Positions 1-64,000 of a DNA stretch of 64,000 nucleotides are shown in pieces. Made by a program: the position numbers and the translations under genes. The DNA lies in IMG/VR virus record IMGVR_UViG_3300032319_001025, positions 1 through 64,000 of that record; one strand, given 5' to 3'. The notes under the pieces are model-generated. The model saw nothing but the letters and a program-made list of their open reading frames with translations, searched no databases and had not been told where the DNA came from. Source of the DNA: a virus. Taxonomy: Duplodnaviria; Caudoviricetes. Position 1 is the first letter of the stretch, and every line of letters begins with the position of its first letter.

Positions 1-47
1 AGATTTTTACGTTGTATTTTAATCAAATCTTCCATATGTTACTCCCA

Positions 48-485
48 TTACCAAGAAGACCTGTAGTAATAAAAACCGTCTGGTTTTAAACTGGATAATA
101 CTTCTACAGTTTCTTTTAGGTCATTCCAGTAATGTTCGTCAATATCGGTTGAACCAAAGAAAAACCCTTCAGTTGCAGGCAACAAATAATGGTTTTTATT
201 CTGTATAGCTTTTAAACAGGTATCCTTTAATTTCATTAATTGTTCATAACTAACTTCATACTCTTTACAGTCATCAACTCCGCCTTGGACCTGCTCTACA
301 AACCAATTATGAATTTGATTAGCTTTTCTCCAGTATGCCACCTTTTCGGTTATTTCTGAGATTCTCCCCAAGTCAATTTTTTTAGTATCAGCCGCATAAT
401 TAGAGTTAAACACGCTTACTTCAACAGTTCCTTTATTGTCAGCTTTTAAAAAATACCTTTTATTTAAGTACATATCTAGTCCCAT
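48..485 (-). CDS. Conserved phage hypothetical protein
   Basis: Likely start is MGLDMYL at 485, preceded by AGGAGG. The YWRKANQIHNWF and GFFFGS motifs resemble a widespread phage family. Confidence 0.7.
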   Translation of the reverse strand: MGLDMYLNKRYFLKADNKGTVEVSVFNSNYAADTKKIDLGRISEITEKVAYWRKANQIHNWFVEQVQGGVDDCKEYEVSYEQLMKLKDTCLKAIQNKNHYLLPATEGFFFGSTDIDEHYWNDLKETVEVLSSLKPDGFYYYRSSW

Positions 486-519
486 AAGTTCCTCCTGTAA
501 TAAGTTAAAATTAAATCCT

Positions 520-732
520 TTAATCGATTTTATCGTTATTTTTATCGTAATAAATTTCTTCAGCCCATTGCCAAAAACACTCATCTTTGCTTAATAAAAG
601 TCTTTTATGTTGACTGGAATCTTGTAATTCATCTACGTATACTAAATAGTCATCATAAAGCTCATCATAATTGTCTTTAATCCATTCAAGTGCTTTAGGT
701 TCCATGCTGTTAGTATAAAATTTTTTATACAT
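520..732 (-). CDS. Hypothetical protein
   Basis: ATG at 732 (MYKKFY) preceded by GGAGG; lies just downstream of the sigma54-type motif. Confidence 0.6.
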   Translation of the reverse strand: MYKKFYTNSMEPKALEWIKDNYDELYDDYLVYVDELQDSSQHKRLLLSKDECFWQWAEEIYYDKNNDKID

Positions 733-777
733 ATTGCCTCCCCACACTTTAATCATAGCAAATGCATTAAAAGGCAC

Positions 778-799
778 AATAACGCAAAGTTTATGCCAA
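778..799 (-). promoter_or_regulatory. Sigma54-type (-24/-12) promoter, copy 1
   Basis: Minus strand reads TTGGCATAAACTTTGCGTTATT, matching TGGCAY-N5-TTGC spacing. Identical at 4490-4511 and 5408-5429. Confidence 0.75.
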
Positions 800-829
800 G
801 TAAAATTTATTAAATTTTAATGATTTTAA

Positions 830-2629
830 TTACTTATTTGAAGACATTATTTGATCTATATCATCGCCACTAATGGTCTCTTTCTCTAAAAGAGCAGCAG
901 CTATTCCATGAAGAGATTTGATATTATCGTTTAAAAGCTTTTTAGCACGTTCATAATTAGATGTAATCAAGACCCTAACTTCTTGTTCGATAGATTTATA
1001 TAAGTCATTAGAAAAGTCTTTTTTAGGCATACCAAAATAGCTTTCCTTTTCATTAGAGTAATTGATAGGCCCAAGAGTATCGCTTAAGCCCCATTCACAT
1101 ACCATTTTTCTAGCTAATTCAGAAGCTCTTTCAATATCATTAGAAGCTCCAGTAGTAATTTGACCCATAACAAGTTCTTCAGCAATTCTACCGCCCATAA
1201 GGAACGAAATCATGTCTTCAGCGTATTCTTTAGTCATTGAAACCCTGTCTTCTGTAGGAAGAGTTTGAGTAACACCTAAAGCCATACCTCTAGGTACAAT
1301 TGTTACTTTATGAATAGGATCAATATTTTTAAGAAGCTTACCTACAAGAGCATGACCAGCTTCATGATATGCAGTAGTTTTCTTTTCTAAATCACTCATA
1401 ACAAGACTTCTTTTTTCTAGACCCATAATAACCTTGTCTATGGCATACTGAAAATCTTCCATTTCTATTACTTTTTTGTTCTTTTTAGCAGCATTTAAAG
1501 CAGCTTCATTAACAACGTTTTCAATTTCGGCACCAGAAAATCCAGGTGTTTTTCTAGCTAAAATATTTAAGTTTACATCATCAGATAAAGGATTTTTAGC
1601 TGTATGCACTTTAAATATAGCTTCACGACCGTTTAAAGAAGGTAAAGGAACACTGATTTGCCTATCGAATCTACCAGGTCTTAAAAGAGCGGCATCTAAA
1701 ACGTCAGATCTATTAGTTGCTCCAATAATAATAATTCCGTTATTGCCGTTAAACCCATCCATTTCTACTAAAAGCTGATTAAGAGTTTGTTCTCTTTCAT
1801 CGTGACCGCCGCTAAAACCAACACCACGTTTTTTACCAATGGTATCAATTTCATCGATAAAAATAATACATGGAGCGCTTTTAGATGCCTGATCAAACAA
1901 GTCTCTAACTCTAGACGCGCCTACACCAACAAACATCTCAACAAAATCCGATCCAGATACAAAGAAAAATGGCACGCCAGCTTCTCCAGCTACAGCTTTA
2001 GCGAGTAACGTTTTACCAGTTCCAGGAGACCCAGTTAACAGAATACCCCTCGGAATCCTACCACCAAGCTTAGTAAATTTACCTGGATATCTTAAAAACT
2101 CCACAACTTCTTCAAGTTCAGCCTTTACTTCTTCCATTCCAGCAACATCATCAAACAAAACAGAATTTCTAGCTCCAACAAAAGATTTAGCTTTGCTTTT
2201 TCCAAAACTACTAATAGAACCGCCTCCGCCTCCGCCAATACCGCGCATTACAAAACTTAAAAGAAGCCAAAAAACTAAAAACATTAATCCCATCATTAAA
2301 ATACTAACTAACATGCTATTACTACTTTGATTTTCATAATTAGGTGTTATTTTATGCTGCTCTAGAATTTCGAATACTCTAGCATTATAGGTATCTCCAA
2401 AAGTTTCAAAATAAACATATTGATTGTCTACAGGTTTTTTAAAAACACCAGTTATTGATTGATTTAATTTTATGGTTACTTCAGATACTTGATCTGTCTT
2501 TACATATTCAATAAAGTCTTTAAAGTTAATTTTTTTGGTAGTTTCTTTTTTATTTACTGGACTGGTAATTACTAGCAAAGCTACTACAACTAAAGTAAAA
2601 AATGCTAGTTTCTTTAAAGAAATTTTCAC
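830..2629 (-). CDS. ftsH: ATP-dependent zinc metalloprotease FtsH
   Basis: Two N-terminal TM segments, Walker A GSPGTGKT, Walker [27 protein letters not shown] zinc site; GTG start. Confidence 0.97.
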
Positions 2630-2659
2630 GGTAACTCCATCAGGGTTGTTTTATTTTTA

Positions 2660-2690
2660 GGGGTTTTTAACTTTTAAAATTAAAAACCCC
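2660..2690 (-). terminator. Putative intrinsic terminator hairpin
   Basis: Inverted repeat GGGGTTTTTAA...TTAAAAACCCC between the ClpP-like gene and ftsH. Confidence 0.5.
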
Positions 2691-2716
2691 ATTAGATACG
2701 TTACTATGTTACTATT

Positions 2717-3511
2717 TTATTGATATATAAATCCATATTTTTCTACAAGATCTGCTTTATTTTTATTAAAAAACTCAACCGCAGCTTCCTCACCTCTAAT
2801 AACCTCGGCTTCTTTGATTAATGGACATTTATTAAATCTAACTCTGACTGAAAATAATCCAAGATCCAATTCTTTAGGTTTTCCAGGACCTCTCAGTGTT
2901 TTGTCACATCTTAATGTTACTACTTTATCAGCAAATTTATTTTTAATGGACTCTTCAGGCCCCATCCATAGTTCATTTGCTATCATTCCCAAGTAAGTGT
3001 TTAAATCCATACCAGCTCGTTCAGCAACGCCAGCGTTTATTTTCATTAATTGGTCAGCAACCGATTTCACCCTACTAATAAAACTACCAGGAAAATTACC
3101 AGTAATTCCACCAATTGTAGCTCTGTGACTCATCATAGTTGATGATGAAATTACATACCTATCACCTAAATTTTGTGAAATAACAAAACCCATACTTGCA
3201 TTAAACAAGCTTACTGTATGTACAGGTCTAGGTAAACTTTTTGCAACCTCAACAATTTTTAAACCGTCATCAATGCTTCCACCAGGAGTGTCTAGAACTA
3301 AATACAAAGGCTCTCCAGCTTTTAGTTCATCGCTTTTTTCAAGTAATTCTTTGCTTACGTTTGTTGCAACAGAACCCATAATAGGCATATTTAAAACAAC
3401 TGTGTTTTTTTCGGAAAGTGTTAGTATTTCGTTTTTATTTGCAGGGTTTACACCTTTTTCGCTTGCACTAGTGCAGGCGCTTAGCAGTAACATAATTAGT
3501 AAGTATCTCAT
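2717..3511 (-). CDS. ClpP/S14-like serine protease with lipoprotein signal
   Basis: DTPGGS, ASMG (catalytic Ser) and MMSHRA (His) motifs; N-terminal lipobox LLSAC. Confidence 0.8.
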   Translation of the reverse strand: MRYLLIMLLLSACTSASEKGVNPANKNEILTLSEKNTVVLNMPIMGSVATNVSKELLEKSDELKAGEPLYLVLDTPGGSIDDGLKIVEVAKSLPRPVHTVSLFNASMGFVISQNLGDRYVISSSTMMSHRATIGGITGNFPGSFISRVKSVADQLMKINAGVAERAGMDLNTYLGMIANELWMGPEESIKNKFADKVVTLRCDKTLRGPGKPKELDLGLFSVRVRFNKCPLIKEAEVIRGEEAAVEFFNKNKADLVEKYGFIYQ

Positions 3512-3595
3512 TTACGTATCTCCGTTTTTAAATGTGTTAAAATTACATTTTATAACAGAAACTGTAAAGAATCAACATATTTGTAAAAAAAGTTT

Positions 3596-3847
3596 TCAGT
3601 GAAAAAATAAAATTAGAATCCAACAAAAAAGTTGAATAAGTATTTGAAATTGTTTGCTAATTGAAAAACCATTAATCATAATATTTGAAACCGCAAAGCA
3701 AGCTAAACCTAAAATAATTGAAAGCATATTTAAAAGCGGCAGACTGATTGACTGTTTTAATATTAAAACTTTTATTAATTGCCAAACAGAAACTGCCGCA
3801 AATATGGTATTTCCAGTCCAAATTAAATTTTCAGGTTTTATCTTCAA
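3596..3847 (-). CDS. Small membrane protein (about 3 TM)
   Basis: Hydrophobic ORF in a tight minus-strand operon. Confidence 0.55.
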   Translation of the reverse strand: MKIKPENLIWTGNTIFAAVSVWQLIKVLILKQSISLPLLNMLSIILGLACFAVSNIMINGFSISKQFQILIQLFCWILILFFH

Positions 3848-3852
3848 GTTAA

Positions 3853-4086
3853 TTACCTGTTAAGACTAGCAATATAATAAATCAAGCCAGATGAAACGCT
3901 CATATAAAAAACTAAATAAAATAAAACCTTTATAATGATAGCATTTTCTTGAGATTTTGTAAGACTAGTAGCTTCTGTTTTAAAAGCCTTAGTTTCCAAT
4001 TTAACAGTTTTATTTTTTTTCTCTTTTGTTTCCAGTTCTTTCATTTGATGAAAATATGACGGATGTGTTAAATCAATATTATACAT
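3853..4086 (-). CDS. Hypothetical protein with C-terminal TM
   Basis: Operonic spacing; hydrophobic C-terminus. Confidence 0.6.
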   Translation of the reverse strand: MYNIDLTHPSYFHQMKELETKEKKNKTVKLETKAFKTEATSLTKSQENAIIIKVLFYLVFYMSVSSGLIYYIASLNR

Positions 4087-4088
4087 AA

Positions 4089-4307
4089 TTAATACCCTTT
4101 CATTTTTTGTTCAATTAAAGAATCTGCATATCCCATTTCGGCAATTATATCTGAATATAAATTTTGCATTTCATCAATCACTTCTTTAGACGGTTCCTGG
4201 TCCCCGCTCAGTAAAAGAGCGTCAACTATCACATATTCTTTTTTTGTTTCATTGTATTTTACTTTAATTTTGTAATCGTTATTATTGTGTTCAATTGTGT
4301 AGTACAT
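4089..4307 (-). CDS. Hypothetical protein
   Basis: ATG (MYYTIE) preceded by GGAGG. Confidence 0.6.
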   Translation of the reverse strand: MYYTIEHNNNDYKIKVKYNETKKEYVIVDALLLSGDQEPSKEVIDEMQNLYSDIIAEMGYADSLIEQKMKGY

Positions 4308-4321
4308 GTTTACCTCCAATA

Positions 4322-4435
4322 TTAAACGTAAAGCTTTAAAAAAACCAAAACAAATAATGTAAAATATACTAAAAGCAGCATATTTACGTTTTTTTGGTTT
4401 TCTTTTCTACTTATTTTTTTATTTTTTGTTTTCAT
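4322..4435 (-). CDS. 37-aa membrane peptide (not in the ORF track)
   Basis: MKTKNKKISRKENQKNVNMLLLVYFTLFVLVFLKLYV; AAAGGA RBS; first gene after sigma54-type motif copy 2. Confidence 0.5.
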   Translation of the reverse strand: MKTKNKKISRKENQKNVNMLLLVYFTLFVLVFLKLYV

Positions 4436-4489
4436 AGTTTTATTTCCTTTTGTTTATAGTTTAATAATATCAAATTTATATTTCGAAAC

Positions 4490-4511
4490 AATAACGCAAA
4501 GTTTATGCCAA
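4490..4511 (-). promoter_or_regulatory. Sigma54-type promoter, copy 2
   Basis: Same 22-mer, TTGGCATAAACTTTGCGTTATT. Confidence 0.75.
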
Positions 4512-4546
4512 ATTAGGAGGGGTATTTTAATACCCCACCCCTTAAC

Positions 4547-5350
4547 TTATCCAACTTTAGAAACAGCTTCAAAAGCTACTTTATTCAATTTAATTTGTTG
4601 AGAAATTGAAGTAACTTTTCGAGTTTTAGTACTAACCATAATTTGATCAATTACTTTACCGTCACTATCGTATACATTTTTTGCATATGTAAACGGAATA
4701 CCGCCCCTAATAAGTTTTTCTTGTAGTCTGTTAAGAACGGTATACGCATCGTGCTCAGAATCTTCTGGACGAACAACCTGTTCAACAGTTGAAGCATCAA
4801 AGCTAACTAAATTATTAGTGTTTTCAAATCTAGTTTTAATCACTTCATTGGCAATTTGAAATCTTTGATGTGTATCTAGTTGAATATTTTGAAGTTTTTG
4901 TAGTTCATTGACAAATTGCGGAATTCCTTCTGTAACATATTCAATACCTTCTGATAGTTTTTTGACTATATTTTGAGAGTGTACCGCATGGAAATATCTA
5001 AAAATACCACCAGCTAAAAGCTGATTTAAGCAGGCAACACGCATAACTCCCATAAAAGCTGATAATCTGGTAGTTCCGTCATGAGAATTTAATAGATACA
5101 GTCTGATTTCTGATTCGTTATTTTTACTAAGACCTTGGACTAAAGGCAATGAAGGGTTTTTAAGGCATACTAAATGTTTTTGGAAACCTTGTTTTTCTAC
5201 TTTTCTAACATTTGCAATACTTCTAGAGTCTTCATACCATCCTTTTGATTTAAAGGTTTCTAGTATTTCTTGACTTGATATAAAACCATAAGTTTGAGAT
5301 AGATTAGGTGCTGCTGTTACTTGGTTAATTGGATTAATAATTTTTTCCAT
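4547..5350 (-). CDS. DUF932/DUF945-family protein
   Basis: FQKHLV, LLNSHDG, RVACLNQL and LNRLQEKLIRGG motifs. Confidence 0.8.
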   Translation of the reverse strand: MEKIINPINQVTAAPNLSQTYGFISSQEILETFKSKGWYEDSRSIANVRKVEKQGFQKHLVCLKNPSLPLVQGLSKNNESEIRLYLLNSHDGTTRLSAFMGVMRVACLNQLLAGGIFRYFHAVHSQNIVKKLSEGIEYVTEGIPQFVNELQKLQNIQLDTHQRFQIANEVIKTRFENTNNLVSFDASTVEQVVRPEDSEHDAYTVLNRLQEKLIRGGIPFTYAKNVYDSDGKVIDQIMVSTKTRKVTSISQQIKLNKVAFEAVSKVG

Positions 5351-5407
5351 TTTATTTTCCTTTCAGTTTCGTTATGTCTTTATACTAACTTACTGATTAT
5401 TTTTGTA

Positions 5408-5429
5408 AATAACGCAAAGTTTATGCCAA
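5408..5429 (-). promoter_or_regulatory. Sigma54-type promoter, copy 3
   Basis: Same 22-mer, upstream of the DUF932 gene. Confidence 0.75.
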
Positions 5430-5595
5430 TTAATAATTATTTTTTGTTTAATGTAATTAAATGCTTGCATATTTTTTATATAAGCTTTATCATTTTTATT
5501 AATGGTTTTTTAAAAAAAATAGCAAGGCTAAAAGGGTAATAAAATTAACTAATAATATTAAATAGTTAAATTATTAATGAAAATTAATTAAGATT

Positions 5596-5605
5596 ACTTA
5601 ATCTT
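5596..5605 (+). promoter_or_regulatory. Putative late promoter ACTTAATCTT
   Basis: Motif recurs upstream of 13 plus-strand genes, plus one variant. Confidence 0.7.
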
Positions 5606-5623
5606 TTAATTTTAGAGAAAACT

Positions 5624-8158
5624 ATGCCCATTCGTTACGATATAAAAACAGATTTAAATAGCTTATATACAAGCGGTGGTTCTTACGTACATATTGGATT
5701 AGGCGATCTATTAGATCAGTTGATTTCTGGGGAAGTAAACGGACCAGGAATTTCTACTCAGTACAGTATTGCTACATGGGCAAGCACTAACGGTTCAGAT
5801 CTTTTAAGTACTTCAAATGCTACCATTGACCCTTCTGGCGTATTAACTTTATCATCTTCAAATATTACTCATGTCTTAGCAGGTGCTATAAGGATTGGCG
5901 ACACCGTTCAATTAGCCTCTGTTTCTGGTGCTGGAGCTTTAAGATTTTCAAGCGGTTCTTTAGAATATTCAGATGGAACTTCATGGGTTGCAGTTAACGC
6001 TAATGCAGCAGAATGGCACATTAATGGAAATGCTGGAACTAATTCAGTTACAGATTATATTGGAACAAGCGATGCTCAAGATTTTGTAATTAGAACAAAT
6101 GCAATACCCAGAGTCACAGTCGATAAAGCTGGTCCGGTAACAGTCGATACGTCATTAACAGTTAACGGTGATTTAACAGTAAATGGAACTTTAACTTACA
6201 TTAATACAACAGATATTGAAGTTACAGATAAAAACATCATTGTTAATAAAAACGGAAATGATGCCAGTGCTATAGGTGCTGGATTAACCGTGGACAGAGT
6301 TAGTACACAAGGAAGTTTAATTTTTGATCCATCTACTACTTCTAAATGGAAGGCAGGTCTTTTAGGATCTGAATACGAATTATTAAGCAAGGCAAATACA
6401 ACTTCCGATCTTACAGAAGGCAGCAATTTGTATTTCACCGATTCTCGAGCTGTTAGTGCTACAATTAATGGCGTTAACATAAGTGATCTTGCAGATTATT
6501 TTGACAGCGGAATTCACGTAAACGTAATTTATGTAAACGATAATGAAAAAGATATTCAAACTGCTTTAACTGAAGTTGGAGCAAGTCAAGGTTACAGCAT
6601 TTATTTAAGTCCTGGAAGTTTTGGCGGAGCTACAGTAACAGTACAAGATAAAATAAATTTACAAATTATTGGACCCGCAACACCAAGCGGTGCGCATCAA
6701 TGCGAATTAGCTGGCGGAAGAGCTTTAACTATTAGTGGCGCTACAAGTACAAGAGTTAGACTTTTAAATTTTCAAATTGAAGGTTTGTTAACAATTGATG
6801 GAACTCAAGGTCGTCATTATTTTAGAGATATGGATCTTGTTGGCGGTTTAACAATTACAAATGGAACTTCAAACTGGTTAGTTTTTCAAAACTGTTATTT
6901 TTCTGGACCAGTAACGATTAATGCAAGCTTTGCAGGCTTTGTTTACTTTATACAGTGTGATTTTGGAAATCAAACAATTACAAATAATGCAGCAAGCGCA
7001 GTACAAGTTGTTTTTAATAGTTGTACAGGATTGAATTCTTTTACAGCAGGAAATTTAACTTTTTCAGGTCAAAACTTTTTATATACTGGCGTGTCGAGGC
7101 TTGACATGATTGGTACTGGAATTTTTTCTGGAAGTGATATTGCGTGGAGCACTGACGGCGGCGGTAACATAGGCGTACCCTACAGCAATTCTGTTACTAG
7201 TATTGGTAAAAATAGGCCAATTAACATTTATGCCAAAAGCAATATTTTTAGTACCACCTATAGAAGTTCAATTTTTTCAAATCAAGCAGCTGCCAATAAT
7301 GTATTTTCATTTGTAAAAGGAAGAGGAACAGAAACTTCACCGCTTCCTACATTAGCTAATGATTATTTAGGGTATTTAGAATGGAGAGCCACGTATAATA
7401 CCGCTCTTGGACAATCTTTAGCAATAACAAGAATACAATCCCAAGCTTTAGAAAATATTGCAAGCGGTGCAACTGGCGGAAGAATAGTATTTCAAACTTG
7501 TGCAATAGGAACAAATACGCTATCAGATACAGTATATATCGCTTTTTCTGGAGCAAGCCTCAATACAAATTTATTTTTCCCTGCTGAAACTTATGATATT
7601 GGAGCTTCTTCTTCAAATAGACCTAATAATGTGTACGTTAAAAATAATTTAGAAGTTGGTAACGACATTACATTAAAAGGTGCTTCAGGTTCTGATTTGC
7701 TATGGAGCACTGACGGCGGCGGTAATATAGGCGTTTCTAATAGTAATAGACCAGATTATGTTCATATAAGAACTCAGCTTACTATTGGAACAGATACAAA
7801 TTTATACAGAGATTCCGCAAGCACTCTTAAAACAGACAGTAATTTAGTTCTTGGCGGTGGATTGTCTATAAAAAGATCGGCAACTTCAGTAGATAAAACT
7901 TTAGGTGCTTCTGATTGTTACATGGGTGTAGATACAACTGGTGGCATAGTTAATATCACCCTGCCTTTAGCAAACTCAACCTATAGTGGAAAAGTTTATA
8001 TAGTAAAAGATGAGGCAGGAAATGCTTCTGTTAATAAAATTAGAATTCAAGTTCAAGGTTCAGATAAAATAGACGGTGGAACCTATTTTGACCTTATTAC
8101 AGAATCAGAATCTGTTACTGTTGTCGGTGACGGCGCAAGTAATTGGTTTTTAATATAA
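5624..8158 (+). CDS. Fibre/spike protein with beta-helix-like centre
   Basis: Rich in G/S/T/N; TTSDLTEGSNLYFT and WSTDGGGNIG..RP repeats; C-terminal GKVYIVKD...DG.SNWF domain shared with the next two genes. Confidence 0.8.
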   Translation: MPIRYDIKTDLNSLYTSGGSYVHIGLGDLLDQLISGEVNGPGISTQYSIATWASTNGSDLLSTSNATIDPSGVLTLSSSNITHVLAGAIRIGDTVQLASVSGAGALRFSSGSLEYSDGTSWVAVNANAAEWHINGNAGTNSVTDYIGTSDAQDFVIRTNAIPRVTVDKAGPVTVDTSLTVNGDLTVNGTLTYINTTDIEVTDKNIIVNKNGNDASAIGAGLTVDRVSTQGSLIFDPSTTSKWKAGLLGSEYELLSKANTTSDLTEGSNLYFTDSRAVSATINGVNISDLADYFDSGIHVNVIYVNDNEKDIQTALTEVGASQGYSIYLSPGSFGGATVTVQDKINLQIIGPATPSGAHQCELAGGRALTISGATSTRVRLLNFQIEGLLTIDGTQGRHYFRDMDLVGGLTITNGTSNWLVFQNCYFSGPVTINASFAGFVYFIQCDFGNQTITNNAASAVQVVFNSCTGLNSFTAGNLTFSGQNFLYTGVSRLDMIGTGIFSGSDIAWSTDGGGNIGVPYSNSVTSIGKNRPINIYAKSNIFSTTYRSSIFSNQAAANNVFSFVKGRGTETSPLPTLANDYLGYLEWRATYNTALGQSLAITRIQSQALENIASGATGGRIVFQTCAIGTNTLSDTVYIAFSGASLNTNLFFPAETYDIGASSSNRPNNVYVKNNLEVGNDITLKGASGSDLLWSTDGGGNIGVSNSNRPDYVHIRTQLTIGTDTNLYRDSASTLKTDSNLVLGGGLSIKRSATSVDKTLGASDCYMGVDTTGGIVNITLPLANSTYSGKVYIVKDEAGNASVNKIRIQVQGSDKIDGGTYFDLITESESVTVVGDGASNWFLI

Positions 8159-8293
8159 AACAGATTTTTATTTTTGACGGTAAAATATCGTCGATTTACA
8201 TTAAAAAATATGTAAAAAGTTGTTTAGTTAAAACAATAATTTACAATATAAAAAAAGCAACTAAGAATGAATTGATTAATTTTTAATTAAAAA

Positions 8294-8303
8294 ACTTAAT
8301 CTA
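8294..8303 (+). promoter_or_regulatory. Putative late promoter ACTTAATCTA
   Basis: Recurring motif upstream of 8355. Confidence 0.65.
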
Positions 8304-8354
8304 TGCTTTATAGATATTTTCATGTCTTTTATAAATATTAAGGGGTAAAATAAA

Positions 8355-11300
8355 ATGGCATTTATTCGTAATTCAGACGCTTTAGTTGAAGGCTTGTCTA
8401 ATAAATTTTTTACTAACGCACGTGCAAAATCAGCTGTTCAAAGTGATTTGGATAGCTTAAGTTCGAGCATTTCTTCGGAATCATCTGCTCGTCAATCTGC
8501 AGTATCTGATCTACAAGGTCAGATTGATCATATTTTAAGCAATATTGATCCTGCAGCACTAGATTCTCTAACTGAAATCGTAGCTGCTTTTCAATCTGCT
8601 GATAGCAGCATTAATACCGCTATTTCAAATTTAAGTGCTTCATCAAGCGCTGCAGTATCTGCTGAACAAAGCAGAGCTGAAGCTGCTGAAGCTTCTTTAA
8701 GTGCAGCTATTTCGCAAGAAGTATCAGATCGTCAATCTGCTGTTAGCGCAGAAGTTAGCCGTGCTGAAGCTGCTGAAGGTGTTTTAACCTCTGCAGTATC
8801 TGCTGAAGCAAGCCGTGCTGAAGCTGCTGAAGCTTCTTTATCCGCTGGTTTAGCTCAAGAAGTTAGCGACAGACAAGCTGCTGTTAGTGCAGAAGCATCT
8901 GCAAGAGCTACTGCTGTTAGCGCTGAAGCAAGCCGTGCTGAAGCTGCTGAAGCTTCTTTATCCGCTGGTTTAGCTCAAGAAGTTAGCGACAGACAAGCTG
9001 CAGTATCTGCTGAAGCAAGTGCCCGTTCTGCTGCTGTTAGCGCTGAAGCATCTGCAAGAGCTACTGCTGTTAGCGCTGAAGCATCTGCAAGAGCTACTGC
9101 TGTTAGCGCAGAAGCAAGTTCAAGAGCCGCTGCTGATAGTGCTTTAAGTAGTCGTTTGGACGTAATAGAAGGCTCAGGAGCTGGTTCAATTTTAAAAGCC
9201 ATTTCTGATTCGGAATCTTATACAGATTCAAAAATTGCAGCTTTAATCAATGGTGCTCCAGCTGCTCTAGATACATTGAAAGAAATTGCTGATCAATTAG
9301 CTAATGACGAGTCGGCAGTCAGTGCTTTAACTAACACTGTCTCTTTGAACTTGCAAGCAGCTAAAGATTACGCCGATGGGAAAGTAAGTACAGAACAGTC
9401 TAGATCTCAAGGAATTGAGGCTGGTCTACGATCAGACTTAAATTCTGAAATTGCTAATAGACAAAGTGCTGATAGTTCTGAAGCAGCCGCAAGAGCCGCT
9501 GAAGACTTGACAATGGTTAAGCTTGACGGTTCTCGTTCGATGACCGGCGTTCTTAAGCAAATTGACGGTGCTGTAACTGCCCCCTCTTATTCATTTGCAA
9601 GTAAAACCAATAGCGGGATGTATCTTACTGCGTCTTCGGTATCAATCTCCTACAACGGAACAAAAAGGATCGAAGCTTATTCTCTTGGTGCTTGGGTTAC
9701 CGGTGGAATGACTCTTGACGGTTCTTCCGGCTGTACGCTTCTTTGGAATACCGATGGATCGGGCGATATCGGATCGTCCGGTGCAAAAAGACCCAACAAC
9801 GTATATGTTAAGACAAGTGTTGTAACCCCAAGCATAACTATCGGATCTTTATCCGGTATGTTAAAAGCTTCTGCTGGTGTTGTGTCAGGTTCTGCTACAA
9901 CTTCAGATTTAACTGAAGGAAGCAACCTATACTACACACAAGCTCGCTTTGATAGTGCTTTTGCAGCAAAATCAACCACAAATCTAGCTGAAGGTACAAA
10001 TTTATATTATACTACAGCACGCGTTAAAGCTGATGCAGTAGTTAATAGCTCTTCCGGTTCTCAAACTGATCAGGCAATGTCAGTTAGTGCTGCTAAATCT
10101 TATGTTGATTCTGGTTTAGCTCAAAAAGTAGATGTTACTGCTAATTATGACATTAAGCCTTCGGTTTACAGCGCAGGAACAAAAAGTTCAAACTTTACCA
10201 TTAATTTGGCTCAAGGAGCTAAACAAAAGTTTACTCTCGGAGCTTCTGTAACAGTAACCTTTTCAAATCCTGTTACTGGCGGTGACTATCTATTTGAAAT
10301 CGTTCAAGATGCTACTGGTGGACGACAAATAACTTGGCCTACCGTACAATGGTTTAATGGTGTTGCACCTACATTATCTGGAGCTAATAAAACTGATTTT
10401 GTTCAGTTGTTTTATGATGGTTCAAGCTATTATGGAAGTTATCAGTTAGCCGATGTTGTTTTTGCTACAAGTACTGATCTTTCTTCTCAGATTACTTCAG
10501 AAGCATCTACTAGAGCTGCTGCTGATACAACACTTCAAACAAATATCAACAACCTGTTTTCAACCAAAACAACTAGTAATCTGGCCGAAGGTACAAATTT
10601 ATACTATACTACAGCAAGAACACAAACAGATGCTTCTAAGAGAGACCTAAGCAATCTTACAACAACGGCAATTAACCAATCTTTATTGTTTACTGCTGAC
10701 GGAACATTAGATATCGGTGCTTCTGCTGCAAGTAGACCTAATAACGTTTACGTTAAAACCGCTTTAAACGTAGCTGGTCTAACAGTATCTCTTGGTGCTG
10801 GTTCTGTTTCTACAAACGTAGCTATTGGACCATCTTCTTTAAATTCTAATACGACAGGTGCCGCAAACGTAGCTATTGGTAATTTGGCATCTCAATATGC
10901 TGTTGCTTCTGCTAACGTAGCAATTGGTAGTACAGCTTTAGGTGGTAGTGCTACAATATCAGCTACCGGAGGCAATGCTACCGCTATAGGTACAGGCGCA
11001 GGACAATACGTATCTACTGCTACTTCATTGGTTGCTGTTGGTATTGGTGCCTTGGCTGGTCAATCTACAACCGCAATGAGCGGAAATAATAATACAGCCG
11101 TAGGTGCTTTGGCAGGGCAATTCGTGTCGACCGCTCAAAATATAGTAGCTATCGGTGCTAATGCACTTAAAGGAATTACTACTGCACCAGTAACTGGTAA
11201 TAGCAATGTTGCAATTGGTAGTGGCGCAGGTCAAAACGTTACTAGTGGTCTTAATAACATAGCTATTGGTACTGGTTCTTTAATAGGTCAAGCCACAGGT

Positions 11301-12026
11301 CCAATAACTGGTTCTAGCAACGTTTCAATTGGTGTATATGCATCTCAATTTTTAACAAGCGCATCTAATAACGTAGCTATTGGATCTGGTGCTCTACAAG
11401 GTCAAGCAACAGTAGCAGTAACTGGAAGTACCAATACTGTTGTTGGTATTAGTGCAGCTCAATATTTATCTTCAGGTGCTAGAAACTTAGCAATGGGTTA
11501 TCAGGCTTACGGAGGAGCAGTTGCAAATCCTATAACTGGAAATGACAATGTTCTTCTCGGATATCAAGCTGGTAAAACATTAATTGGCGGAAGCAGTAAT
11601 ATTTTGATTGGTTCAGGCATTCAAGCTTCTTCTGGTTCTGCTTCAAACGAAATTAACATTGGCGGTATTTATAAAGCTGATTCTACTAATGGAATCACTC
11701 TTAATGCCGACGTTGTTTATTCTGGTGGTCAAAAAGTTAAGTATGCAGGAAAAACTGCTGATTATACTTTAGTATCCTCAGATTATTGCGTTGAATATAC
11801 AAGTTTAGCTTCATCGAAAACTGTTACATTGCCTTCAGCAGCAACTGTTGGTGCTGGTAAAGTATACGTAATCAAAGATGGAACTGGTTTAGCTAGCGCC
11901 TCTAATTATATTAGAGTTACAGCTAGTAGCCCAGATACTATTGATGGTTCAAGTTATTTCGATATTAACGCTGCTTACGAATCAGTAATGGTTGTAAGTA
12001 ACGGAACAAACTGGATTATTCTATAA
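8355..12026 (+). CDS. Long fibre protein (hendecad coiled coil plus YadA-like GxxA repeats)
   Basis: AVSAEASAR 11-residue repeats, GAPAALDTLKEIA motif, NVAIG..A repeats, shared C-terminal domain. Confidence 0.85.
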   Translation: MAFIRNSDALVEGLSNKFFTNARAKSAVQSDLDSLSSSISSESSARQSAVSDLQGQIDHILSNIDPAALDSLTEIVAAFQSADSSINTAISNLSASSSAAVSAEQSRAEAAEASLSAAISQEVSDRQSAVSAEVSRAEAAEGVLTSAVSAEASRAEAAEASLSAGLAQEVSDRQAAVSAEASARATAVSAEASRAEAAEASLSAGLAQEVSDRQAAVSAEASARSAAVSAEASARATAVSAEASARATAVSAEASSRAAADSALSSRLDVIEGSGAGSILKAISDSESYTDSKIAALINGAPAALDTLKEIADQLANDESAVSALTNTVSLNLQAAKDYADGKVSTEQSRSQGIEAGLRSDLNSEIANRQSADSSEAAARAAEDLTMVKLDGSRSMTGVLKQIDGAVTAPSYSFASKTNSGMYLTASSVSISYNGTKRIEAYSLGAWVTGGMTLDGSSGCTLLWNTDGSGDIGSSGAKRPNNVYVKTSVVTPSITIGSLSGMLKASAGVVSGSATTSDLTEGSNLYYTQARFDSAFAAKSTTNLAEGTNLYYTTARVKADAVVNSSSGSQTDQAMSVSAAKSYVDSGLAQKVDVTANYDIKPSVYSAGTKSSNFTINLAQGAKQKFTLGASVTVTFSNPVTGGDYLFEIVQDATGGRQITWPTVQWFNGVAPTLSGANKTDFVQLFYDGSSYYGSYQLADVVFATSTDLSSQITSEASTRAAADTTLQTNINNLFSTKTTSNLAEGTNLYYTTARTQTDASKRDLSNLTTTAINQSLLFTADGTLDIGASAASRPNNVYVKTALNVAGLTVSLGAGSVSTNVAIGPSSLNSNTTGAANVAIGNLASQYAVASANVAIGSTALGGSATISATGGNATAIGTGAGQYVSTATSLVAVGIGALAGQSTTAMSGNNNTAVGALAGQFVSTAQNIVAIGANALKGITTAPVTGNSNVAIGSGAGQNVTSGLNNIAIGTGSLIGQATGPITGSSNVSIGVYASQFLTSASNNVAIGSGALQGQATVAVTGSTNTVVGISAAQYLSSGARNLAMGYQAYGGAVANPITGNDNVLLGYQAGKTLIGGSSNILIGSGIQASSGSASNEINIGGIYKADSTNGITLNADVVYSGGQKVKYAGKTADYTLVSSDYCVEYTSLASSKTVTLPSAATVGAGKVYVIKDGTGLASASNYIRVTASSPDTIDGSSYFDINAAYESVMVVSNGTNWIIL

Positions 12027-12054
12027 TTAAAATTTTTTAAGGGAGTAAAATAAA

Positions 12055-15000
12055 ATGGCATTCATTAAAAATACCGACAAGTTAGTTGAAGGTAGTGTAA
12101 ATAAGTGGTTCACTAATGCGCGTGCAAAATCAGCTGTTCAAAGTGATTTGGATAGCTTAAGTTCGAGCATTTCTTCGGAAGCATCTGCTCGTCAATCTGC
12201 AGTATCTAATTTGCAAAGTCAAATTAACAATGTTATAAGTAATGTTGATCCTGCAGCACTAGATTCTCTAACTGAAATCGTATCAGCTTTCCAAGCTGCT
12301 GATAGCAACTTAAATAGTGCTATTTCTAGCTTGTCTTCCTCGGCAAGTTCCGCTCTAGCTGCTGAACAAAGCAGAGCACAAGCCGCTGAAGCTGCTTTAA
12401 GTTCTTCAATTAGTTCAGAAGCAAGTTCAAGAGCTGCTGCTGATAGCTCTGAAGCTACAGCTAGAGCCAATGCTGATAGCGCTTTAAGTTCTTCAATTAG
12501 TTCCGAACAGTCTGCTCGTATTTCGGCTGACACTGCTGAAGCCTCTGCAAGAGCCGCTGCAATAGCTGCTGAAGAAGCTGCTCGCATTTCAGCTGTTTCT
12601 GCTGAAGCATCCGCAAGAGCTGCCGCTGATACTGCTTTATCTTCTGATTTAGCTCAAGAAGTATCTGATCGCATTTCAGCTGTTTCTGCTGAAGCAAGTG
12701 CCCGTTCTGCTGCAGTATCTGCTGAACAAAGCAGAGCACAAGCCGCCGAAGCTTCTTTATCCGCTGCTGTTAGCGCAGAAGCATCCGCAAGAGCTGCTGC
12801 TGTTAGCGCAGAAGCAAGTGCTCGTTCTGCAGCTGTTTCTGCTGAAGTTAGCCGTGCTGAAGCTGCTGAAGCTTCTTTATCTGCTGATTTAGCCCAGGAA
12901 GTATCAGATCGTCAAGCTGCAGTATCTGCAGAAGTTAGCCGTGCTGAAGCTGCTGAAGCTTCTTTATCTGCTGGTTTAGCTCAGGAAGTTTCTGATCGTC
13001 AAGCTGCTGTTAGCGCAGAAGCAAGTGCTCGTTCTACAGCTGTTTCTGCTGAACAAAGCCGCGCTGAAGCTGCTGAAGCTTCTTTATCTGCTGGTTTAGC
13101 TCAGGAAGTTTCTGATCGTCAAGCTGCTGTTAGCGCAGAAGCATCTGCAAGAGCTGCTGCTGTTAGCGCAGAAGTTAGCCGCGCTGAAGCTGCTGAAGCT
13201 TCTTTATCTGCTGGTTTAGCTCAGGAAGTTTCTGACAGACAAGCTGCTGTATCTGCTGAAGCAAGTGCTCGTTCTGCAGCTGTTTCTGATTTACAAGGTC
13301 AAATTAATAATGTTATAAGCAATGTTGATCCCGCAGCCCTTGATTCTTTAACTGAAATCGTATCAGCTTTCCAAGCTGCTGATAGCAATTTAAATAGTGC
13401 TATTTCTAGCTTGTCTTCTTCTGCAGGTTCTGGTTTAGCTCAAGAAATTAGCGACAGGCAAGCTGCTGTTTCTGCAGAAGCCTCTGCAAGAGCCGCTGCT
13501 GTTAGCGCTGAACAAAGCCGTGCTGAAGCTGCTGAATCTTCTTTATCTGCTGATTTAGCCCAAGAAGTTTCTGATCGCCAAGCTGCTGTTAGCGCAGAAG
13601 CATCTGCAAGAGCTGCTGCTGTTAGCGCAGAAGCATCCGCAAGAGCTGCTGCAGTATCTGCTGAACAAAGCAGAGCCGAAGCTGCTGAAGCTGCTTTAGC
13701 TTCTGATTTAGCTCAAGAGGTATCGGACCGTCAATCTGCTGTTTCCGCAGAAGCAAGCGCTCGTTCTGCAGCTGTTTCTGCTGAACAAAGCCGTGCTGGA
13801 GCTGCTGAAGCTTCTTTGTCTGCTGATATTAGTGCTGAAGCCTCTGCAAGAGCTGCTGCTGTTAGCGCAGAAGCAAGTGCTCGTTCTGCAGCTGTTTCTG
13901 CTGAACAAAGCCGCGCTGAAGCTGCTGAAGCTTCTTTATCTGCTGATTTAGCTCAAGAGGTATCGGACCGTCAAGCTGCTGTTAGCGCAGAAGCAAGTGC
14001 CCGTATTGCTGCAGTATCTGCTGAACAAAGCAGAGCTGAAGCTGCCGAAGCTTCTTTATCCGCTGATATTAGTGCTGAAGAATCCGCACGTATTGCTGCA
14101 GTATCTGCAGAAGTTAGCCGTGCTGAAGCTGCTGAAGCTTCTTTATCTGCTGATATTAGCGCAGAAGCAAGCGCAAGAGCTGCTGCTGATAGTGCTGAAG
14201 CAAGTGCAAGAGCTTCCGCAATTAACAGCTTAGCTGCTGATTTAGTTCAAGAAGCGTCTGACAGAGCCGCTGCAGTTTCTGCAGAAGCCTCTGCAAGAGC
14301 TGCTGCTGTTTCCGCTGAAGCAAGTGCCCGTTCTGCTGCTGATAGTGCATTAAGCGGAAGGCTTGATGTAATTGAAGGAAGTGGAGAAGGATCAATTTTA
14401 AAAGCCAAGCAAGATTCGGAATCCTATACGGATCAAAAAATTGCTGATCTTATCAATGGTGCTCCTCAAGCTCTAGATACATTGAAAGAAATTGCTGATC
14501 AATTAGCAAATGACGAATCTGCTGCTACAGCATTAACCAGTGCTTTAGCTCAAGAAGTTAGCGACAGACAAGCTGCAGTATCCGCTGAACAAAGCCGTGC
14601 TGAAGCTGCTGAAGCTTCTTTATCTGCTGGTTTAGCTCAAGAAGTATCAGATCGCCAAGCTGCAGTTAGCGCAGAAGCAAGTTCAAGAGCTGCTGCTGTT
14701 TCTGCTGAACAAAGTAGAGCTGAAGCTGCTGAAGCTTCTTTATCTGCTGGTTTAGCTCAAGAAGTATCAGATCGTATTGCTGCAGTATCTGCTGAACAAT
14801 CGGCTCGTATTGCTGGAATTAGCGCAGAAGCAAGCGCTCGTTCTGCAGCTGTTTCTGCTGAACAAAGCCGTGCTGAAGCTGCTGAAGCTGCTTTGTCTGC
14901 TGATATTAGCGCTGAAGAATCTGCTAGAATTGCTGCAATTAGTGCTGAAGAAGCTGCTCGCATTTCCGCTGTTTCTTCTGAAGCCTCTGCAAGAGCTGCT

Positions 15001-15612
15001 GCTGTTTCTGCTGAAGTTAGCCGTGCTGAAGCTGCTGAAGCTGCTTTAAGTTCATCTATTTCGCAAGAAGTTTCTAATCGTCAAGCCGCTGTTTCTGCTG
15101 AAGCCTCTGCAAGAGCTGCTGCAGTATCTGCCGAACAAAGTAGAGCTGAATCCGCTGAAGCTGCTTTATCTGCTGATATTAGCGCAGAAGCCTCTGCAAG
15201 AGCTGCTGAAGATCTAACTTTCTTTAAGAAAGATGGTTCTAGAGCTATGACAGGAGCAATGGATATGGCAAGCTACGCTATGTCTAATGTTGGCGACGTA
15301 AGCTTTGTTGGCGGAATGAAAGTTAAGCAATATTTAGTCAGCGCAAATTATTCAATCGTTGCTTCTGATTATTATATTGGCGTAACTGATGTTTCCGTAA
15401 CAAAAGTTATCACATTACCTTCAGCAGCAACTGTTGGTGCTGGTAAAGTATACGTAATCAAAGATCATTCTGGTGAAGCCAATCAATCTGCTTATGTAAG
15501 CATTGCTGGCAGTGGAAGCGAAAAAGTTGATGGACAAAGTTCATTTGATTTAAAAGCTCCATATGAATCAGTAATGGTAGTATCAGACGGTTCTAACTGG
15601 TTTGTAATGTAA
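12055..15612 (+). CDS. Long coiled-coil fibre protein
   Basis: About 1000 aa of Ala/Ser/Glu/Arg 11-residue repeats; N- and C-termini paralogous to 8355..12026. Confidence 0.85.
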   Translation: MAFIKNTDKLVEGSVNKWFTNARAKSAVQSDLDSLSSSISSEASARQSAVSNLQSQINNVISNVDPAALDSLTEIVSAFQAADSNLNSAISSLSSSASSALAAEQSRAQAAEAALSSSISSEASSRAAADSSEATARANADSALSSSISSEQSARISADTAEASARAAAIAAEEAARISAVSAEASARAAADTALSSDLAQEVSDRISAVSAEASARSAAVSAEQSRAQAAEASLSAAVSAEASARAAAVSAEASARSAAVSAEVSRAEAAEASLSADLAQEVSDRQAAVSAEVSRAEAAEASLSAGLAQEVSDRQAAVSAEASARSTAVSAEQSRAEAAEASLSAGLAQEVSDRQAAVSAEASARAAAVSAEVSRAEAAEASLSAGLAQEVSDRQAAVSAEASARSAAVSDLQGQINNVISNVDPAALDSLTEIVSAFQAADSNLNSAISSLSSSAGSGLAQEISDRQAAVSAEASARAAAVSAEQSRAEAAESSLSADLAQEVSDRQAAVSAEASARAAAVSAEASARAAAVSAEQSRAEAAEAALASDLAQEVSDRQSAVSAEASARSAAVSAEQSRAGAAEASLSADISAEASARAAAVSAEASARSAAVSAEQSRAEAAEASLSADLAQEVSDRQAAVSAEASARIAAVSAEQSRAEAAEASLSADISAEESARIAAVSAEVSRAEAAEASLSADISAEASARAAADSAEASARASAINSLAADLVQEASDRAAAVSAEASARAAAVSAEASARSAADSALSGRLDVIEGSGEGSILKAKQDSESYTDQKIADLINGAPQALDTLKEIADQLANDESAATALTSALAQEVSDRQAAVSAEQSRAEAAEASLSAGLAQEVSDRQAAVSAEASSRAAAVSAEQSRAEAAEASLSAGLAQEVSDRIAAVSAEQSARIAGISAEASARSAAVSAEQSRAEAAEAALSADISAEESARIAAISAEEAARISAVSSEASARAAAVSAEVSRAEAAEAALSSSISQEVSNRQAAVSAEASARAAAVSAEQSRAESAEAALSADISAEASARAAEDLTFFKKDGSRAMTGAMDMASYAMSNVGDVSFVGGMKVKQYLVSANYSIVASDYYIGVTDVSVTKVITLPSAATVGAGKVYVIKDHSGEANQSAYVSIAGSGSEKVDGQSSFDLKAPYESVMVVSDGSNWFVM
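12350..15210 (+). repeat. Degenerate 33-bp coding tandem repeats
   Basis: Recurring units such as gctgttagcgcagaagcaagtgctcgttctgca; related tract at about 8650-9140. Confidence 0.85.
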
Positions 15613-15616
15613 TAAA
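15573..15616 (+). repeat. 44-bp direct repeat, copy 1 (3' end of fibre gene)
   Basis: Repeated at 16552-16595 with 2 mismatches; the last 34 bp are identical. Confidence 0.9.
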
Positions 15617-15638
15617 ACATACATAAAAATATATTTCC

Positions 15639-15660
15639 AGGCCCTTTTAATTAAGGGCCT
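15639..15660 (+). terminator. Hairpin AGGCCCTT...AAGGGCCT
   Basis: Inverted repeat after the fibre gene. Confidence 0.55.
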
Positions 15661-15678
15661 GATTTATACAAAAAACAT

Positions 15679-16473
15679 ATGAAATTTATAAAACATTTAT
15701 CGTTTACCCCAGCGGCAACTTATGATACTGATGCCCAATCGTTTATAACAGCTTCTGGAATTACAAACTCAACACAAAAATCAGCTGTTAATCAATTAGT
15801 CTTAGATCTTAAATCGAATGGTTTATGGTCTAAAATGATAGCGGTATATCCATTAGTCGGGGGAACTTATAGCACTTGTAAGTATAATTTGAAAGACCCT
15901 AGAGATTTGGATAGTGCTTATCGTTTGGTAGAAATAAGTGGTTTTGCTATAAGCTACAGCGCGCTAGGAGTTTACCAAACAGGTATTGGTTGCAATTTAG
16001 ACACTAAACTTGTACCACAAACCGCATTAGATCCAAATTCTTGCAGTATAAGCGTTTATATACGACAACCTTTTCCTAATATTAATGGCGTAGGGTTTGG
16101 AGATGGAGATCCTGGGGTTTTTATTGGTAAAAGACTTGGGGGATCAACTTTGCAACTGGCAATTGGGGGTTCTTATGGAAGTGCTGCTACCGGAGATTCT
16201 AACACTGGTACAAGTCCACAGGGCTTTATAACAGGTGGAACAAATGGAAGTAGGCTTACTAAAGTATGGGCAAATGGAATAAAAGGAACTGACGGTACTG
16301 GTTACCAAAGTCCGTTAGGTGCTTCTTCTATTAAAATATTAAATCCAAATGGGCAATATCCAAATGTTTATTATTGCTTTGTTCATATTGGTTTAGGTTT
16401 AACAGATTCTGAGCATCAAAGTTTATACACAATTGTAAGAACTTTCCAAACTTCTTTGGGAAGAAATGTATAA
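15679..16473 (+). CDS. Fibre-associated virion protein
   Basis: DAQSFITA...LKSNGLWSKM.A.YP..GG N-terminus and FQTSLGRNV C-terminus resemble phage structural proteins; sits in the fibre cluster. Confidence 0.65.
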   Translation: MKFIKHLSFTPAATYDTDAQSFITASGITNSTQKSAVNQLVLDLKSNGLWSKMIAVYPLVGGTYSTCKYNLKDPRDLDSAYRLVEISGFAISYSALGVYQTGIGCNLDTKLVPQTALDPNSCSISVYIRQPFPNINGVGFGDGDPGVFIGKRLGGSTLQLAIGGSYGSAATGDSNTGTSPQGFITGGTNGSRLTKVWANGIKGTDGTGYQSPLGASSIKILNPNGQYPNVYYCFVHIGLGLTDSEHQSLYTIVRTFQTSLGRNV

Positions 16474-16551
16474 TTAAATGCCAAGGTTGTATTTATTATT
16501 ACAGCCTGCATTTTCATTTTTCTTGTCAGTGAAAATTACGATAGTCACCAC

Positions 16552-16595
16552 AATGGTAATTTCAGACGGTTCTAACTGGTTTGTAATGTAATAAA
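16552..16595 (+). repeat. 44-bp direct repeat, copy 2 (fibre C-terminal remnant MVISDGSNWFVM*)
   Basis: Duplicate of 15573-15616. Confidence 0.9.
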
Positions 16596-16615
16596 TTAAA
16601 AATATGAATAATTTC

Positions 16616-16653
16616 AATAGCCTCTGCAGTTTAACTGTAGGGGCTATTTTTTT
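16616..16653 (+). terminator. Intrinsic terminator
   Basis: AATAGCCTCTGCAG...CTGTAGGGGCTATT followed by a T run. Confidence 0.7.
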
Positions 16654-16681
16654 GCTTTTTTGTAAAAAAAGAATTTTAGCA

Positions 16682-16691
16682 ACTTAATCTT
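16682..16691 (+). promoter_or_regulatory. Putative late promoter ACTTAATCTT
   Basis: Recurring motif upstream of 16727. Confidence 0.7.
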
Positions 16692-16726
16692 TAATATGCA
16701 AGGTCTTTTTTAAAAAAGGTTAAAAA

Positions 16727-19700
16727 ATGTCATATATAAAGCCACACAATGCAATAGGTAGCAGCGAATTATTACATTCTCCAACAGAAAAAGCAGTATA
16801 TGATGCTTTAGCTACAAAACAGCCTACCGGAAATTATATAACTCAATTAACTGGAGAAATTACGGCTATTGGACCTGGTTCTGTATCTGCCACTATTTCT
16901 AATAATGCTGTAACTAACGTTAAATTAGCTCAAGTAGCTTATGGCACTTTTAAAGGCAGAAAAACTACAGGAACTGGAAATGTTGAAGATTTAACTCAAG
17001 CTGATGCTACAGCCCTTTTAAATACCTTTACTTCTACTTTACAAGGACTTGTGCCAGCATCTGGCGGCGGAACAAGCAATTATTTGCGAGCAGATGGAAC
17101 ATGGGCAACAATTTCTATTCCAGCTAGTGCAAACCAATCATTAAGTAATTTAATCTCACCTACTGCTATCAATCAAGTTTTATTAGGACTAAACGGTACT
17201 GCTGCCGCACCTGCTTATTCATTTACTAATAGTTCTAGTACAGGTGTTTATTTATCCGCCATTAACACTTTAAATTTTTCTACTAATTCGACAAATAGAT
17301 TACAAATCGAATCTGATGGTAAAATTAAAATAATAGGTACTTCTGGTGCTAATTTATTATGGAACACCGATGGTGGCGGCGATATTGGAACTTTATCTAG
17401 CGGTGGAAGACCTGATAATGTTTATGTTAAAACTAACATAAATTTATCTAGTTTAACAGCGTCTTCTTTTGTCGGTTCGGATGCTTCAAATAATTTAGTT
17501 TCTTTAAATGCAGCTACATCTACATCATATTTAAATAATTTTGTCGGTGATAGTGGCTCTGGCGGAACTAAAGGATTAGTGCCAGCTCCAGCCGCTGGTG
17601 ATGCTGCTGCTTTTAAGTTTTTAAAGGCTGATGGAACCTGGGCAGATGTTGCTGCTGGTGATGCAGCTAATCGTTTTTTAAGTAATTTACAATCCCCAAC
17701 TTCTATAAATCAATCTTTACTGTTTAGCGCTGACGGAACATTAGATATCGGTGCTTCTGCTGCATCAAGACCAAACAACGTATATGTTGCAAACTCAATG
17801 GTCGTAAACGGAATAACCATGTCATTAGGGGCTGGCTCTGTTGCATCTAACATTGGAATTGGATCTGGATCTTTAGCAGCAAACACCTCTGGTTCAAATT
17901 CAATAGCACTTGGAAGAAACTCGTTAGCCTCTCAATTAACAAGTGCTCAAAATGTGGGTATCGGCGAAAGTGCGGGTCGATATGTGACCAGTCAACAAAG
18001 CATAATGATTGGGTCGTCTGCGTTGGCTGGAACAGCTACAACCGCCGTCACTGGTGGAGCAAGCGTTGTAATTGGAACTGTTGCTGGTCAATACGTTTCA
18101 ACTGCCGCTAATTTAGTTGCGATAGGATACGCTGCTGTTCAAGGACAATCTGGAACTCCCGTTACTGGTAACAACTCAACTGCAATTGGTAGTGGTGCCG
18201 CAAGGTACGCTTCAACGGCTGGAAACTTTGTTGCCGTTGGTAACGGATCTTTGCAGGGTCAACCTACTGGCCCTGTGACTGGAAGCTTTAACGTCGCAAT
18301 CGGAGCTGGCTCAGGAAACTTTATAACTTCGGGCGCGTCAAACACAGCCGTTGGCTTATCGACAATCGGTGGAACTTCAACAGTTGCCGTAACTGGAAGT
18401 GCAAACTCAGCCTTGGGAGCATCTGCTGGTCAATATATTTCTACCGCATCAAACACGGTTGCGGTTGGTTCGTCTGCACTACAAGGAACAACATCAACTG
18501 CTGTCACTGGATCTGGAGCTGTAGCGGTTGGTCAAGCTTCCGCTCAATATTTATCAACGGCCACTGGAACTGTTGCCGTTGGTCAAACTGCACTTCAAGG
18601 ACAGTCCACTATTCCAATGAGTGGTAATGGAAACACAGCTGTGGGAGCTAGCGCGGGTAGATACGTTTCAACTGGTGCCTCAAACTTGGCCTTAGGAAAC
18701 AGTGCGTTAGTTGGGGCGGTTGCAAATCCAGTAACGGGATCTAGCAACGTAGTTGTGGGTAATTCCGCTGGAACTGGTTTAATTAGCGGAAGCGGTAACG
18801 TATTTCTTGGGTATTCTTCTGGATATTACTCTACAACCCAATCAAACGAATTGTTTATTGATAATCAAACTCGAACAAATTATGCAACACAACAATCAAA
18901 TTCGCTAATATACGGAACCTTTAATGCAACCCCATCGTCCCAAACTTTAAAATTAAATGCTGCCGTAACTGCAACATATGGATTAACAACAACGTCAATA
19001 GTACACAATGGGGCGACATCGGGAGCTTTTACTGAAAACGTACCAGCAACCATAACTTCCTATGCTGTAACGTGGCCCTCTGCTCAAGGTGGTGCCTCTA
19101 CCTATCTTCAAAACGATGGGTCAGGAAATTTAAGTTGGGCTGCGGTTTCGGGGGGCGCAAACACATCTTTAAGCAATCTTGTAGCGCCAACTGCAATTAA
19201 TGTTCAATTAAGGTCGCCTAACGGATCGGCGGCATCTCCTTCGTATTCTTTTACAAACAATACAAACACTGGGATATACGCCGATGCTACTAGTTTATAT
19301 ATAGTTTCTGGCGGCCAACAAATGTTTCAAATGACAAGTGGCGATATTTATTGTTCTAAAAATTTTAGGTTTGATGCTCAAATTTTTGGTATGCAAAGCA
19401 AGCAGGTTCAAATTGGTGGATGGACTTTTGGGGCTACCGGACAATTAATTCCTAACGTAGACGCAACCACATATTCACAACGGTATTATGCCCTGGGAAG
19501 AACTGGGGATAGCCAAAATTTAAGCAGACCATATAGGGTAGATGCTGGTAGAAAAATTACTGTTGGTAAAAAATTTGGAAGTTCCAGTTTTGCTGTTTAT
19601 GGTGCAACAATCGCAGCAACGCAAACCGATGACATAACGACAAGTTTTACAACCACAGCAAATAACTCTACCACAATTACAGCAAACACAGGGGATGGAA

Positions 19701-20203
19701 TACAATCGTTGATAGATATCGGTGATTATATTCAATTAAATGGACTTCCAGGAATTGGAAGAGTTACAAATTTTACAACTTCATATCCAAATTCTACTTT
19801 TACTGTAGACACGCCGCTTGGCGATGGAACATCTAGAGCTATTATTGCCAAGCAAGCGGTAGCTTCTTTTAGAAAAAATGATTCTACCGAGGTTATGTTA
19901 ATTGATTTAAATGGCAACGTAAACGTATCTAATGCGCAGTTACAAGTTGCTACTGTAGGTTATGGTTTATCTGTTAAAGGCGGTTCGGACGCTAAAATAG
20001 GGATCGCAACATTTTCGGGTGTTTCTTCTGTAACGGTAAATACAACGGCAGTAACAGCTAATTCAATTATTTTAGTTACAAATCAATCCGGCGGATATGC
20101 ACCTATGTGTGTAAACAATATAGTTGCCGGAACCTCATTTGATATTCAGCATAATAACAGTTTTACTGGAACTGTCGCTTGGTTCATTGTTGAAAAAACG
20201 TAA
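16727..20203 (+). CDS. Tail fibre / receptor-binding protein
   Basis: ITQLTGEITAIGPG start, GLVPAP...FLKADGTW motifs and a long GxxA repeat tract; shares modules with 8355..12026. Confidence 0.85.
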   Translation: MSYIKPHNAIGSSELLHSPTEKAVYDALATKQPTGNYITQLTGEITAIGPGSVSATISNNAVTNVKLAQVAYGTFKGRKTTGTGNVEDLTQADATALLNTFTSTLQGLVPASGGGTSNYLRADGTWATISIPASANQSLSNLISPTAINQVLLGLNGTAAAPAYSFTNSSSTGVYLSAINTLNFSTNSTNRLQIESDGKIKIIGTSGANLLWNTDGGGDIGTLSSGGRPDNVYVKTNINLSSLTASSFVGSDASNNLVSLNAATSTSYLNNFVGDSGSGGTKGLVPAPAAGDAAAFKFLKADGTWADVAAGDAANRFLSNLQSPTSINQSLLFSADGTLDIGASAASRPNNVYVANSMVVNGITMSLGAGSVASNIGIGSGSLAANTSGSNSIALGRNSLASQLTSAQNVGIGESAGRYVTSQQSIMIGSSALAGTATTAVTGGASVVIGTVAGQYVSTAANLVAIGYAAVQGQSGTPVTGNNSTAIGSGAARYASTAGNFVAVGNGSLQGQPTGPVTGSFNVAIGAGSGNFITSGASNTAVGLSTIGGTSTVAVTGSANSALGASAGQYISTASNTVAVGSSALQGTTSTAVTGSGAVAVGQASAQYLSTATGTVAVGQTALQGQSTIPMSGNGNTAVGASAGRYVSTGASNLALGNSALVGAVANPVTGSSNVVVGNSAGTGLISGSGNVFLGYSSGYYSTTQSNELFIDNQTRTNYATQQSNSLIYGTFNATPSSQTLKLNAAVTATYGLTTTSIVHNGATSGAFTENVPATITSYAVTWPSAQGGASTYLQNDGSGNLSWAAVSGGANTSLSNLVAPTAINVQLRSPNGSAASPSYSFTNNTNTGIYADATSLYIVSGGQQMFQMTSGDIYCSKNFRFDAQIFGMQSKQVQIGGWTFGATGQLIPNVDATTYSQRYYALGRTGDSQNLSRPYRVDAGRKITVGKKFGSSSFAVYGATIAATQTDDITTSFTTTANNSTTITANTGDGIQSLIDIGDYIQLNGLPGIGRVTNFTTSYPNSTFTVDTPLGDGTSRAIIAKQAVASFRKNDSTEVMLIDLNGNVNVSNAQLQVATVGYGLSVKGGSDAKIGIATFSGVSSVTVNTTAVTANSIILVTNQSGGYAPMCVNNIVAGTSFDIQHNNSFTGTVAWFIVEKT

Positions 20204-20237
20204 ATAAAAAACATCCAGCTCAGTAAAAGCGTTTTAA

Positions 20238-20483
20238 TCATTTATTATCAAATTTAGGGCACCAACTGCTATGCCCAGGAGCTTTAACGGCTTCTGAACC
20301 ACATTCACATTTATTTACTATTTCAGAACCAAACCAGCTACTCCCATCGTTTTCTCCAAAAGTATCTTTATATTCTGTATAGCCGCCGTACCCATCTAAA
20401 CTATCGGCATCAAACGTGGTCATATCTTTTTTGCATTTATCGCATAGCTCAGTGTAATATTTTTTATCTTTGCAGCAAGACAT
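20238..20483 (-). CDS. Small Cys/His (zinc-binding) protein
   Basis: CDKC and CECG...HSSWCP motifs. Confidence 0.6.
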   Translation of the reverse strand: MSCCKDKKYYTELCDKCKKDMTTFDADSLDGYGGYTEYKDTFGENDGSSWFGSEIVNKCECGSEAVKAPGHSSWCPKFDNK

Positions 20484-20484
20484 A

Positions 20485-20814
20485 TTAAAAATCAAATACC
20501 AGTACTGTAGTAATAGCGGCTGCTTGACCTAAAGTTCCAGCCAAAATATCACCTTTATCAATTTGCTTACTTGCAAATGTTTCCCATAAAACACTACCAG
20601 CAAACATTCCAAGTGCAGAAATAATCAAAGAATCTGTTTTATCTAATTTCATTTTTTTCTGGGCAATACCGTACAATACAGTTTGACCAGCATATGCAAT
20701 ACCAAAATGAGCATATTTGTCAGTTTGTATTCCTAAGTAATTACTTTCTGCTTTTAGATTGGTACACAAAAGCATAGAAGCAGCCAATAAAATAACACTA
20801 ATTTTTGTTTTCAT
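20485..20814 (-). CDS. Membrane protein with DKxxH motif (VanZ/YfiM-like)
   Basis: Signal peptide, TDKYAHF, WE and D..A.TLG motifs. Confidence 0.55.
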   Translation of the reverse strand: MKTKISVILLAASMLLCTNLKAESNYLGIQTDKYAHFGIAYAGQTVLYGIAQKKMKLDKTDSLIISALGMFAGSVLWETFASKQIDKGDILAGTLGQAAAITTVLVFDF

Positions 20815-20927
20815 ATTGTTCCCTTTGCAAGTTTTAGTTTCACACATGAGTTATTATAAAACCATTCAAAATCAAAAAACAAGCTTAAAGATGTAAATGC
20901 TTGTTATTATTAATAAATAAAAACATA

Positions 20928-20957
20928 TTGACTTTAAGTATGAACTGTTACTATAAT
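20928..20957 (+). promoter_or_regulatory. Sigma70-like promoter
   Basis: TTGACT-N18-TATAAT upstream of 20990. Confidence 0.55.
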
Positions 20958-20989
20958 CATTATAGCACAGTGTTTAATAAGGAGATAAA

Positions 20990-21292
20990 ATGTCTAAAAA
21001 GTTCCATGAAAAATTACCAATAGTGGTTATAACGGCTGTAGATCATTGCATGGATAAACCTTCTGCATTAAGCGAAGAATTAATGGAATTTAAAGCTATT
21101 GGAGTTTTGTTTGCTGAAACGGACAATGCTTGGTATTTGGCTAATTGGATTTTTGGTGACAACTTAGCTGATGATAATAATGAAGGGTTTCTAATTATTA
21201 AAACTCCAGGTGCAAAGTTAAAAGTAGTAGGTTATTTAGAAGAAAGACTTGCACCAGGTTCGAAAAAGAAAACTGCTAAAAAACGCAAATAA
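20990..21292 (+). CDS. Hypothetical protein
   Basis: AGGAG RBS and upstream promoter. Confidence 0.7.
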   Translation: MSKKFHEKLPIVVITAVDHCMDKPSALSEELMEFKAIGVLFAETDNAWYLANWIFGDNLADDNNEGFLIIKTPGAKLKVVGYLEERLAPGSKKKTAKKRK

Positions 21293-21293
21293 A

Positions 21294-21303
21294 ACTTAAT
21301 CTT
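21294..21303 (+). promoter_or_regulatory. Putative late promoter ACTTAATCTT
   Basis: Recurring motif upstream of 21337. Confidence 0.6.
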
Positions 21304-21336
21304 AATAAAAAACCTTAACTAAAATAAGAGGTTATC

Positions 21337-21549
21337 TTGTCTAAAAATGAATTTAAGTATATTTTTATTAAGAATAAAATTGTAGAACACGTATTAGAAA
21401 AAAACCATCCAGATTTCAATACAATCAAAAAACAAGAATGGGATTATATTTTACCTACTGAATCTACTGCGCAATATCCTAAAGTGGGCTGGTATTTTAC
21501 AGGTGCCTGCTATAAACACCCAAGTAAAATTAAATTATTTGAAAAATAA
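21337..21549 (+). CDS. Hypothetical late protein
   Basis: TTG start with GAGG RBS; PKVGWYF motif. Confidence 0.55.
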   Translation: MSKNEFKYIFIKNKIVEHVLEKNHPDFNTIKKQEWDYILPTESTAQYPKVGWYFTGACYKHPSKIKLFEK

Positions 21550-21625
21550 AAAAACGCAGCAAAATATTTTACTATCTTGCTGCGTCCGTGTTTTCAGGGG
21601 GACCGCTTTACTTGCATGGGAACGA

Positions 21626-22003
21626 TTATTCTTCTAAAAGACCATCTAAAATAGCTAGATCTTGAACGCTGAGCTGAAGTTTATCTCCTAAAGAAGAAAC
21701 TCTGATCTTTGGCATTTCTACTTCAACTTCTAACAATTCTTGAATTTCTTTAAAAAACTCTTCTTTGTTTTTTTCTGCAACGCCGTAGCTCCCGTCCTCG
21801 TTTTTAACAATTTCGCCTTTTTTATTTTTAGCGGCATGTTTATCAATCAAAGACTTACGCATGTCTTCAAATTTTTTCTGTTCTTCTGCAGCCAATGTGA
21901 TAACGGTTTTAAGTTTGTAAGCTGTAGCAACAGGAATTTCTGCCTGAGCCAATTTACCTAAAGCTTCAGAAAATCTAGGTGATACAATAACGTTTAATTT
22001 CAT
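21626..22003 (-). CDS. DUF1617-like phage protein
   Basis: IPVATAYKL...RKSLIDKHA...ELLEVEVE pattern; AGGAG RBS. Confidence 0.65.
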   Translation of the reverse strand: MKLNVIVSPRFSEALGKLAQAEIPVATAYKLKTVITLAAEEQKKFEDMRKSLIDKHAAKNKKGEIVKNEDGSYGVAEKNKEEFFKEIQELLEVEVEMPKIRVSSLGDKLQLSVQDLAILDGLLEE

Positions 22004-22167
22004 TTAGCGATTCTCCTTTTAAAAAGTTGATAGTACAAATATAGCAAAATAAATGCCATTGTCAAATCTTTTTTAATAAAAAATAATAATTAAATATATT
22101 TAATAATATTAAATAGTTACATTTTTATTTGACATTATGGCATAAAAAATGTATATAATTTATAGCC

Positions 22168-22356
22168 ATGAATAAAGACAAACAACAATTAGGAAAAGTC
22201 TTACAGTTCCCTAATTCAAAATCAAGGTTTTTAAGGCTTTATTTGAGACAAGTAAAGACAAGAAGAAAAGTTCTTTTTATCTCAACTATGGCAGTAATTT
22301 TAGTTAATATTTTGTTATTAAGCGCGGCCCTGATTACCATGTTTTCTGTTGTTTAA
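22168..22356 (+). CDS. Small membrane protein
   Basis: TTGACA at 22129 and TATAAT upstream; C-terminal TM. Confidence 0.55.
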   Translation: MNKDKQQLGKVLQFPNSKSRFLRLYLRQVKTRRKVLFISTMAVILVNILLLSAALITMFSVV

Positions 22357-22407
22357 TAAAAGTTTAAATGTTATTATGTTTTAAACTTATACAGCAAAGG
22401 ATAGTCA

Positions 22408-22656
22408 ATGAAAATGAAAATTAAAAGAGAGCATTTAGAACAACTAATGAAATATATGGAAGATGAACTTCCAGAAGATTTGTTTGTAAGCGTAGAAGAC
22501 AATGGATTTTCATTATCTTTTTCGTTTGATGATAAAGAGGAAAGAAATTGCAAAATTGTTATTTACGAAAGCACTCTTGGAGCTAAAAACCCAAGATTAG
22601 TCAAAGATATGGAACTTAAAACCAGACTACCTAAAAAAACGGATGGAGAGAAATAA
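22408..22656 (+). CDS. Hypothetical protein
   Basis: ORF with RBS in operon. Confidence 0.6.
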   Translation: MKMKIKREHLEQLMKYMEDELPEDLFVSVEDNGFSLSFSFDDKEERNCKIVIYESTLGAKNPRLVKDMELKTRLPKKTDGEK

Positions 22657-22657
22657 A

Positions 22658-22942
22658 ATGGGTAAACAATCTAGAATTAAAAAATACAGAAATCAAATAG
22701 CTAAAAAGCTAGAAGCCATGGGTCTTAAAAACGAAACTAAGCTTGTACCAACTGGTAAGGTTAAGCCGATGATTAGTTTTAAAATGGATGAAAATGGTAA
22801 ACCTGTATTAAATGAACAAGGCGAGCCAATGTTTGAACAGGTAACGGTTAACCAAACTCAGCTTTCTAATCCTTATAAATCAACTATAAGAAAGCTTTTG
22901 AAAGAAGAAGAGGCTGTAATTAAGCAGTTTCTAAAACAATAG
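22658..22942 (+). CDS. Hypothetical protein
   Basis: MGKQSRIKK start right after the previous stop. Confidence 0.6.
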   Translation: MGKQSRIKKYRNQIAKKLEAMGLKNETKLVPTGKVKPMISFKMDENGKPVLNEQGEPMFEQVTVNQTQLSNPYKSTIRKLLKEEEAVIKQFLKQ

Positions 22943-22949
22943 GTATTTT

Positions 22950-23297
22950 ATGGATGGGCAGCAAAAATTAAAAGAAGTTGAAGCTACTGAAGTTTATGAA
23001 AATAACGATGAGCTTTTTACTTTTACGGTAGATTTTATCTACCCATCCATTGAAAAATCAGTTTCTTATCCGATCTTTATGGAAGATGATACTAATCTAG
23101 TAGGGTTTTTTTCATATAAAGAGCTTAATTCCGTTAGATGTGTGGTAAATGCCAAATCTAAGCCTTTGTCATTATTTGTTTCTTCTAAGCAGGATTTGTA
23201 TTTTACAATGATGCTAGACCGTAAAAATAATTCTAATTTTTGTGGCATTTTATCGGAAGTTCCTATCAATGTTTCAAGTATTAAAGTATCATTTTAA
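22950..23297 (+). CDS. Hypothetical protein
   Basis: Operonic ORF. Confidence 0.55.
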   Translation: MDGQQKLKEVEATEVYENNDELFTFTVDFIYPSIEKSVSYPIFMEDDTNLVGFFSYKELNSVRCVVNAKSKPLSLFVSSKQDLYFTMMLDRKNNSNFCGILSEVPINVSSIKVSF

Positions 23298-23338
23298 ATT
23301 ATTTAATCAAAACAAGCACTTATATTTACACCCCTCTG

Positions 23339-23348
23339 TCTTAATCTT
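23339..23348 (+). promoter_or_regulatory. Putative late promoter TCTTAATCTT
   Basis: Recurring motif upstream of ATG 23364. Confidence 0.65.
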
Positions 23349-23363
23349 ATATTGGGGTGTTAT

Positions 23364-23771
23364 ATGAGATTAGCTTTAATAGCTCTTAAAAATTATAATG
23401 ATGTCAATAGCTTTGAGGAAGTTTCTGAAATTAGATTTCAACAAGGCAATCCAGCAGCTTTCTATTTTAGGATTGTTGATTTAGATCAAACTACAAGTGA
23501 TGGAAAATATTTCAGATTTGTACCATCAACAGATGCTACAATGACAGTTACTTTAACCAATATTGATACAAATAATATTGTAACAAAAGTAGCTTCAATG
23601 CCAGCTCAACTAGATGATAGATCAATTTGGTCCATACCGATTTTAACTACAGATACTTTTTCCAAAAATAGTTTATCTGCAACCTTAATAACAAGTAGCG
23701 TTGCTTATAATTTATACTTTGAATCAGAAGTTTCGCAAGATCCTTCTGGTGCTAACAAATTCTTCTGCTAA
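23364..23771 (+). CDS. Putative virion structural protein
   Basis: Late motif, GGGGTG RBS, beta-rich composition. Confidence 0.6.
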   Translation: MRLALIALKNYNDVNSFEEVSEIRFQQGNPAAFYFRIVDLDQTTSDGKYFRFVPSTDATMTVTLTNIDTNNIVTKVASMPAQLDDRSIWSIPILTTDTFSKNSLSATLITSSVAYNLYFESEVSQDPSGANKFFC

Positions 23772-23783
23772 TAAGAGGATACA

Positions 23784-24665
23784 ATGCCAAAAGATTTAAA
23801 AAATGCCAAAAAGGGTACAGCGTCAGTTTTTCCTGATGGAGTATATGATGCTGCTAACGGTCAAGACAGAGTTGAGGCGTTCTTAACTCCAGAAGTTTTT
23901 GTTTCAAGGTTTCTATGGGGTATTCCTTTAGTATCTCCAATTACCAAACAAAAACTAACTGATAATGACATTAAAGACTATATTACTCGAGGGGCTAATC
24001 AGCTTGAGTTTGACGCTCAAGTAGAGATATTCCCAGTAACTAGAAGACATAGGCTTCCATTTGACCCTAACTTGTATTACCAATGGATTTATCTAGAAGT
24101 ACCCAATAAGCCTATTCAAAAAGTAGTAAGAGCGGCCATTTGTTCAGCTTCATATTTAGATACGGGGGCTGAGAATGAAAATTCAAAATATCCAAGCGGT
24201 GCTAATATTTACCAGTTGCCTAATGACTGGATTGAAATGGGGAATGCTAGACGCGGAATTTTAAACGTAATTCCTATCAACCCAGCTTTTACGGCCATCG
24301 GCACTGGCGATGCAGTAGGAGCTACTGGAGCTGCTATTTTGGCTTTTATTGGTCAAATGGGATGGGTACCTTCATACTGGACAGTAGAATGTGTTCATGG
24401 TTTTTGTTCGGAAGATGGTAAAGTCCCCCATATCGTAAACGAAGCTATTGGTATGGCCGCAGCAATCAAAGTATTAAGCAATTTGTACCCTTTATTTAGA
24501 GTTACGAGCCAATCTCTTTCTATTGACGGATTAGGGCAATCTAATACAGATCAATTGCAACAACTATTGCAAGCAAAAATTCAACAGCTTCAAACTGATT
24601 ATCAGAAAATCGTTAATAGAATTAAAGCTATGGTTAGCAATAAAATGTTTAGCTCTAACGTTTAA
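23784..24665 (+). CDS. Putative head-tail adaptor/neck protein
   Basis: FLWGIPL, SQSLSIDGLGQS and C-terminal coiled coil resemble large-myovirus adaptor proteins; position fits. Confidence 0.6.
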   Translation: MPKDLKNAKKGTASVFPDGVYDAANGQDRVEAFLTPEVFVSRFLWGIPLVSPITKQKLTDNDIKDYITRGANQLEFDAQVEIFPVTRRHRLPFDPNLYYQWIYLEVPNKPIQKVVRAAICSASYLDTGAENENSKYPSGANIYQLPNDWIEMGNARRGILNVIPINPAFTAIGTGDAVGATGAAILAFIGQMGWVPSYWTVECVHGFCSEDGKVPHIVNEAIGMAAAIKVLSNLYPLFRVTSQSLSIDGLGQSNTDQLQQLLQAKIQQLQTDYQKIVNRIKAMVSNKMFSSNV

Positions 24666-24669
24666 TTTT

Positions 24670-25206
24670 ATGGATGACAATTTTAAACATAGACTTAAAA
24701 ATTGGGTAGACAAAAGGGAGGCCCAAAATAGAGTGCGTATGAAAGATATTACGCATGTTGTAGATCCAGGCAGAATTATACCTAAAGAATCTAAAGAAGA
24801 AAAAGATCATAACTATTATGGTAAAAAAATTAGAGAATACGTTTTAAAACGATTGCAAGAAAACGTAGTTAATAAATCAGAAGAATTAGATAAAGGTGCA
24901 AAAGGCGATTGGCAAAAAGAAGGGTATACAATCCGTCATTTTAAAACACCTCACGGAGTAACCGTTGAAGCCTATAAAGATAACGAAAAAGTAGGATATT
25001 TAGAAGCAGCGCATTCACAAGCAGATAAAACAAAACTTTATCCAATTCAGACTGTCGTAGATTTTGATCATCAGCGTAAAGGTTTAGCTACAGCAATGTA
25101 CCAGCATGCTGAAAAAATAATGGAGAAACCGTTTAGACCAGGTTCTCAATCAAAAGAAGCAAGAGCGCTCTGGGGTCAAAAAAAACGACCATTTGGTAAG
25201 CCATAA
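24670..25206 (+). CDS. GNAT acetyltransferase with KSEELDKG linker
   Basis: Acetyl-CoA motif V..DHQRKGLATAMY. Confidence 0.75.
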   Translation: MDDNFKHRLKNWVDKREAQNRVRMKDITHVVDPGRIIPKESKEEKDHNYYGKKIREYVLKRLQENVVNKSEELDKGAKGDWQKEGYTIRHFKTPHGVTVEAYKDNEKVGYLEAAHSQADKTKLYPIQTVVDFDHQRKGLATAMYQHAEKIMEKPFRPGSQSKEARALWGQKKRPFGKP

Positions 25207-25214
25207 GAGTAAAA

Positions 25215-27554
25215 ATGAAAATTAGTAAGGACATGATTAAGAAAAAGAAGTTTGTAGGCACTACTGGTAAAGGTATGCCTATACTTTTAGTATAGACTCA
25301 CGGGGGTCTTTATGCATGTTTTGCTCAAAATGATAGGGGTGAAATCGAAACTTTGTCAGCAGCTCCGCATAAAGCTATAGCTCTATTTTTAGCAGAAAAA
25401 AAAGATAAAAATTTAAAATGGCGAGAAGAGCTAGATGAACTAGTTAAATCTAGAGAAGCTCAATTAAGTAAAAATTTAAAACAAAAAATGTTCGCCCCAT
25501 CTGTACTGATTAAAAGTGATACAGATTGCTATCTAGTTTATGATTTTGATGAAGATAGCGTAATTATAACCAAAACAGAAGATTTATTAGAGCTTTATAA
25601 AAACAGAGAAATTAAACCTTCTAGTTTAATTAGAAAATCAAATTTAAGCGAAGAGCCTGTTTTTGCAAGTGATTTTGATTTTAATGAGATTATTAAAAAA
25701 GAAGAAGATTTAAAAGCAATGTACGGCTCAAGTATTACACCAGAGCAAGAGCAGTTTGTAAATTGGGCTACTACCAAACTTCCAGGAAATAATAATTGGC
25801 AAAAATGGGCGGTTAAAAATCATATTAAAGATCCCAAACAATTTACTACTGAAGTAATGCAGCATTTGGAGCACTACGGACAATCAAAACATATACCTGA
25901 AGTATCACAAGTTAAATTTTTAAATCATGACATTAAGCAAGGTTTAGAAGCTTTTAGACAGGCGGAAGACCAATATAATGCTAAAGCTGCATCAAAGCCA
26001 CAATTAATCAAACCATCAAAAAAAACTACCAAAATAATGGATGTCGGAGATGGATATGCCTGGTTTAATTTAAATACCAATAAATGTGATGCAGAAAGTA
26101 AAGCTATGGGGCATTGCGGTACTGCTGCAAATGAAAATCAAACTCTTTTGTCGTTACGTAAAATTTTAAAGGTTGGGGATCAAACATATCACGAACCAGT
26201 CGTAACCGCCTCAATGGACCCAGATGGTAAAAGTTTAAGGCAGATTAAAGGCAGAGCAAATTTAATACCCCAGCCAAAATATCATAAATATATTAAAGAG
26301 TTACTAGCTCATACTAAGTTAACTCCAGAAGGCGGGGAATATTTACCTGGCAATGATTTCCATTTAGACGATTTATCTCATGAAGAGCACGATGATTTAT
26401 TAGCAAAAAGACCAGACCTTGCAGGTTATTCTAACAGAATAAAACCAGAATTGCAGTTAAAACATCAGATGGAATTAATCAAAGATCCTAAAAACCATAA
26501 AGACTTAGCATATAACCTAAACCTCCACCCAGAAGCACAAAAACAATTAGCTCAAAGCCGAGATATAAACGTACTTCGCAACCTAGCATATAACAAAAAT
26601 CTCCACCCAGAAGCACAAAAACAATTAGCTCAAAGCAAAGATAAATACGTACTTTGCAACCTAGCAGAAAACCTAAACCTCCACCCAGAAGCACAAAAAC
26701 AATTAGCTCAAAGCAAAGATGAATACGTACTTGGCAACCTAGCATATAACAAAAATCTCCACCCAGAACTACAAAATCAATTAGCTCAAAGCAAAGATGA
26801 ATACGTACTTCGCAACCTAGCAAAAAACCTAAACCTCCACCCAGAACTACAAAATCAATTAGCTCAAAGCAAAGATGAATACGTACTTGGCAACCTAGCA
26901 TATAACAAAAATCTCCACCCAGAACTACAAAATCAATTAGCTCAAAGCAAAGATGAATACGTACTTGGCAACCTAGCAGAAAACCTAAACCTCCACCCAG
27001 AACTACAAAATCAATTAGCTCAAAGCAAAGATGAATACGTACTTCGCAACCTAGCAGAAAACCTAAACCTCCACCCAGAAGCACAAAATCAATTAGCTCA
27101 AAGCAAAGATGAATACGTACTTCGCAACCTAGCAAAAAACCTAAACCTCCACCCAGAACTACAAAATCAATTAGCTCAAAGCAAAGATGAAAACGTACTT
27201 CGCAACCTAGCATATAACGAAAACCTCCACCCAGAACTACAAAATCAATTAGCTCAAAGCCAAGATAAATACGTACTTTGCAACCTAGCATATAACGAAA
27301 ACCTCCACCCAGAACTACAAAATCAATTAGCTCAAAGCAAAGATGAAAACGTACTTAGAAATCTCATAATAAATTTAAAAACAGATTCCAAAATCAAAAA
27401 AGAAGTAATTAAAAAACTGCAAGAGTTAAATCCAAAATTAGCAGAAGAAGCAATTGGCGAATTAAGACTAGAAAAACTTAAACTAGAAAGCGAAAATAAT
27501 CAAAAAGCTAGAAAAGTAAGAGTTGAAGAATATTTTGATAAGCTTAAAGAGTAA
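25215..27554 (+). CDS. Polyvalent protein: N-terminal domain, PcfJ-like domain and 26-aa LRV/HEAT-like repeats; in-frame TAG at 25293
   Basis: ATG 25215 is in frame with ORF 25353..27554 apart from one TAG. ESKAMGHCG..LSLR..QIKGRAN is PcfJ-like; 11 tandem repeats follow. Confidence 0.65.
26514..27371 (+). repeat. 11 x 78-bp coding tandem repeat
   Basis: Near-identical units encoding N[LKE]NLHPE[AL]Q[KN]QLAQSKDEYVL[RCG]NLA[YEK]. Confidence 0.95.
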
Positions 27555-27559
27555 TTTTT

Positions 27560-28480
27560 ATGGACAAGAACGGACCAAGAAATAGAAGAGGTAGAAAACC
27601 AATAGGAACCCAAGCACCTATTAATTTAAATGAGGTGCAAGTTTCTTTTGATAAAGAAGCCTTCATGCATGCCATTAAAACGCATGGGGTTTACTTTACC
27701 CATTACAGATCTTTACCAGATCCAACAGGCATGCAATCTAAAGGTGATAGCCATGCTGTAGGCAACGGAAATCTTAGATCAAATTCAGATGGTTTTATTT
27801 ACAATAAGGTTGGCGAATTTAGAGCACTTTTTATGCTAAATTCTAACTACGCTCAACAATATCCAGAAGGGCATATTAGCTTTGCCACAGCATATGTCAC
27901 TTTACCCGAATTTTATGAAGATTGTAAAGATGAGGCTATTATTCTAGCTCCATATGATAGGCTTTATTTAAAAGATATTGAAGCCAGAGTCGTTCACAGG
28001 CAGTACGTTGAAGCCACAACAGTTGGAGTTGATAAATTACAGTTCCCAGCTACCTGCGTTGAAGCCTTAGTTGATGCTAACGGCGTTTCTTATAAAGAAA
28101 ATATCGATTTCGCTATTACACCTGAAGGTCATATTAAATGGTTAACACAAAAAAGACCAGGCTGGAACACAACTGTAAACAGAGGTACTGTATATTCAAT
28201 AAGATATAGATATACCCCATTTTTCGTGGTAGCCAGAATTATACATGAAATTAGGGTAGCTAATGTAACAAGTTTCACTGATTTTACTAATGAATCCAGA
28301 AAGTTAGAACGCATGCCTTATCAGGTTCAGGTAGTCAGAGAAAACGTTTACTACGATACCAATTTAGACCCGCTCAAGCCTATACCTGTACCAGATAGGC
28401 TAGTTGAGCAGCCAATAGAAGGCGCATTAAATGAAATAAATCCAGGCGGTTCTTTAGGACCTAAAAACGGTTCTGATTAA
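27560..28480 (+). CDS. Putative head-closure/neck protein
   Basis: DGFIY, YDRLY and YSIRYRYTP motifs; position after the adaptor. Confidence 0.55.
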   Translation: MDKNGPRNRRGRKPIGTQAPINLNEVQVSFDKEAFMHAIKTHGVYFTHYRSLPDPTGMQSKGDSHAVGNGNLRSNSDGFIYNKVGEFRALFMLNSNYAQQYPEGHISFATAYVTLPEFYEDCKDEAIILAPYDRLYLKDIEARVVHRQYVEATTVGVDKLQFPATCVEALVDANGVSYKENIDFAITPEGHIKWLTQKRPGWNTTVNRGTVYSIRYRYTPFFVVARIIHEIRVANVTSFTDFTNESRKLERMPYQVQVVRENVYYDTNLDPLKPIPVPDRLVEQPIEGALNEINPGGSLGPKNGSD

Positions 28481-28490
28481 TCTTAATCTA
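28481..28490 (+). promoter_or_regulatory. Putative late promoter TCTTAATCTA
   Basis: Recurring motif upstream of 28510. Confidence 0.65.
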
Positions 28491-28509
28491 TTGTATAATA
28501 GAGGACATC

Positions 28510-28887
28510 ATGCTCAAAATTAGAGAAAAAGTAGCTCTAAAATTAAAAAGTTACGCTAAAGCTCTTGATATAGCATACAACGATGCTTCAGGAGCATTAA
28601 AAACAGTTCCATCGGGACATAAACTTTCAAATGGGGGCCAATCTTTAGCAGCTTCAGTTCCTTTTGATTATGGTCAAGTTTTAGCTATTTTTAATAATAG
28701 TAATGTAGTTGCTTTTGTAAAAACAGGACCCACAACAGCCGTTGCAGCCCCAACAGGTCCAACAAACGGAATTCCTGTTCCAGCATATAGCTGGTTATAT
28801 ATATCTTTAGGTGATGATTGTTTTGTCATTAGCAATAGTGCTAGCGTATTTGCTTATACGATAGATGATGATACATACGTCCAATAA
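28510..28887 (+). CDS. Small virion protein
   Basis: Late motif, GAGG RBS, beta-rich. Confidence 0.6.
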   Translation: MLKIREKVALKLKSYAKALDIAYNDASGALKTVPSGHKLSNGGQSLAASVPFDYGQVLAIFNNSNVVAFVKTGPTTAVAAPTGPTNGIPVPAYSWLYISLGDDCFVISNSASVFAYTIDDDTYVQ

Positions 28888-28895
28888 GGTGTAAC

Positions 28896-29843
28896 ATGGC
28901 TAAATATCCAAAAGAAAAAAAACAAAAAGAGATGGAAGAGGACAATAAAGTCCATGAATCCAAATCCCCTGAGCAAATCTTAAAAGAGCTTATTGACGCT
29001 TATGCCAAAGACAAGACCGTTAAAAAGCCAGTTCCGTCTATTTCTCAATTTGAACAAGGAAAATTTAGAAGAAAAACTCAGCCATATCAAGGCGAAAAAC
29101 CTGAAAAAGCTGAAAAGTCAGAACAAGTTCAAAAAAATATCGGCCTTCCATTGATGATGGACGAAAAAGCAGAAGACAAAAAATATCCTAAAAAGCTTGG
29201 TTCAAAAAACGTTGAAGCTCACATGAAGCGTTTGAAAGAAGAGCCAAGCAAATATCCAGGCGGCAAAAAACAAGCTATTGCTATTGGCCTATCTCAAGCC
29301 AGAGAAGGTACAAAAGAGCCAATGCCTAAAGCGAAGCTACCAAAAGCTGAAATAGAAAAAGCTGGCGAAATGCCTGCAGGTGCAGCAAAACCTAAAATGC
29401 CTAAGATGCCAAAAGCACCAGCAATGCCTTCTAAGCAGCCAATTGCTTCAGCTCAAAAACAAGCGCAAGCTTCTGCTAGTGGTAAACAAATGATGCCTAA
29501 GATGCCTAAATCAGCAGCACCTAAAAAGCAAGCTGCTCCATCTATGGCAACTAAATCAGACGAAAAAATTGCTAAAAATCAATTTGTTATTACTGAAGCA
29601 GAATTAAACAGCAAATGTACAGATTGCAATAAACCGCAATTTACTTTAACTAAAAATGAACATAAATTTACACCATGTATTTGTTACGCTTCAGAAAATC
29701 AAAGTAAAGAGCCTTTTGTTAAATTAATTAAAAGTGAAGGCAACACAAAGCTTTATTTTAATTCTAAAGCAGATCCAGAATCTGTTAAATCATTCTTACT
29801 TACACTTAAATTGGGACTTCTTGCGAAGAAGATCTCAAAATAA
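28896..29843 (+). CDS. Lys/Pro-rich putative internal head protein with C-terminal Cys domain
   Basis: KQAIAIGLSQAR motif, PKMPK repeats, KAE/KSE/KSD linkers, CTDC...CIC. Confidence 0.6.
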   Translation: MAKYPKEKKQKEMEEDNKVHESKSPEQILKELIDAYAKDKTVKKPVPSISQFEQGKFRRKTQPYQGEKPEKAEKSEQVQKNIGLPLMMDEKAEDKKYPKKLGSKNVEAHMKRLKEEPSKYPGGKKQAIAIGLSQAREGTKEPMPKAKLPKAEIEKAGEMPAGAAKPKMPKMPKAPAMPSKQPIASAQKQAQASASGKQMMPKMPKSAAPKKQAAPSMATKSDEKIAKNQFVITEAELNSKCTDCNKPQFTLTKNEHKFTPCICYASENQSKEPFVKLIKSEGNTKLYFNSKADPESVKSFLLTLKLGLLAKKISK

Positions 29844-29854
29844 AGAGATCTTTT

Positions 29855-31135
29855 ATGGTTTGGATAGTTATAAATGCTACCAATATCAGTGAGTCTTTAA
29901 ACAGACTTATTGATAGAGGAAATTTTAAAGATGCCCAAACCGTTAAGTACTACCTAGACAACTTCCTTAAAAAACTAAAAAGCCTGTGCCAAACTCATGG
30001 CGGAAGTGTTCACTTGTCTCTTTACGAGAGAGTCGTACTAGAAGTTTCGGTAAATGCAGCAGAACAAATTCCAAATATTATAGAAAATTATATGCCTAAT
30101 TTGAAAAGCAAAATGGGCATTGGAATAGGTATGAGTTTTGAGGAAGCTAATGAAGCAGCTCAAAAATCTTTACATACTAAAGAAATTGAAATGTATGAAA
30201 GCAAAAAAGAAGCTTCTGAATACATTAAAAGTGAACTATTAAAAGATGATGATATTGAACCAATTAGGCCAGCAGTGGATATGCCGCCAAACGTTTTTGA
30301 TCCAGAACTTCCAGATAGCAAAAACGTTACAAGAATAGTTCCAGAAAAAAGACCCATTCAAGAAGGTCAATATAGGCTTAATCAAGTTAAACCAACTAAA
30401 CCAAAATTAGCGCCAAATATTAAAGAGCAAGAACAAGGTCAAAAAACTTTAATAGATAACGTTTTAGACGAATTACTTTTTCCAAAAGAGCAAATTCAAC
30501 AGCAAGCACAATTAATGCAACAAAAAGCTCAACAGCAAATGGCTATGCAGCAGCAAATGCAAGCTCAACAAGAAAAAGAGCAGGCAACACAGCATTTACA
30601 AAATGTGCCAAAACAGCAAGAAACTGAAAAAGACGAACTAGAAGGTACGCCAGTAATACACTACGAAGACGAATCAGAAAAAGATCAAAGTTTACATAAA
30701 GAAGGCGAATCAGAAGATATCGAAAGTTCACATGAAGAAGATGAACACGATAAAGTTTCATTAAAGCTTTTAAACTTTTTAGGGCAGTTAAAAGAACAAA
30801 TGCCCGATTTAATGCAATTACATGCATCGAACCCAGAAGCTTTTAAGCAAGTAATGTCTTTAATTAATAAAATGCTTAAGCTATCTAAACACAAAATTAA
30901 AAAAAGTGACATTTCTTTAGCTGAAGAATTAGAAAAGAATTTTAAAAATTTAAAACATGCAAAAAAAATCAAGCAAGCTAAAGGAACCAGATTGCCAATT
31001 GGTACTTTAAAAGGAAGAAAAATTAAAGTAATGGTTAATGATAAACCAGTTTGGCGACAAGTAGCTTCTGGTATTGTTTCAGACAGTAAAGGTGTTCCAA
31101 TTTCTGTTAAATCTAGAAACTTAGATACAGAATAA
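29855..31135 (+). CDS. Protein with N-terminal catalytically degenerate mCpol/GGDEF-like domain
   Basis: Residues 1-115 align by eye with the mCpol domain of 40350..41783, with DGD changed to NAT and GGDD to LYER. Confidence 0.6.
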   Translation: MVWIVINATNISESLNRLIDRGNFKDAQTVKYYLDNFLKKLKSLCQTHGGSVHLSLYERVVLEVSVNAAEQIPNIIENYMPNLKSKMGIGIGMSFEEANEAAQKSLHTKEIEMYESKKEASEYIKSELLKDDDIEPIRPAVDMPPNVFDPELPDSKNVTRIVPEKRPIQEGQYRLNQVKPTKPKLAPNIKEQEQGQKTLIDNVLDELLFPKEQIQQQAQLMQQKAQQQMAMQQQMQAQQEKEQATQHLQNVPKQQETEKDELEGTPVIHYEDESEKDQSLHKEGESEDIESSHEEDEHDKVSLKLLNFLGQLKEQMPDLMQLHASNPEAFKQVMSLINKMLKLSKHKIKKSDISLAEELEKNFKNLKHAKKIKQAKGTRLPIGTLKGRKIKVMVNDKPVWRQVASGIVSDSKGVPISVKSRNLDTE

Positions 31136-31136
31136 T

Positions 31137-31991
31137 ATGCGTTTTAAACTTGAACATGACCTAACCGACCTAGCTTCAAAAGTATCATCAGATATAGATA
31201 GATTAAAAGCACGTGCTGATGAAGAATCTAAAACTATTGCCGCTCAAGTAAGAGCTTTTATTATAGGTAAAGCTTTAAATGAATTAAATTCATTTCAGCA
31301 ACAGGCTTATCTTGGAAAAGATCATGAAAACGTTAAAATGAGTAGACTTGGCGACGGAATCTATTTAATAGAGCTAGACAATAAAGCTCTCGAGATAGAA
31401 AACGGCTCACCTAAAAAGTTCATGCGCTGGCTTATTGATAAGAATCCCAAAGCTAAAACTGCTAAAGACGGCAGCAGGTATGCGCATATACCATTTTCTC
31501 AAAATGGACCTGGCAAAAAAGGTGCAACTTCAAAAGTAAACGATCCAAGGGCAGCTTTTTTTGACATTGTTAATAAAACATTAAAAGATCAAAACATTGA
31601 TTTAAAAAAAATAGAAACAAATTCTGATGGTACACCCAAACTAGGTGTTTTGCATAAAGTTGATATGTCAAGCTTTATAGCAGGTGACAAAAATAGGTCT
31701 AATTTTTCTATGCCAAGAAGTCAAGAAATGGCCGCTAAGATTGGATTGCAGCCCCACACTGGAATACATAAGCTCCAAGGATTAGTTGTTACGCAAAGAA
31801 TGGGCAAAGACGGTAAAGTAGTTAAAGAAGCGATGACTTTTAGGACTATTTCTACAAAGCATGAAGCTGAAGGAAGATGGTATTACCCAGAACAGAAGCC
31901 TTTAAACGCATTTCCAGCAGCCTATGATTTTGCCAAAACTCTAATGGATGAGGCAATTAGGCGGTTAAATCAAGAATTTGGCGGTAGATAA
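31137..31991 (+). CDS. Putative neck/tail-completion protein
   Basis: KTAKDGSRYAHIPF and MTFRTIS...WYYP motifs; position fits. Confidence 0.55.
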   Translation: MRFKLEHDLTDLASKVSSDIDRLKARADEESKTIAAQVRAFIIGKALNELNSFQQQAYLGKDHENVKMSRLGDGIYLIELDNKALEIENGSPKKFMRWLIDKNPKAKTAKDGSRYAHIPFSQNGPGKKGATSKVNDPRAAFFDIVNKTLKDQNIDLKKIETNSDGTPKLGVLHKVDMSSFIAGDKNRSNFSMPRSQEMAAKIGLQPHTGIHKLQGLVVTQRMGKDGKVVKEAMTFRTISTKHEAEGRWYYPEQKPLNAFPAAYDFAKTLMDEAIRRLNQEFGGR

Positions 31992-31995
31992 TTAG

Positions 31996-32005
31996 TCTTA
32001 ATCTA
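31996..32005 (+). promoter_or_regulatory. Putative late promoter TCTTAATCTA
   Basis: Six nt upstream of ATG 32012. Confidence 0.6.
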
Positions 32006-32011
32006 TTAGGT

Positions 32012-32974
32012 ATGGCCATTATACCTACAGACATACTCGTTAAAACAGCACTAGAAGCTGGTTTAAATGACCTTAGAAAGAATAATTTCATTTTAGATGA
32101 CGTAATAGCTGGACTAGCTACAGATACGCTGTCTAAAACCGAATACGGCTACAAAGAGATTCATGCCTATAAGCAATGGTTTTTAAACAATAAAATACCA
32201 GTTTATTTAGATTTTAGGGTAGATTCGCCCGAAATGCCATGTATTACAATAACAAGCTCACCCAGAGCTGAATTAATACCTAGAACTTCATTAGGTGATA
32301 CTTTAGGCGGTCCAGAAGACATAAGCACTGAAAAAGTCTCAATAAATCCTATCAAAGTGTATGAAAATTTTACACCGTTTGAATATGATAAAACTACTGG
32401 TAAGGTTACTTTTCCAAGTGGCATAACTACAGAATATGCAGTAGTAGGTCAATTTTTAGTTTCATCTAGAACTGGAAAAGCTTATCAAATACTTGAAATT
32501 ATTGATAATTCTACTTTTAAAATTAAAGCAAACGTGAACGAAGATTTTACTGATGCTTATGTAGTTCCGCCAGTATCTGTATGGAATTTACAAAGAGAAG
32601 TAACATTTGTATCTGAAACTGTTTATATTGGAGTTCATACTCAGTCAGATCCTGTACAAAATCAATGGCTTCACGATACTATTTGGTATATACTTTTAAG
32701 ATGTAAAGAAGTTTATTTTGAAGGAAGAGGATTTGAATTAAGTACCATGCAATCAGATGCCATGTATTTAAATCCAAATTTTAAAGAAACTGATCGTATT
32801 TTTAGTAGAAACATAACTCTTTCTGGACAGATTGAAATTAATTTTATTAAATATGCAGCACCAAAATTACAAGACGTTCGTGGTGTCATTAGAATTGCAG
32901 ATGGTCCTAAAACTCCACCAGGTGTAAATCCTAAAGATTATTCACCTACCTGGAAAATGGAACAAGACGATTAA
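32012..32974 (+). CDS. Putative tail terminator/completion protein
   Basis: PCITI and IFSRNITLSG motifs; precedes the sheath in neck gene order. Confidence 0.55.
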   Translation: MAIIPTDILVKTALEAGLNDLRKNNFILDDVIAGLATDTLSKTEYGYKEIHAYKQWFLNNKIPVYLDFRVDSPEMPCITITSSPRAELIPRTSLGDTLGGPEDISTEKVSINPIKVYENFTPFEYDKTTGKVTFPSGITTEYAVVGQFLVSSRTGKAYQILEIIDNSTFKIKANVNEDFTDAYVVPPVSVWNLQREVTFVSETVYIGVHTQSDPVQNQWLHDTIWYILLRCKEVYFEGRGFELSTMQSDAMYLNPNFKETDRIFSRNITLSGQIEINFIKYAAPKLQDVRGVIRIADGPKTPPGVNPKDYSPTWKMEQDD

Positions 32975-32984
32975 TGGTTTTAAA

Positions 32985-35582
32985 ATGGACCCAAAAGATA
33001 AAAAAACACCAGTAGCTTCAGCCGTTGTTATTAGGCATAGTGAGTTTCCAGAACTTATATTGCACGGCAAAAGAAGAGACATTAATGAATGGAGTATTCC
33101 AGGTGGGCACGTACATAAACATGAATCTTTAAAAGACGCTGCAGTTAGAGAAACTAAAGAAGAAACTGGTTTGCAATTAGATCCAAACGATTTAGAACAT
33201 ATTGGCACAGAGCACTACAATACAAAAGAAGATAAACACTTAACGGTCCATCTGTTCGTATGTAAAAAACCTTACCATCATGAGAGCATGGATTTTACTG
33301 GTGATAAAGATGAAGAATTTAAAGAATTAAAATTTATTAATCCATTAGAGCACGATGACTTATATCAGCCAAATGGAGAAAATATTGTAACCACCTACCT
33401 TAAAGGCGAGCTTAAAAAACCTGAAATTAGTAAATCAGAAGAATTAGATAAAGGCGTAATGAAAAGGCTTTTTCCGTTTAATCCAAAAAAAGACGTTAAA
33501 ACTGAAGATAAATCAGATTTAAGGCTTTGGCAAACTTATGGTAATTATGGATATAGCGGAGAAACAATTGATGATATTGATGATGTAAAATATGTTAGAG
33601 AAGGTTTAAGCGAAATTAATCAAAATGCTAAAATGCGAGCACTTAATAAATTAACAGGGATTGCAAAAACCAAAATAAATCCTGAAACAAAAGAAAGAGA
33701 ATTCTTATTACACAGAGGAGTGAGTTCTTCAGAGTTTAAAGATTCTACCGATGGAAAGCATGCTTATCATCAAAATAAAACATCTTGGATGCCATTTTCT
33801 GATTTAGCTGAAAAATACAGGGATTCACATTATTCAACTAGTGGCAGGATAGATCGTAAAAAATCAAAAAAAGATAGTGGTAAAGTAATATCCGCTTGGA
33901 TTAGCGAAAAAAACATCCACCATATTCCTAAAATGTACGGAGCAATTCACACTCCTACATCCCATGGTTTTAATGAATATCAAGAAGAAAATGAAATAAT
34001 TGTAAATCCTCACAAATCAGCTTTAGCAACTTCAGAAGAAATAAGAGGAAAAAATGATATCTTGCGCAACAAATTAAAAGATAATTATTTAAAAAATATT
34101 TCAAAACAATTTCAAAAACCCCAAAAACTAGCAGCAACTGAAAAATCAGAACTTAAAAATTTAGAAATTTATCAATTTTTTCACAATATTTCCAATAACT
34201 TAATTAAAGTTGAGGTTAAAGATAAAAATAATTTGCAAGTAGCTGAAGCAAGCTTTAAAATAGAACTAGACAGCCTAATTGTGCCAGAAAGCTTACAGAT
34301 TGACCGTAAACATGATCAAGCAGGCTTGCAAAAAGAAATGTACATTTATGCTGACGAGGTTTTAACTTTAAATAAGCAGGAGTTAGAAAAGATGTCTCAG
34401 CCAGCTTTAAGATTTAAAAAACTAACAAAATTGCCAACAAGACCTGAGCAGGACGTTAAATTAATTAACCCTGAGCCACTTAAGGTGCCTTCACGTACAA
34501 AAGAAGAAAAAGATATAGAAGAACTTTCTGGCGGCCCTAGAACAATATCTAGACAATCCCTAGAAAATAAGAAAATAGCTAATAAAATTTTAATGATGCA
34601 CCCAGAGGCAAGTAAATCACCAAAAGAAAAAAGAGAATCGGAAAGAAAGGCTTTGGAAGCGCATATTGGTGGAGGCGAAGACGTTATTTCACCTGAAGGT
34701 ACATTTACAACATCTGGATATACCTCTGGTTTTGGAGATTTACCAGTAAGTCAGCCTTATGAAGTTAAAAAACCGTGGCCTACATCCGAAGGTAATGTAA
34801 CTCAAGAGCACGAAGCAACTCATCATTTATTAAACCATTTAAGATTCAAATATGGCGAAAATACAAAAAATAGAGTTGTCGATCATCTTTTAAACGTACA
34901 TTTGCATCCAAATGAAAGAGAAGCAATAGAAAAACTTATTAGATCTAAACCTTCATATAGAGATTTACCAGAAGGCGAATTTAATGAAGAGGTACTAACC
35001 CATCTTAGAGATTTATTAGTAAGTAAAAGAAAAAGAGAAGATCATAACTCATTAAAAATGCAACAGCCTAAATATTGGCAACCTATTGATTATAAAAGGC
35101 TTAAATCATCATGGAAACAGTTAACAGGTCATGCCAAAAGAATGACGGAAAAAGACCTAAATAAGCTTATGGGCAAAAATGAAGGCCAAATTGATTTTGA
35201 AAAGCTTTTTAAGGCTAAAAAACTTAAAACCAAGCAATTTAAGCGTTTTTATCTGGATAGAAAAAAAGATCATAGCGGCAACACTGGAAGTGGAATAGTT
35301 GCAGTAGGGGTACAGTTTCCTGGCGGTAAATGTATAGTCAATTGGATGACCGATACACCATCATTTAATTTTTATGATTCTTTGGATGATATTAAAGAAG
35401 TTCACGGGCATGATGGAGATACAGAGATTAACTTCATGGATGATTTTAACAAAACTGAAGAAATGAAAAAGTTTGAAGATATTCATGAGAAATTAGCTTC
35501 TCGGTCTAAATATCTTAGAAAAGATCCTTTGCATAAGTTGCCGTTTTTATTTTTAAATAAAAGATTCATGGGAAAAGATTAG
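32985..35582 (+). CDS. Polyvalent protein: Nudix, ART-like, degenerate GNAT, HExxH peptidase and small C-terminal domain
   Basis: Nudix box GGHVHKHESLKDAAVRETKEETGL; LHRGVS/TSW/ENEIIV; HEATH at 34809; DHSGNTGSG...HGHDGDT. Confidence 0.8.
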   Translation: MDPKDKKTPVASAVVIRHSEFPELILHGKRRDINEWSIPGGHVHKHESLKDAAVRETKEETGLQLDPNDLEHIGTEHYNTKEDKHLTVHLFVCKKPYHHESMDFTGDKDEEFKELKFINPLEHDDLYQPNGENIVTTYLKGELKKPEISKSEELDKGVMKRLFPFNPKKDVKTEDKSDLRLWQTYGNYGYSGETIDDIDDVKYVREGLSEINQNAKMRALNKLTGIAKTKINPETKEREFLLHRGVSSSEFKDSTDGKHAYHQNKTSWMPFSDLAEKYRDSHYSTSGRIDRKKSKKDSGKVISAWISEKNIHHIPKMYGAIHTPTSHGFNEYQEENEIIVNPHKSALATSEEIRGKNDILRNKLKDNYLKNISKQFQKPQKLAATEKSELKNLEIYQFFHNISNNLIKVEVKDKNNLQVAEASFKIELDSLIVPESLQIDRKHDQAGLQKEMYIYADEVLTLNKQELEKMSQPALRFKKLTKLPTRPEQDVKLINPEPLKVPSRTKEEKDIEELSGGPRTISRQSLENKKIANKILMMHPEASKSPKEKRESERKALEAHIGGGEDVISPEGTFTTSGYTSGFGDLPVSQPYEVKKPWPTSEGNVTQEHEATHHLLNHLRFKYGENTKNRVVDHLLNVHLHPNEREAIEKLIRSKPSYRDLPEGEFNEEVLTHLRDLLVSKRKREDHNSLKMQQPKYWQPIDYKRLKSSWKQLTGHAKRMTEKDLNKLMGKNEGQIDFEKLFKAKKLKTKQFKRFYLDRKKDHSGNTGSGIVAVGVQFPGGKCIVNWMTDTPSFNFYDSLDDIKEVHGHDGDTEINFMDDFNKTEEMKKFEDIHEKLASRSKYLRKDPLHKLPFLFLNKRFMGKD

Positions 35583-35590
35583 GTTTTTTT

Positions 35591-38500
35591 ATGCCAAAAA
35601 TTTTACATGGAATTTTTAGCAAGCTGGATAAATACTCCAATGACGTACAAACAAAAGCGGAAAAGTATATAAAATCTCCAGAGTTCAATGAAAAAACCTA
35701 TTTAAACCTTCTATCTGGAAAATATAACGATGATATTGCTAGAATTATAGAGGTTTTACCAAGCGTCAAAAAAAGTAAATACAACACAAAAAGCAATAAC
35801 GATAAAATAATTTCAAATGTTTTAAATTTTAAACAGAAGGATGATGCCGATTTTTTTTGGAAAGCTGGATATATTGAATATTTTTTACGGCACTTAAAAC
35901 ATTCTACAGAATCTGTAAATAAAATTATTAACTTCGTTAAGAATAAAAAAAAAATACCAACAGAGGAAAAAACCAATTTACTCCGATCCCTAAACAAAAG
36001 TTCTGAAATTAAAAAAACAAATATTAAAGATATAATAGATACCGTACCTAATGACCCAACTGGTGCATCTGTTATAAATTTATTTATAAATCACCCATCC
36101 GTAGATTCTAAAATTTTTAACGAAGTATTAAAAAAGTTTGATTTTAACAGTAATCGACTTCCAGGTGGAGTTTTAACTTCTAAATTCTTAACTTCTGAAG
36201 CTGCATTAAAAATTTTAAATGATACTGATACTATAGGTGATTCGAATGAATTAGATAAACTTTTGAGCAAATTACCTAAAAGTGCCAGAAACGATTATAT
36301 ACATTCAAAACTTGGGATTACTGGAGGTTCTAAATCTCCATCGCCAGAGGAATATGAAACTGATTGGTTTCATGGCCCAGAAAGAGATGAAATTACCGCC
36401 AGAACAATTTCTGAATCAAAATACTTAACTCCAGAAGCTATTAATCATATTAAAAAACACGGCGGTTTTGGTGAAAAATATGGATTATTTAGTAATGAAC
36501 ATGTAGATCCAAAACATGCAGCAGAAATGGCAGCAAAATGGGCCAATGATGAAGATGGTTACGAAGAATCTGATTTTAAAGAAAGACTTAAAGAAGATAA
36601 TCAAGATAACGTTTGGGATAATTATTCTGATGATGCAAGAGAAAAAGTTCAAGAAGAATACCCAATTTCTAAATACTTAAGAGATATCGGCGACGATGAA
36701 GTTTCCAGAACTCTTTTTGATAAAGATCATGATGAATGGAAAAAAGATTGGATCAAAGAAAACAAAGATTTGACAGGCCCAAATCCTGATTTTAATCCAG
36801 AAGAACCAGAAAGCGAAGATAATCCAAAAAATATTACATTTAATGAAGATGAATATGATATTAAATATCCAGTAGAAGATCATCCGAATTATAGTGATTA
36901 CGATTCGGAAGCAGAGGAAGCTTTTGAAAACGCAAAAAATCATGCGGATCTTGAACCGTTTTACGATGGTTATGATGAATCAATAAACGAAAACGTTAGC
37001 GATGCTGTTTCTGATTTATTTGATGACGAATTAGATAATTGGACTGAGCACGATCATTTTTTACCAGAACACGTTAGAGATAAATTAAAAGATCCGTTAA
37101 AAGGTAAAGAAAATCCTACAGAAAAAGATCTTGAAGAAGCTATTTATCATCCGTTAAAAATAGTTAGGGACCATGCCGCTAAACACGAAAAATTATCACC
37201 TAGACTTATCAATAAAGTTTTAGAAGAAGGTGACAAAAAAGCAAAAATGTCCGTATTAGAGAATCCTAATATCACATCGCAGCAGTTAATGAATGTAATC
37301 AAAAAAGATGATGATAAGGAAACCGTATCAAAAGCACTTCGGAATTTTAAAATAACCCCAGAGCATGTTCAAGAAGCTATCAATAGGCACAATGAAAATA
37401 GCGAAATAATGAATGCAGCTTTTAAATCCCATGCCGCAAATGATGAACACGTAAAAAACTATTTAAATATAGCTAAAAGTTCTAAAACACCTTACTATAA
37501 TGATCTAAGCCCAATTGTTAATTCTAAATTCAATTTGTCCCCAGAAGATGTTAACTTTATTTATAATAAATTTAATGAGCAGGGCAGGTATAATGATCTG
37601 TCTAAGCTGGTTTCGCATCATAATTCAACAAAAGATATTATCGAACAATCATTAAAACATCATGACTATAAAGTAAAAGAATCAGCAAAAAAAATGATGG
37701 ACAGGAAGTTCCCACAATCCGCAGATCCTGTAAATGTAAAAATGGGAACTCATCCTTTAAGGGTATTGAGAGATATAGTGTCTGAACAAGGTGGTACTAC
37801 CACAAAAGGCAAATTAAAAAATTTAGGCATAAATCCAGATAAATTTAATACACTGTTTAAGCCTAATGGCACAATTTCATCAGACGATATACAAAAAGTA
37901 ATTGATTCTGCTCCGAGTAAAAATTATAATACTTCTCATGATAAATGGACTGGAGCGCAAAGGCACTCAGCAGACCCATCTGATGTGTTTCAGCTTAATT
38001 ACACTCAAGAACATTTAAATGAAATGCAAAAAGAAGGTGTTCTAGACACTTTCCAAAAAATACATGAAGTTGCAATGAGATCTGGGCATCCAGTAAAAAA
38101 TAATACTATTGGATGGGTAAGATATACAGGAAGTCCAGAAGAAGGATTTCATATTGACGAAATTCAATCAGATTTAGGTAAGTCTATTATTAATCAAACT
38201 ATCCAACAGGCTAAAAACGCTGTACAAAACAACCAAATGACCACAGAACAAGCTGAAACAGCCGTAGAAAATGCTAAAAATAAATTTCCAGAAGACCATT
38301 TAAAGAAAATAAATAAGATACTCTTTGAAGATAAACATCCAAGTGAGATAATACACGAAGCTTTTAAAGAATATATGAGAGGTAAAGGTTTTGAAAAAAC
38401 CCCAATACATATATGGCAGCCAGAATCTAAAGCCCCAATATCAGGCATGCGTCAATCTACTAAAATATCCGCAAGTGATGCTAAAACTGCTTTAAACTCT

Positions 38501-39292
38501 GCTAAAAAAGATAGAATGGATGATGAAGCGAAAGCTTTAATTTCTTGGGGGCAAAAAAACAAATTAGCCCCAGCATCTTTTAAAGATATTACGCATGAGC
38601 ATTTAGATCAAATTGCTGAAAAATATTCAGATTTTGCAAATGCACACAGAGAGCAGCATAATTCTGATCCAGAATTACCAGTTCAGTTGCCCGTACACAT
38701 GATTGAAGGTTATGGTAAAATTCCTAAAGCTATGGGTTATAAAGAATCTTTTTATGGTAAGCTGCCTACTCAAAGTAATGAGGAATATAAAATTAAACCA
38801 GAAATAAATCAATCTGCAGCCCCGACATACGAAGATGTAATTAGAAAGAACGAAGGACAACCAACTATTTTACATCATTATAGTAGACACCAAGATCTAA
38901 AAGAACTAGACCCTAAAAAAGAGGGTATGGGTGTTAGAGGAGATCATACAAAAAGATTTTTACCATATCAAATAAAAAACTTTCCACATGTAACATTTTA
39001 TTACATAAATGATACTCCAGAGCAAATAGTTAAAGATGCAGCTAAGTCAAAATACACCGTAAAACTAGAGCCACATCAAAAACTATATAACTTGCATACA
39101 GATCCTGAAGGTTTAGGAAGGCAGGCGATTGCAGAAAACCAAGGTGCATGGAATTATGAAAAAATCTTTAATAAAATTAAAAATGCTGGATACCATGGTA
39201 TAACTGCAATAGGCTCTGAACATCCAATTATTGGAAATACCGTAATGCTATTTCATCCTCAAGCGATACATGAGGAGAAAAAATTAGTATGA
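35591..39292 (+). CDS. Large polyvalent protein: helical repeats, acidic region, DEIQSD domain and C-terminal ART-like domain
   Basis: IGWVRY...HIDEIQSDL; after the linker IRKNE comes LHHYS..LDP..G.G..TFYY..PE..AGYHGI. Confidence 0.65.
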   Translation: MPKILHGIFSKLDKYSNDVQTKAEKYIKSPEFNEKTYLNLLSGKYNDDIARIIEVLPSVKKSKYNTKSNNDKIISNVLNFKQKDDADFFWKAGYIEYFLRHLKHSTESVNKIINFVKNKKKIPTEEKTNLLRSLNKSSEIKKTNIKDIIDTVPNDPTGASVINLFINHPSVDSKIFNEVLKKFDFNSNRLPGGVLTSKFLTSEAALKILNDTDTIGDSNELDKLLSKLPKSARNDYIHSKLGITGGSKSPSPEEYETDWFHGPERDEITARTISESKYLTPEAINHIKKHGGFGEKYGLFSNEHVDPKHAAEMAAKWANDEDGYEESDFKERLKEDNQDNVWDNYSDDAREKVQEEYPISKYLRDIGDDEVSRTLFDKDHDEWKKDWIKENKDLTGPNPDFNPEEPESEDNPKNITFNEDEYDIKYPVEDHPNYSDYDSEAEEAFENAKNHADLEPFYDGYDESINENVSDAVSDLFDDELDNWTEHDHFLPEHVRDKLKDPLKGKENPTEKDLEEAIYHPLKIVRDHAAKHEKLSPRLINKVLEEGDKKAKMSVLENPNITSQQLMNVIKKDDDKETVSKALRNFKITPEHVQEAINRHNENSEIMNAAFKSHAANDEHVKNYLNIAKSSKTPYYNDLSPIVNSKFNLSPEDVNFIYNKFNEQGRYNDLSKLVSHHNSTKDIIEQSLKHHDYKVKESAKKMMDRKFPQSADPVNVKMGTHPLRVLRDIVSEQGGTTTKGKLKNLGINPDKFNTLFKPNGTISSDDIQKVIDSAPSKNYNTSHDKWTGAQRHSADPSDVFQLNYTQEHLNEMQKEGVLDTFQKIHEVAMRSGHPVKNNTIGWVRYTGSPEEGFHIDEIQSDLGKSIINQTIQQAKNAVQNNQMTTEQAETAVENAKNKFPEDHLKKINKILFEDKHPSEIIHEAFKEYMRGKGFEKTPIHIWQPESKAPISGMRQSTKISASDAKTALNSAKKDRMDDEAKALISWGQKNKLAPASFKDITHEHLDQIAEKYSDFANAHREQHNSDPELPVQLPVHMIEGYGKIPKAMGYKESFYGKLPTQSNEEYKIKPEINQSAAPTYEDVIRKNEGQPTILHHYSRHQDLKELDPKKEGMGVRGDHTKRFLPYQIKNFPHVTFYYINDTPEQIVKDAAKSKYTVKLEPHQKLYNLHTDPEGLGRQAIAENQGAWNYEKIFNKIKNAGYHGITAIGSEHPIIGNTVMLFHPQAIHEEKKLV

Positions 39293-40353
39293 AAAATTTG
39301 ATTAAACAGCCGCATTTGATTTTTTCAATGGAAAATCCTAGATATCAGGTAACCCAAAAAGATATAAATCATGGACAAGCTTTAAATATGCTTAAAGATT
39401 TAGGCGAGAATACTATTGATTCTAATGGAAAATATGGATCGGAAGAGCCATCAATTATAGTTTCTAACCCTAAAAACGTTAAAGATATAATCAAGCTTGC
39501 TAGAGATGCTGGACAAGAATCTATTATTTACTCAGATGGAAAAAGACATAAAATGATATATTTAAACGGTCCCCAAGCTGGACAAACGGTTAATGGGGAA
39601 GGTACGGTTTTCTACAATCAGAAACCAAATGATAACTACACACATTTTAAAGATCAAAACGGTAAAGATATTTATTTTACTCATAATTTTGATTTTGGTA
39701 AATCAGAGAAATTGCAAAAAACTTCTAAAATTAATTTGAATCCAGAACATGGGAAAATTATCGCAAATGCATACGAAAAAATGAAACATGATCCAAATGA
39801 TCCTAAAGTTAAAGAGGCGTATGGTGCGCTAATTAATGAAACAAAAAAACAATTTAAAGATATGTTAAATTCTGGGTTTAAATTTTCTAAAATTAAACCC
39901 GAACAGTCCAATCCATATGGCACATCAAAAGATGTACATGAAGATATAGAAAAAAATAAACATTTATGGTTTTTTCCAACAGAACAGGGATTTGGTCAAG
40001 AGGGACAAACTAAAAATCATCCAATGCTAGAATCAACTGAATTTCAATTTGAAGGTAAACCTTTATTAGCTAATGATCTGTTTAGAATAGTTCACGATTA
40101 TCGCGGTCATTATTTAGGAGGTAAAAGCTCGTTCGGACCTAAAGGAGAGCATCAAGCTTATCTTACACATAAAAAAGATTTTAGCCCTTTAGCTCAAAAA
40201 GCTTTGGCTACAGAAACTATGGGTCAAAATAATTGGGTAAATTTTGGACCATATGGAGAAAAAAACAGAAAAAACCCCGAAAACACTACATACGCAGAAC
40301 AAAAATCGGGGCTTCTTCCTGACGAAATAATAAATGGGAGATGGCACGAATGA
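39289..40353 (+). CDS. Two-domain protein: SAM-lyase/DUF3293-like plus putative metal-binding domain
   Basis: GKYGSEEPS...AGQESII; linker FGKSEKLQKT; NDLFRIVHDYRGH..GE..H..ETMGQN. Confidence 0.55.
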   Translation: MKNLIKQPHLIFSMENPRYQVTQKDINHGQALNMLKDLGENTIDSNGKYGSEEPSIIVSNPKNVKDIIKLARDAGQESIIYSDGKRHKMIYLNGPQAGQTVNGEGTVFYNQKPNDNYTHFKDQNGKDIYFTHNFDFGKSEKLQKTSKINLNPEHGKIIANAYEKMKHDPNDPKVKEAYGALINETKKQFKDMLNSGFKFSKIKPEQSNPYGTSKDVHEDIEKNKHLWFFPTEQGFGQEGQTKNHPMLESTEFQFEGKPLLANDLFRIVHDYRGHYLGGKSSFGPKGEHQAYLTHKKDFSPLAQKALATETMGQNNWVNFGPYGEKNRKNPENTTYAEQKSGLLPDEIINGRWHE

Positions 40354-41783
40354 ATCATAAACATTACAGAAGGATACTGCTCGACTCTTTTGATGAAAAT
40401 TCTTTGCAAAAAGGTTCAAAAGGCGATTGGCAAAAAGAAGGGTACAAAATACATCATGTTGGAGATCCTAAAAGTAGTTTTGACGTTATTGCAGTTTCCC
40501 CAAAAGGAGAAACCATCGGTAAGGTAAATATTGGAAGATACGAAACAAAAACAAAACCAAATCTAGTGGCTTCTAACCCAATTGTACATAAAGATCACAG
40601 ACGTAAAGGTATCGCATCTGCTATGTATCAATATGCAGAAAAAGTATCTGGTGGAGTAATGAAACCAGATGTAGGATTAACTTTATCGGCAAAACAAATG
40701 TGGGCTAAACCAAATAGACCTTTTGGCGGTAAACGTAAATATTTTCAACATTTAATATCTAAATCAGAATTAAAGAAGGCACCATTTATTCATGAACACA
40801 ATGCTTTTGCAGCAAGTAATATAGGTCCTTATATCGGAGAAGATTCAGAATTAGAATCTGTTACCAATCATAAAGGTTACAAGGTTTATAAATATAAAGA
40901 CGGCGATTATCATTATTTTGCTATACATAAAGATAACGATCCCAAAAAAGAAGTACTTTCATCAGCTACCGTATCTTCTTATTACGATCCTGAAGATCCA
41001 AATTTTGACGAAAATGAAGGGTTGCCTTATATTGAACATGCAGCAACGTTATCAGAACACCAAGGTAAAGGCATGGGAACAGCCATTCATGAGGCTGCAA
41101 CAAAACATTTTGGAACATTATTAAGCAGTACCGCGCTTTCTCCAGGAAGCGACGCAACTTGGAAAAAGATGCGTGCAAATAAAAACATAAAATTAAAAAT
41201 TGGAAGAGGTGAATCAAGTCCCTATATAGCTAAATGGATTAAAAAGCCCAAAATTAACAAAACAGAAGATTTAAATCAACTAGCTAAAGGTTTTGAAGAA
41301 TTATTTGGTTTTTTGGCTAAAGCAAAAAAGAATATTATATATATAGCTACCGATGGAGATAATATCGGTGCTTCAGTTGAAAGGGCCGCTCTATCTAACG
41401 ATATTAAAGAAATTAAAAAACAAGATAAAATTATTAAAAGAGGTAATCAAACCGTAAGAAAGTGGATTAAAAAACGCAAAGGTTCAATTTATATTGACGG
41501 TGGCGATGATATTTCTTTTACTATTCATAAAAAATATTTAGATGAAATCGAAGAACTAAGGAATAAATATCATGAGGCTACTGGATATACAATCACAGTT
41601 GGAATAGGTGATAGTATATCAGAAGCCGCTCATGCCATGGTTTATGGTAAATTAAAAGGCAAAAACCAAGTAAATAGATGGACATCAGAAATAGAATCTA
41701 TTATTTCTCAGCATGATAAAAAACCTGAATCCGCAGAAGAAAAATATCAAAAAGAAGGTCTTTTGGTTCCCAAAAAGATATAA
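40350..41783 (+). CDS. Polyvalent protein: GNAT, GNAT and mCpol (GGDD) cyclase-like domain
   Basis: HRRKGIASAMY; HQGKGMGTAIH; YIATDGDNIG...IDGGDD...TVGIG...GKNQV. ATGA overlap with the previous gene. Confidence 0.8.
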   Translation: MNHKHYRRILLDSFDENSLQKGSKGDWQKEGYKIHHVGDPKSSFDVIAVSPKGETIGKVNIGRYETKTKPNLVASNPIVHKDHRRKGIASAMYQYAEKVSGGVMKPDVGLTLSAKQMWAKPNRPFGGKRKYFQHLISKSELKKAPFIHEHNAFAASNIGPYIGEDSELESVTNHKGYKVYKYKDGDYHYFAIHKDNDPKKEVLSSATVSSYYDPEDPNFDENEGLPYIEHAATLSEHQGKGMGTAIHEAATKHFGTLLSSTALSPGSDATWKKMRANKNIKLKIGRGESSPYIAKWIKKPKINKTEDLNQLAKGFEELFGFLAKAKKNIIYIATDGDNIGASVERAALSNDIKEIKKQDKIIKRGNQTVRKWIKKRKGSIYIDGGDDISFTIHKKYLDEIEELRNKYHEATGYTITVGIGDSISEAAHAMVYGKLKGKNQVNRWTSEIESIISQHDKKPESAEEKYQKEGLLVPKKI

Positions 41784-41823
41784 CTAATTAAATATATTCA
41801 ATTATTTGCGTCTTTTTGTTATG

Positions 41824-41833
41824 ACTTAATCTT
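41824..41833 (+). promoter_or_regulatory. Putative late promoter ACTTAATCTT
   Basis: Recurring motif upstream of 41867. Confidence 0.7.
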
Positions 41834-41866
41834 TTAAGTAGGCATTATTAAAAGAGTTTTAATAAA

Positions 41867-43018
41867 ATGGCAAAACTAACAAAAACAGATTATTTTGATG
41901 CTTTGTGGAATTTGTATCAAGAAAACAAAAAAAAGGCATCTATGCCACCACACGTTGGCGGCGAAGAACAGAAATATGTTGTTCATGTTGGTGGTCAAGC
42001 AATAACCGAACCCAAAACATACAAGCAAATTATTCAAGACCATGGCGACATTAAAAGATTAGAAGCATCTGGAGCAAGAGTTCTCCCCCATGTGCCAAAA
42101 ACAACACCAAAACCGCCACCATTGCCTAAACAAACAAAGACAATGGGCAAAAACCAAGATATTAAAATACCTAAAAAAGAATTTATTAAAGAGCACAAGC
42201 GCTTAATTGATGTTCTCGAGTCTCCTTCCCATAAAGATGACGTACAGGAAGCTAAAAAACAAAGAAAAGAATTAAAAGAAATCAACAAATCAGATAAATA
42301 CTTTCAAAATTTAAAAAAGGGCTACGCACAAAAAAAACTTCCAGTAGATCCAAATAAAGAATCTCAAATGAATGCCATGTTAATAGATAAATGGCAAAAT
42401 GAACAATATACGCCAACTAGAGCATTAATTAAACCATTAACTGGAAATTTAAGGCAAAGAGCGTTAAATAGACTAGCTGGTACAACAAAAGTCAGAAAAG
42501 CAAAAGACGGCAAAAGAGAGTTTTTATTGTATCGAGGTGTTAGCGATTCTGAAAAAGATAGCGCATTAGATAACAACGTTTTAAATTATCCAGAAAACCA
42601 ATACACTTCATGGACACCACATCAGGGAATAGCTGGTAGATTTGCAAATAGCAGAATGGGTCATATTATTGGCGCATGGATTCATGAAAATGATATACAA
42701 CATTACCCTAAAATGGTTGGAAATGTATATGAAAGGCATAAAGGAAAGCCTATTAAATCCGCAAATGATTATGCTGGAGAAGATGAAATTATAGTTAGAC
42801 ATACTAGACCGCATGAAGGGCACGTAACGCATTCATTTTCTACGGATTCAAATTTTATAAAATATAACACTAAAAGTCCGATTAAAAACGAAATTAAACC
42901 AGAAAGATTGGTTGCATCAGAAGAAAAAAAGAACAACGAAGACTTCTTAAAAGAAGAAATATTGGATTTTTCCGATGAAGAAACCCTAGAGCACTCTACT
43001 AACAAGTGGAGTAAATAA
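41867..43018 (+). CDS. ADP-ribosyltransferase-like protein
   Basis: LYRGVS, YTSWT and EDEIIV (R-S-E triad); paralogous to the ART domain of 32985..35582. Confidence 0.7.
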   Translation: MAKLTKTDYFDALWNLYQENKKKASMPPHVGGEEQKYVVHVGGQAITEPKTYKQIIQDHGDIKRLEASGARVLPHVPKTTPKPPPLPKQTKTMGKNQDIKIPKKEFIKEHKRLIDVLESPSHKDDVQEAKKQRKELKEINKSDKYFQNLKKGYAQKKLPVDPNKESQMNAMLIDKWQNEQYTPTRALIKPLTGNLRQRALNRLAGTTKVRKAKDGKREFLLYRGVSDSEKDSALDNNVLNYPENQYTSWTPHQGIAGRFANSRMGHIIGAWIHENDIQHYPKMVGNVYERHKGKPIKSANDYAGEDEIIVRHTRPHEGHVTHSFSTDSNFIKYNTKSPIKNEIKPERLVASEEKKNNEDFLKEEILDFSDEETLEHSTNKWSK

Positions 43019-45774
43019 TGCCTGTTTTAACTCCAGAACAACACGAAAAGGAAATGCACTTAGCAGCTAGTTCTGGCGACTGGGATAAAGCTATAAAACA
43101 CGCAAAATCCCAACCTAAAAATTGGTCGGCTTTTGATAAATTACCCCAATATGAAATCCCCCCAGAAGCTTTTGAAAAAGTAATTAATTCGGTTCCAAAA
43201 AATGATAGGGCTAATTTTTATTTTGAGCTTGCAAGCAACCTTCATCCAAATTTAACTCATGATCAATTAGATTTTTTAGGCAGCAAAACTGGAAATGACA
43301 TTTACGCACAAGATTCAATAAAAAACCACCCTAATTGGAATCCTAAAGAATCAAAGAAAAATTTAGGTGAAAAGTCAGCATCTGATTTTTGGTTAAGCTA
43401 CGAAAGAAGAGTAGAGCCGCATCATTTTGCTACAATTAAGTCTATATTTTCTGGCAAACCAGAAGAAATAACAGATCATAGAGGTAAAACTGGAAACAGC
43501 CATTTAGGAAGTATTCAGAATGGAAGGCTATACGAAAAAGAAAGTAATATAGCCGCAAACGGACCTAAATTTTATGGCGATCAATTTTTATCAAACCTTA
43601 AAGACGTACATCCATATTTATTAGATCATGCAAAAAAAGTTCAAGACGCTATAATGCAGGATGAAAATATAGAAAAAAGAATTATAAACGGAAAACCTCA
43701 CATTAAACTTTATAGAGGTGTTGGAGGGTCTTACGCTAAAAGAATAGCAAAATCTTCAAAATATGATCCAAAAAATCATTCAGTTGAAAACAAAAAGTTT
43801 AAAATAAAATCAGCCCCCTTTAGTTCATGGTCTACTGAAAAAGAAGTAGCGGATAATTTTGCTAAATCCAGAACTAACATTACTGGAACTATAGGTCCAG
43901 CAAAACCAGGAGAATCTATAACACTATCTTCGTGGATTCCAGTAGAAAACATTTTACATTCGGGCTTTCATAGAATTCATACAGGTCAAGAACATGCACA
44001 TCCACATGAATCAGAAATAATAGTATCTCATCCAACAGGATACATGAATTTAAATTCAAAAGATTTACACCTCGTTAATACACTTAAAGACCCCTATTCA
44101 AGCGAAATTGAAAAAGTTTCAACAAGAGGCATTATCCCACAAAAACTGGCTGCATCAGAAAAAGAATATTTTAATGATTTGTTAGAAAAAAACCTCAGAT
44201 CTAAAATTGCTGCAGCAGCTCTAGGAGCATCTTTATTATCTACGCCAGCAAACATAAAAGAAATAAAACGACCATTAAATCAAATTCAAGAAAAACAAAC
44301 TCAATTACATCCAGATTTAGTTGATATTTCAGCAATTGAGAGTAATTACGGAAAAAACAAACAACATAAAAAAGTTTTAACTGGCGTTAACATGGGACAT
44401 AAAGCCGCTGGAGCTACTGGCTTAATGCCATTAACCATTAAAGAAACTATTAAAAGAAATAAAAACTTATCCGATAGATACCCACAAACCATTTCAATGG
44501 ATCACGATCAGTTAACTGATTTTATTAATAAAAACCCAAACATTGAAAACAAAATAGCTAATGCACATTATAAAAAACTTTTAAAGGTTTTTAGTAATAA
44601 CAAAAATAAAGCGATTTTTGCCTGGAGGAACGGCATTTCCGCAGCCAAAAACGCTTCACAAGAAGAAATAAATAACAATCCCTATGTAATAGCAGTAAAT
44701 AAAGCAAAAATAAACATAAATAAATCAGATAAATACTTTAAAAGTCTTAAAAAAACAAATACTAAGATTAATCAACCAAATAAAATAAATAAAAAATTTA
44801 TAGCTGTTATTAATAAAGGCACGTTATCAGATGGAAAATATAATCCTTCCCCTTTATATTATGTGGGCGATGGCAATCACATGACAGAACCATATAAAGC
44901 TATGGCTTTTGATTCAATAGAGCAAGGTAGAAAAGAAATTGAAAATTCTTGGAAAAAAAGATCTCAAAATGAAGAATATAAAAGAACGGCACCACATCCT
45001 TTTGACATTAGCTTTATAGAAGATCCAAGGCCAGGAAAATGGAACGAAGATGAAAGTTATTATGAAGATGAAAGCGGTAATCCAATTTTAGACAGTAAAG
45101 GCAATGTCATACACGCAAAAATGCCAAAACTAGAATTTAACGAACCTAATTCTATTATGGTGCATGTGGAAGACCCTTCAGATCAAAAAGAGCTAAAGCA
45201 AAAACAAAAATTAGCTTCAAGCTTAAAAAGCCAGGGCAAAAAAGTAGATTTAGTATATCCCAAAATGCCAGAACAAAAGGTAAAAATACAATCATACAAA
45301 GAAGCAATGAAAGAAATAGCAGAGCAGGAAGCAAAACAAAAATTAAAAGATTACGGATATGATGATGAAGGAGTAAAACAAGCTATTCAAACATCAGGAG
45401 AAAAAACAAACGTTATTCCAGAAAAATTAGCAGCATCTGAGCTTTATTTTAAAAATCTTAAAAAATCAAATGAAAACAAACAATTATTAAATAAATGGAA
45501 AAAATATTTTAAATCAAAAATCAAAAAAACTGACGGCATTACAACTACTACAATGCCAAGAGGACAAAGCCCTGGTCAAACAGGCCCATCATTAAATGGA
45601 ACATCAATTAAAGAACAGCCCAGAGGCCCGATTGGAACAATTAGGCCGTCAAAGGATTTACAGCAGATTTCACAGTCTTTTACGGGCAATTTGGGACAAC
45701 CTGGTATATCAGCAGCTGCATCAAATCTTAGAAGATTTTTGGGTAAATCTAAAGGTTTAAATAAAAAACAATAA
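43018..45774 (+). CDS. Polyvalent protein: ART-like and SLT lytic transglycosylase domains
   Basis: LYRGV/FSSWS/ESEIIV; ISAIESNYG, GATGLMPLT, AWRNG and YV. Confidence 0.75.
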   Translation: MPVLTPEQHEKEMHLAASSGDWDKAIKHAKSQPKNWSAFDKLPQYEIPPEAFEKVINSVPKNDRANFYFELASNLHPNLTHDQLDFLGSKTGNDIYAQDSIKNHPNWNPKESKKNLGEKSASDFWLSYERRVEPHHFATIKSIFSGKPEEITDHRGKTGNSHLGSIQNGRLYEKESNIAANGPKFYGDQFLSNLKDVHPYLLDHAKKVQDAIMQDENIEKRIINGKPHIKLYRGVGGSYAKRIAKSSKYDPKNHSVENKKFKIKSAPFSSWSTEKEVADNFAKSRTNITGTIGPAKPGESITLSSWIPVENILHSGFHRIHTGQEHAHPHESEIIVSHPTGYMNLNSKDLHLVNTLKDPYSSEIEKVSTRGIIPQKLAASEKEYFNDLLEKNLRSKIAAAALGASLLSTPANIKEIKRPLNQIQEKQTQLHPDLVDISAIESNYGKNKQHKKVLTGVNMGHKAAGATGLMPLTIKETIKRNKNLSDRYPQTISMDHDQLTDFINKNPNIENKIANAHYKKLLKVFSNNKNKAIFAWRNGISAAKNASQEEINNNPYVIAVNKAKININKSDKYFKSLKKTNTKINQPNKINKKFIAVINKGTLSDGKYNPSPLYYVGDGNHMTEPYKAMAFDSIEQGRKEIENSWKKRSQNEEYKRTAPHPFDISFIEDPRPGKWNEDESYYEDESGNPILDSKGNVIHAKMPKLEFNEPNSIMVHVEDPSDQKELKQKQKLASSLKSQGKKVDLVYPKMPEQKVKIQSYKEAMKEIAEQEAKQKLKDYGYDDEGVKQAIQTSGEKTNVIPEKLAASELYFKNLKKSNENKQLLNKWKKYFKSKIKKTDGITTTTMPRGQSPGQTGPSLNGTSIKEQPRGPIGTIRPSKDLQQISQSFTGNLGQPGISAAASNLRRFLGKSKGLNKKQ

Positions 45775-45836
45775 TAAAATATATAACTAGTTGAATTAAT
45801 TAAATAAAATTAATCAAAAAAGCATTATTTTATATT

Positions 45837-45846
45837 ACTTAATCTA
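45837..45846 (+). promoter_or_regulatory. Putative late promoter ACTTAATCTA
   Basis: Recurring motif upstream of 45863. Confidence 0.7.
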
Positions 45847-45862
45847 TCAAATAGAGGTAATT

Positions 45863-47845
45863 ATGTCTAAGTCCTTATTAGAACAGGCTCAGGAATTATT
45901 AAAAAGCATTGAAAACAATCCAGAAGCATTAAAAGCTTTTCAAGAGCTTGTAAAAGCACGCGCAGAAGAATCAAAGCACATTGAAATGGAAATGTCACCA
46001 GACCAAGAAAAGAAAAAACGCATTGATGAATTGTCCAAAAAAATTAAAGCTTGCATGGAAAAAATGCAAAAAGAATCAATGGATAAAGACGACAAGCCAC
46101 ATTTACCAGGAACTCCAGAAGATAAAGCTCATGATGTTGTCGAAGAAGGCGAAAGTGTTAAAGAAGCCATTCACGGATTAAAAGATAAAAGTGAAGATTC
46201 TAAAAAAGAAATGCTTTCACATTTAAGATCTTTAAAAGATAAATCCCAGCTTAGAAGCCCAGAAAACAGGGAAGCTGGTAAAGAACCTCATGAAAAAGCT
46301 GAAACTGGACACGAAAAAGGTGTTCATCAAGCAGATTACAGCACAACTTATATAAAAGATAATAAAATTCAGCACGGTATTTCAACTGCTGGAATTAGAG
46401 CAAGAGAAGCCTCTAAACCCCGTTCTTTTAAAGAATATGAAGAATCACCTAAAGCAGCAAAGGCGGGTCACGAAAGAGTATTAGAAGAAATTAAACAACA
46501 GCCTAAACCCAACCTTCCTAAAACTGAAAAAGCTGAAACAGAAAAATCTGTACACGGAGTTCCAGGAAAAAATAGGCCGTTACATTCACGTGGCATACAC
46601 GAAACTGTAAGTCAAAGCAGCTCAGAGTTTGGCGGCGAAGCAAAAGAAAAAAGCCTTGCTGGATTAAAAGTAAGACGTGGAGATACTGCAGGAGCAAAGA
46701 AGGCACATAAAGAAATTGTTTCCGAGCAGAAAAAAATGCCTGTTGCAAAATTACCAAAAGCTGAAACAGAAAAAAATGAAACTTATTACAGAAATTTAGT
46801 TAAAAATACTTTAGAAAAACAACTAATGTCTCCACCGTTCGGAATGAGCGAAATGGAAAAAGAAGAAGACCCAAGAGAAATGGTTGAATCAAGTTTAATG
46901 GCAATTCACAGAAAAGCTAATTATTTGCAAAAATTGCTTCATGAAGTTTGCGAATGTAAAGAAGTGCCAGCTTGGGTTCAAGATAAGCTTTCTTCTGCTA
47001 AAACGCATATGACCGATGTAATGGATTTTATTGCATCTCAAGCAGGAAAAGGTAGTCATCATGAAGAGCAAGAAATGCACCCAGCCGAAACTGCAGAAAT
47101 TGTAGTAACTAAATCTGAATTAGAAAAAGCCAAAATTGACGAAGGTAAACAACTAGGAAGCAAAATAGCAGCAAGACAAGAAAGAAATATTAGGGACGTA
47201 ATTACAACTAAAACCCCTTCTGGACAAAAAACAAGGACAGCAAGATCTTCTGCAAGAAGAGAAAAAGAACTAGAAGAAGGTAAAAAGCCAGAATCTCTCT
47301 TATCTGCTTTAAAAGAGCATGCGGAAAGAAGGAAAGGCGAAAAAATTGTAGGAAAACCTAAAACACTAGAAAATATTAGCGGTAGAGACATTAGAGGCAA
47401 GTCTGCTGAACAAAGAGCTGGCGTACACATGCATTCTGGTTCAATGGCAGGTAAAGAAATGCCAATTGGAGTTTCTGCACCAGTTTTTGCAGATAAAAAA
47501 GGTAAAGCTTATCCTATTGGTGGATTATTCGGTGAAAATAAATATTCTTCTAAAGTTAGACATGAAGAAGTAATGGAAGGCTTAAAAAACATTAAGCCAA
47601 GTTTACCTAAGTCCGAAATGAAAAAAGAACAGCTCGAGCCAGCTCCGAAACCACAAAGCAAACCTAAAATGATTGCACCGCCTGCTAGTGGTGCTGGTGC
47701 AAGCGATGGGGGTCATGGCAACTGGAAAGGCGACGGAAAAGGCCCGAAAATGAAAAAACCAGTAAAATTTAACTATAAAATTGCAAAAGCTGAAAAAGTA
47801 CAATATTATTCAAATTTAGTTAAATCTTTATTAGATAAAAAGTAA
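45863..47845 (+). CDS. Lys/Glu-rich putative internal head or scaffold-like protein
   Basis: Many K-[A/S/T/N]-E motifs, three GVH...H..V.....LPK[TAS]E repeats and a PAWVQDKL motif. Confidence 0.65.
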   Translation: MSKSLLEQAQELLKSIENNPEALKAFQELVKARAEESKHIEMEMSPDQEKKKRIDELSKKIKACMEKMQKESMDKDDKPHLPGTPEDKAHDVVEEGESVKEAIHGLKDKSEDSKKEMLSHLRSLKDKSQLRSPENREAGKEPHEKAETGHEKGVHQADYSTTYIKDNKIQHGISTAGIRAREASKPRSFKEYEESPKAAKAGHERVLEEIKQQPKPNLPKTEKAETEKSVHGVPGKNRPLHSRGIHETVSQSSSEFGGEAKEKSLAGLKVRRGDTAGAKKAHKEIVSEQKKMPVAKLPKAETEKNETYYRNLVKNTLEKQLMSPPFGMSEMEKEEDPREMVESSLMAIHRKANYLQKLLHEVCECKEVPAWVQDKLSSAKTHMTDVMDFIASQAGKGSHHEEQEMHPAETAEIVVTKSELEKAKIDEGKQLGSKIAARQERNIRDVITTKTPSGQKTRTARSSARREKELEEGKKPESLLSALKEHAERRKGEKIVGKPKTLENISGRDIRGKSAEQRAGVHMHSGSMAGKEMPIGVSAPVFADKKGKAYPIGGLFGENKYSSKVRHEEVMEGLKNIKPSLPKSEMKKEQLEPAPKPQSKPKMIAPPASGAGASDGGHGNWKGDGKGPKMKKPVKFNYKIAKAEKVQYYSNLVKSLLDKK

Positions 47846-47846
47846 T

Positions 47847-48089
47847 ATGTCTAAAAAAGACAAAAAGTACAATACTTTTGAAGATTCGGCAAAAAGAACC
47901 GAATTCAAGAAAAATATTGAATACAAAGAGCCTATGCTTCAGCTTAATTTTGATGCATGGTTCACCAAGGTTGCTAACGAAAGAAAGTTTAACAGCAATC
48001 TTAAAGAAGCTCTAAAACTTCATTTTGAAGTTAACGGGTTTATGGAAAATAAAAAGTTTGATGAAGGATTAAAACACTTCGGCTTTTAA
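47847..48089 (+). CDS. Small protein preceding the tail sheath
   Basis: Operonic ORF. Confidence 0.6.
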   Translation: MSKKDKKYNTFEDSAKRTEFKKNIEYKEPMLQLNFDAWFTKVANERKFNSNLKEALKLHFEVNGFMENKKFDEGLKHFGF

Positions 48090-48110
48090 AAAGAGCAAGA
48101 AAATCAAATA

Positions 48111-48120
48111 ACTTAATCTT
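48111..48120 (+). promoter_or_regulatory. Putative late promoter ACTTAATCTT
   Basis: Upstream of the sheath gene. Confidence 0.75.
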
Positions 48121-48149
48121 ATACTATAAGATATAGGGAGTATTTAAAA

Positions 48150-50960
48150 ATGGCTCAATCATATACTACAGATAGCGGAATAACATTAAAGATTCCAGGT
48201 ACTTATGTAGAACAACAAGTCCGTTCAAATCAAGGCGGGGTTGCTACTGCTGGAATCGTCACCCTAATTGGTGAAGCTAACGAAGGTCCAGATTATACTC
48301 AAGAATCAGATTTAGATGCAAATTTATTTTCTCCTAGTGACATCGCCTCTGTCATAGTTAAATACGGTTCTGGACGAATTGTAGATGCTTTTAGAGCTAT
48401 TGTAGCCGCAGCTAATGATCCAGCTATTGTAGGTTCTGTTTCTGGTGTTAAAATTGTAAAAGTTAATGCTTCTTCTACTGCTGAAGCTATGTTGGCTCGA
48501 GCTGGTTTTGGTGATTATGCCACAATGTCGGCAAGAAGAGCTGGTGCCCCTGGAAACTTGATTAAATATTTAAATAGCGTAGCAACCGCTGAATTAGCAC
48601 CAACAACAGGTGCATTTTCTTATGTTCCGCATTATAGCGCATCGGCTGTTTCATTTAATTTAAGACAGAACGGATCTGCAGTAGACTCAAATTCTATCGC
48701 TAGTTTAACCGATGGACCTACCTTTGCCTCAACTATTGAAAACATTGCTTTAGGTACTCTGGCTTCTGGCGGAACCCTTAAAAAACCTTTAACTAGCTCT
48801 GTAGGTAACATCTCAGTTGCTGTAGTTGATGCCGGAACAAGTTTAATCGCCATTACAATGCCTGGTTCTATCGCTTCGGCAAATTTACCTTCGGTCGGAG
48901 ATTCTCTAGTTATCCCAAAAACTGGTGATTTTGGTGCCGCTGCTGATTCCGATATTATCGGTGCTGCTGATGCTAACAGAGGCGCATACATAGTTACTGA
49001 CGTTGTTAACGGAACCACAACTGCTATTATTACGGCAAAAAGATTAAACGCACCTTCAGGTGCTCCATCTGTAGCTGCAGTATTAGCTACTCCAATTTCT
49101 TCTGATGAATCGGTTCTTTGCTACACTCAAGTAGAAGTTAAAAATATTACTGGAATGGATAGACAATCTACCGTTGGATTATCTGGCGTGACATTCAATA
49201 CTACATCTAATTCTAACGGCACTTTTGTAATGTCGTTGAGCACTTCTTGGGCAGCTCAACCAAAAGCTGGTGATTATGTTAAAGTAGCTTCCCCGTTTGC
49301 TGGAGTTGCTGCTGGTCTTTATCAGGTAACAACATCTACTTCAAGTTCTTTTACTTGTTCCAGACTTTCAAACGGTTCTTCTGGAGCAACAGGTTCTCAA
49401 TTAGTTGCTGGTCCAATTTCTCAAGGTGCTCAACCTTTTACTGTTTTAAAACCTGCAATTGACGGTTTAGGTAAGAGCATGGAAATTGTTTCCGAGCCTT
49501 CATCGATTTGTAAAAACCCTGCTACTGGTGCTGCAGCTGCTTTTGCTACAGGAAAACCTCTGCTAGTTTCTGGTGCAGAATATAAAGTTTCTACTACTAT
49601 TAGCCGTAGCAACACTACAGATACTTTTAAATCTGGCGGAAGCGTAATTGCAAGCTTTGGTTGCATTGAAGAACTAGCTGATATGGTAGTAGGTTCTTCA
49701 GATATTAAATTTAGAATTAATGGTTCAGAAATCTTTGCTTGTGCTTACGATCAATTCCCAACAATAAAAGATGTTGTTGATTTTGCTAACAGCCAAACAG
49801 GATTTTCTGGCGCAGTTACTACTTCTAGCTTTAATTTAACTGCTTCTAGCAGCTTGGATAGAGGCACATTTAAATTAAGCGCATCGTCGGCTTCTTCTAA
49901 GCCAGCTCGAGTTAAAAAGGATGCGATTGAATTTCAAACAAATGCGAGCGGCGGCTCTTTAGCAACCGTTTCTTTGGCTGGAGTTCAATCTGGTCTTCCA
50001 GAAGCTATGGATTTAGCACAGTTTTTAACTGGTGGAGCTAAAGGCGGTAGCACTGGAGCTAATTGGGTATCAGCAATTGATGCATGCCAAGGAGTTATTA
50101 CAAACTTCATGGTTCCGTTGATCAGTAAAGATGCATCTGCCGATATTTTAACTGGAGATACAGAATCAACTTCTACCTATACAGTTGATGCTGTCAATGC
50201 TTATTTAAAATCTCATGTTGTTGACATGAGTTCTTTAAAAGCTCGTAAAAATCGTTCAGCTATTGTTTCAAAAAGCGGCACTTATGAAGAACAAAAGCAA
50301 GCTGCTTCATCTTTAGCAAGCTATAGAGTGTCAATGGCTTTCCAAGATGTTAAAGCTATAAGCGGAAGCGGTACAATCGTCCAATATCAACCTTGGATGG
50401 CTGCAATTATCGCTGCAGGAATGCAAGCTGCTGCTGGATACAGAGGTATCGTTAAAAAGTTTGCTAACATTAGCGGTATCGTTAAACCCGAAAAAGACTT
50501 TGACACTAAAATACCTTCTAACCTAGAAGATGCTTTAACTGCAGGTCTTTTAATTCTTGAGCCAGTTCAAACTGGTGGATTTAGATGGGTTTCAGACCAA
50601 ACAACTTATTCTGCTGATAATAATTTTGTGTACAACAGTCTACAAGCTGTTTATATCGCAGATATTATGGCTCTTACATTAATTCAAAATTTTGATAGAG
50701 CTATTGTTGGTAAGTCTGTCGCTGAAATTAGTGCTCAAATTGCATTAGTTTTCTTAGAAAGCGAAATGTTTAACTTCTTAAGATTAAAATTCATAGCTCC
50801 ATCTGATGATGCTCCAAAAGGCTATAAAAATGCCAAAGTTACACTTAAAGGTGGAGTAATGAGCATATATCTAGAAGCTAAGCTAGCTGGACTAATTTAT
50901 TTCGTGCCTATACAGTTCGAAATCAGTCAAGTTGAACAAACAGCTACACAAGCTCAATAA
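48150..50960 (+). CDS. Contractile tail sheath protein
   Basis: IPGTYVE N-terminus, LIGEANEGP, ARRAGAPGN, and a sheath-like C-terminus (FRWVSDQTTY, IYFVPIQFEI); 936 aa. Confidence 0.88.
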   Translation: MAQSYTTDSGITLKIPGTYVEQQVRSNQGGVATAGIVTLIGEANEGPDYTQESDLDANLFSPSDIASVIVKYGSGRIVDAFRAIVAAANDPAIVGSVSGVKIVKVNASSTAEAMLARAGFGDYATMSARRAGAPGNLIKYLNSVATAELAPTTGAFSYVPHYSASAVSFNLRQNGSAVDSNSIASLTDGPTFASTIENIALGTLASGGTLKKPLTSSVGNISVAVVDAGTSLIAITMPGSIASANLPSVGDSLVIPKTGDFGAAADSDIIGAADANRGAYIVTDVVNGTTTAIITAKRLNAPSGAPSVAAVLATPISSDESVLCYTQVEVKNITGMDRQSTVGLSGVTFNTTSNSNGTFVMSLSTSWAAQPKAGDYVKVASPFAGVAAGLYQVTTSTSSSFTCSRLSNGSSGATGSQLVAGPISQGAQPFTVLKPAIDGLGKSMEIVSEPSSICKNPATGAAAAFATGKPLLVSGAEYKVSTTISRSNTTDTFKSGGSVIASFGCIEELADMVVGSSDIKFRINGSEIFACAYDQFPTIKDVVDFANSQTGFSGAVTTSSFNLTASSSLDRGTFKLSASSASSKPARVKKDAIEFQTNASGGSLATVSLAGVQSGLPEAMDLAQFLTGGAKGGSTGANWVSAIDACQGVITNFMVPLISKDASADILTGDTESTSTYTVDAVNAYLKSHVVDMSSLKARKNRSAIVSKSGTYEEQKQAASSLASYRVSMAFQDVKAISGSGTIVQYQPWMAAIIAAGMQAAAGYRGIVKKFANISGIVKPEKDFDTKIPSNLEDALTAGLLILEPVQTGGFRWVSDQTTYSADNNFVYNSLQAVYIADIMALTLIQNFDRAIVGKSVAEISAQIALVFLESEMFNFLRLKFIAPSDDAPKGYKNAKVTLKGGVMSIYLEAKLAGLIYFVPIQFEISQVEQTATQAQ

Positions 50961-50976
50961 AATCAACTATTTATAT

Positions 50977-51008
50977 AAAACGCAAGATTTTATATCTTGC
51001 GTTTTTTT
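50977..51008 (+). terminator. Intrinsic terminator
   Basis: AAAACGCAAGAT...ATCTTGCGTTTTTTT. Confidence 0.8.
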
Positions 51009-51052
51009 ATTGCTTTTTATTCATAAGTGTGTATAATAACTATATGTAATTT

Positions 51053-52480
51053 ATGAAAAAAAGTAAAAAATCAATTTTAATTTCTCAAAAAAAAACTTGG
51101 CCAGCTGAAAAAACTCTTCAAAAGATCCAAGAAAAATACCCTGAAATTATCTCAATAGATAAATCTACTTACATTAATACAAAATTTAAAGCTCTTTTTA
51201 CAGATAAAGATTTTGGCGATTTTTGGGCAACCCCTAACAGACTTTTAAAAGGTGGTAAACATCCGAGCAGGTCTTATAAAAATATGCAAATTTCTTTAGA
51301 AGAAATTAAAAAAAGACTTCCACCAGAAGTGACAATAATTGAAAATACATATTTAGGCACTAAAAAAGTAGCTACTTTTATAGATAAAGATTATGGAGAG
51401 TTTACAAAAATAGTTGAATATGTTTTAGTATCTAGATATCCTCACCCCAAAAGATTATCAGACAAAAAAAAGAAGCACAAACTAATTCATCCAGATGAAA
51501 TTCAATCCAGATTGGATTCCATGGGAGCAGGTATAAAAATCAAAAAAGAAACCTATACTAAAATGCATTCACGTGCCATTTTTATTGACCCTAAGTTTGG
51601 TGAATGGGAAGCATTACCTTACAATGTTATTTTCAATCAAACTCGTCACCCAAAACATAAAAATAATCCTTTAATAGAGCAAAAGATATGCGATTTTTTA
51701 AAATTAAAAAATATAAATTTTAAGAGGAACCAAAAAATAATAAAAAAAGATGGTTATCCATTAGAAATAGATGTTTACCTGCCAGACTACAATATTGGAA
51801 TAGAAACAAACGGTCTGTATTGGCATTGTGAATTAAAAAAAGGTAAATATTTTCATAAAGAAAAACATGAACTAGCAGAATCTCAAGGTATCAAGCTAAT
51901 ATCTTTTTTTGAAGATGAAATTAATTTTAAATTTGATTTAATCTGTTCAATTTTATCTAGTAAGCTCAATATAATTGAAAACAAAATTAATGCTAGAAAT
52001 TGTGAAATTGTTAAAGTTAACTTTAAGGAAGCTAAAGTTTTTTGCAACGAAAATCATTTAATGGGGTTTAGAAGTTCTTTTTTAAATATCGGCCTTAAAA
52101 AAGACGGTAAACTAGTACAATTAATCACTTTTGGAAAAAACAAAAAATATGGCGTTGAATTAGTAAGATTTTGCACTGTAAAAAATTCATCTGTTGTGGG
52201 TGGGTTTTCTAAATTAATAAAATATGCCCAAATTAAACTTAAAGAGCTAGGATACAATTCAATTATGTCTTATGCAGATAAAAGAATAAGCAATGGTCAG
52301 GTTTATATAAAAAATGACTTTAAATTGGACGGTATTACTCCGCCAGATATGTTTTGGACAGATAAAGAGGTTAGGCTATCAAGAAGGGCATCCTGGGGCA
52401 AAAAAGACGATCAAATGAGGCTGGAGGGTTACCATAAGATATTTGGCCCTGGTCATTATAGATTTATTAAATATATTTAG
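51053..52480 (+). CDS. Free-standing homing-endonuclease-like protein (PD-(D/E)xK type)
   Basis: Three N-terminal D..FG.F...HP repeats; LEIDVYLPDYNIGIETNGLYWH; own TTGCTT-N16-TATAAT promoter at 51010-51037. Confidence 0.75.
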   Translation: MKKSKKSILISQKKTWPAEKTLQKIQEKYPEIISIDKSTYINTKFKALFTDKDFGDFWATPNRLLKGGKHPSRSYKNMQISLEEIKKRLPPEVTIIENTYLGTKKVATFIDKDYGEFTKIVEYVLVSRYPHPKRLSDKKKKHKLIHPDEIQSRLDSMGAGIKIKKETYTKMHSRAIFIDPKFGEWEALPYNVIFNQTRHPKHKNNPLIEQKICDFLKLKNINFKRNQKIIKKDGYPLEIDVYLPDYNIGIETNGLYWHCELKKGKYFHKEKHELAESQGIKLISFFEDEINFKFDLICSILSSKLNIIENKINARNCEIVKVNFKEAKVFCNENHLMGFRSSFLNIGLKKDGKLVQLITFGKNKKYGVELVRFCTVKNSSVVGGFSKLIKYAQIKLKELGYNSIMSYADKRISNGQVYIKNDFKLDGITPPDMFWTDKEVRLSRRASWGKKDDQMRLEGYHKIFGPGHYRFIKYI

Positions 52481-52483
52481 TAC

Positions 52484-52512
52484 TTGCCTTAAAAATACCA
52501 TACCTGTATAAT
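52484..52512 (+). promoter_or_regulatory. Sigma70-like promoter
   Basis: TTGCCT-N17-TATAAT. Confidence 0.55.
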
Positions 52513-52630
52513 TACATAATGAACAGCGACAAGTTAGAATCATTAATTTGGCTTTTAGTGGTTTTATTTATAGGCTTATATTTAAGCGTAGATAAACTAA
52601 TGAAAGTCTTTAATTTTTAGAGAAACAAAA

Positions 52631-52831
52631 ATGTGTATTATTTGTCTCGAATATAAAAAAGGTCTTTTAAACAAAGAAGAAGCGAAACGCAACGTTGGAG
52701 AACTCATAGACGCTACCCTAGAAGATATTGTATCCAAAAGAGAAGATAGAATGAGTGAAGAAGAGTTTCATCATTTGCTTGAATTAGCTGATGAACTTAT
52801 GGGAAGAGACCCAAATTCGGACATGGATTAA
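52631..52831 (+). CDS. Hypothetical protein
   Basis: Starts MCIIC; operonic. Confidence 0.6.
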   Translation: MCIICLEYKKGLLNKEEAKRNVGELIDATLEDIVSKREDRMSEEEFHHLLELADELMGRDPNSDMD

Positions 52832-53305
52832 ATGAATAAATTTTTTGTATTAATCTTATTAATAACATCTGGATGCTCTAGCCTTGTCAGAAGCGGACCA
52901 GCTACTATTAATTTTAATAGCTCTGTAGATGGTTTATTGGAACCTCAAATTACAGATTTTATATTAGAATTAAACAGTAATCTAAATAAAGATGCTTTTA
53001 GATTTGGTAGAACTATTTCTGGAAGAAAAATTATAATAAGCTATACGGATAAGCAAAATGGAAGAATAGCGGGTTTTGCTAGATCATCTGCACCATACTG
53101 CGAAGTTACTATTTATCCAACGGCTATAAAAAGCGATATACTTAAAACAACTGTATGGCATGAGTTAGGTCATTGCGTTGGCTTACATCATAATGGAGTT
53201 AGCGGAGAAATAATGTCAGAAATTGCTTTACCGTTTAAAGTTTATAAAGAAGATAAAATAGATAGATTTTTAAAAGATTTTAACAAGGCTGTAGAAGACT
53301 TGTAG
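52832..53305 (+). CDS. Matrixin-like metzincin lipoprotein
   Basis: Lipobox ITSGC; HELGHCVGLHH and Met-turn EIMS. Confidence 0.8.
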   Translation: MNKFFVLILLITSGCSSLVRSGPATINFNSSVDGLLEPQITDFILELNSNLNKDAFRFGRTISGRKIIISYTDKQNGRIAGFARSSAPYCEVTIYPTAIKSDILKTTVWHELGHCVGLHHNGVSGEIMSEIALPFKVYKEDKIDRFLKDFNKAVEDL

Positions 53306-53529
53306 TAAATAGTTGCTATTTAGAATAAATAGCTGGTGAGCCGCCCCTAAAGGAATAAAATGATGTTACGTTCAGCCATATTTTTAATATGTATGTCAGG
53401 TTTGTTAATGTCATTTAAAACCTGCTTTGCTTTTAAGCAGTGCAATACTGGAAGCTTATTGGTAATTTCTTTAGCTTATACAAGCCTTTTATATATATAC
53501 TTGCCTAAGAACGGTCGAAAAAAATAATA

Positions 53530-53904
53530 TTAGTTTTGAAGAAGTTCTTTTAAAACAGAAGCCCTGTTCTTTTTATCTAGAGTTTTGATAAACAAATTAA
53601 TAGTTTCATTTAGTTTGGGGATTTTATTGCTAGTTTGAGCTAATCTAATTAACATCTCTGTTTTTGTTGGCATATCTGTCGTTTTTAAATATGACCTTAA
53701 ATCATCTTGAGCTTCTAATTTGCACCCATGTTTATCAGCAAATAAAATAAACAATTCATTTTTATCTTTTTTGCTAACTGAAGATAGGTTTTCTTCTAAA
53801 ATAACTTTGTCATTTTCATAGTTATTATCAGATTGTACGCAATAAGAAAATGTTTTTGCGGAAATTAATAAAGGTAATATTAATGTTAAAAGTTTTTTAT
53901 TCAT
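53530..53904 (-). CDS. Secreted hypothetical protein
   Basis: Signal-peptide-like N-terminus. Confidence 0.55.
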   Translation of the reverse strand: MNKKLLTLILPLLISAKTFSYCVQSDNNYENDKVILEENLSSVSKKDKNELFILFADKHGCKLEAQDDLRSYLKTTDMPTKTEMLIRLAQTSNKIPKLNETINLFIKTLDKKNRASVLKELLQN

Positions 53905-53912
53905 AATTTGCC

Positions 53913-54218
53913 CTAGTCATTAACTATAGAATAGCCATATAATTTTTTAGCATACTCTAATTCTTTATTAAATTCCATAGAAACTTTAAATAGCCTACCT
54001 TTAGGGCATCTGTCAAAGTAATCCATATTTCCTATAAAAGCAGATCCAGTTGCATCGTTTTCATCTTTGAATTTTAAATGTACTGGCCTATCTAAAGGTG
54101 ATAGCTTCTCTTTGATCTGATCAAGAGAAAACCATCCGTCTTTGCACTCACATGAATATGATACAGACACAAATAATACCTCTTCTTTCATTTCTTTTCC
54201 GCAATCAGTACATTTCAT
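53913..54218 (-). CDS. Hypothetical zinc-ribbon protein
   Basis: CTDC...CEC. Confidence 0.55.
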   Translation of the reverse strand: MKCTDCGKEMKEEVLFVSVSYSCECKDGWFSLDQIKEKLSPLDRPVHLKFKDENDATGSAFIGNMDYFDRCPKGRLFKVSMEFNKELEYAKKLYGYSIVND

Positions 54219-54222
54219 ATTA

Positions 54223-54429
54223 TTATGTATTTTTAACTATAATTAAATCGTTTTCTTTGCCTACAATTTCAGGCATATACACAAAACAAAGCTCGTCAAA
54301 ATGCTGCTTACACATTAAAAGGTGCCCTGAATTTTTTTTTGGATACCATTTATGAGTTATTTTTTCCTTACACTCTTTTCGGTAGCATTTTAAACTAACT
54401 TTATTTTTTGGTTTTTCTTTTAAACTCAT
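54223..54429 (-). CDS. Small Cys/His protein
   Basis: C..C...CKQH. Confidence 0.5.
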   Translation of the reverse strand: MSLKEKPKNKVSLKCYRKECKEKITHKWYPKKNSGHLLMCKQHFDELCFVYMPEIVGKENDLIIVKNT

Positions 54430-54882
54430 AATAGCATCTTTTTGTTATCCAAATAAAACCAATATTAAAAAGTATTAAAATCTTACATCCACAGAAACAA
54501 CTGATAAACTTATAATGTAAAAAATAAACTTCATCTAAATTGGGAAATTCCCATATTCGTTTTATATGTAATCTCCCAATCCACATTTTACTTAACTTTT
54601 TTACTTTTTTTAACTTTAACTTTTTTAATATATTTACTCGCAACAGATTTCATTACTATTTCAATCCAATCATTAGGGGCTTCTTGATAAAGATCTCCTA
54701 GTGCAAGTTTAAATCTTTCAATCGCATACTTTCTTCTGTAAAGTTCGCTCATTCCATCTGACATCGTTTTCTCCTTAAATTATTGAATTTATTGGTGGCT
54801 TAAACTTATAAAATCATTATCTCACACGCATGCAATTTTAGTCAATCTGGTTTTTAAATTTTCTATGTTAATCTTATAATCT

Positions 54883-55716
54883 ATGGCTGATGATTTTTAC
54901 AAAGCTAGAACTGCCGAAGAATGCTTTAAAGTTTTAGGAATTAAACCTACCCAGGATTTAAAAGAAATTAAAAAAGCTTATAGAGAGCTTGCTAAAAAAT
55001 ATCACCCAGATGTTAATCCTACAGAAAAAAACAAGTTTTACGAAGTTCACTGGGCATACGAAATGCTTACTAATTTTGATTTTAAGCAAAAACAAATCAG
55101 AGATTTTACAAACCTTAATGTAAACATATACTTCACTATAACTTTTGAAGAGGGTTTTTTCGGAAAAGAACTAGCTCTTAACATGAATCCTAGCATGATG
55201 AAATTAGATAAATCGGATGGAACTAGTGAAATTTTAATTGAAAAATTCAATTTTACAGTAGATCCAGGCACATCTGGCAACAAAACTTACACTTTTAAAG
55301 GTAAGGGTATTAAAAAAGGTAGTGATATTGGTAGTTTATTTATTAATTTAGCAGTTAACCCACATCCTAACTACAGAATAGAGGGACCAGATGTTTATTC
55401 TGTAGCTAAAGTACCCCTAATAAAAATGATTAAAGGGGGCAAGGAAGAGGTTATGACCCTGTATGGCATAAGAACCATTAAAATACCCGCAGGAACTAAT
55501 CCTGGAGAGCTTATAGCGGTTAAAAAGTGTGGTGTATCTAAGGTCGGTAAACATTATTTTGAAATACAACCTGTTTTTCCAGGCAGAGAGGGTATGCAGT
55601 CTGACAACCAATGGAACGCATTAAATATTGACTGGAATTTAGACGCTGAATCAGAGGAAGACGCTGAACTTAATAGCTTAAAAAACATATTTGAAGATAG
55701 AAATAAACCTAAATAG
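54883..55716 (+). CDS. DnaJ-family (CbpA-like, no zinc finger) co-chaperone
   Basis: J domain KKAYRELAKKYHPD plus a DnaJ C-terminal domain; late-motif variant GTTAATCTT at 54867-54875. Confidence 0.85.
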   Translation: MADDFYKARTAEECFKVLGIKPTQDLKEIKKAYRELAKKYHPDVNPTEKNKFYEVHWAYEMLTNFDFKQKQIRDFTNLNVNIYFTITFEEGFFGKELALNMNPSMMKLDKSDGTSEILIEKFNFTVDPGTSGNKTYTFKGKGIKKGSDIGSLFINLAVNPHPNYRIEGPDVYSVAKVPLIKMIKGGKEEVMTLYGIRTIKIPAGTNPGELIAVKKCGVSKVGKHYFEIQPVFPGREGMQSDNQWNALNIDWNLDAESEEDAELNSLKNIFEDRNKPK

Positions 55717-55742
55717 TTGTAATTATTATATTATTTAAATAA

Positions 55743-55752
55743 TCTTAATCTT
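55743..55752 (+). promoter_or_regulatory. Putative late promoter TCTTAATCTT
   Basis: Upstream of 55768. Confidence 0.7.
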
Positions 55753-55767
55753 TAATTAGAGATACAT

Positions 55768-56490
55768 ATGTCTAAATCATTGATAGAACAAGCAAAAGAA
55801 CTTTTAAAGCAACTAGAGCAAGACCCGTCTGCCTTGAATAAATTTGAAAAAGACGCTTATTTTCAAGAATTAAAAAAAGCTAAAATTTACGATTTTAAAA
55901 CCAAAAAAAAGATAGCTGAATTACCAACTAATTCAACTTCAAAAGAAGCGCAGCCGATTGTTCGAGAAGGCGAAAAAGGTATAACAAACAGAAAACATTT
56001 AAGAGAGAAATATTCTCCAGATATCATGCCAGAAAAACAAAATGTTCCAGGCGGAGAAGAAGTGACTAAAGCAGAAAAATCTAAAAAACCTTTTCACGGA
56101 TATAATCCTAAAAAACACGCTAAAACTGGCGGGCTAAACGATAAATACAGGAAGAAATTAAATAGAGAAACTGGATCAAAATTAAAAAGACCCAGCAAAG
56201 ATAAAAAAAATTCGAGACATAAATCTTTTTGCGCCAGAATGAAAGGCGTTAAAGGACCTACTTCTAAAGAAGGGAAGCTTACCCCTAAAGGAGCGGCGCT
56301 TAAACGCTGGAATTGCTCTAAAAATGAACACACTGACGAAAAAATGTGCAAAAAAGATAGATGCTGGAAAGGTTATGAACCAACACCAGGCAAAAAACCT
56401 TATGAAAAAGGTTCTTGTAGGCCGATTAAAAAATCGCATGAATATTATTACAATTTAGTTAAATCTGTTTTGGAAAAAAACTATAATTAG
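55768..56490 (+). CDS. Basic putative internal head protein
   Basis: RHKSFCARM...LKRWNC and CWKGY..GSC motifs; both termini paralogous to 45863..47845. Confidence 0.7.
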   Translation: MSKSLIEQAKELLKQLEQDPSALNKFEKDAYFQELKKAKIYDFKTKKKIAELPTNSTSKEAQPIVREGEKGITNRKHLREKYSPDIMPEKQNVPGGEEVTKAEKSKKPFHGYNPKKHAKTGGLNDKYRKKLNRETGSKLKRPSKDKKNSRHKSFCARMKGVKGPTSKEGKLTPKGAALKRWNCSKNEHTDEKMCKKDRCWKGYEPTPGKKPYEKGSCRPIKKSHEYYYNLVKSVLEKNYN

Positions 56491-56634
56491 ATATACAATT
56501 ATGTCTAATTCAATATATAGAAGCCCTAAATATAGCTTGAAAGATTTTTTAAATGAAAACAAAACAGCATAGTTAACACTTAACTATTTAATTTTATTAA
56601 GTTTTTTAATAGTAAAAATAAGACGTTCAAACTG

Positions 56635-56644
56635 TCTTAATCTT
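56635..56644 (+). promoter_or_regulatory. Putative late promoter TCTTAATCTT
   Basis: Upstream of the tube gene. Confidence 0.75.
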
Positions 56645-56671
56645 GTATGTAATACTTTTTAGGAGAAGAAA

Positions 56672-57133
56672 ATGGCAAAAGCTAAAATAATGACTGGGGC
56701 GCGGGCCAAAGTTCTTATTAATAATCAAGAGGTTGGCCTATTCACTAATTGTACCTGGTCCATGACTCAAGGTAAAGTTCCAGCGTTTATTCTTGGAAGA
56801 TTTAGTCCAGTTGAAATTACTCCAATTGACCAAGATGCCGTTCGTTTAAGCCTTTCTGGATTTAGAGTTGTAGGCTCTGGTCCATACGCCGTAGCAAGCG
56901 CTACTCAGCTTAAAGATTTACTTAATGAAGAAGACTTTGCTGTAGCTATTGTTGATAGACAATCAGGCGAAAGAATTTTTACTGCAGTTGGTTGTAGGGT
57001 TCTTGGATGGTCTTCGGGGGTTTCTTCAAGAGGGATATCTGATGTTAGATTAGATATTATGGGCCTTAAGGGTGAGGACGAAACTAGCAGCAAAAACGGT
57101 GGCGATGACGAGCCAGGAGCAGCTAGCTTTTAA
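56672..57133 (+). CDS. Tail tube protein
   Basis: 153 aa; MTGARAKV, ILGRFSPVEI and IVDRQSG motifs; strong RBS; downstream of the sheath. Confidence 0.75.
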   Translation: MAKAKIMTGARAKVLINNQEVGLFTNCTWSMTQGKVPAFILGRFSPVEITPIDQDAVRLSLSGFRVVGSGPYAVASATQLKDLLNEEDFAVAIVDRQSGERIFTAVGCRVLGWSSGVSSRGISDVRLDIMGLKGEDETSSKNGGDDEPGAASF

Positions 57134-57161
57134 TATTTAAAATTTTGCAGACCTCTTGCCG

Positions 57162-57204
57162 AACCCTTGGTAGAATAGATTATCCCTATTTAACCAGGGG
57201 TTTT
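57162..57204. terminator. Hairpin between convergent genes
   Basis: ACCCTTGGT...ACCAGGGGT followed by a T run. Confidence 0.6.
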
Positions 57205-57210
57205 GTATTT

Positions 57211-57525
57211 TTACCAATCCAAAGATATGCTTATCAAGTTACTGGTAACAATACCAATTCCAGTAGAAATTAGATTGTTTTTAGAAGGTTTCTCACTTAA
57301 AAGTTCAGAAGTTATTGCTGGACCTAAAATTAAAACGTTGCTTACAAAAATTCTTCCATTAGTACCTAAACCTATTTCCGACAGCCCTCTAGACATTGCT
57401 TGAGATATGAAAATAGTTGTAGCTATTCTTAATTTTTGATTGTTTGTAAAAGAATATGGTTCATCAGCTTTTAAAGTGGTTGAACCAATGAAAAATGCAA
57501 TTAAAAATAATACAATTTTATTCAT
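57211..57525 (-). CDS. Membrane hypothetical protein
   Basis: Signal peptide and hydrophobic segments. Confidence 0.55.
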   Translation of the reverse strand: MNKIVLFLIAFFIGSTTLKADEPYSFTNNQKLRIATTIFISQAMSRGLSEIGLGTNGRIFVSNVLILGPAITSELLSEKPSKNNLISTGIGIVTSNLISISLDW

Positions 57526-57847
57526 CTTTTTTAACTTTATAAAAATTAATCACATTGTTTGGTTTTTCTGAATCTTCCCCGTCTTCATCATCCTCTGGTT
57601 CAAATTTCTCAGAACTTTCTTTAAGTTCGGTCATACCAGCTATGTTTACATATGGTATGTACATATTAAAAGAATTATAATTTCCGTTTTTGTCTTTAAA
57701 AAAAGTTTTTAAAAAATAAAAATTATCACCGATTTCAACGATTCTTGCCATTATTCCAGCAAAAGAAAGCTCGTAATCAACTGGACTAATAATGGGTGTA
57801 TAAAAAGTTATAAGGTGATATTTTTTTTCTCGCTTTTTTTGAGACAT
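57518..57847 (-). CDS. Hypothetical protein
   Basis: Operonic ORF with acidic tail. Confidence 0.6.
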   Translation of the reverse strand: MSQKKREKKYHLITFYTPIISPVDYELSFAGIMARIVEIGDNFYFLKTFFKDKNGNYNSFNMYIPYVNIAGMTELKESSEKFEPEDDEDGEDSEKPNNVINFYKVKKDE

Positions 57848-57910
57848 ATAGGGCCTTTCGACTTAAGGTGCCAGGATATAAATCCTATGTTGGCACCTTA
57901 AGTCTTTGGT

Positions 57911-58150
57911 TTAAGCTTTTAAAAAATAAACTAAACCGTGAATTGCTAAAGTCATTATCGCCAAATCTGCTACGACAGAAACGATAAAAAACATACTGTA
58001 CATAGTTTTTTTAAAAGTTCCTTTGGTTTTAATTAAAAATTTAAAAAGTTCAACAGATTTTGGAACTACGGCAAAAAAATACATTACTAACAATATTCCA
58101 GTGACCGCAACAAGTTGATGTTGAGCTATTATATCTGATAATGATTTCAT
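57911..58150 (-). CDS. Two-TM membrane protein
   Basis: GGAG RBS; two hydrophobic segments. Confidence 0.6.
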   Translation of the reverse strand: MKSLSDIIAQHQLVAVTGILLVMYFFAVVPKSVELFKFLIKTKGTFKKTMYSMFFIVSVVADLAIMTLAIHGLVYFLKA

Positions 58151-58197
58151 ATTTGCTCCATTGTTCTATTTTACCAGTACAAATAAAATAAAACAAT

Positions 58198-59349
58198 TTA
58201 TATTTTTAATTTTATTATCTTTTCCCATGGAAAATTTTTTGGCACAAACGGTCCCCATGCAGCCGCAGATTTATAAGTCCACTCCCTGTTGGGGTTTGTC
58301 ATATCAAATTTTTTAATAATTTCTGATGGTTTTAATGGAAAATTAGCTTTAATAACATTAATTAAATTAACGTTATTGTTTTTTTGTGTTCCAAATGTAT
58401 CTACTGATATAGATACAGGCTCTTCGTAACCCATAATATATGAATATTGAATCAAAGCTTTACTACAAAGACCGTTTGCCACTAAATTTTTTGCCGCATA
58501 TCTGGCAGCATATGCACCTGTTCTATCTAGTTTTGTAGCATCTTTTCCAGAAAATGCACCGCCGCCATGAGAACCGTGTCCACCGTAGGTGTCCGAAATT
58601 ATTTTTCTACCAGTCACGCCGCAGTCAGCTTCAGGTCCACCAAGACAAAATATGCCATCGGGTGGATTTACTGTAATAATAGTGTTTTTATTAAGTTTAA
58701 ATTCTTTAACAAAAACTTCTGGAAATATTTTTTTGTGAAGAAAATTTAACAATTTTTCTGGATTTTGTGATAAATCCCATATTGAAACGGACACATGCTC
58801 TATACCCGCGTAATTGCCGTCATTGTCGTATTTTATTGTAACTTGAGTTTTTCCGTCGGGCATTAAATTTTTTAATTCTTTCCAGTAAACAGAATAATAA
58901 AGCCTATTTGAAAGTTCTTTTGCAAGCATGTGAGATGCGGGAACAAAAAAAGATGTTTCGTCGGTTGCATAACCAAAAACCGTTCCTTGGTCACCTGCTT
59001 TAATAGATTCCTGGTCATTTCCAACACTTTTATTAATTTGTTCTGATTGATTATTAATTATTTTAATTATGTTTAAATTATTAGGTTTAAAACTTGTTGG
59101 ATTAGAGTTGTCGTATCCAATATCATAAATGGTATCTTTAACAATTTCTTCCAAGTTTAATTCATCTAAAGATACTCCAGATATTTCTCCTGCCAGTACA
59201 ACGTTATTATTTTTAACTAAAGTTTCTACTGCGACTCTAGCATTTTTATTAAAAATTAAACATTTATCTAATATTGCATCAGATATTTGATCCGCAATTT
59301 TATCTGGATGACCTGGTAAAACACTTTCTGATGTAAAATACTTGCTCAT
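58198..59349 (-). CDS. metK: S-adenosylmethionine synthetase
   Basis: FTSESV.GHPDK, AGDQG, PDGKTQVT, TGRKII.DTYGG and HGGGAFSGKD motifs. Confidence 0.96.
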   Translation of the reverse strand: MSKYFTSESVLPGHPDKIADQISDAILDKCLIFNKNARVAVETLVKNNNVVLAGEISGVSLDELNLEEIVKDTIYDIGYDNSNPTSFKPNNLNIIKIINNQSEQINKSVGNDQESIKAGDQGTVFGYATDETSFFVPASHMLAKELSNRLYYSVYWKELKNLMPDGKTQVTIKYDNDGNYAGIEHVSVSIWDLSQNPEKLLNFLHKKIFPEVFVKEFKLNKNTIITVNPPDGIFCLGGPEADCGVTGRKIISDTYGGHGSHGGGAFSGKDATKLDRTGAYAARYAAKNLVANGLCSKALIQYSYIMGYEEPVSISVDTFGTQKNNNVNLINVIKANFPLKPSEIIKKFDMTNPNREWTYKSAAAWGPFVPKNFPWEKIIKLKI

Positions 59350-59351
59350 TT

Positions 59352-59993
59352 TTACTCCATTATTGAAATACAGGTTCCTTTATTGCCAAATTTCTTCTTA
59401 AATTCATCAATTTGCTGTTTTGTTGGATTAAAAATTGCAAGAGAACTTGGGAACGGTGCAAAATCTTTAGCCCCTTGAAATTTTAACCTGCCCTTAAAAT
59501 TAAAAATAATTGTAGATTTTGGAAAAATTACTTCTTGCCAAAGTTTTGTTTCTGTTCTAGATGGCACCAAAGCAACAGCGGGTATATTATGTTTCAAACT
59601 TTCATTGGCGACCTTTTCAACTAATTTATAACATATTTTACTGGGAGAATAGGGTGGATTAATGTATAATGCCGATTCTTGTTTAGCATCCCAGTTTTCA
59701 CCCATTTCTTTTGAAACGAATTTTTTGCATAAAGTATCTTTTTTAGTAGCTGCGCAATCTAATGAAAAATTAAAAATTGAATTTAATTCATTAAACAGTT
59801 CAATCGGGGTTCCCCATGAATCATTTTTTTTGGAAAAGTGTATTCTTAGCTTTAGGTTTTTTACAAATGCATCTTTCCAAGTAAAACCGTTTTTTTCTAA
59901 TAAATCAGTAGCTTCCAATAATCTTTTTTTGGCTTCTTCTGGATTAGAAGAGCTAGCAACATTTAAGAGTTCAATAAGTTTAGATGAAAGCAT
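59352..59993 (-). CDS. Phage DNA N6-adenine methyltransferase (Dam-like) with short N-terminal helical domain
   Basis: WGTP, LDCAA, NPPY, PSRTET, GRLKF and APFPS motifs; likely start MLSSKL at 59993. Confidence 0.85.
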   Translation of the reverse strand: MLSSKLIELLNVASSSNPEEAKKRLLEATDLLEKNGFTWKDAFVKNLKLRIHFSKKNDSWGTPIELFNELNSIFNFSLDCAATKKDTLCKKFVSKEMGENWDAKQESALYINPPYSPSKICYKLVEKVANESLKHNIPAVALVPSRTETKLWQEVIFPKSTIIFNFKGRLKFQGAKDFAPFPSSLAIFNPTKQQIDEFKKKFGNKGTCISIME

Positions 59994-59994
59994 T

Positions 59995-60351
59995 TTATCT
60001 CCTATCGCCGCCCCATCTTGGGTTACCCATCCATTTTTCAACATGCAGATCGTCATAATACCAATTTGGCTTAGACATTGCATAGTCTACGTATTTGGTT
60101 AATCCAAGAGATTTAACCACCGATTCAGCCCATTTATGTCCTGCAGCAGACCAAACTATAATAATTTGGCCTTGCCTTTTATGTCTTTTAATCGCCTCTA
60201 CATTAAAATCTATTACGCAAACATCTGTTTTAAAACCATAACAATCTATAACAGCTTTTGTTTTATATTTGCTTTTCTGTTCAGGATCTTGGCTTATTAA
60301 TGTATCGTCAACATCAAAGCATACAACTTTATCAGAATTTATGGTTTTCAT
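59995..60351 (-). CDS. HAD-superfamily phosphatase
   Basis: FDVDDTL, WSAAG and KP..YYDD motifs. Confidence 0.8.
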   Translation of the reverse strand: MKTINSDKVVCFDVDDTLISQDPEQKSKYKTKAVIDCYGFKTDVCVIDFNVEAIKRHKRQGQIIIVWSAAGHKWAESVVKSLGLTKYVDYAMSKPNWYYDDLHVEKWMGNPRWGGDRR

Positions 60352-61487
60352 TAGAACACCAAATAAATAAAATCTACTGACAATTCTTTTGCTACGCCAG
60401 AAGAAAGAGATAAATTACCAGATGGTTTATAAATTGGTTTGACATTTTTAATCATTTTTGATGACTTCCTTAAAGGTGGACACAAAGTAACCGTGGCAAA
60501 AATTTTATTATCTTTAATAGATAAAAAGGCATCACCAATTTGTGTATCATCGTTTTTTTCTTTAACATATGGAAAAATTTTAACTGGATTACTAAAAAAT
60601 ACTTTAAAATCGTCTTTTCCCTCAGATGTTTTCTTTCTTCTGATATTGCTTAAATCTAACAAAAGAATCTCAGTTTTTTCTAAATTTGGTTTTTTGCTAG
60701 ATTTGCTTTTTTGTTCACCCTCATTTGAGTTTTCAAAGGTTTCAGCTTGCTTTTGTTTTGTTGCATTTTTAATTAATATATCTCTATTTTTTTCACTTAA
60801 ACTATCAATATGTTTACCAATTAAATCTGTGGCAACTTTTGGAATTAAACCTCTAAAAATTTCTTTAACTTGAGTTTCAGATAAACCGTTTAAATTTGTT
60901 AGAATTAAATTTTGAACGTTTTGATCAAGGCCGTGCAAATGTGAAAGGCAGTATAGAATATCGTATTTATGTTGATTACTTAAATGGTCTAGATACTTTA
61001 TTATTACTTTTTGAACATCAATGTTAGAACCATGATGGACGGTTAAATCTGTCAGTAAATAATATTTGTTTTCTGGATTTAAAGTATAGATATGTTTTCC
61101 AATCAATTCTCTAATTGTTTTTATGTCGCCATGATGAAAAGCAAAATCTCTTAATGTCCAGATTTTGTCTTCTTCGGGAAGTTTGTTTACATATTTATCT
61201 AGTAAATTTAAAGTTTTCGGATCTTCGCCGTAGCTGTCCATTAAACTATCCAAAACGTAACCTCTAGCAACTTCATCAAGTTCTTCTAATCTTTTAATAA
61301 TAACATTTTGAGCTTCTGGTTCATTACCATGCTTTTTAACTAATTCAAAAGTGGATTTTGGATATCTTGAATCTGCAAGATCTAAAGAAACTTGCGATTT
61401 GACTTCTTTAATTTCTTTATTTTCAGAAGGCTTAGCTTTGGGTTTTGATTTTAAACCTAATTTGGACAAAAGCTTTAGAATTTTCAT
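60351..61487 (-). CDS. Helical-repeat hypothetical protein
   Basis: About 37-aa degenerate repeats (HG....Q.VI.K.L..L). Confidence 0.6.
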   Translation of the reverse strand: MKILKLLSKLGLKSKPKAKPSENKEIKEVKSQVSLDLADSRYPKSTFELVKKHGNEPEAQNVIIKRLEELDEVARGYVLDSLMDSYGEDPKTLNLLDKYVNKLPEEDKIWTLRDFAFHHGDIKTIRELIGKHIYTLNPENKYYLLTDLTVHHGSNIDVQKVIIKYLDHLSNQHKYDILYCLSHLHGLDQNVQNLILTNLNGLSETQVKEIFRGLIPKVATDLIGKHIDSLSEKNRDILIKNATKQKQAETFENSNEGEQKSKSSKKPNLEKTEILLLDLSNIRRKKTSEGKDDFKVFFSNPVKIFPYVKEKNDDTQIGDAFLSIKDNKIFATVTLCPPLRKSSKMIKNVKPIYKPSGNLSLSSGVAKELSVDFIYLVF

Positions 61488-61542
61488 TTTTTTTAACCTC
61501 ATTTTAAAATTATCCCATGAAATAAAAAATAATTCAATATCG

Positions 61543-61911
61543 CTATTTTTTTACGCTAAAACCAGGTTCTATTTTGTTTCCGATTAAATACCGCTCCAGC
61601 GCTGAAAACAAAAGATAATCCCTCATATACTCTTGCGATTCTTTGTCTACACCTTTCTGAAGAAAAATATCGTGCGCTATTGTTCTTATTTTTAAAAAAT
61701 CGTGCCTGTCTAGGCTTTTCTTTGCTGGTTTATCTTTACCGCTATTTTCTAAAGTTAGAATGTAAATCCAATCATTTGTAGAATGATCGTAAAAAGTAAG
61801 AGTATTTAAATTAATTAAAGTGACTTCGCCTTTTTGAGCCATATCCCAATCTTCTTTGCGAAGATCTTTCAGCTTTTTAGTTCTGTTTTTGGCCACTACA
61901 AGATAACTCAT
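61543..61911 (-). CDS. Hypothetical protein
   Basis: GAGG RBS. Confidence 0.6.
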   Translation of the reverse strand: MSYLVVAKNRTKKLKDLRKEDWDMAQKGEVTLINLNTLTFYDHSTNDWIYILTLENSGKDKPAKKSLDRHDFLKIRTIAHDIFLQKGVDKESQEYMRDYLLFSALERYLIGNKIEPGFSVKK

Positions 61912-62198
61912 TTAAACCTCTTTAACCATTTTAGACCATTATCAATTAAAAATTGTTTATATGGTTTGTTGTATTTTTTTGCTGTCTGATAAAGTTTAAA
62001 ATCAGAATATGGCACGTAAATTCTAATTTGTTTTTTAATCATAACAACAACTTAATTGATTATTTATTAATTTGTTTTATTATAAATCGGTAAATTAAAA
62101 AAATCCATGTTTATTTTTACTTTTATTAGAAAGAAATTTTGTTGAACAATGGTTTAAAAAATGATAATTTATACCCAATACAGATATTGGAGGATTAA

Positions 62199-62624
62199 AT
62201 GGATAAAAACGAAGCAAAATCAAAAGTACGTAATATTAAACGTTATCCTAATCGCAAGCTGTATGATATTGAGCTTTCATCTTATATAACTCTTGATAAA
62301 GTTGAAGAACTTGTAAAACAAGGGTATGATGTTAAAGTTATTAATAATTCTGATCAAAAAGATATTACTGCAGACACTTTAATTCAGTTGATTTTTGAAA
62401 AACAAAAAAAATCTAAAAATACACCCTCAGTTGATACACTGAAAAAAATTATAATGCAGGGGGATGGTGGTTTTGTTAAAGCTGTTTCGGGAGAAGTTAG
62501 CGACAGACAAGCTGCTGTTAGCGCAGAAGCAAGTGCTCGTTCTGCTGCTGAAGGTGTTTTAACTTCTGCTGTTTCGGGGGAACTACGCGTAAAACAAGAC
62601 ATTTTTAATATGGATGAGTTTTAA
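62199..62624 (+). CDS. PhaR-like (PHB accumulation regulator) DNA-binding protein with fibre-repeat insertion
   Basis: IKRYPNRKLYD..SSYITL...DIT..L.QLIFE; the C-terminus contains EVSDRQAAVSAEASAR. Confidence 0.85.
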   Translation: MDKNEAKSKVRNIKRYPNRKLYDIELSSYITLDKVEELVKQGYDVKVINNSDQKDITADTLIQLIFEKQKKSKNTPSVDTLKKIIMQGDGGFVKAVSGEVSDRQAAVSAEASARSAAEGVLTSAVSGELRVKQDIFNMDEF

Positions 62625-62871
62625 TATGTACAGAGTATACATGGCTGGTAAAAATCAATTTTCATTAATTGATACAAAAGAAAACGAATATTTATTAAAA
62701 AGCGTTAGTTTCAATGATTTGTATAAATATTTGTATATTACAAAATCTTTTTCAAAGGATGAATTAATTAAGGGTTTTGATGGTTTACTGGATAATAGTC
62801 ATAATACCATAGAATTTGGAAATATGGGTACATTTTTGTACACAAAATTTACAGATTTTTACGACGTATGA
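62614..62871 (+). CDS. Hypothetical protein
   Basis: Operonic ORF. Confidence 0.55.
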   Translation: MSFNMYRVYMAGKNQFSLIDTKENEYLLKSVSFNDLYKYLYITKSFSKDELIKGFDGLLDNSHNTIEFGNMGTFLYTKFTDFYDV

Positions 62872-62880
62872 CTTAATCTT
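62871..62880 (+). promoter_or_regulatory. Putative late promoter ACTTAATCTT
   Basis: Upstream of ATG 62906. Confidence 0.65.
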
Positions 62881-62905
62881 TTATGGGTATTATTTTTGTG
62901 CCCAT

Positions 62906-63514
62906 ATGAAACTAGATTTATCAAGCTTAAGAACGCTATCTGAGACTTTTTCTTTTACTATACTTTTGCTTTTTATGATTTATGAAAAAGTAAAAGACCG
63001 CATAAAAGTCAAAGAATACAATAACCTAACCCTTTTTCTTAAAAAAAACGAACAAATTCAAGAAAAATTAACAGAGGTTAGGGTTGTTTTAGGAGCCGAC
63101 AGGGTTAAGCTTTTTCAGTTTCATAACGGTGACCATTATATTAATGGAGATTCTGCGTTAAAATGCTCTATAACGCATTTATCGCTAAAGGCAGGGGTAT
63201 CATACCCCCAAAACGCTTTATCGTGCTACAGTAACATTATAATCAGTAGTTTAGCCCAATATATACCACCTGTAATCAAAGATAACGACTTTTTTAGTAA
63301 AGTTGATGATTTGCAAGACGATGACTGGAAAAAAATTAAAGCTTTAAACGGAACAAAGACAGTTTTAATAAAGCGTGTAGGTTCTGAACCACATATCGGT
63401 GGATTTGTAATGATTACTTGGCATGACGAAGTTAGCAAGCCAAATTCCGAACAAATTCATGTAATTGAAAAAACTTTAGATTCTTTATCGTTGATTTTAA
63501 GATCTAGAAAGTAG
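62906..63514 (+). CDS. Putative T4-type holin (TM plus GAF-like domain)
   Basis: One N-terminal TM followed by GADRVKLFQFHNG; late motif upstream. Confidence 0.5.
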   Translation: MKLDLSSLRTLSETFSFTILLLFMIYEKVKDRIKVKEYNNLTLFLKKNEQIQEKLTEVRVVLGADRVKLFQFHNGDHYINGDSALKCSITHLSLKAGVSYPQNALSCYSNIIISSLAQYIPPVIKDNDFFSKVDDLQDDDWKKIKALNGTKTVLIKRVGSEPHIGGFVMITWHDEVSKPNSEQIHVIEKTLDSLSLILRSRK

Positions 63515-63520
63515 GTAAAA

Positions 63521-63751
63521 ATGTTACCAATTTTTAAATGCAGAAGGTCTATGGTAGCTATCTTTGCTATAGCGTGCCTGTTTACTTTGGGTTTTTTTAA
63601 AGGTGTCATGGTTGCGGAAGCTATAGCTACTGTAGCTTTAGGTGTTGCTGGAGCAAATTCAGCGGAAGGTATCTTTAGTAAAAAGCCTAATCAAGAAAAA
63701 GAAGTTAAAAAGCTTGCTGAAGAAAACCAAAAACCAACTAAAAAATCTTAG
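63521..63751 (+). CDS. Small two-TM holin-like protein
   Basis: Two hydrophobic segments and a basic C-terminal tail. Confidence 0.5.
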   Translation: MLPIFKCRRSMVAIFAIACLFTLGFFKGVMVAEAIATVALGVAGANSAEGIFSKKPNQEKEVKKLAEENQKPTKKS

Positions 63752-64000
63752 TTTTTAGCCTTTGCCTTTTTCTTTTTCCTGCTAATCTTTTCCTGACTGA
63801 CTTCTTCTTGTTTTGAAAATTCTTTATTTAAAACAATAACTTTATTAAAGTCTTGCTCAACTTGTCTTACAGATACGGTTTCATAAGCATGCAGTTCTAC
63901 TATTGGTATTTCTGGTTGAATTTCAAGTGCTTGCGAGTTAGTGTTAAAAACATATATAACTATAGCTTCATCTTTAAAATAAACGCCAGAAAGAACAAGC
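63748..64000 (-). CDS. 3' end of a gene starting outside the window
   Basis: Open frame ...AIVIYVFNTNSQALEIQPEIPIVEL...KAKAKN*; weakly dUTPase-like. Confidence 0.45.
   Translation of the reverse strand, partial: LVLSGVYFKDEAIVIYVFNTNSQALEIQPEIPIVELHAYETVSVRQVEQDFNKVIVLNKEFSKQEEVSQEKISRKKKKAKAKN

Follow-up and report, generated by a model that had tools for sequence, protein, structure and literature searches.

Enzyme modules separated by a capsid-protease-type motif in late proteins of an Mx1-related phage: candidate head cargo

The prohead protease of phage T4 follows the cutting rule L/I-x-E|, and the herpesvirus assemblin cut site is V/L-x-A|S. T4 internal proteins IPI-III and Alt are processed by the prohead protease gp21 (PMC9026906), and proteases phiKZ gp175 and SPN3US gp245 cut ejection or inner-body proteins at A-x-E| (PMC10052503). 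Another relevant group is the polyvalent proteins (Iyer, Burroughs, Anand, de Souza and Aravind, 2017; PMC5512222), which contain ART, GNAT, Nudix, lysozyme/SLT and peptidase domains, exhibit extensive domain shuffling and are predicted to be delivered with the DNA and processed into units. A few of them carry an assemblin-like peptidase, and their metallopeptidase (MPTase) domains have been proposed as processing enzymes (PMC5512222).

We analysed a window comprising the first 64 kb of the 144,013-bp genome, with terminal repeats, of an uncultured phage that is a distant relative of Myxococcus phage Mx1 (described in a genome announcement; PMC10720576). Like polyvalent proteins, late polypeptides of this phage combine several conflict-type enzyme domains, but here an explicit short joint, PHI-x-[K/A]-[S/A/T]-E (PHI, hydrophobic), is found at nearly every module border. 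Because the same peptide marks the scaffold and the tail of the capsid protease, the modules probably enter the head as cargo and are then separated by cleavage and injected. We assign a probability of roughly 65% to the reading that these are head-cargo precursors cut by the capsid protease at the joints and leaving with the DNA.

Each related system shares part of this arrangement. In T4, as proposed here, the prohead receives enzymes, among them an ADP-ribosyltransferase, which an assemblin-fold protease trims at a short motif with a final Glu before they are injected; however, each single-domain T4 protein loses one short N-terminal targeting peptide, whereas the sites described here lie between domains of multi-enzyme chains. 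In phiKZ and SPN3US, a single tripeptide-type motif is the cutting site in many head-internal proteins, in the portal and in the protease; a C-terminal propeptide is removed from the protease, and propeptides hold more than one site. Their motif is not the PHI-x-[K/A]-[S/A/T]-E described here, however, and the cuts remove long N-terminal propeptides and are not reported between enzymatic modules. HK97 gp4 and herpesvirus assemblin share the assemblin fold, and a hydrophobic P3 together with a Lys or Ala preceding Ser would fit L-A-K|S-E and L-A-A|S-E. Their substrates, in contrast, are scaffold and capsid proteins only, and the strict Glu after Ser has no counterpart there.

Multi-domain ORFs among conserved virion genes

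Fifteen + strand ORFs lie between 24670 and 47845, the initial annotation being correct in its ORFs and coordinates, and the sheath gene (48150-50960) follows directly downstream. Candidate cargo genes are interleaved with structural genes conserved in Mx1, a phage late or virion neighbourhood. The ORFs described in this section are all on the + strand.

ORF B (24670-25206) consists of a 69-aa leader, the joint VNKSE (nt 24868-24882) and a GNAT module (Pfam Acetyltransf_1, aa 79-153, E 2.8e-7). ORF C (25353-27554) has an N-terminal domain with ITKTE (nt 25566-25580) and about 13 tandem 26-aa repeats; profile searches gave no family match for it, and two relatives (P0004 and P0005) have C-like stretches within their Nudix/ART polyproteins. 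Two conserved virion structural genes without joints (27560-28887; phrog_1004) are syntenic with Mx1. The Lys/Glu/Pro-rich ORFs F and G (28896-31135), homologous to Mx1 h5 and h8, carry LPKAE, LIKSE, VNAAE and YIKSE. ORF G, for which the only profile match is a weak one to GCH_III, has an mCpol-like N-terminus, and the N-terminus of h8 matches the mCpol domain of ORF M. The conserved structural genes H and I (31137-32974; phrog_16819 and phrog_1000) are syntenic with Mx1 h9 and h11.

Polyprotein J (32985-35582) runs from a Nudix domain (Pfam, aa 11-123, E 1.1e-16) through ISKSE (nt 33426-33440), an ART-like domain, LAATE (nt 34128-34142), a region with a small HExxH domain, MGKNE (nt 35169-35183), a phrog_7499 domain (aa 742-821) and FNKTE (nt 35445-35459) to a tail; its homology breakpoints are concentrated at aa ~150, ~384, ~465 and ~725-745. 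ORF K (35591-39292) joins a 1085-aa part to a 147-aa ART-PolyVal-like domain through IRKNE (nt 38840-38854), with eleven breakpoints at aa 1080-1096. In ORF L (39289-40353), FGKSE (nt 39694-39708) separates a SAM-lyase-like module from a phrog_3170 domain (aa 157-317). Polyprotein M (40341-41783) is built as GNAT, ISKSE (nt 40755-40769), GNAT, INKTE (nt 41253-41267) and mCpol, with breakpoints at aa 121-149 and 287-311. Conflict-type domains thus number at least two per ORF in chains such as J (Nudix, ART-like, HExxH, phrog_7499) and M.

ORF N (41867-43018; leader, INKSD, ART-like, LVASE, tail) is paralogous to J aa 124-389 and has breakpoints at aa 139-150. Polyprotein O (43018-45774) comprises a region with an ART-like domain, LAASE, an SLT-like domain, INKSD, a further region, LAASE and a tail; it is homologous to the SLT part of a 1479-aa Mx1 protein and has breakpoints at aa 430-437 and 539-562. 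The charged, low-complexity ORF P (45863-47845) contains five strict joints (LPKTE, LPKAE, VTKSE, LPKSE and IAKAE) and matches no family in Pfam or PHROG profiles.

The enzyme assignments proposed by the initial annotation fared unevenly. The GNATs (two stretches in M as well as that in B), the Nudix domain and mCpol (PF18182, aa 334-445, 70.1 bits vs a cut-off of 26.4, E 2.7e-19) exceed their Pfam cut-offs. The SLT match in O is weak (E 0.0027), and the N-terminal module of ORF L only weakly resembles SAM lyase (PF23780, aa 24-120, E 1.3e-4, 22.4 bits, under the cut-off of 28). A PcfJ-like domain had also been claimed, but profile searches returned no such match at E <= 0.1 in any ORF of the block or at E <= 1 in ten re-searched segments.

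The three R-S-E ART-like domains of J, N and O have no Pfam match and, in a difference from polyvalent proteins, do not match the ART-PolyVal model. Residues R94, S117 and E187 show no variation among 17 homologues, and the top fold matches all fall in the ART superfamily but are weak (Foldseek E >= 0.024, VIA Z <= 5.2). The C-terminal domain of K resembles ART-PolyVal by ESM Atlas features only (score 0.94 to ART-PolyVal clusters). Window proteins gave no Pfam match to MPTase or ART-PolyVal; the ART-PolyVal domains that do occur, in homologues P0011 and P0017, lie in different segments. A MuF-like protein is encoded by a separate gene adjoining the portal gene.

Distribution of the joint motif

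The initial annotation had listed instances of a short Lys motif. All ten K-[STN]-[ED] instances among them are present in the sequence, and each has a hydrophobic residue at position -2 relative to the Lys, a feature that it had missed and that enters the definition used here. The L-x-K-[GA] half of the motif, including SLQKG and FLAKA, gave no family-wide signal (PHI-x-K-G, 334 seen vs 368 expected) and mostly represents the start of GNAT and ART modules. K-N-E and K-S-D are weaker variants of the joint; several sites in this genome are of these types, for which enrichment across 71 relatives is mild or nil.

Enrichment of PHI-x-[KA]-[SAT]-E in the effector ORFs is real: they contain 20 sites vs 5.0 +/- 2.3 after shuffling, a count reached in 0/500 shuffles. 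Tail, fibre, sheath and baseplate proteins contain 3 vs 8.7, in keeping with the lower density that had been noted for fibres, sheath and tube, and non-structural proteins contain 13 vs 13.6 expected. Outside the window, the protease-to-scaffold group has 7 sites vs 1.3 (1/500 shuffles), with two in the C-terminal part of the capsid protease and four in a scaffold-like protein, and one KSE lies in the portal tail. The effector ORFs thus carry the same motif as the scaffold, protease and portal propeptides.

A similar pattern was observed in 71 related phages (GC 30-70%), in which ORFs were called by a simple longest-ORF rule. In scaffold homologues, KSE has the highest z-score of all tripeptides (172 seen vs 15.8 expected), and its rank among the unassigned ORFs is second out of 6282 (199 vs 70.2). 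Homologues of the protease (63 vs 18.7) and ORFs of effector-like type (43 vs 13.0) likewise have an excess. The other ORFs with matches to known proteins of this genome, the capsid protein included, contain 32 vs 32.2 expected. Neither the permutations KES, SKE, SEK, EKS and ESK nor RSE, QSE and KSQ are enriched in the relatives. Position -2 is hydrophobic at 79% of 450 unique sites, and Mx1 itself has LAKSE/LAKAE-type joints in its scaffold, portal and polyproteins. Among head genes, where the initial annotation had directed attention to the major capsid precursor and the prohead protease, the motif is found in the protease and is missing from the major capsid protein (0 KSE vs 4.5 expected in 63 homologues), which carries only a related N-terminus, L-[MV]-K-[AT]-L-E-A-G.

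On this distribution, the joints resemble sites of a capsid protease and the proteins resemble head cargo. The cargo genes nevertheless sit among neck and tail genes, outside the head module, which we count against a head location. Such interleaving would suit late cytoplasmic enzymes, or proteins associated with the tail, that do not enter the head at all, with any processing left to another protease, and a ClpP-like gene with a lipoprotein-type signal is indeed present at 2717-3511. We consider this very unlikely, as the ClpP-like protein looks exported, the motif also marks the scaffold and the tail of the capsid protease, and relatives fuse modules to the capsid protease.

Module borders and exchange between phages

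The initial annotation had placed the motif at domain boundaries, and homology breakpoints do cluster there: 55 of the 224 breakpoints, which are not independent in the statistical sense, have a strict site no more than 12 aa away (16 expected), and 91 have a loose site at such a distance (28.9 expected). Crossovers between phages follow the same rule. A sister phage (L007) contains the same modules reshuffled exactly at joints, although structural proteins of the sister phages are ~90% identical; of 13 breakpoints, 9 are no more than 7 aa from a site (p 1.2e-7), and crossovers occur within the motif itself. There, the C-terminal domain of K is joined to the tail of J exactly at LSK|TE, and the FGK|SE joint of ORF L links its first module to mCpol.

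These crossovers, together with ~24 identical nucleotides shared by the B and J joints between unrelated flanks and 18 shared by those of N and O, are what would be expected if the motif were an uncut flexible joint or a DNA microhomology for cassette exchange, the proteins acting at full length like ordinary polyvalent proteins. That explanation is unlikely, since selection acts on the peptide rather than the DNA: joints employ serine codons of both families, across GC 0.30-0.70. It also fits poorly with four to eight repeats of the motif in non-modular scaffolds, its depletion in tail proteins and its absence from capsid proteins. Recombination and cleavage at joints may coexist, and we tentatively entertain, at somewhat less than even odds, a dual role of the joint as capsid-protease cut site and, via short DNA identity, preferred crossover point. 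If so, any enzyme cassette could pass from one cargo ORF to another, or enter the protease gene, without losing the ability to be loaded and released, a natural plug-and-play protein loading of capsids that evolves rapidly even between sister phages.

The capsid protease and its proposed substrates

The capsid protease gene (genome positions 137774-138676, outside the window) lies between portal and scaffold/capsid genes as assigned by PHROGs. Its AF2 model (pLDDT 90.7) has herpesvirus assemblins and T4 gp21 as best fold matches (Foldseek best match 4v07, E 6.7e-4, prob 1.0; gp21, 5jbl, also listed), and H40 and S118 are invariant in 33 sequences. Predicted fold, residues and gene order all fit an assemblin-fold prohead protease of the serine type.

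In most protease homologues a joint occurs at aa ~170-200, directly after the protease domain, and in several relatives further modules are attached to the protease. L008 has a GNAT, the same module as in ORF B, inserted between two joints of the protease linker, and L040 also has a GNAT fused to the protease. Other fusions involve the second (partner) module of ORF L (L021), a GGDEF domain (L053) and a PI3/PI4-kinase-like domain (L056 and L034). The assemblin-fold protease is N-terminal in these fusions, whereas it is C-terminal in polyvalent proteins (PMC5512222).

In the mechanism that we propose from these comparisons, the effector ORFs of 24670-47845 would encode precursors that enter the procapsid, where the assemblin-fold serine protease would cut them at the PHI-x-[K/A]-[S/A/T]-E joints. 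Cutting would free single-domain GNATs, Nudix, ART-like, mCpol, SAM-lyase-like and SLT-like enzymes and the small HExxH domain, which would remain inside the head until they exit together with the DNA. We infer proteolysis, packaging, ejection and a role in host takeover or anti-defence from the sequences. The initial annotation had placed the cuts at K-S/A/G; motif copies in scaffold, protease and module borders and the protease fusions favour cutting at the joints, and a cut at K-G finds no support. The bond may be K|S, as in the HK97 capsid protein cut at K103/S104 by gp4 (PMC10275583), or may follow the Glu, as in T4 and SPN3US (AXE|; PMC10052503).

A different cutter would be the small, zincin-like HExxH domain of polyprotein J, acting without the capsid protease. 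Its H-E-x-x-H and a downstream Glu-Glu are invariant in ten homologous segments, and the same role has been proposed for metallopeptidases of polyvalent proteins (PMC5512222). The peptidase assignment made in the initial annotation is weakly supported: the motif is conserved, but the segment matches no Pfam peptidase family. Moreover, the joint motif is densest across the family in scaffolds and protease tails, classic capsid-protease substrates, and relatives carry effector modules on the assemblin-fold protease itself. The shared joint of scaffold and protease tail thus suggests the capsid protease as cutter instead of an MPTase, and we regard the HExxH domain as quite unlikely to be the sole cutter. 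Such a domain could cut in cis or trans, in the virion or after injection, and the two cutters are not mutually exclusive.

The capsid-protease reading probably extends to one ORF beyond the block, at 55768-56490 on the + strand, which contains a single joint (VTKAE). Effector ORF N-termini are otherwise dissimilar and, in contrast to T4, share no common capsid-targeting peptide, but this ORF and ORF P have ~30 N-terminal aa and a C-terminal YY-x-NLVKS tag in common. The tail of its product resembles the capsid protease C-terminus of another relative (L026).

A short peptide motif in Mx1-like phages

The whole virus record spans 144,013 bp with direct terminal repeats, and the window is its first 64 kb. 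Its sole named relative is Myxococcus phage Mx1: the tail sheath gene (48150-50960) encodes a product 37.5% identical to the Mx1 sheath, and the structural genes at 23352-32974 are syntenic with Mx1 genes placed between the Mx1 capsid and sheath genes. The head module is located at the opposite genome end from the window and encodes a terminase (genome positions 131223-133076), a portal (134829-136892), a MuF-like protein, a capsid protease (137774-138676), an acidic scaffold-like protein (139614-140561) and the capsid protein (140564-141973). Since the protein encoded at 32012-32974 gave only one close relative as a lone query, we recovered relatives by alignment of the capsid proteins of the window's phage and Mx1, which yielded 71 IMG/VR loci with GC contents from 0.30 to 0.70. 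Mx1-like phages, represented here by these 71 contigs, are a widespread and almost unstudied group.

The initial annotation had described a composite Lys motif at domain boundaries of late enzyme-bearing proteins. Every K-[STN]-[ED] instance that it listed is present, and in each the residue two places ahead of the Lys is hydrophobic. Across the 71 relatives, KSE is seen 172 times in scaffold homologues (15.8 expected), 63 times in protease homologues (18.7 expected), 43 times in effector-like ORFs (13.0 expected) and 199 times in unassigned ORFs (70.2 expected), compared with 0 in the capsid protein (4.5 expected) and 32 in other ORFs matching known proteins of the window's genome, capsid protein included (32.2 expected). 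When tripeptides are ranked by z-score (a ratio ranking, dominated by conserved rare-residue positions, was dropped), KSE tops the list in scaffolds and comes second among 6282 in unassigned ORFs. In the same relatives, permutations of K, S and E as well as RSE, QSE and KSQ show no enrichment; that of KSD and KAE is mild. Among 450 unique sites, 79% have L, M, I, V or F at position -2. Based on the scaffold repeats LAKSE (37), LAKAE (32) and LAASE (11), we adopted PHI-x-[K/A]-[S/A/T]-E (PHI, hydrophobic) as a working motif, a candidate capsid-protease cut site that we refer to as the joint. The joint serine is encoded by both serine codon families, and selection therefore acts on the peptide. 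The other half of the composite motif, L-x-K-G/A, fared differently: PHI-x-K-G occurs 334 times family-wide against 368 expected, and L-x-K-G/A comes after only ~10% of [KA]SE sites. Because it is still present at the N-terminus of ART-first ORFs without KSE, L-x-K-G/A belongs mostly to the modules themselves.

Site counts on the window's genome were tested against 500 composition-preserving shuffles. Effector ORFs contain 20 sites against a shuffle mean of 5.0 ± 2.3 (reached by 0 of 500 shuffles) and the tail, fibre and baseplate genes contain 3 against 8.7 (498 of 500). The protease-to-scaffold region holds 7 sites against 1.3 (1 of 500) and non-structural genes hold 13 against 13.6 (299 of 500). 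The capsid protease has two sites, 13 aa apart and directly after the catalytic domain, the scaffold-like protein has four and the portal tail has one KSE. Of the two head proteins named in the initial annotation as places to look for the motif, the prohead protease thus contains it and the capsid protein, with no KSE among 63 homologues, does not. The capsid protein N-terminus has a conserved L-[MV]-K-[AT]-L-E-A-G, perhaps a variant site, that is also present in the C-terminal part of the protease; the motif repeated between the two proteins of the window's phage (genome positions 137774-138676 and 140564-141973; L003:13774-14676, 16564-17973) reads K-T-L-x-A-G-x-x-N-A-A-P-S-x-L-x-x-G-S-A-L-x-x-E-D. 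The protease's copy may be a mimic that docks the enzyme in the shell. A common N-terminal targeting peptide was not found. Y-[FY]-x-x-L-x-K has 8 copies in the window's genome (2.4 expected), a single one of them outside cargo-like ORFs, and was rejected as a general targeting tag, since it follows only 1 of 13 sites in the relatives' capsid-flanking regions.

Enzyme modules and the joints between them

Fifteen plus-strand ORFs fill 24670-47845. Pfam confirms the previously noted GNAT and NUDIX domains and the double GNAT plus mCpol of ORF M (40341-41783). The SAM-lyase-like and SLT assignments have matches below the Pfam cut-off, and the proposed PcfJ-like domain was not found. The HExxH motif is invariant in homologues, and its segment matches no recognised family. 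Pfam finds nothing in any of the three R-S-E ART-like modules. Their R, S and E do not vary among 17 homologues, and an AF2 model (pLDDT 77.6) gives structure matches that are exclusively to the ART superfamily and all weak. ART-PolyVal was rejected as the family of the modules in ORFs J (32985-35582), N (41867-43018) and O (43018-45774) because its model aligns with different segments of the homologues. By ESM-Atlas features alone, the C-terminal 147 aa of ORF K (35591-39292) resemble ART-PolyVal. A Pfam search of segments split at joints gave no match for the ART-like, HExxH, K C-terminal or C N-terminal segments. ORF C (25353-27554, +) contains ~13 tandem repeats of 26 aa (NLHPE-Q-QLAQSKD-YVL-NLA type), and the C-like gene of a sister phage, L007, is present in at least two to three tandem copies.

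Strict sites never fall within a Pfam or PHROG domain match; all lie between matches or past the last one. For example, FGKSE in ORF L (39289-40353) sits between matches at aa 24-120 and aa 157-317, and MGKNE and FNKTE in J flank phrog_7499 (aa 742-821) on both sides. Nineteen database homologues of J share its modules in widely varying order, and their junctions carry KLAASE or PHI-x-K-[SA]-E. Homology breakpoints on the phage's proteins are within 12 aa of a strict site in 55 of 224 cases (16 expected) and of a loose site in 91 (28.9 expected), with p-values that are indicative only because endpoints are not independent.

L007 has structural proteins 81-93% identical to those of the window's phage and a rearranged cargo block about half as long. 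Nine of 13 breakpoints in this comparison are ≤7 aa from a site (p 1.2e-7), and two crossovers fall inside the motif itself: at ...FDFGK|SE... the SAM-lyase-like module runs straight into mCpol, and ...DDLSK|TE... links the J tail with the K C-terminal domain. The joints of ORF B (24868-24893) and J (33426-33451) share ~24 identical nucleotides between unrelated flanks, which hints that the joint doubles as a recombination point; the N and O joints share 18.

The capsid protease and a possible route into the head

Searches of the protease against the PDB by single sequence and by profile found nothing, and it was identified by fold search only. Its N-terminal 175 aa adopt a predicted assemblin fold (pLDDT 90.7) with pseudorabies pUL26N as the best match (E 6.7e-4) and T4 gp21 among the matches, and His40 and Ser118 are invariant. 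In relatives, the protease is extended at its C-terminus by a long stretch in which a joint at aa ~170-200 is followed by enzyme modules: GNAT (L040), the ORF L C-terminal domain (L021), GGDEF (L053) and a PI3/PI4-kinase-like domain (L056 and L034). In L008, whose capsid protein is 95% identical, the GNAT module of ORF B (24670-25206) is placed precisely between the pair of joints in the protease linker. Because the capsid protease works inside the procapsid, these fusions provide the strongest indirect evidence that the modules would reach the head interior. We infer joint cleavage, module packaging and injection for both the window's phage and Mx1.

Herpesvirus assemblins cut by the rule V/L-x-A|S. 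A cut at L-A-[K/A]|S-E would match this rule and the HK97 capsid-protein cut at K103/S104 (PMC10275583), and would also cover the L-[MV]-K-[AT] N-terminus of the capsid protein. Alternatively, the near-absolute Glu in the motif points to cleavage on the far side of this Glu, the pattern of T4 and SPN3US (AXE|, PMC10052503).

Polyvalent proteins are late proteins that combine several enzymes; their delivery and their processing, the latter mostly by MPTase domains, are predictions, and rare C-terminal assemblin-like peptidases have been noted (PMC5512222). The T4 internal proteins and Alt and the phiKZ and SPN3US ejection proteins are capsid-protease substrates, but what they shed is an N-terminal propeptide, and they are not divided into separate enzymes. 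The window's phage combines the two ideas, with an explicit joint common to cargo, scaffold and protease. If the joints are cut, Mx1-like phages would use a polyprotein strategy, one otherwise typical of RNA viruses, to deliver single-domain enzymes in a set that can change. Cleavage would also allow phage head cargo to be predicted by a sequence rule, would mark the ART-like, GNAT, Nudix, mCpol and SAM-lyase-like enzymes as candidates for injection against host defences, and might offer a handle for putting proteins of choice into capsids. Mx1 grows in culture on a laboratory Myxococcus strain, so the idea is directly testable.

Other genes of the phage and its relatives

A ClpP-family protein (2717-3511, -; Pfam CLP_protease, E 2.7e-14) whose N-terminus has a lipoprotein-type signal (...LLLSAC...) is a second protease, apparently exported and distinct from the capsid protease. 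At 8000-20200, the fibre and spike genes have a GC content of 0.37-0.46, compared with 0.30-0.36 in other parts, and this points to a host-recognition module that was acquired separately. The sheath gene is immediately followed by an HNH/homing endonuclease gene (51053-52480, +; phrog_3339, E 4.8e-72); homologues near the capsid gene in 23 related loci suggest that it is mobile. The L008 portal gene (L008:2713-6057) contains an insertion of ~430 aa after residue 426, absent from the window's phage, that ends in ...VHNS before portal sequence resumes and resembles an intein that includes a homing-endonuclease part. The stretch from sheath to tube also encodes a small protein (52832-53305, +) with a lipoprotein-type signal, a HELGHxxGLHH metzincin-like zinc motif and no PHROG match, and a DnaJ-type J-domain protein (54883-55716, +; ...YRELAKKYHPDVNP...).

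Follow-up and report, generated by a model that had tools for sequence, protein, structure and literature searches.

We analysed a window of 64,000 nucleotides (positions 1 to 64,000 of IMG/VR record IMGVR_UViG_3300032319_001025), taken from a tailed-phage genome of 144 kb that has direct terminal repeats, is rated 100% complete and has Myxococcus phage Mx1 as its closest cultured relative. Two open reading frames within it carry an mCpol-type ‘minimal palm’ domain. In one, which lies in a tight same-strand block with gaps of 1-20 nt between genes, the domain is degenerate; we call this the ‘slot’ gene, after the fixed position that it holds in related phages, and its product P0001. In the other, which belongs to a variable block of ‘cargo’ ORFs further downstream, the domain is canonical. 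The features that matter here are as follows.

23784-24665: match to SPO1 gp6.3 (E 8e-10)
27560..28480, + strand: upstream anchor of the slot, homologue of the SPO1 virion structural protein gp6.4 (tblastn E 7e-10; phrog_1004)
29855-31135, + strand: slot gene, encoding P0001 (426 aa)
29855..30199, + strand: degenerate mCpol (minimal palm) domain, residues 1-115 of P0001 (AlphaFold2 model, OptS structural match, hhalign)
30200..30742, + strand: variable linker, residues 116-296; rich in Q and acidic residues, largely disordered, one long helix predicted
30743..30979, + strand: conserved helical ‘NPEAFK’ domain, residues 297-375
30980..31135, + strand: basic beta-rich tail, residues 376-426, and the stop codon
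31137-31991, + strand: gp7.1-like gene, downstream anchor of the slot (BLASTP against SPO1 gp7.1, E 1e-5)
32012-32974, + strand: gene at the gp7.2 / tail-terminator position (weak PF23932 match, E 0.095)
40341..41783, + strand: cargo ORF in the variable cargo block, GNAT-GNAT-mCpol, 480 aa (Pfam Acetyltransf_1/7 and mCpol)
41340..41675, + strand: canonical mCpol domain (DGD ... GGDD ... GIGxSxSEA ... YGK), C-terminal, residues 334-445 of the cargo ORF (PF18182)

The slot gene is flanked by homologues of SPO1 gp6.4 and gp7.1 and of other phage late genes; in SPO1, gp6.3, gp6.4 and gp7.1 belong to the stretch that spans the major head protein to the sheath. Both sides of the slot also have counterparts in Mx1 (tblastn E 1e-37 for 27560-28480; E 8e-45 for the downstream anchors, 31137..32974) and are syntenic in all relatives. 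In eight IMG/VR relatives recovered with the eroded family (G001-G008), a block of six genes around the slot gene is kept and the cargo ORFs downstream vary. The slot gene is a fixed component, in a fixed position, of the SPO1-like neck cluster of ~150-kb Mx1-like myophages. What this cluster holds in addition to that of SPO1 is the slot gene itself, its companions 28510-28887 and 28896-29843, and the flanking blocks of cargo ORFs. Pfam and PHROG scans of the neighbours found no Panoptes effector (2TM-beta or CARF-TM) adjoining the slot gene, and a promoter/terminator scan gave nothing above shuffled controls. The companion directly upstream (28896-29843) encodes a K/P/A/Q-rich low-complexity protein of 315 aa with a sub-threshold DUF6496 match and a C-terminal cysteine cluster (CTDC...C.C); among relatives, conservation of this protein is confined to the C-terminal half, and the gene travels with the slot gene.

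P0001 and its family (18 proteins, 30-76% identical to the window protein) have one common architecture. Their N-terminal domain, of about 115 residues, is invariant at G49, G50, G90, G92, E97, A98, A101 and S105, with a mean pairwise identity of 45% and 2% gaps, compared with 30% identity and 36% gaps in the linker; in the AlphaFold2 model of P0001 the linker falls below a pLDDT of 50 over residues 118-179 and 246-296, with helices at 189-246. Our profiles represent the full-length family (A1), its N-terminal domain (A2), the cargo mCpol family (A4) and canonical phage mCpols (A6). Within A1, the NPEAFK domain is invariant at L309, P317, N326, P327, A329, F330 and K331, and the same domain is found in Mx1 and in the more distant ‘NGD/GDE’ clade described below; the beta tail, with a mean pairwise identity of 57%, is invariant at P381, G383, K391, V392, W400, R401, G406, D410, S417, V418 and N422, and is present in Mx1 and absent from the NGD/GDE clade. 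Modelled alone, the C-terminal half reaches a pLDDT of only 64.7. A VIA-wide search with it gave no informative fold match (generic helices, Z<=7.3), an Atlas search no usable match, and BFVD one uncharacterised member of the same family. The KLAASE and YF(K/Q)NLKK linker tags were found only in the cargo ORFs 32985, 41867 and 43018 and not in P0001, so there is no support for processing of the cargo type.

We confirm that residues 1-115 of P0001 form a true mCpol-type palm domain that has been catalytically eroded. A preliminary description of this DNA had placed a degenerate mCpol homologue at 29855-30200, which corresponds to these residues, some 11 kb upstream of an active copy (11.5 kb by our count, in ORF 40341-41783), and the homology that it proposed is borne out by structure and by profile searches alike. 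The profile alignment is significant and the predicted fold is the expected one, so that neither of the outcomes named there as refuting arose. The AlphaFold2 model, built on the family alignment, has a pLDDT of about 90 over residues 1-115 and a beta-alpha-alpha-beta-beta-alpha-beta-alpha order; its six best Foldseek matches in the PDB are all Panoptes OptS/mCpol chains (E 1.6e-5 to 4e-4, TM 0.61-0.76). A VIA search, independent of Foldseek, likewise puts OptS first (9mnr_A, Z 13.7, rmsd 2.5, 115/119 aligned), with the runner-up at Z 11.1, such that OptS stands 2.6 Z units above cyclases, GTP cyclohydrolase III, Cas10/Cmr2 and GGDEF domains. Aligned profile to profile, the eroded and cargo domains (A2 against A4) match significantly with hhalign (Prob 90.7%, E 1.3e-6, 116 columns), and BLASTP, as a single comparison, joins them without a gap (101 residues, 17% identity, E 3e-4); the ungapped alignment in the preliminary description, whose quoted strings both occur in the sequence, is reproduced by this match. 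Likeness to the Panoptes enzymes (PF18182; PDB 9mnr, 9pd0, 9nwn; PMC12657218, PMC12657230, PMC13577387) extends over essentially the whole N-terminal domain, in a collinear end-to-end profile alignment, and includes a common GxG...(S/T)xxEA..A motif after strand 4. P0001 differs in that its gene has no adjoining effector, and in that the domain is fused to a tail of ~310 residues and encoded in a phage neck cluster.

Against 1.84 billion representative proteins, the A2 HMM finds 90 clusters at E<=1e-3, with the domain always at the N-terminus; we aligned 31 of these (the 25 weakest and six long forms), and 21 of the resulting 32 sequences, P0001 included, belong to PF18182, with a best E of 5e-17. 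P0001 itself has no PF18182 match at E<=1 and does not reach the gathering threshold of 26.4 bits, and relatives in its own clade score 14-24 bits. A6 picks up the eroded slot gene of five relatives (E 1.5e-5 to 4e-11) and does not report the copy in the window. Scanned with Pfam and PHROG, the 426-aa protein drew only low-complexity matches and a sub-threshold match to GCH_III, which is palm-related; A1 retrieved only poly-Q noise from the PDB sequences, and A2 retrieved OptS at ranks 2-3 with an E of 0.3-0.4, which is not significant alone. A tblastn search of P0001 against 50,697 GenBank phage records had no match at 1e-3, and Mx1 was reached only through the genes neighbouring the slot gene.

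In KpOptS, full activity depends on D6 and D57, the metal-holding residues, and two protomers share the pocket (PMC12657218), and the hairpin mutant D63N/D64N of a type II mCpol is inactive (PMC13577387). With the catalytic columns placed by alignment through OptS and then tabulated by column, P0001 reads N7-A-T9 on the first strand (D6->N7, D8->T9) and L57-Y58-E59-R60 in place of the GGDD hairpin, with the GG turn replaced by L57 and Y58, the second acid by R60, and E59, at OptS D57, as the sole surviving acid. In 106 representatives of the eroded family, S, N or A predominates at D6, and Y-[E/D]-R in the hairpin. Also replaced are the YGK...K lysines of canonical mCpols, which by analogy with GGDEF domains would be phosphate contacts. 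The loss of metal-binding aspartates reported in the preliminary description stands for D6 and D8, and extends to the GG turn and the second hairpin acid, but it is incomplete, since E59 keeps an acid at D57. We predict with high confidence, from these residues, that the N-terminal domain of P0001 is catalytically dead; E59 and the conserved Y-[E/D]-R hairpin may nevertheless allow ligand binding or some unusual chemistry at the old active site.

The mCpol domain of the cargo ORF has none of these losses. It is the only site in the 144-kb genome to pass PF18182 (E 2.7e-19, and 1.9e-21 in a second scan), and its profile, searched against the PDB, retrieves OptS (E 1.1e-5), both catalytic positions being occupied by Asp. 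The module sits behind GNAT-GNAT in the window (40341-41783) and behind a SAM-lyase-like N-terminus in G001 (L001 13306-14229); because the N-terminal partner differs between the two, we take it to move between fusion partners, that is, to be a separately acquired, shuffling-prone module. The ORF at 39289-40353 has a sub-threshold S-AdoMet lyase match over its N-terminal ~120 residues (PF23780, E 1.3e-4), and a similar sub-threshold match is seen in an Mx1 protein (L013 13604-15280).

Which of the two copies belongs to the neck cluster is settled by more distant phages. We gathered a further 29 viral loci (L014-L042) through NGD/GDE members of the wider family and examined the matches in ten; in all ten, the six-gene block recurs, and the gene that lies between the gp6.4-like gene and the genes resembling gp7.1 and 32012 has an N-terminus that matches the canonical mCpol of the window, at 27-38% identity, and not the eroded copy. 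Fully canonical slot genes read DGD/GGDE in L029, L036 and L037, and DAD/GGDE in L039. Most of the intact-looking slot mCpols (P0086-P0108) have an invariant Asn at OptS D6 (NGD), with GDE hairpin and YGK lysines preserved; NGD slot mCpols were noted at about 10001-10375 in L015, L017, L020, L021, L024, L027 and L042. Judging by their residues, the activity of these NGD/GDE orthologues is uncertain and should not be assumed. Like P0001, the canonical and NGD/GDE orthologues (L014-L042; P0086-P0108) occupy the slot with an N-terminal mCpol domain and a helical NPE(A/L)(F/Y) domain; unlike it, they pass PF18182 (best E 5e-17), match OptS at E 1e-13, retain the GDE hairpin and the YGK lysines, have mostly Asn and in a minority Asp at D6, and have no basic beta tail. 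Since the same slot holds a canonical-matching gene in these distant loci, the eroded gene of the window is, by position, the orthologue of a slot gene that was ancestrally catalytic, and the canonical copy is the extra one. Read from the alignments, the slot gene is found across phages in three states: canonical (DGD/GGDE), D6N (NGD/GDE) and eroded.

The one cultured member of the family, Mx1 WNM70340 (OR576727.2, 33963-35369; L013 9964-11370; annotated as a hypothetical protein), is encoded in the same slot and resembles P0001 in its eroded N-terminal mCpol (PF18182 E 4.6e-4, below threshold), its helical domain, here NPEAFE, and its basic beta tail. It differs from P0001 in belonging to another eroded sub-clade (near P0099-P0101), in having an insert before the tail, and in coming from a genome without a canonical mCpol.

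A quick IQ-TREE analysis of 103 domains, unrooted, with few columns for the number of rows and no bacterial outgroup, separates 77 eroded domains from 26 others with an SH-aLRT of 96. The 26 comprise the NGD/GDE and cargo clades, which group together (SH-aLRT 99), a Mx1-like clade and a few singletons. The two copies in this genome fall on opposite sides of the deepest supported split and, on this tree, are not recent duplicates. When a phage mCpol profile was run against one genome for each of 185,579 prokaryote species, the single match was L049 (PLEQ01000023.1), an 8-kb contig of a Deltaproteobacteria MAG that is probably a phage contig binned into the MAG; the phage-type mCpol signature looks virus-restricted.

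The coexistence of a dead and a live palm in one phage invites the idea, put forward in the preliminary description, that the two proteins form a split, Cas10-like heterodimer, in which the dead domain would supply the acceptor/base-binding half of a pocket shared with the cargo mCpol, much as the degenerate Palm1 does beside the active Palm2 in Cas10. The retention of a dead palm next to a live one does have a precedent in Cas10 and degenerate GGDEF proteins, which have the palm fold in common with P0001 (Z 10.4 for Cmr2, about 10 for GGDEF); the mCpol pocket is itself built from two protomers (PMC12657218), and both copies lie on one strand of one late gene block, here and in G001. Co-occurrence in related phages, a check that the preliminary description itself proposed, tells against the pairing. 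The eroded slot gene is present in nine relatives, G001-G008 and Mx1; only in G001 (74% identical) does a canonical mCpol accompany it. No canonical mCpol was found in G002 (100% complete), G003 (96%), G006 (96%) or Mx1, where the eroded gene is the sole mCpol-like sequence; G002, G003 and G006 were searched with both the Pfam model and the more sensitive phage profile A6, which matched the slot gene only. In G009-G012 (96-100% complete), as in Mx1, there is exactly one mCpol-like sequence per genome, and it is the slot gene. As the eroded gene mostly occurs without a canonical copy, an obligate partnership is ruled out for the family, and the eroded and working copies are probably not an obligate pair. 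Moreover, the eroded domains make up an old and broad clade (77 representative clusters on their side of the supported split), the cargo module switches fusion partner between the two closest genomes, and the two copies are only 17% identical; in contrast to the Cas10 pair, the palms are separate proteins that are not inherited together. We regard the heterodimer as very improbable indeed. A lineage-specific partnership could exist in this phage and G001, both of which carry two copies, and nothing supports it. One version of it would have the slot domain retained for pairing with mCpol-type protomers, either the phage’s own cargo enzyme or host OptS, with cyclase activity passed to the cargo module and cyclic-nucleotide output tuned or re-routed early in infection. 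Were this so, the phage would have built, in the slot domain, a regulatory subunit for a signalling enzyme of the immune type; we think it very unlikely.

The domain might instead be a relic in decay, itself functionless and persisting only as a folded spacer, with the C-terminal half doing the work of the protein. Its dN/dS against G001, 0.19 (NG86) to 0.30 (LWL85), is looser than the 0.05 of a neighbouring structural gene, and the window copy, missed by the A6 profile, is for that reason judged more eroded than those of G002-G006. Against decay, the 18 proteins, which diverge to as little as 30% identity, retain the length and secondary structure of the N-terminal domain with 2% gaps and vary little or not at all at several positions, and the domain is N-terminal in 90/90 of the clusters found. 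A set of residues, namely W3, D20-x-G22, R60, P73 and I111-E112, is conserved in the eroded clade and not in canonical mCpols. The eroded domain is under purifying selection and is maintained rather than decaying; a relic is, in our view, distinctly unlikely.

Degenerate GGDEF domains bind ligands in some c-di-GMP receptors and GTP sensors. A dead active site that still binds a nucleotide or cyclic oligonucleotide, as sponge or sensor, would be in keeping with the conserved former active-site hairpin (an acid and an Arg in most of the family) and with the purifying selection on the domain. Yet the first-strand Asp pair, the GG turn and the YGK...K lysines are all replaced, and the RxxD I-site motif of degenerate GGDEF receptors is absent upstream of the hairpin, where residues 49-60 read GGSVHLSLYER; the gene, furthermore, lies in a late structural operon and not among early anti-defence genes. 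A sponge would also carry a risk in a Panoptes host: the mCpol signal keeps the effectors off, and switching off host mCpol triggers the system (PMC12657218, PMC12657230), so that depletion of host mCpol products would set it off (PMC12657218). Although the likeliest of these alternatives, a ligand-binding role is still unlikely. The same logic makes the suggested dominant-negative inhibitor of host mCpol unattractive, because loss of the host signal would trigger the abortive Panoptes defence, and a benefit to the phage is therefore unlikely (PMC12657218, PMC12657230).

The explanation that we favour, and hold to be reasonably probable, is that the eroded domain is an exapted pseudoenzyme ‘head’ on a late and probably virion-associated protein, acting without the cargo mCpol. 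We suggest that the ancestral slot protein started with a working mCpol cyclase, and that in this lineage its N-terminal domain became a pseudoenzyme, keeping the fold, the structural glycines and the helix caps as most of the catalytic residues went; a new conserved set (W3, D20-x-G22, the Y-[E/D]-R hairpin, P73 and I111-E112) would have replaced the catalytic one. We infer a non-catalytic role for the domain today; given that mCpol itself assembles into dimers and tetramers, the likeliest is that of a head for oligomerisation or binding. This head would be carried on a late protein, presumably associated with the virion, together with the helical NPEAFK domain and the basic beta tail, and the slot protein would act independently of the canonical mCpol in ORF 40341-41783. 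Virion proteomics for Mx1 were not found in the literature that we searched.

In that literature, the sole role given to mCpol is that of signal synthase in Panoptes, a bacterial guard system. The large-myophage group described here, with an mCpol-headed protein in a fixed slot that runs from canonical through D6N to eroded, offers a natural series on one fold with and without catalysis; this genome, with its slot copy eroded and its cargo copy canonical, is the best test case for partnership versus independence, and since Mx1 is cultured the slot gene is open to genetic testing. This analysis adds the finding of an eroded and a canonical copy together in a single genome, the explicit test of co-inheritance, with its outcome against pairing, alongside the documented orthology of the slot, and the Asn at the first metal site of most of the intact-looking slot orthologues.

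Finally, two further ORFs around the cluster deserve mention. Upstream of the neck block, window 25353-27554 encodes a 733-aa repeat protein that matches three consecutive stretches of L001 5-5097, which suggests tandem paralogues or an expansion in G001. On the tail side, downstream of the candidate sheath gene, 51053-52480 is an HNH/homing-endonuclease-like ORF (phrog_3339 E 5e-72, phrog_559).

Follow-up and report, generated by a model that had tools for sequence, protein, structure and literature searches.

A mobile mCpol cassette, predicted to be a nucleotide synthase, in a polyvalent protein of an Mx1-like phage

Residues 325-475 of a 480-aa protein encoded in the viral DNA analysed here (the window, 64,000 nucleotides) apparently form an mCpol-type palm-domain nucleotide synthase, predicted from sequence and model to be catalytically competent since both of its metal-binding motifs are intact. 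This live mCpol is a cassette among particle genes, and the phage may therefore make immune-type nucleotides itself. We propose, as the best explanation of the evidence as a whole and with an about even chance of being right, that the mCpol cassette of a late-made, particle-borne polyvalent protein makes a cyclic nucleotide that tampers with host immune signalling. So far mCpol has been studied only as the guard synthase of bacterial Panoptes, and in the literature we found no report of a phage-encoded mCpol or of any phage counter to Panoptes.

The source genome is that of a complete 144-kb uncultured virus with terminal repeats. Its nearest cultured phage is Myxococcus phage Mx1, with a tail sheath 37.5% identical over the full length, and the source virus is an Mx1-like myophage, a relative of that phage. 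The mCpol gene had initially been described as lying among virion genes, and this is borne out: it sits inside an unbroken same-strand run (22950-52480) of overlapping or closely spaced genes that also holds virion structural protein and tail fibre genes and ends with the tail sheath. Within this run a block of polyvalent (multi-enzyme) proteins on the same strand, which includes the 480-aa mCpol protein, is placed between the neck genes and the tail sheath, and the neighbours of the mCpol gene encode polyvalent and virion proteins. A scan of positions 32000-51000 for promoters and terminators found sites no more numerous than in shuffled sequence, and the scan therefore says nothing on an operon.

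By its sequence, the mCpol protein is itself a phage polyvalent protein, with at least two unrelated predicted enzymatic domains on one chain (GNAT and mCpol both pass Pfam) and a gene beside virion genes. The gene and the parts of the protein that precede the mCpol cassette are as follows.

40341-41783, plus strand: gene for the 480-aa polyvalent protein (GNAT, GNAT-like and mCpol), from the open reading frame list and Pfam
40431-40730, plus strand: GNAT domain 1, residues ~31-130, with motif A HRRKGIA at 40596-40616 (PF00583 E 2.9e-8, PF13508 E 7.5e-8)
40737-40778, plus strand: inter-domain linker KYFQHLISKSELKK, residues 133-146, inside a low-pLDDT segment (133-168)
40848-41126, plus strand: probable GNAT domain 2, residues ~170-262, with a motif-A-like HQGKGMG at 41058-41078 (PF00583 below cut-off; model)
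41262-41321, plus strand: pre-cassette linker TEDLNQLAKGFEELFGFLAK, conserved among close relatives (flank comparison of internal copies)

The first 13 nt of the gene are shared with the end of the gene upstream. A relative of the same architecture (P0152, on a 139-kb contig) is 50% identical across 98% of the length, and KSE-type motifs are found repeatedly at the cassette borders of relatives. The full-length model of the protein is poor (pLDDT 56), GNAT domain 1 being its best-modelled region (pLDDT 75-89). Of the two GNATs that the initial annotation saw fused to mCpol, the first stands, since it passes Pfam and has motif A; its residues 35-102 score 21.3 bits on their own, and a scan of the whole protein gives 34.4 bits. 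The second is only probable: residues ~185-257 scanned alone give 17.6 bits with PF00583 against a cut-off of 20.7, although HQGKGMG is present and the model has a beta-rich core followed by a helix (pLDDT 63-79).

The remainder of the protein holds the mCpol cassette and its motifs.

41313-41765, plus strand: mobile mCpol cassette, residues 325-475, made up of the Pfam domain and a conserved C-terminal tail (extent of homologue matches, conserved borders, AF2 pLDDT 91.2)
41340-41675, plus strand: Pfam mCpol domain proper, residues 334-445 (PF18182, Foldseek)
41352-41360, plus strand: DGD (D338, D340), first metal-binding motif, on strand 1; D338 aligned to KpOptS Asp6 (phmmer with 9nwn/9mnr)
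41499-41510, plus strand: GGDD, residues 387-390, in a beta-hairpin; D389 aligned to KpOptS Asp57, the counterpart of D63 of the type II enzyme
41736-41765, plus strand: conserved tail motif EEKYQKEGLL, (T/S)PEEKxxxHGLL or EEKxQDExYL across polyvalent and carrier forms

Against PF18182 this region has an E value of 2.7e-19 and, with 70.1 bits, exceeds the cut-off of 26.4; the match spans positions 1-112 of the 114 in the profile. When all six frames of the whole genome are searched, mCpol scores 73.6 bits. The mCpol signature first read from the letters is thus supported far beyond chance, and the motifs quoted for it are all in frame in the one open reading frame: YIATDGDNIG at 41340-41369 with its DGD at 41352 as first placed, GGDD exactly at 41499-41510, TVGIG at 41595-41609 and GKLKGKNQV at 41646-41672. 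The stand-alone domain of about 115 aa described at the same time agrees with the Pfam domain, but the conserved mobile unit is longer, ~150 aa, with a tail ending in EEKxxxxGLL that is modelled as a helix of lower confidence. With phmmer the cassette matches the solved mCpols 9nwn (E 1.5e-4) and 9mnr (E 4e-4). Its AF2 model (pLDDT 91.2, pTM 0.81) has the palm fold that had been anticipated and superposes best on crystal structures of Panoptes OptS/mCpol, which take Foldseek ranks 1-6 (top: 9pd0, 9mnr and 9nwn; target TM 0.77-0.84, rmsd 2.2-3.5), with GGDEF and Cas10 ranked lower; the nearest ESM Atlas clusters are bacterial mCpol proteins (score 0.96-0.97).

The comparison of profiles that the initial annotation had called for left mCpol as the clear best match. 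A GGDEF diguanylate cyclase (PF00990) was rejected, since no GGDEF family matched at E up to 1, the motif reads GGDDI and GGDEF structures rank below mCpol. Cas10/Cmr2 Palm2 (PF22335) scored 21.7 bits against a cut-off of 27, the Cas10 chain 9arw was matched with an E value of only 0.047, and the other Cas10 domains are absent. We consider it very unlikely that the same fold serves some other chemistry here, such as GTP cyclohydrolase III-like hydrolysis, Thg1-like 3'-5' nucleotide addition or synthesis of a conjugate such as SAM-AMP. GTP cyclohydrolase III does appear among the structural neighbours (Foldseek 2qv6; ESM Atlas GCH_III clusters at 0.90-0.93), Cas10 variants produce SAM-AMP (PMC13577387) and SAM-lyase cassettes accompany the mCpol cassette in relatives, but the mCpol profile (70 bits) and the OptS structures are clearly the best matches, and Pfam gave no GCH_III or Thg1 match at E up to 1.

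In KpOptS, Asp6 and Asp57 are required for activity (PMC12657218). The strand-1 and hairpin metal-binding Asp residues (KpOptS D6/D57; Cst D11/D63) correspond to D338 and D389 of the phage protein, both conserved in its clade, and the adjacent Asp pair of GGDD matches D63/D64 of the type II enzyme. Type I Panoptes makes 2',3'-c-di-AMP and type II makes cA3 (PMC12657218, PMC12657230, PMC13577387). The position equivalent to the base-reading Ser30 of KpOptS is Asp here, in contrast to Ser in most relatives and Ser or Asn in Panoptes synthases, and therefore the product cannot be guessed from OptS. The cassette resembles the Panoptes OptS/mCpol proteins (KpOptS 9mnr, 9pd0; mCpol 9nwn) in PF18182, in the minimal palm fold and in both metal-binding Asp positions. 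Like OptS it is without a sensor domain, and it is therefore probably constitutive. The differences are an identity of about 20%, the Cas10-like GGDD, which type I OptS has almost lost, and a conserved ~35-aa C-terminal tail. Furthermore, OptS is a free protein of about 125 aa from a bacterial defence island, whereas the phage mCpol is a cassette inside a multi-enzyme protein, in a late virion-gene run and with no effector partner found.

We found 861 relatives of the cassette. In the nearest of these it occurs at varying positions in metagenomic proteins of about 300-2,933 aa, beside NUDIX, SAM-lyase/DUF3293, GNAT, DUF5661 and ART-PolyVal domains, and homologues match residues about 1-152 of the cassette regardless of its position, with conserved borders. 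In a column census of the copies internal to larger proteins, 61 of 69 retain DGD and GGD[DE], a sign of selection on catalysis. The tree places the source phage's copy, with support of 0.91, in a clade whose 58 sequences include 44 internal copies and 50 with GGDD. A functional pair of GNAT and mCpol was considered and rejected: among 14 scanned relatives, GNAT stands beside the cassette in 3 and NUDIX in 7. Judging from these architectures, the GNAT fusion is not obligatory and the cassette's neighbours vary freely among relatives. A tblastn search of 50,697 cultured phage records with the whole 480-aa protein gave no match, and a search of cultured phage records with the Mx1 carrier described below matched that protein alone, so that the family appears essentially absent from cultured phages except for Mx1's degenerate copy.

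These properties agree with the polyvalent proteins of Iyer, Burroughs, Anand, de Souza and Aravind (2017, PMC5512222), in which unrelated enzyme domains share one chain beside virion genes, cassettes (NUDIX, ART-PolyVal, GNAT, SAM-lyase/DUF3293) are shuffled, and a nucleotide-signal "writer" has been proposed in the form of GGDEF. Unlike in that study, the writer here would be an mCpol, which is reported in phages neither there nor in the Panoptes papers, and the mCpol cassette also heads a conserved carrier gene of the virion module. The adjacent ART and GNAT cassettes are classic host-hijacking enzymes, and it could be argued that the product is not an immunity jammer at all but a second messenger that reprograms the host, or that fires a host or phage effector at competing phages. 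The phage showed no domain recognisable as a receptor or an effector, and we regard such takeover or exclusion as unlikely.

The carrier gene is present in the window as well, 9 kb upstream of the polyvalent gene.

29855-31135, plus strand: carrier gene, 426 aa, orthologue of N-terminal-mCpol proteins in related phages (synteny, C-terminal motif)
29855-30163, plus strand: dead mCpol-like domain of the carrier, residues 1-103 (DGD to NAT, GGDD to LYER, GKNQ to HTKE)

In 59 of 74 related viral loci mCpol forms the N-terminus of this conserved carrier, which has a fixed place in the virion module. Homologues of the window's virion-module genes are held by 58 of the 59 N-terminal-type loci, and in 51 of the 59 the carrier has the same position as here, after homologues of the genes at 27560 and 28510 and before those of the genes at 31137 and 32012. 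The carrier has a Q/E-rich middle and a C-terminal motif, LPIGT..KIKV..WRQV (30992-31078), common to Mx1 and many loci. Its N-terminal domain has lost the catalytic motifs but is recognised by hhalign against the A2 profile (probability 96%, E 3.6e-9) and by the family HMM (31 bits); an A2 profile search of five related viral records found live copies only and missed the dead carrier copy of L002, which the family HMM detects. Carrier copies in general read DGD/GGDE (77), NGD/SGDE (28) or DAD/GGDE (13) in the column census. The Mx1-like N-terminal carriers share the mCpol family, tail motif, phage lineage and virion module with the polyvalent copies, but the latter form their own GGDD clade. 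Mx1 itself provides the cultured example, WNM70340.1, in which the mCpol domain is degenerate, and we detected no other mCpol copy in Mx1. A literature search on Mx1 turned up a single 2018 review and no proteome of its virion. Catalysis would therefore be dispensable in part of the lineage, and Mx1 argues against a strict live-for-dead compensation with one live copy per genome.

Since dead copies persist in the carriers of both the source phage and Mx1, the fold also appears to have a non-catalytic use. It might even be that the module is mainly structural, the palm fold serving to oligomerise or anchor a virion-module protein with catalysis secondary, given that the domain heads the conserved carrier at a fixed place in most loci and that fully dead versions persist. 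The predicted pairing of the active cassette with the dead carrier domain would also fit. We think such a role quite unlikely as the main one, because the catalytic residues are kept in the great majority of internal copies and in most carrier copies, which is unexpected for a purely structural part, and because the polyvalent copy sits on a different protein from the carrier.

In the source phage the live mCpol thus lies 9 kb downstream of a dead one, and in the relatives L050, P0009 and P0028 a live and a degenerate palm stand on one chain. In a pairing prediction the live cassette and the carrier's dead domain scored 0.41 against 0.00 for the best control, graded as weak support. Of 80 solved complexes 58 attained that mark, as against 2 of 110 mismatched pairs; among those attaining it, both mismatches but only 7 of the 80 complexes did so at 0.60 or under. 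Contacts agree between runs to at least 50%, and the partner has a pLDDT of at least 69. It may be that the score does no more than mirror a resemblance to mCpol dimers of known structure. Type III CRISPR Cas10, with Palm1 and Palm2, is alike in its GGDD and in having live and degenerate palm domains within one genome. It differs in that the phage lacks HD, zinc-ribbon and D4 domains as well as a crRNA complex, and in that the phage live/dead pairing is a weakly supported prediction. A fuller version of our proposal, unlikely as it stands, is that a large-phage lineage brings its own mCpol along in the particle to forge cyclic nucleotides of the immune type as the DNA enters, as a "signal writer" counter-defence able to silence Panoptes-type guards, and that the live cassette, having moved to a cargo protein, may dock on the carrier's dead palm as a Cas10-like live/dead pair that anchors and completes the enzyme.

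The initial annotation saw no CARF or 2TM effector near the gene, and this extends to the whole 144-kb genome, in which no 2TM, CARF or SAVED effector partner was recognised. Searches for SAVED, Cap15_CD_rec and Cas_APE2256 also gave no match there, weak negatives since the control genomes matched none either. No S-2TM-beta (Cap15-like), CARF-TM or SAVED-2TM effector, as would belong to Panoptes, is adjacent or fused to the domain, which is encoded by a virus and not, like Panoptes, by a bacterium or archaeon, where CBASS is often its neighbour. A phage-borne Panoptes-like defence system with an unrecognised effector nearby would give mCpol the sole role established for it so far, but we regard it as extremely unlikely, with no such partner found, the domain embedded in a polyvalent protein within a late structural gene run, and the cassette's neighbours varying across relatives. 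Pattern scans of 185,579 cellular genomes, with the single protein and with a tighter alignment (A3), found no relatives, which is not like a prophage-borne island; these scans are insensitive and leave absence from cells unproven.

A specific anti-Panoptes antidote has to be weighed as well, in which the phage enzyme would make the nucleotide of the host guard so that the guard effector, OptE or CARF-TM, would be kept silent even as the phage depletes host signals. The cassette belongs to the Panoptes synthase's own enzyme family, and its DD pair resembles the type II (cA3) enzyme. Furthermore, the mCpol product serves as the antitoxin in Panoptes (PMC12657230), so that a phage copy would be an antitoxin mimic, and published phage counters to Panoptes were not found in the literature. 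However, Panoptes is described as relatively rare, yet mCpol is fixed across the whole phage lineage, and neither a Tad2-like sponge nor a 2H (Acb1-type) esterase, the two families searched for, was detected in the genome to trigger Panoptes or to need a refilled guard pool. The low identity to OptS, the different base-reading residue and the persistence of dead carrier copies also speak against it, and as a dedicated antidote we judge it improbable.

Tampering with nucleotide signalling more broadly remains our preferred reading. Phage polyvalent proteins encoded beside virion genes have been inferred to be packaged and injected, and GGDEF and RelA/SpoT cassettes within them to be possible nucleotide-signal writers (Iyer et al. 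2017, PMC5512222). For the mCpol protein we infer activity, product, packaging and delivery, and target. The polyvalent protein would be made late, together with the particle proteins, would travel in the particle, whole or cut at its linkers, and would enter the next host along with the DNA. There the cassette would associate with another palm domain, in the manner of OptS, GGDEF and Cas10 palms, and would convert ATP, possibly with another NTP, to a cyclic di- or tri-nucleotide without needing a sensor. Acting beside the neighbouring NUDIX, SAM-lyase, ART and GNAT cassettes, it could in this way forge or jam the host's nucleotide-based immune signalling: the product could hold inverse-logic guards such as Panoptes off, or it could alternatively occupy or desensitise receptors of the CARF, SAVED or Cap15 type. 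It is plausible that the protein is delivered with the DNA and interferes with nucleotide signalling in the host, the anti-Panoptes function being one version. Since mCpol is found lineage-wide in the Mx1-like virion module, a general rather than a niche role is suggested.

The finding opens three questions to direct test: the identity of the product, its effect on Panoptes (silencing) or on CARF, SAVED or Cap15 receptors (jamming), and whether a ready-made enzyme is delivered with the DNA. The live and the dead mCpol in one genome also constitute a natural experiment on whether the particle needs the catalysis or the fold. In nucleotide immune signalling the phage players known are sponges, namely Acb2 and Tad1/2, and erasers, namely Acb1 and the ring nucleases. 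An mCpol that is conserved in the virion module of a widespread lineage, is often still catalytically intact and is shuffled as a cassette among cargo proteins as well, points to phages that write signals. If this is true, signal-writer counter-defence would be the mirror image of the sponges and esterases.

An mCpol fused to two GNATs had been proposed at 41331-41681, and this stretch is contained in a single ORF at 40341-41783 (+) encoding 480 aa, in which all of the motifs quoted by the initial annotation are present:

41340-41369, + strand: YIATDGDNIG, in frame, with DGD at 41352-41360
41499-41510, + strand: GGDD, in frame
41595-41609, + strand: TVGIG, in frame
41646-41672, + strand: GKLKGKNQV, in frame

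In Pfam, residues 334-445 match mCpol PF18182 over profile positions 1-112 of 114 (E 2.7e-19; 70.1 bits, cut-off 26.4 bits), the Cas10/Cmr2 Palm2 profile reaches 21.7 bits, under its cut-off of 27, and GGDEF is absent from the profiles listed for the protein; the suggested comparison of these three families comes out as mCpol. The expected palm fold is also predicted. A model of residues 325-480, built with an alignment of 67 relatives (pLDDT 91.2, pTM 0.81), has the palm order of strand, two helices, hairpin, helix, strand, helix and strand, and its Foldseek ranks 1-6 are crystal structures of OptS/mCpol (9pd0, 9mnr and 9nwn; target TM 0.77-0.84), OptS being the synthase of the bacterial anti-phage guard Panoptes; GGDEF domains, GTP cyclohydrolase III and Cas10 rank below. 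By sequence alone the cassette matches 9nwn (E 1.5e-4) and 9mnr (E 4e-4), and in these alignments D338 and D389 fall on Asp6 and Asp57 of the reference enzyme KpOptS, metal ligands required for activity (PMC12657218). The neighbouring D389/D390 resemble D63/D64 of the type II Panoptes enzyme, which makes cA3 (PMC13577387). The domain is a real and, judging from its residues, apparently competent mCpol. D362 (window 41424-41426) aligns with the base-reading Ser30 of KpOptS; the Asp is confined to this small subclade, with DK or DR in the column pair, most copies of the polyvalent and carrier types having Ser. The replacement hints at a different nucleotide preference, and we assign no product to the cassette. 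Only the first of the two GNATs passes Pfam, in the N-terminal part of the protein. The second region is GNAT-like, scoring 17.6 bits when scanned alone (cut-off 20.7), but it contains HQGKGMG, which resembles motif A, and the full-length model, itself of low confidence, shows a beta-rich core there.

The window covers the opening 64 kb of a viral record that is complete at 144,013 bp and bears direct terminal repeats, in which a genome profile search finds one mCpol at profile level. Its gene belongs to an unbroken same-strand run (22950-52480) of overlapping or closely spaced genes, whose PHROGs-named products are tail fibre protein, virion structural protein, tail sheath and HNH endonuclease. 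The mCpol is phage-encoded within a late virion-gene block, and its reported position among virion genes holds. Among cultured phages, Myxococcus phage Mx1 is the nearest, the sheaths being 37.5% identical over their full length. Genes of this region referred to here are:

29855-31135, + strand: this phage's carrier, the conserved virion-module gene with an N-terminal mCpol, in syntenic position and ending in the common C-terminal carrier motif
32985-35582, + strand: 865-aa protein with a NUDIX domain at its start, upstream of the mCpol gene
48150-50960: tail sheath (PHROGs)

An exhaustive search with residues 325-480 returned 861 relatives, of which 28 reach E <= 1e-30. Amongst the closest, the domain is located anywhere from residue 10 to residue 1972 in proteins of 160 to 2,933 aa, and GGDD is present in 26 of the 26 top relatives. 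Pfam scans covering 14 of the closest relative proteins found the following domains beside mCpol:

NUDIX: 7/14
DUF5661: 6/14
SAM-lyase/DUF3293: 4/14
GNAT: 3/14
'ART in polyvalent proteins': 1/14

The same pattern characterises the polyvalent proteins of Iyer et al. 2017 (PMC5512222), which are encoded beside virion genes and inferred to be packaged and injected, and in which rare GGDEF and RelA/SpoT cassettes were considered possible nucleotide-signal writers. The mCpol behaves as a cassette of such proteins, and its borders are sharp and conserved, with a KS[ED]-type linker followed by a RTEGRVFVSMDGDNI-like start and a (T/S)PEEKxxxHGLL tail (EEKYQKEGLL in this phage). The KS[ED]-x-hydrophobic linker recurs at window 40737-40778 and 41262-41321 and in the flanks of internal copies (metagenomic proteins P0005-P0157, viral loci L002-L005); linker and tail may be cleavage or docking signals. 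One relative, on a 139-kb contig, has the same GNAT, GNAT, mCpol architecture (50% identity over 98% of length). The clade of this copy comprises 58 sequences, 44 internal and 50 with GGDD (FastTree support 0.91). In two viral loci (L003:8300-10825 and L004:9317-11044) the polyvalent mCpol gene lies in a different block, flanked by homologues of this genome's genes 71301-73886 and 73959-80663 (2,234 aa), both outside the window, which implies that the cassette-bearing gene is itself mobile within the genome. A family with a portal protein annotation is among the best PHROG matches of the NUDIX domain that starts the 865-aa protein; this implies fusions of NUDIX to portal proteins elsewhere, in keeping with the picture of polyvalent cargo.

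The mCpol family is also fixed in the virion module of the Mx1-like lineage. Of 74 IMG/VR loci with relatives, 59 have the domain at the N-terminus of a 340-870 aa protein; 58 of these 59 contain homologues of the window's virion-module genes, and in 51 a homologue of gene 31137 directly follows the carrier. The genes are usually arranged as 27560-like, 28510-like, carrier, 31137-like and 32012-like, followed by the sheath and the 56672-like gene. Many carriers share the C-terminal motif PVG..GKIKV..W..VRAG, including Mx1 WNM70340.1, annotated as hypothetical. No family in Pfam or PHROG recognises the carrier of this phage, and its residues 1-103 match the mCpol family by hhalign (probability 96%, E 3.6e-9; 31 bits with the family HMM). 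With DGD changed to NAT, GGDD to LYER and GKNQ to HTKE, these 103 residues are a dead mCpol. In L002, an 85%-identical relative, the carrier is likewise dead and the polyvalent copy live. A motif census of 233 mCpol domains gave:

Internal domains, DGD plus GGD[DE]: 61/69
N-terminal domains, DGD/GGDE: 77
N-terminal domains, NGD/SGDE: 28
N-terminal domains, DAD/GGDE: 13
N-terminal domains, fully degenerate (this phage and Mx1 among them): a few

The Mx1 orthologue (WNM70340.1; L076:14645-16051, OR576727.2 33963-35369) has a degenerate mCpol (24.4 bits in Pfam, short of the cut-off; 83 bits with the family HMM) whose catalytic columns read SID/LGAV. Since this is the sole mCpol copy of Mx1, a live copy elsewhere is not a rule. 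That dead copies persist shows a further, non-catalytic use of the fold on the carrier. On a 172-kb viral contig, a carrier-type protein of 748 aa (L017:9947-12190) has the reverse domain order to the 480-aa protein, its mCpol preceding the GNAT domain(s).

The complex prediction that paired the live cassette with the carrier's dead domain scored 0.41 (best control 0.00), passing a mark reached by 58/80 solved complexes and 2/110 mismatched pairs, of which 7 of the 80 and both mismatches lie at or below 0.60; at least 50% of contacts are common to the runs, and partner pLDDT is at least 69. This lends weak support to a predicted pairing, and the pass may be owed to resemblance to mCpol dimers of solved structure. 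In some relatives (L050, P0009, P0028) a single chain contains two palm domains, and two matched stretches are also found in P0048, P0069, P0084 and P0111. The tandem mCpols of L050:9989-11392, the first live-looking (DAD/GGDE) and the second without motifs, are reminiscent of Cas10 Palm1/Palm2. Given these two-palm chains, a Cas10-like live/dead pairing is conceivable as a lead.

It had been suggested that the phage mCpol may replenish guard nucleotides. This is one attractive version, since the enzyme would mimic the antitoxin synthase of Panoptes. However, Panoptes is relatively rare, the mCpol family is conserved across the whole phage lineage, and six-frame searches of the whole genome detected neither a Tad2-like sponge (the sponge family searched) nor a 2H phosphoesterase. 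As reported, no effector was visible: SAVED, Cap15-type receptor and Cas_APE2256 CARF gave no match in the same searches, negatives that are weak for three of the five families, where the control genomes were also unmatched. Among 185,579 cellular genomes, pattern scans turned up no close relative. The Panoptes papers and a 2026 review do not mention a phage mCpol or a phage counter to Panoptes, and full-text literature searches returned nothing on mCpol with polyvalent proteins or on anti-Panoptes. This window adds a polyvalent clade with GGDD, together with the live/dead mCpol pair in one genome. The 480-aa protein is, by its predicted domains, a polyvalent phage protein bearing a nucleotide-signal writer. 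Such a protein would be packaged in the particle and delivered to the host, where the cassette would pair with a second palm and then constitutively synthesize a cyclic nucleotide that may interfere with host nucleotide signalling.
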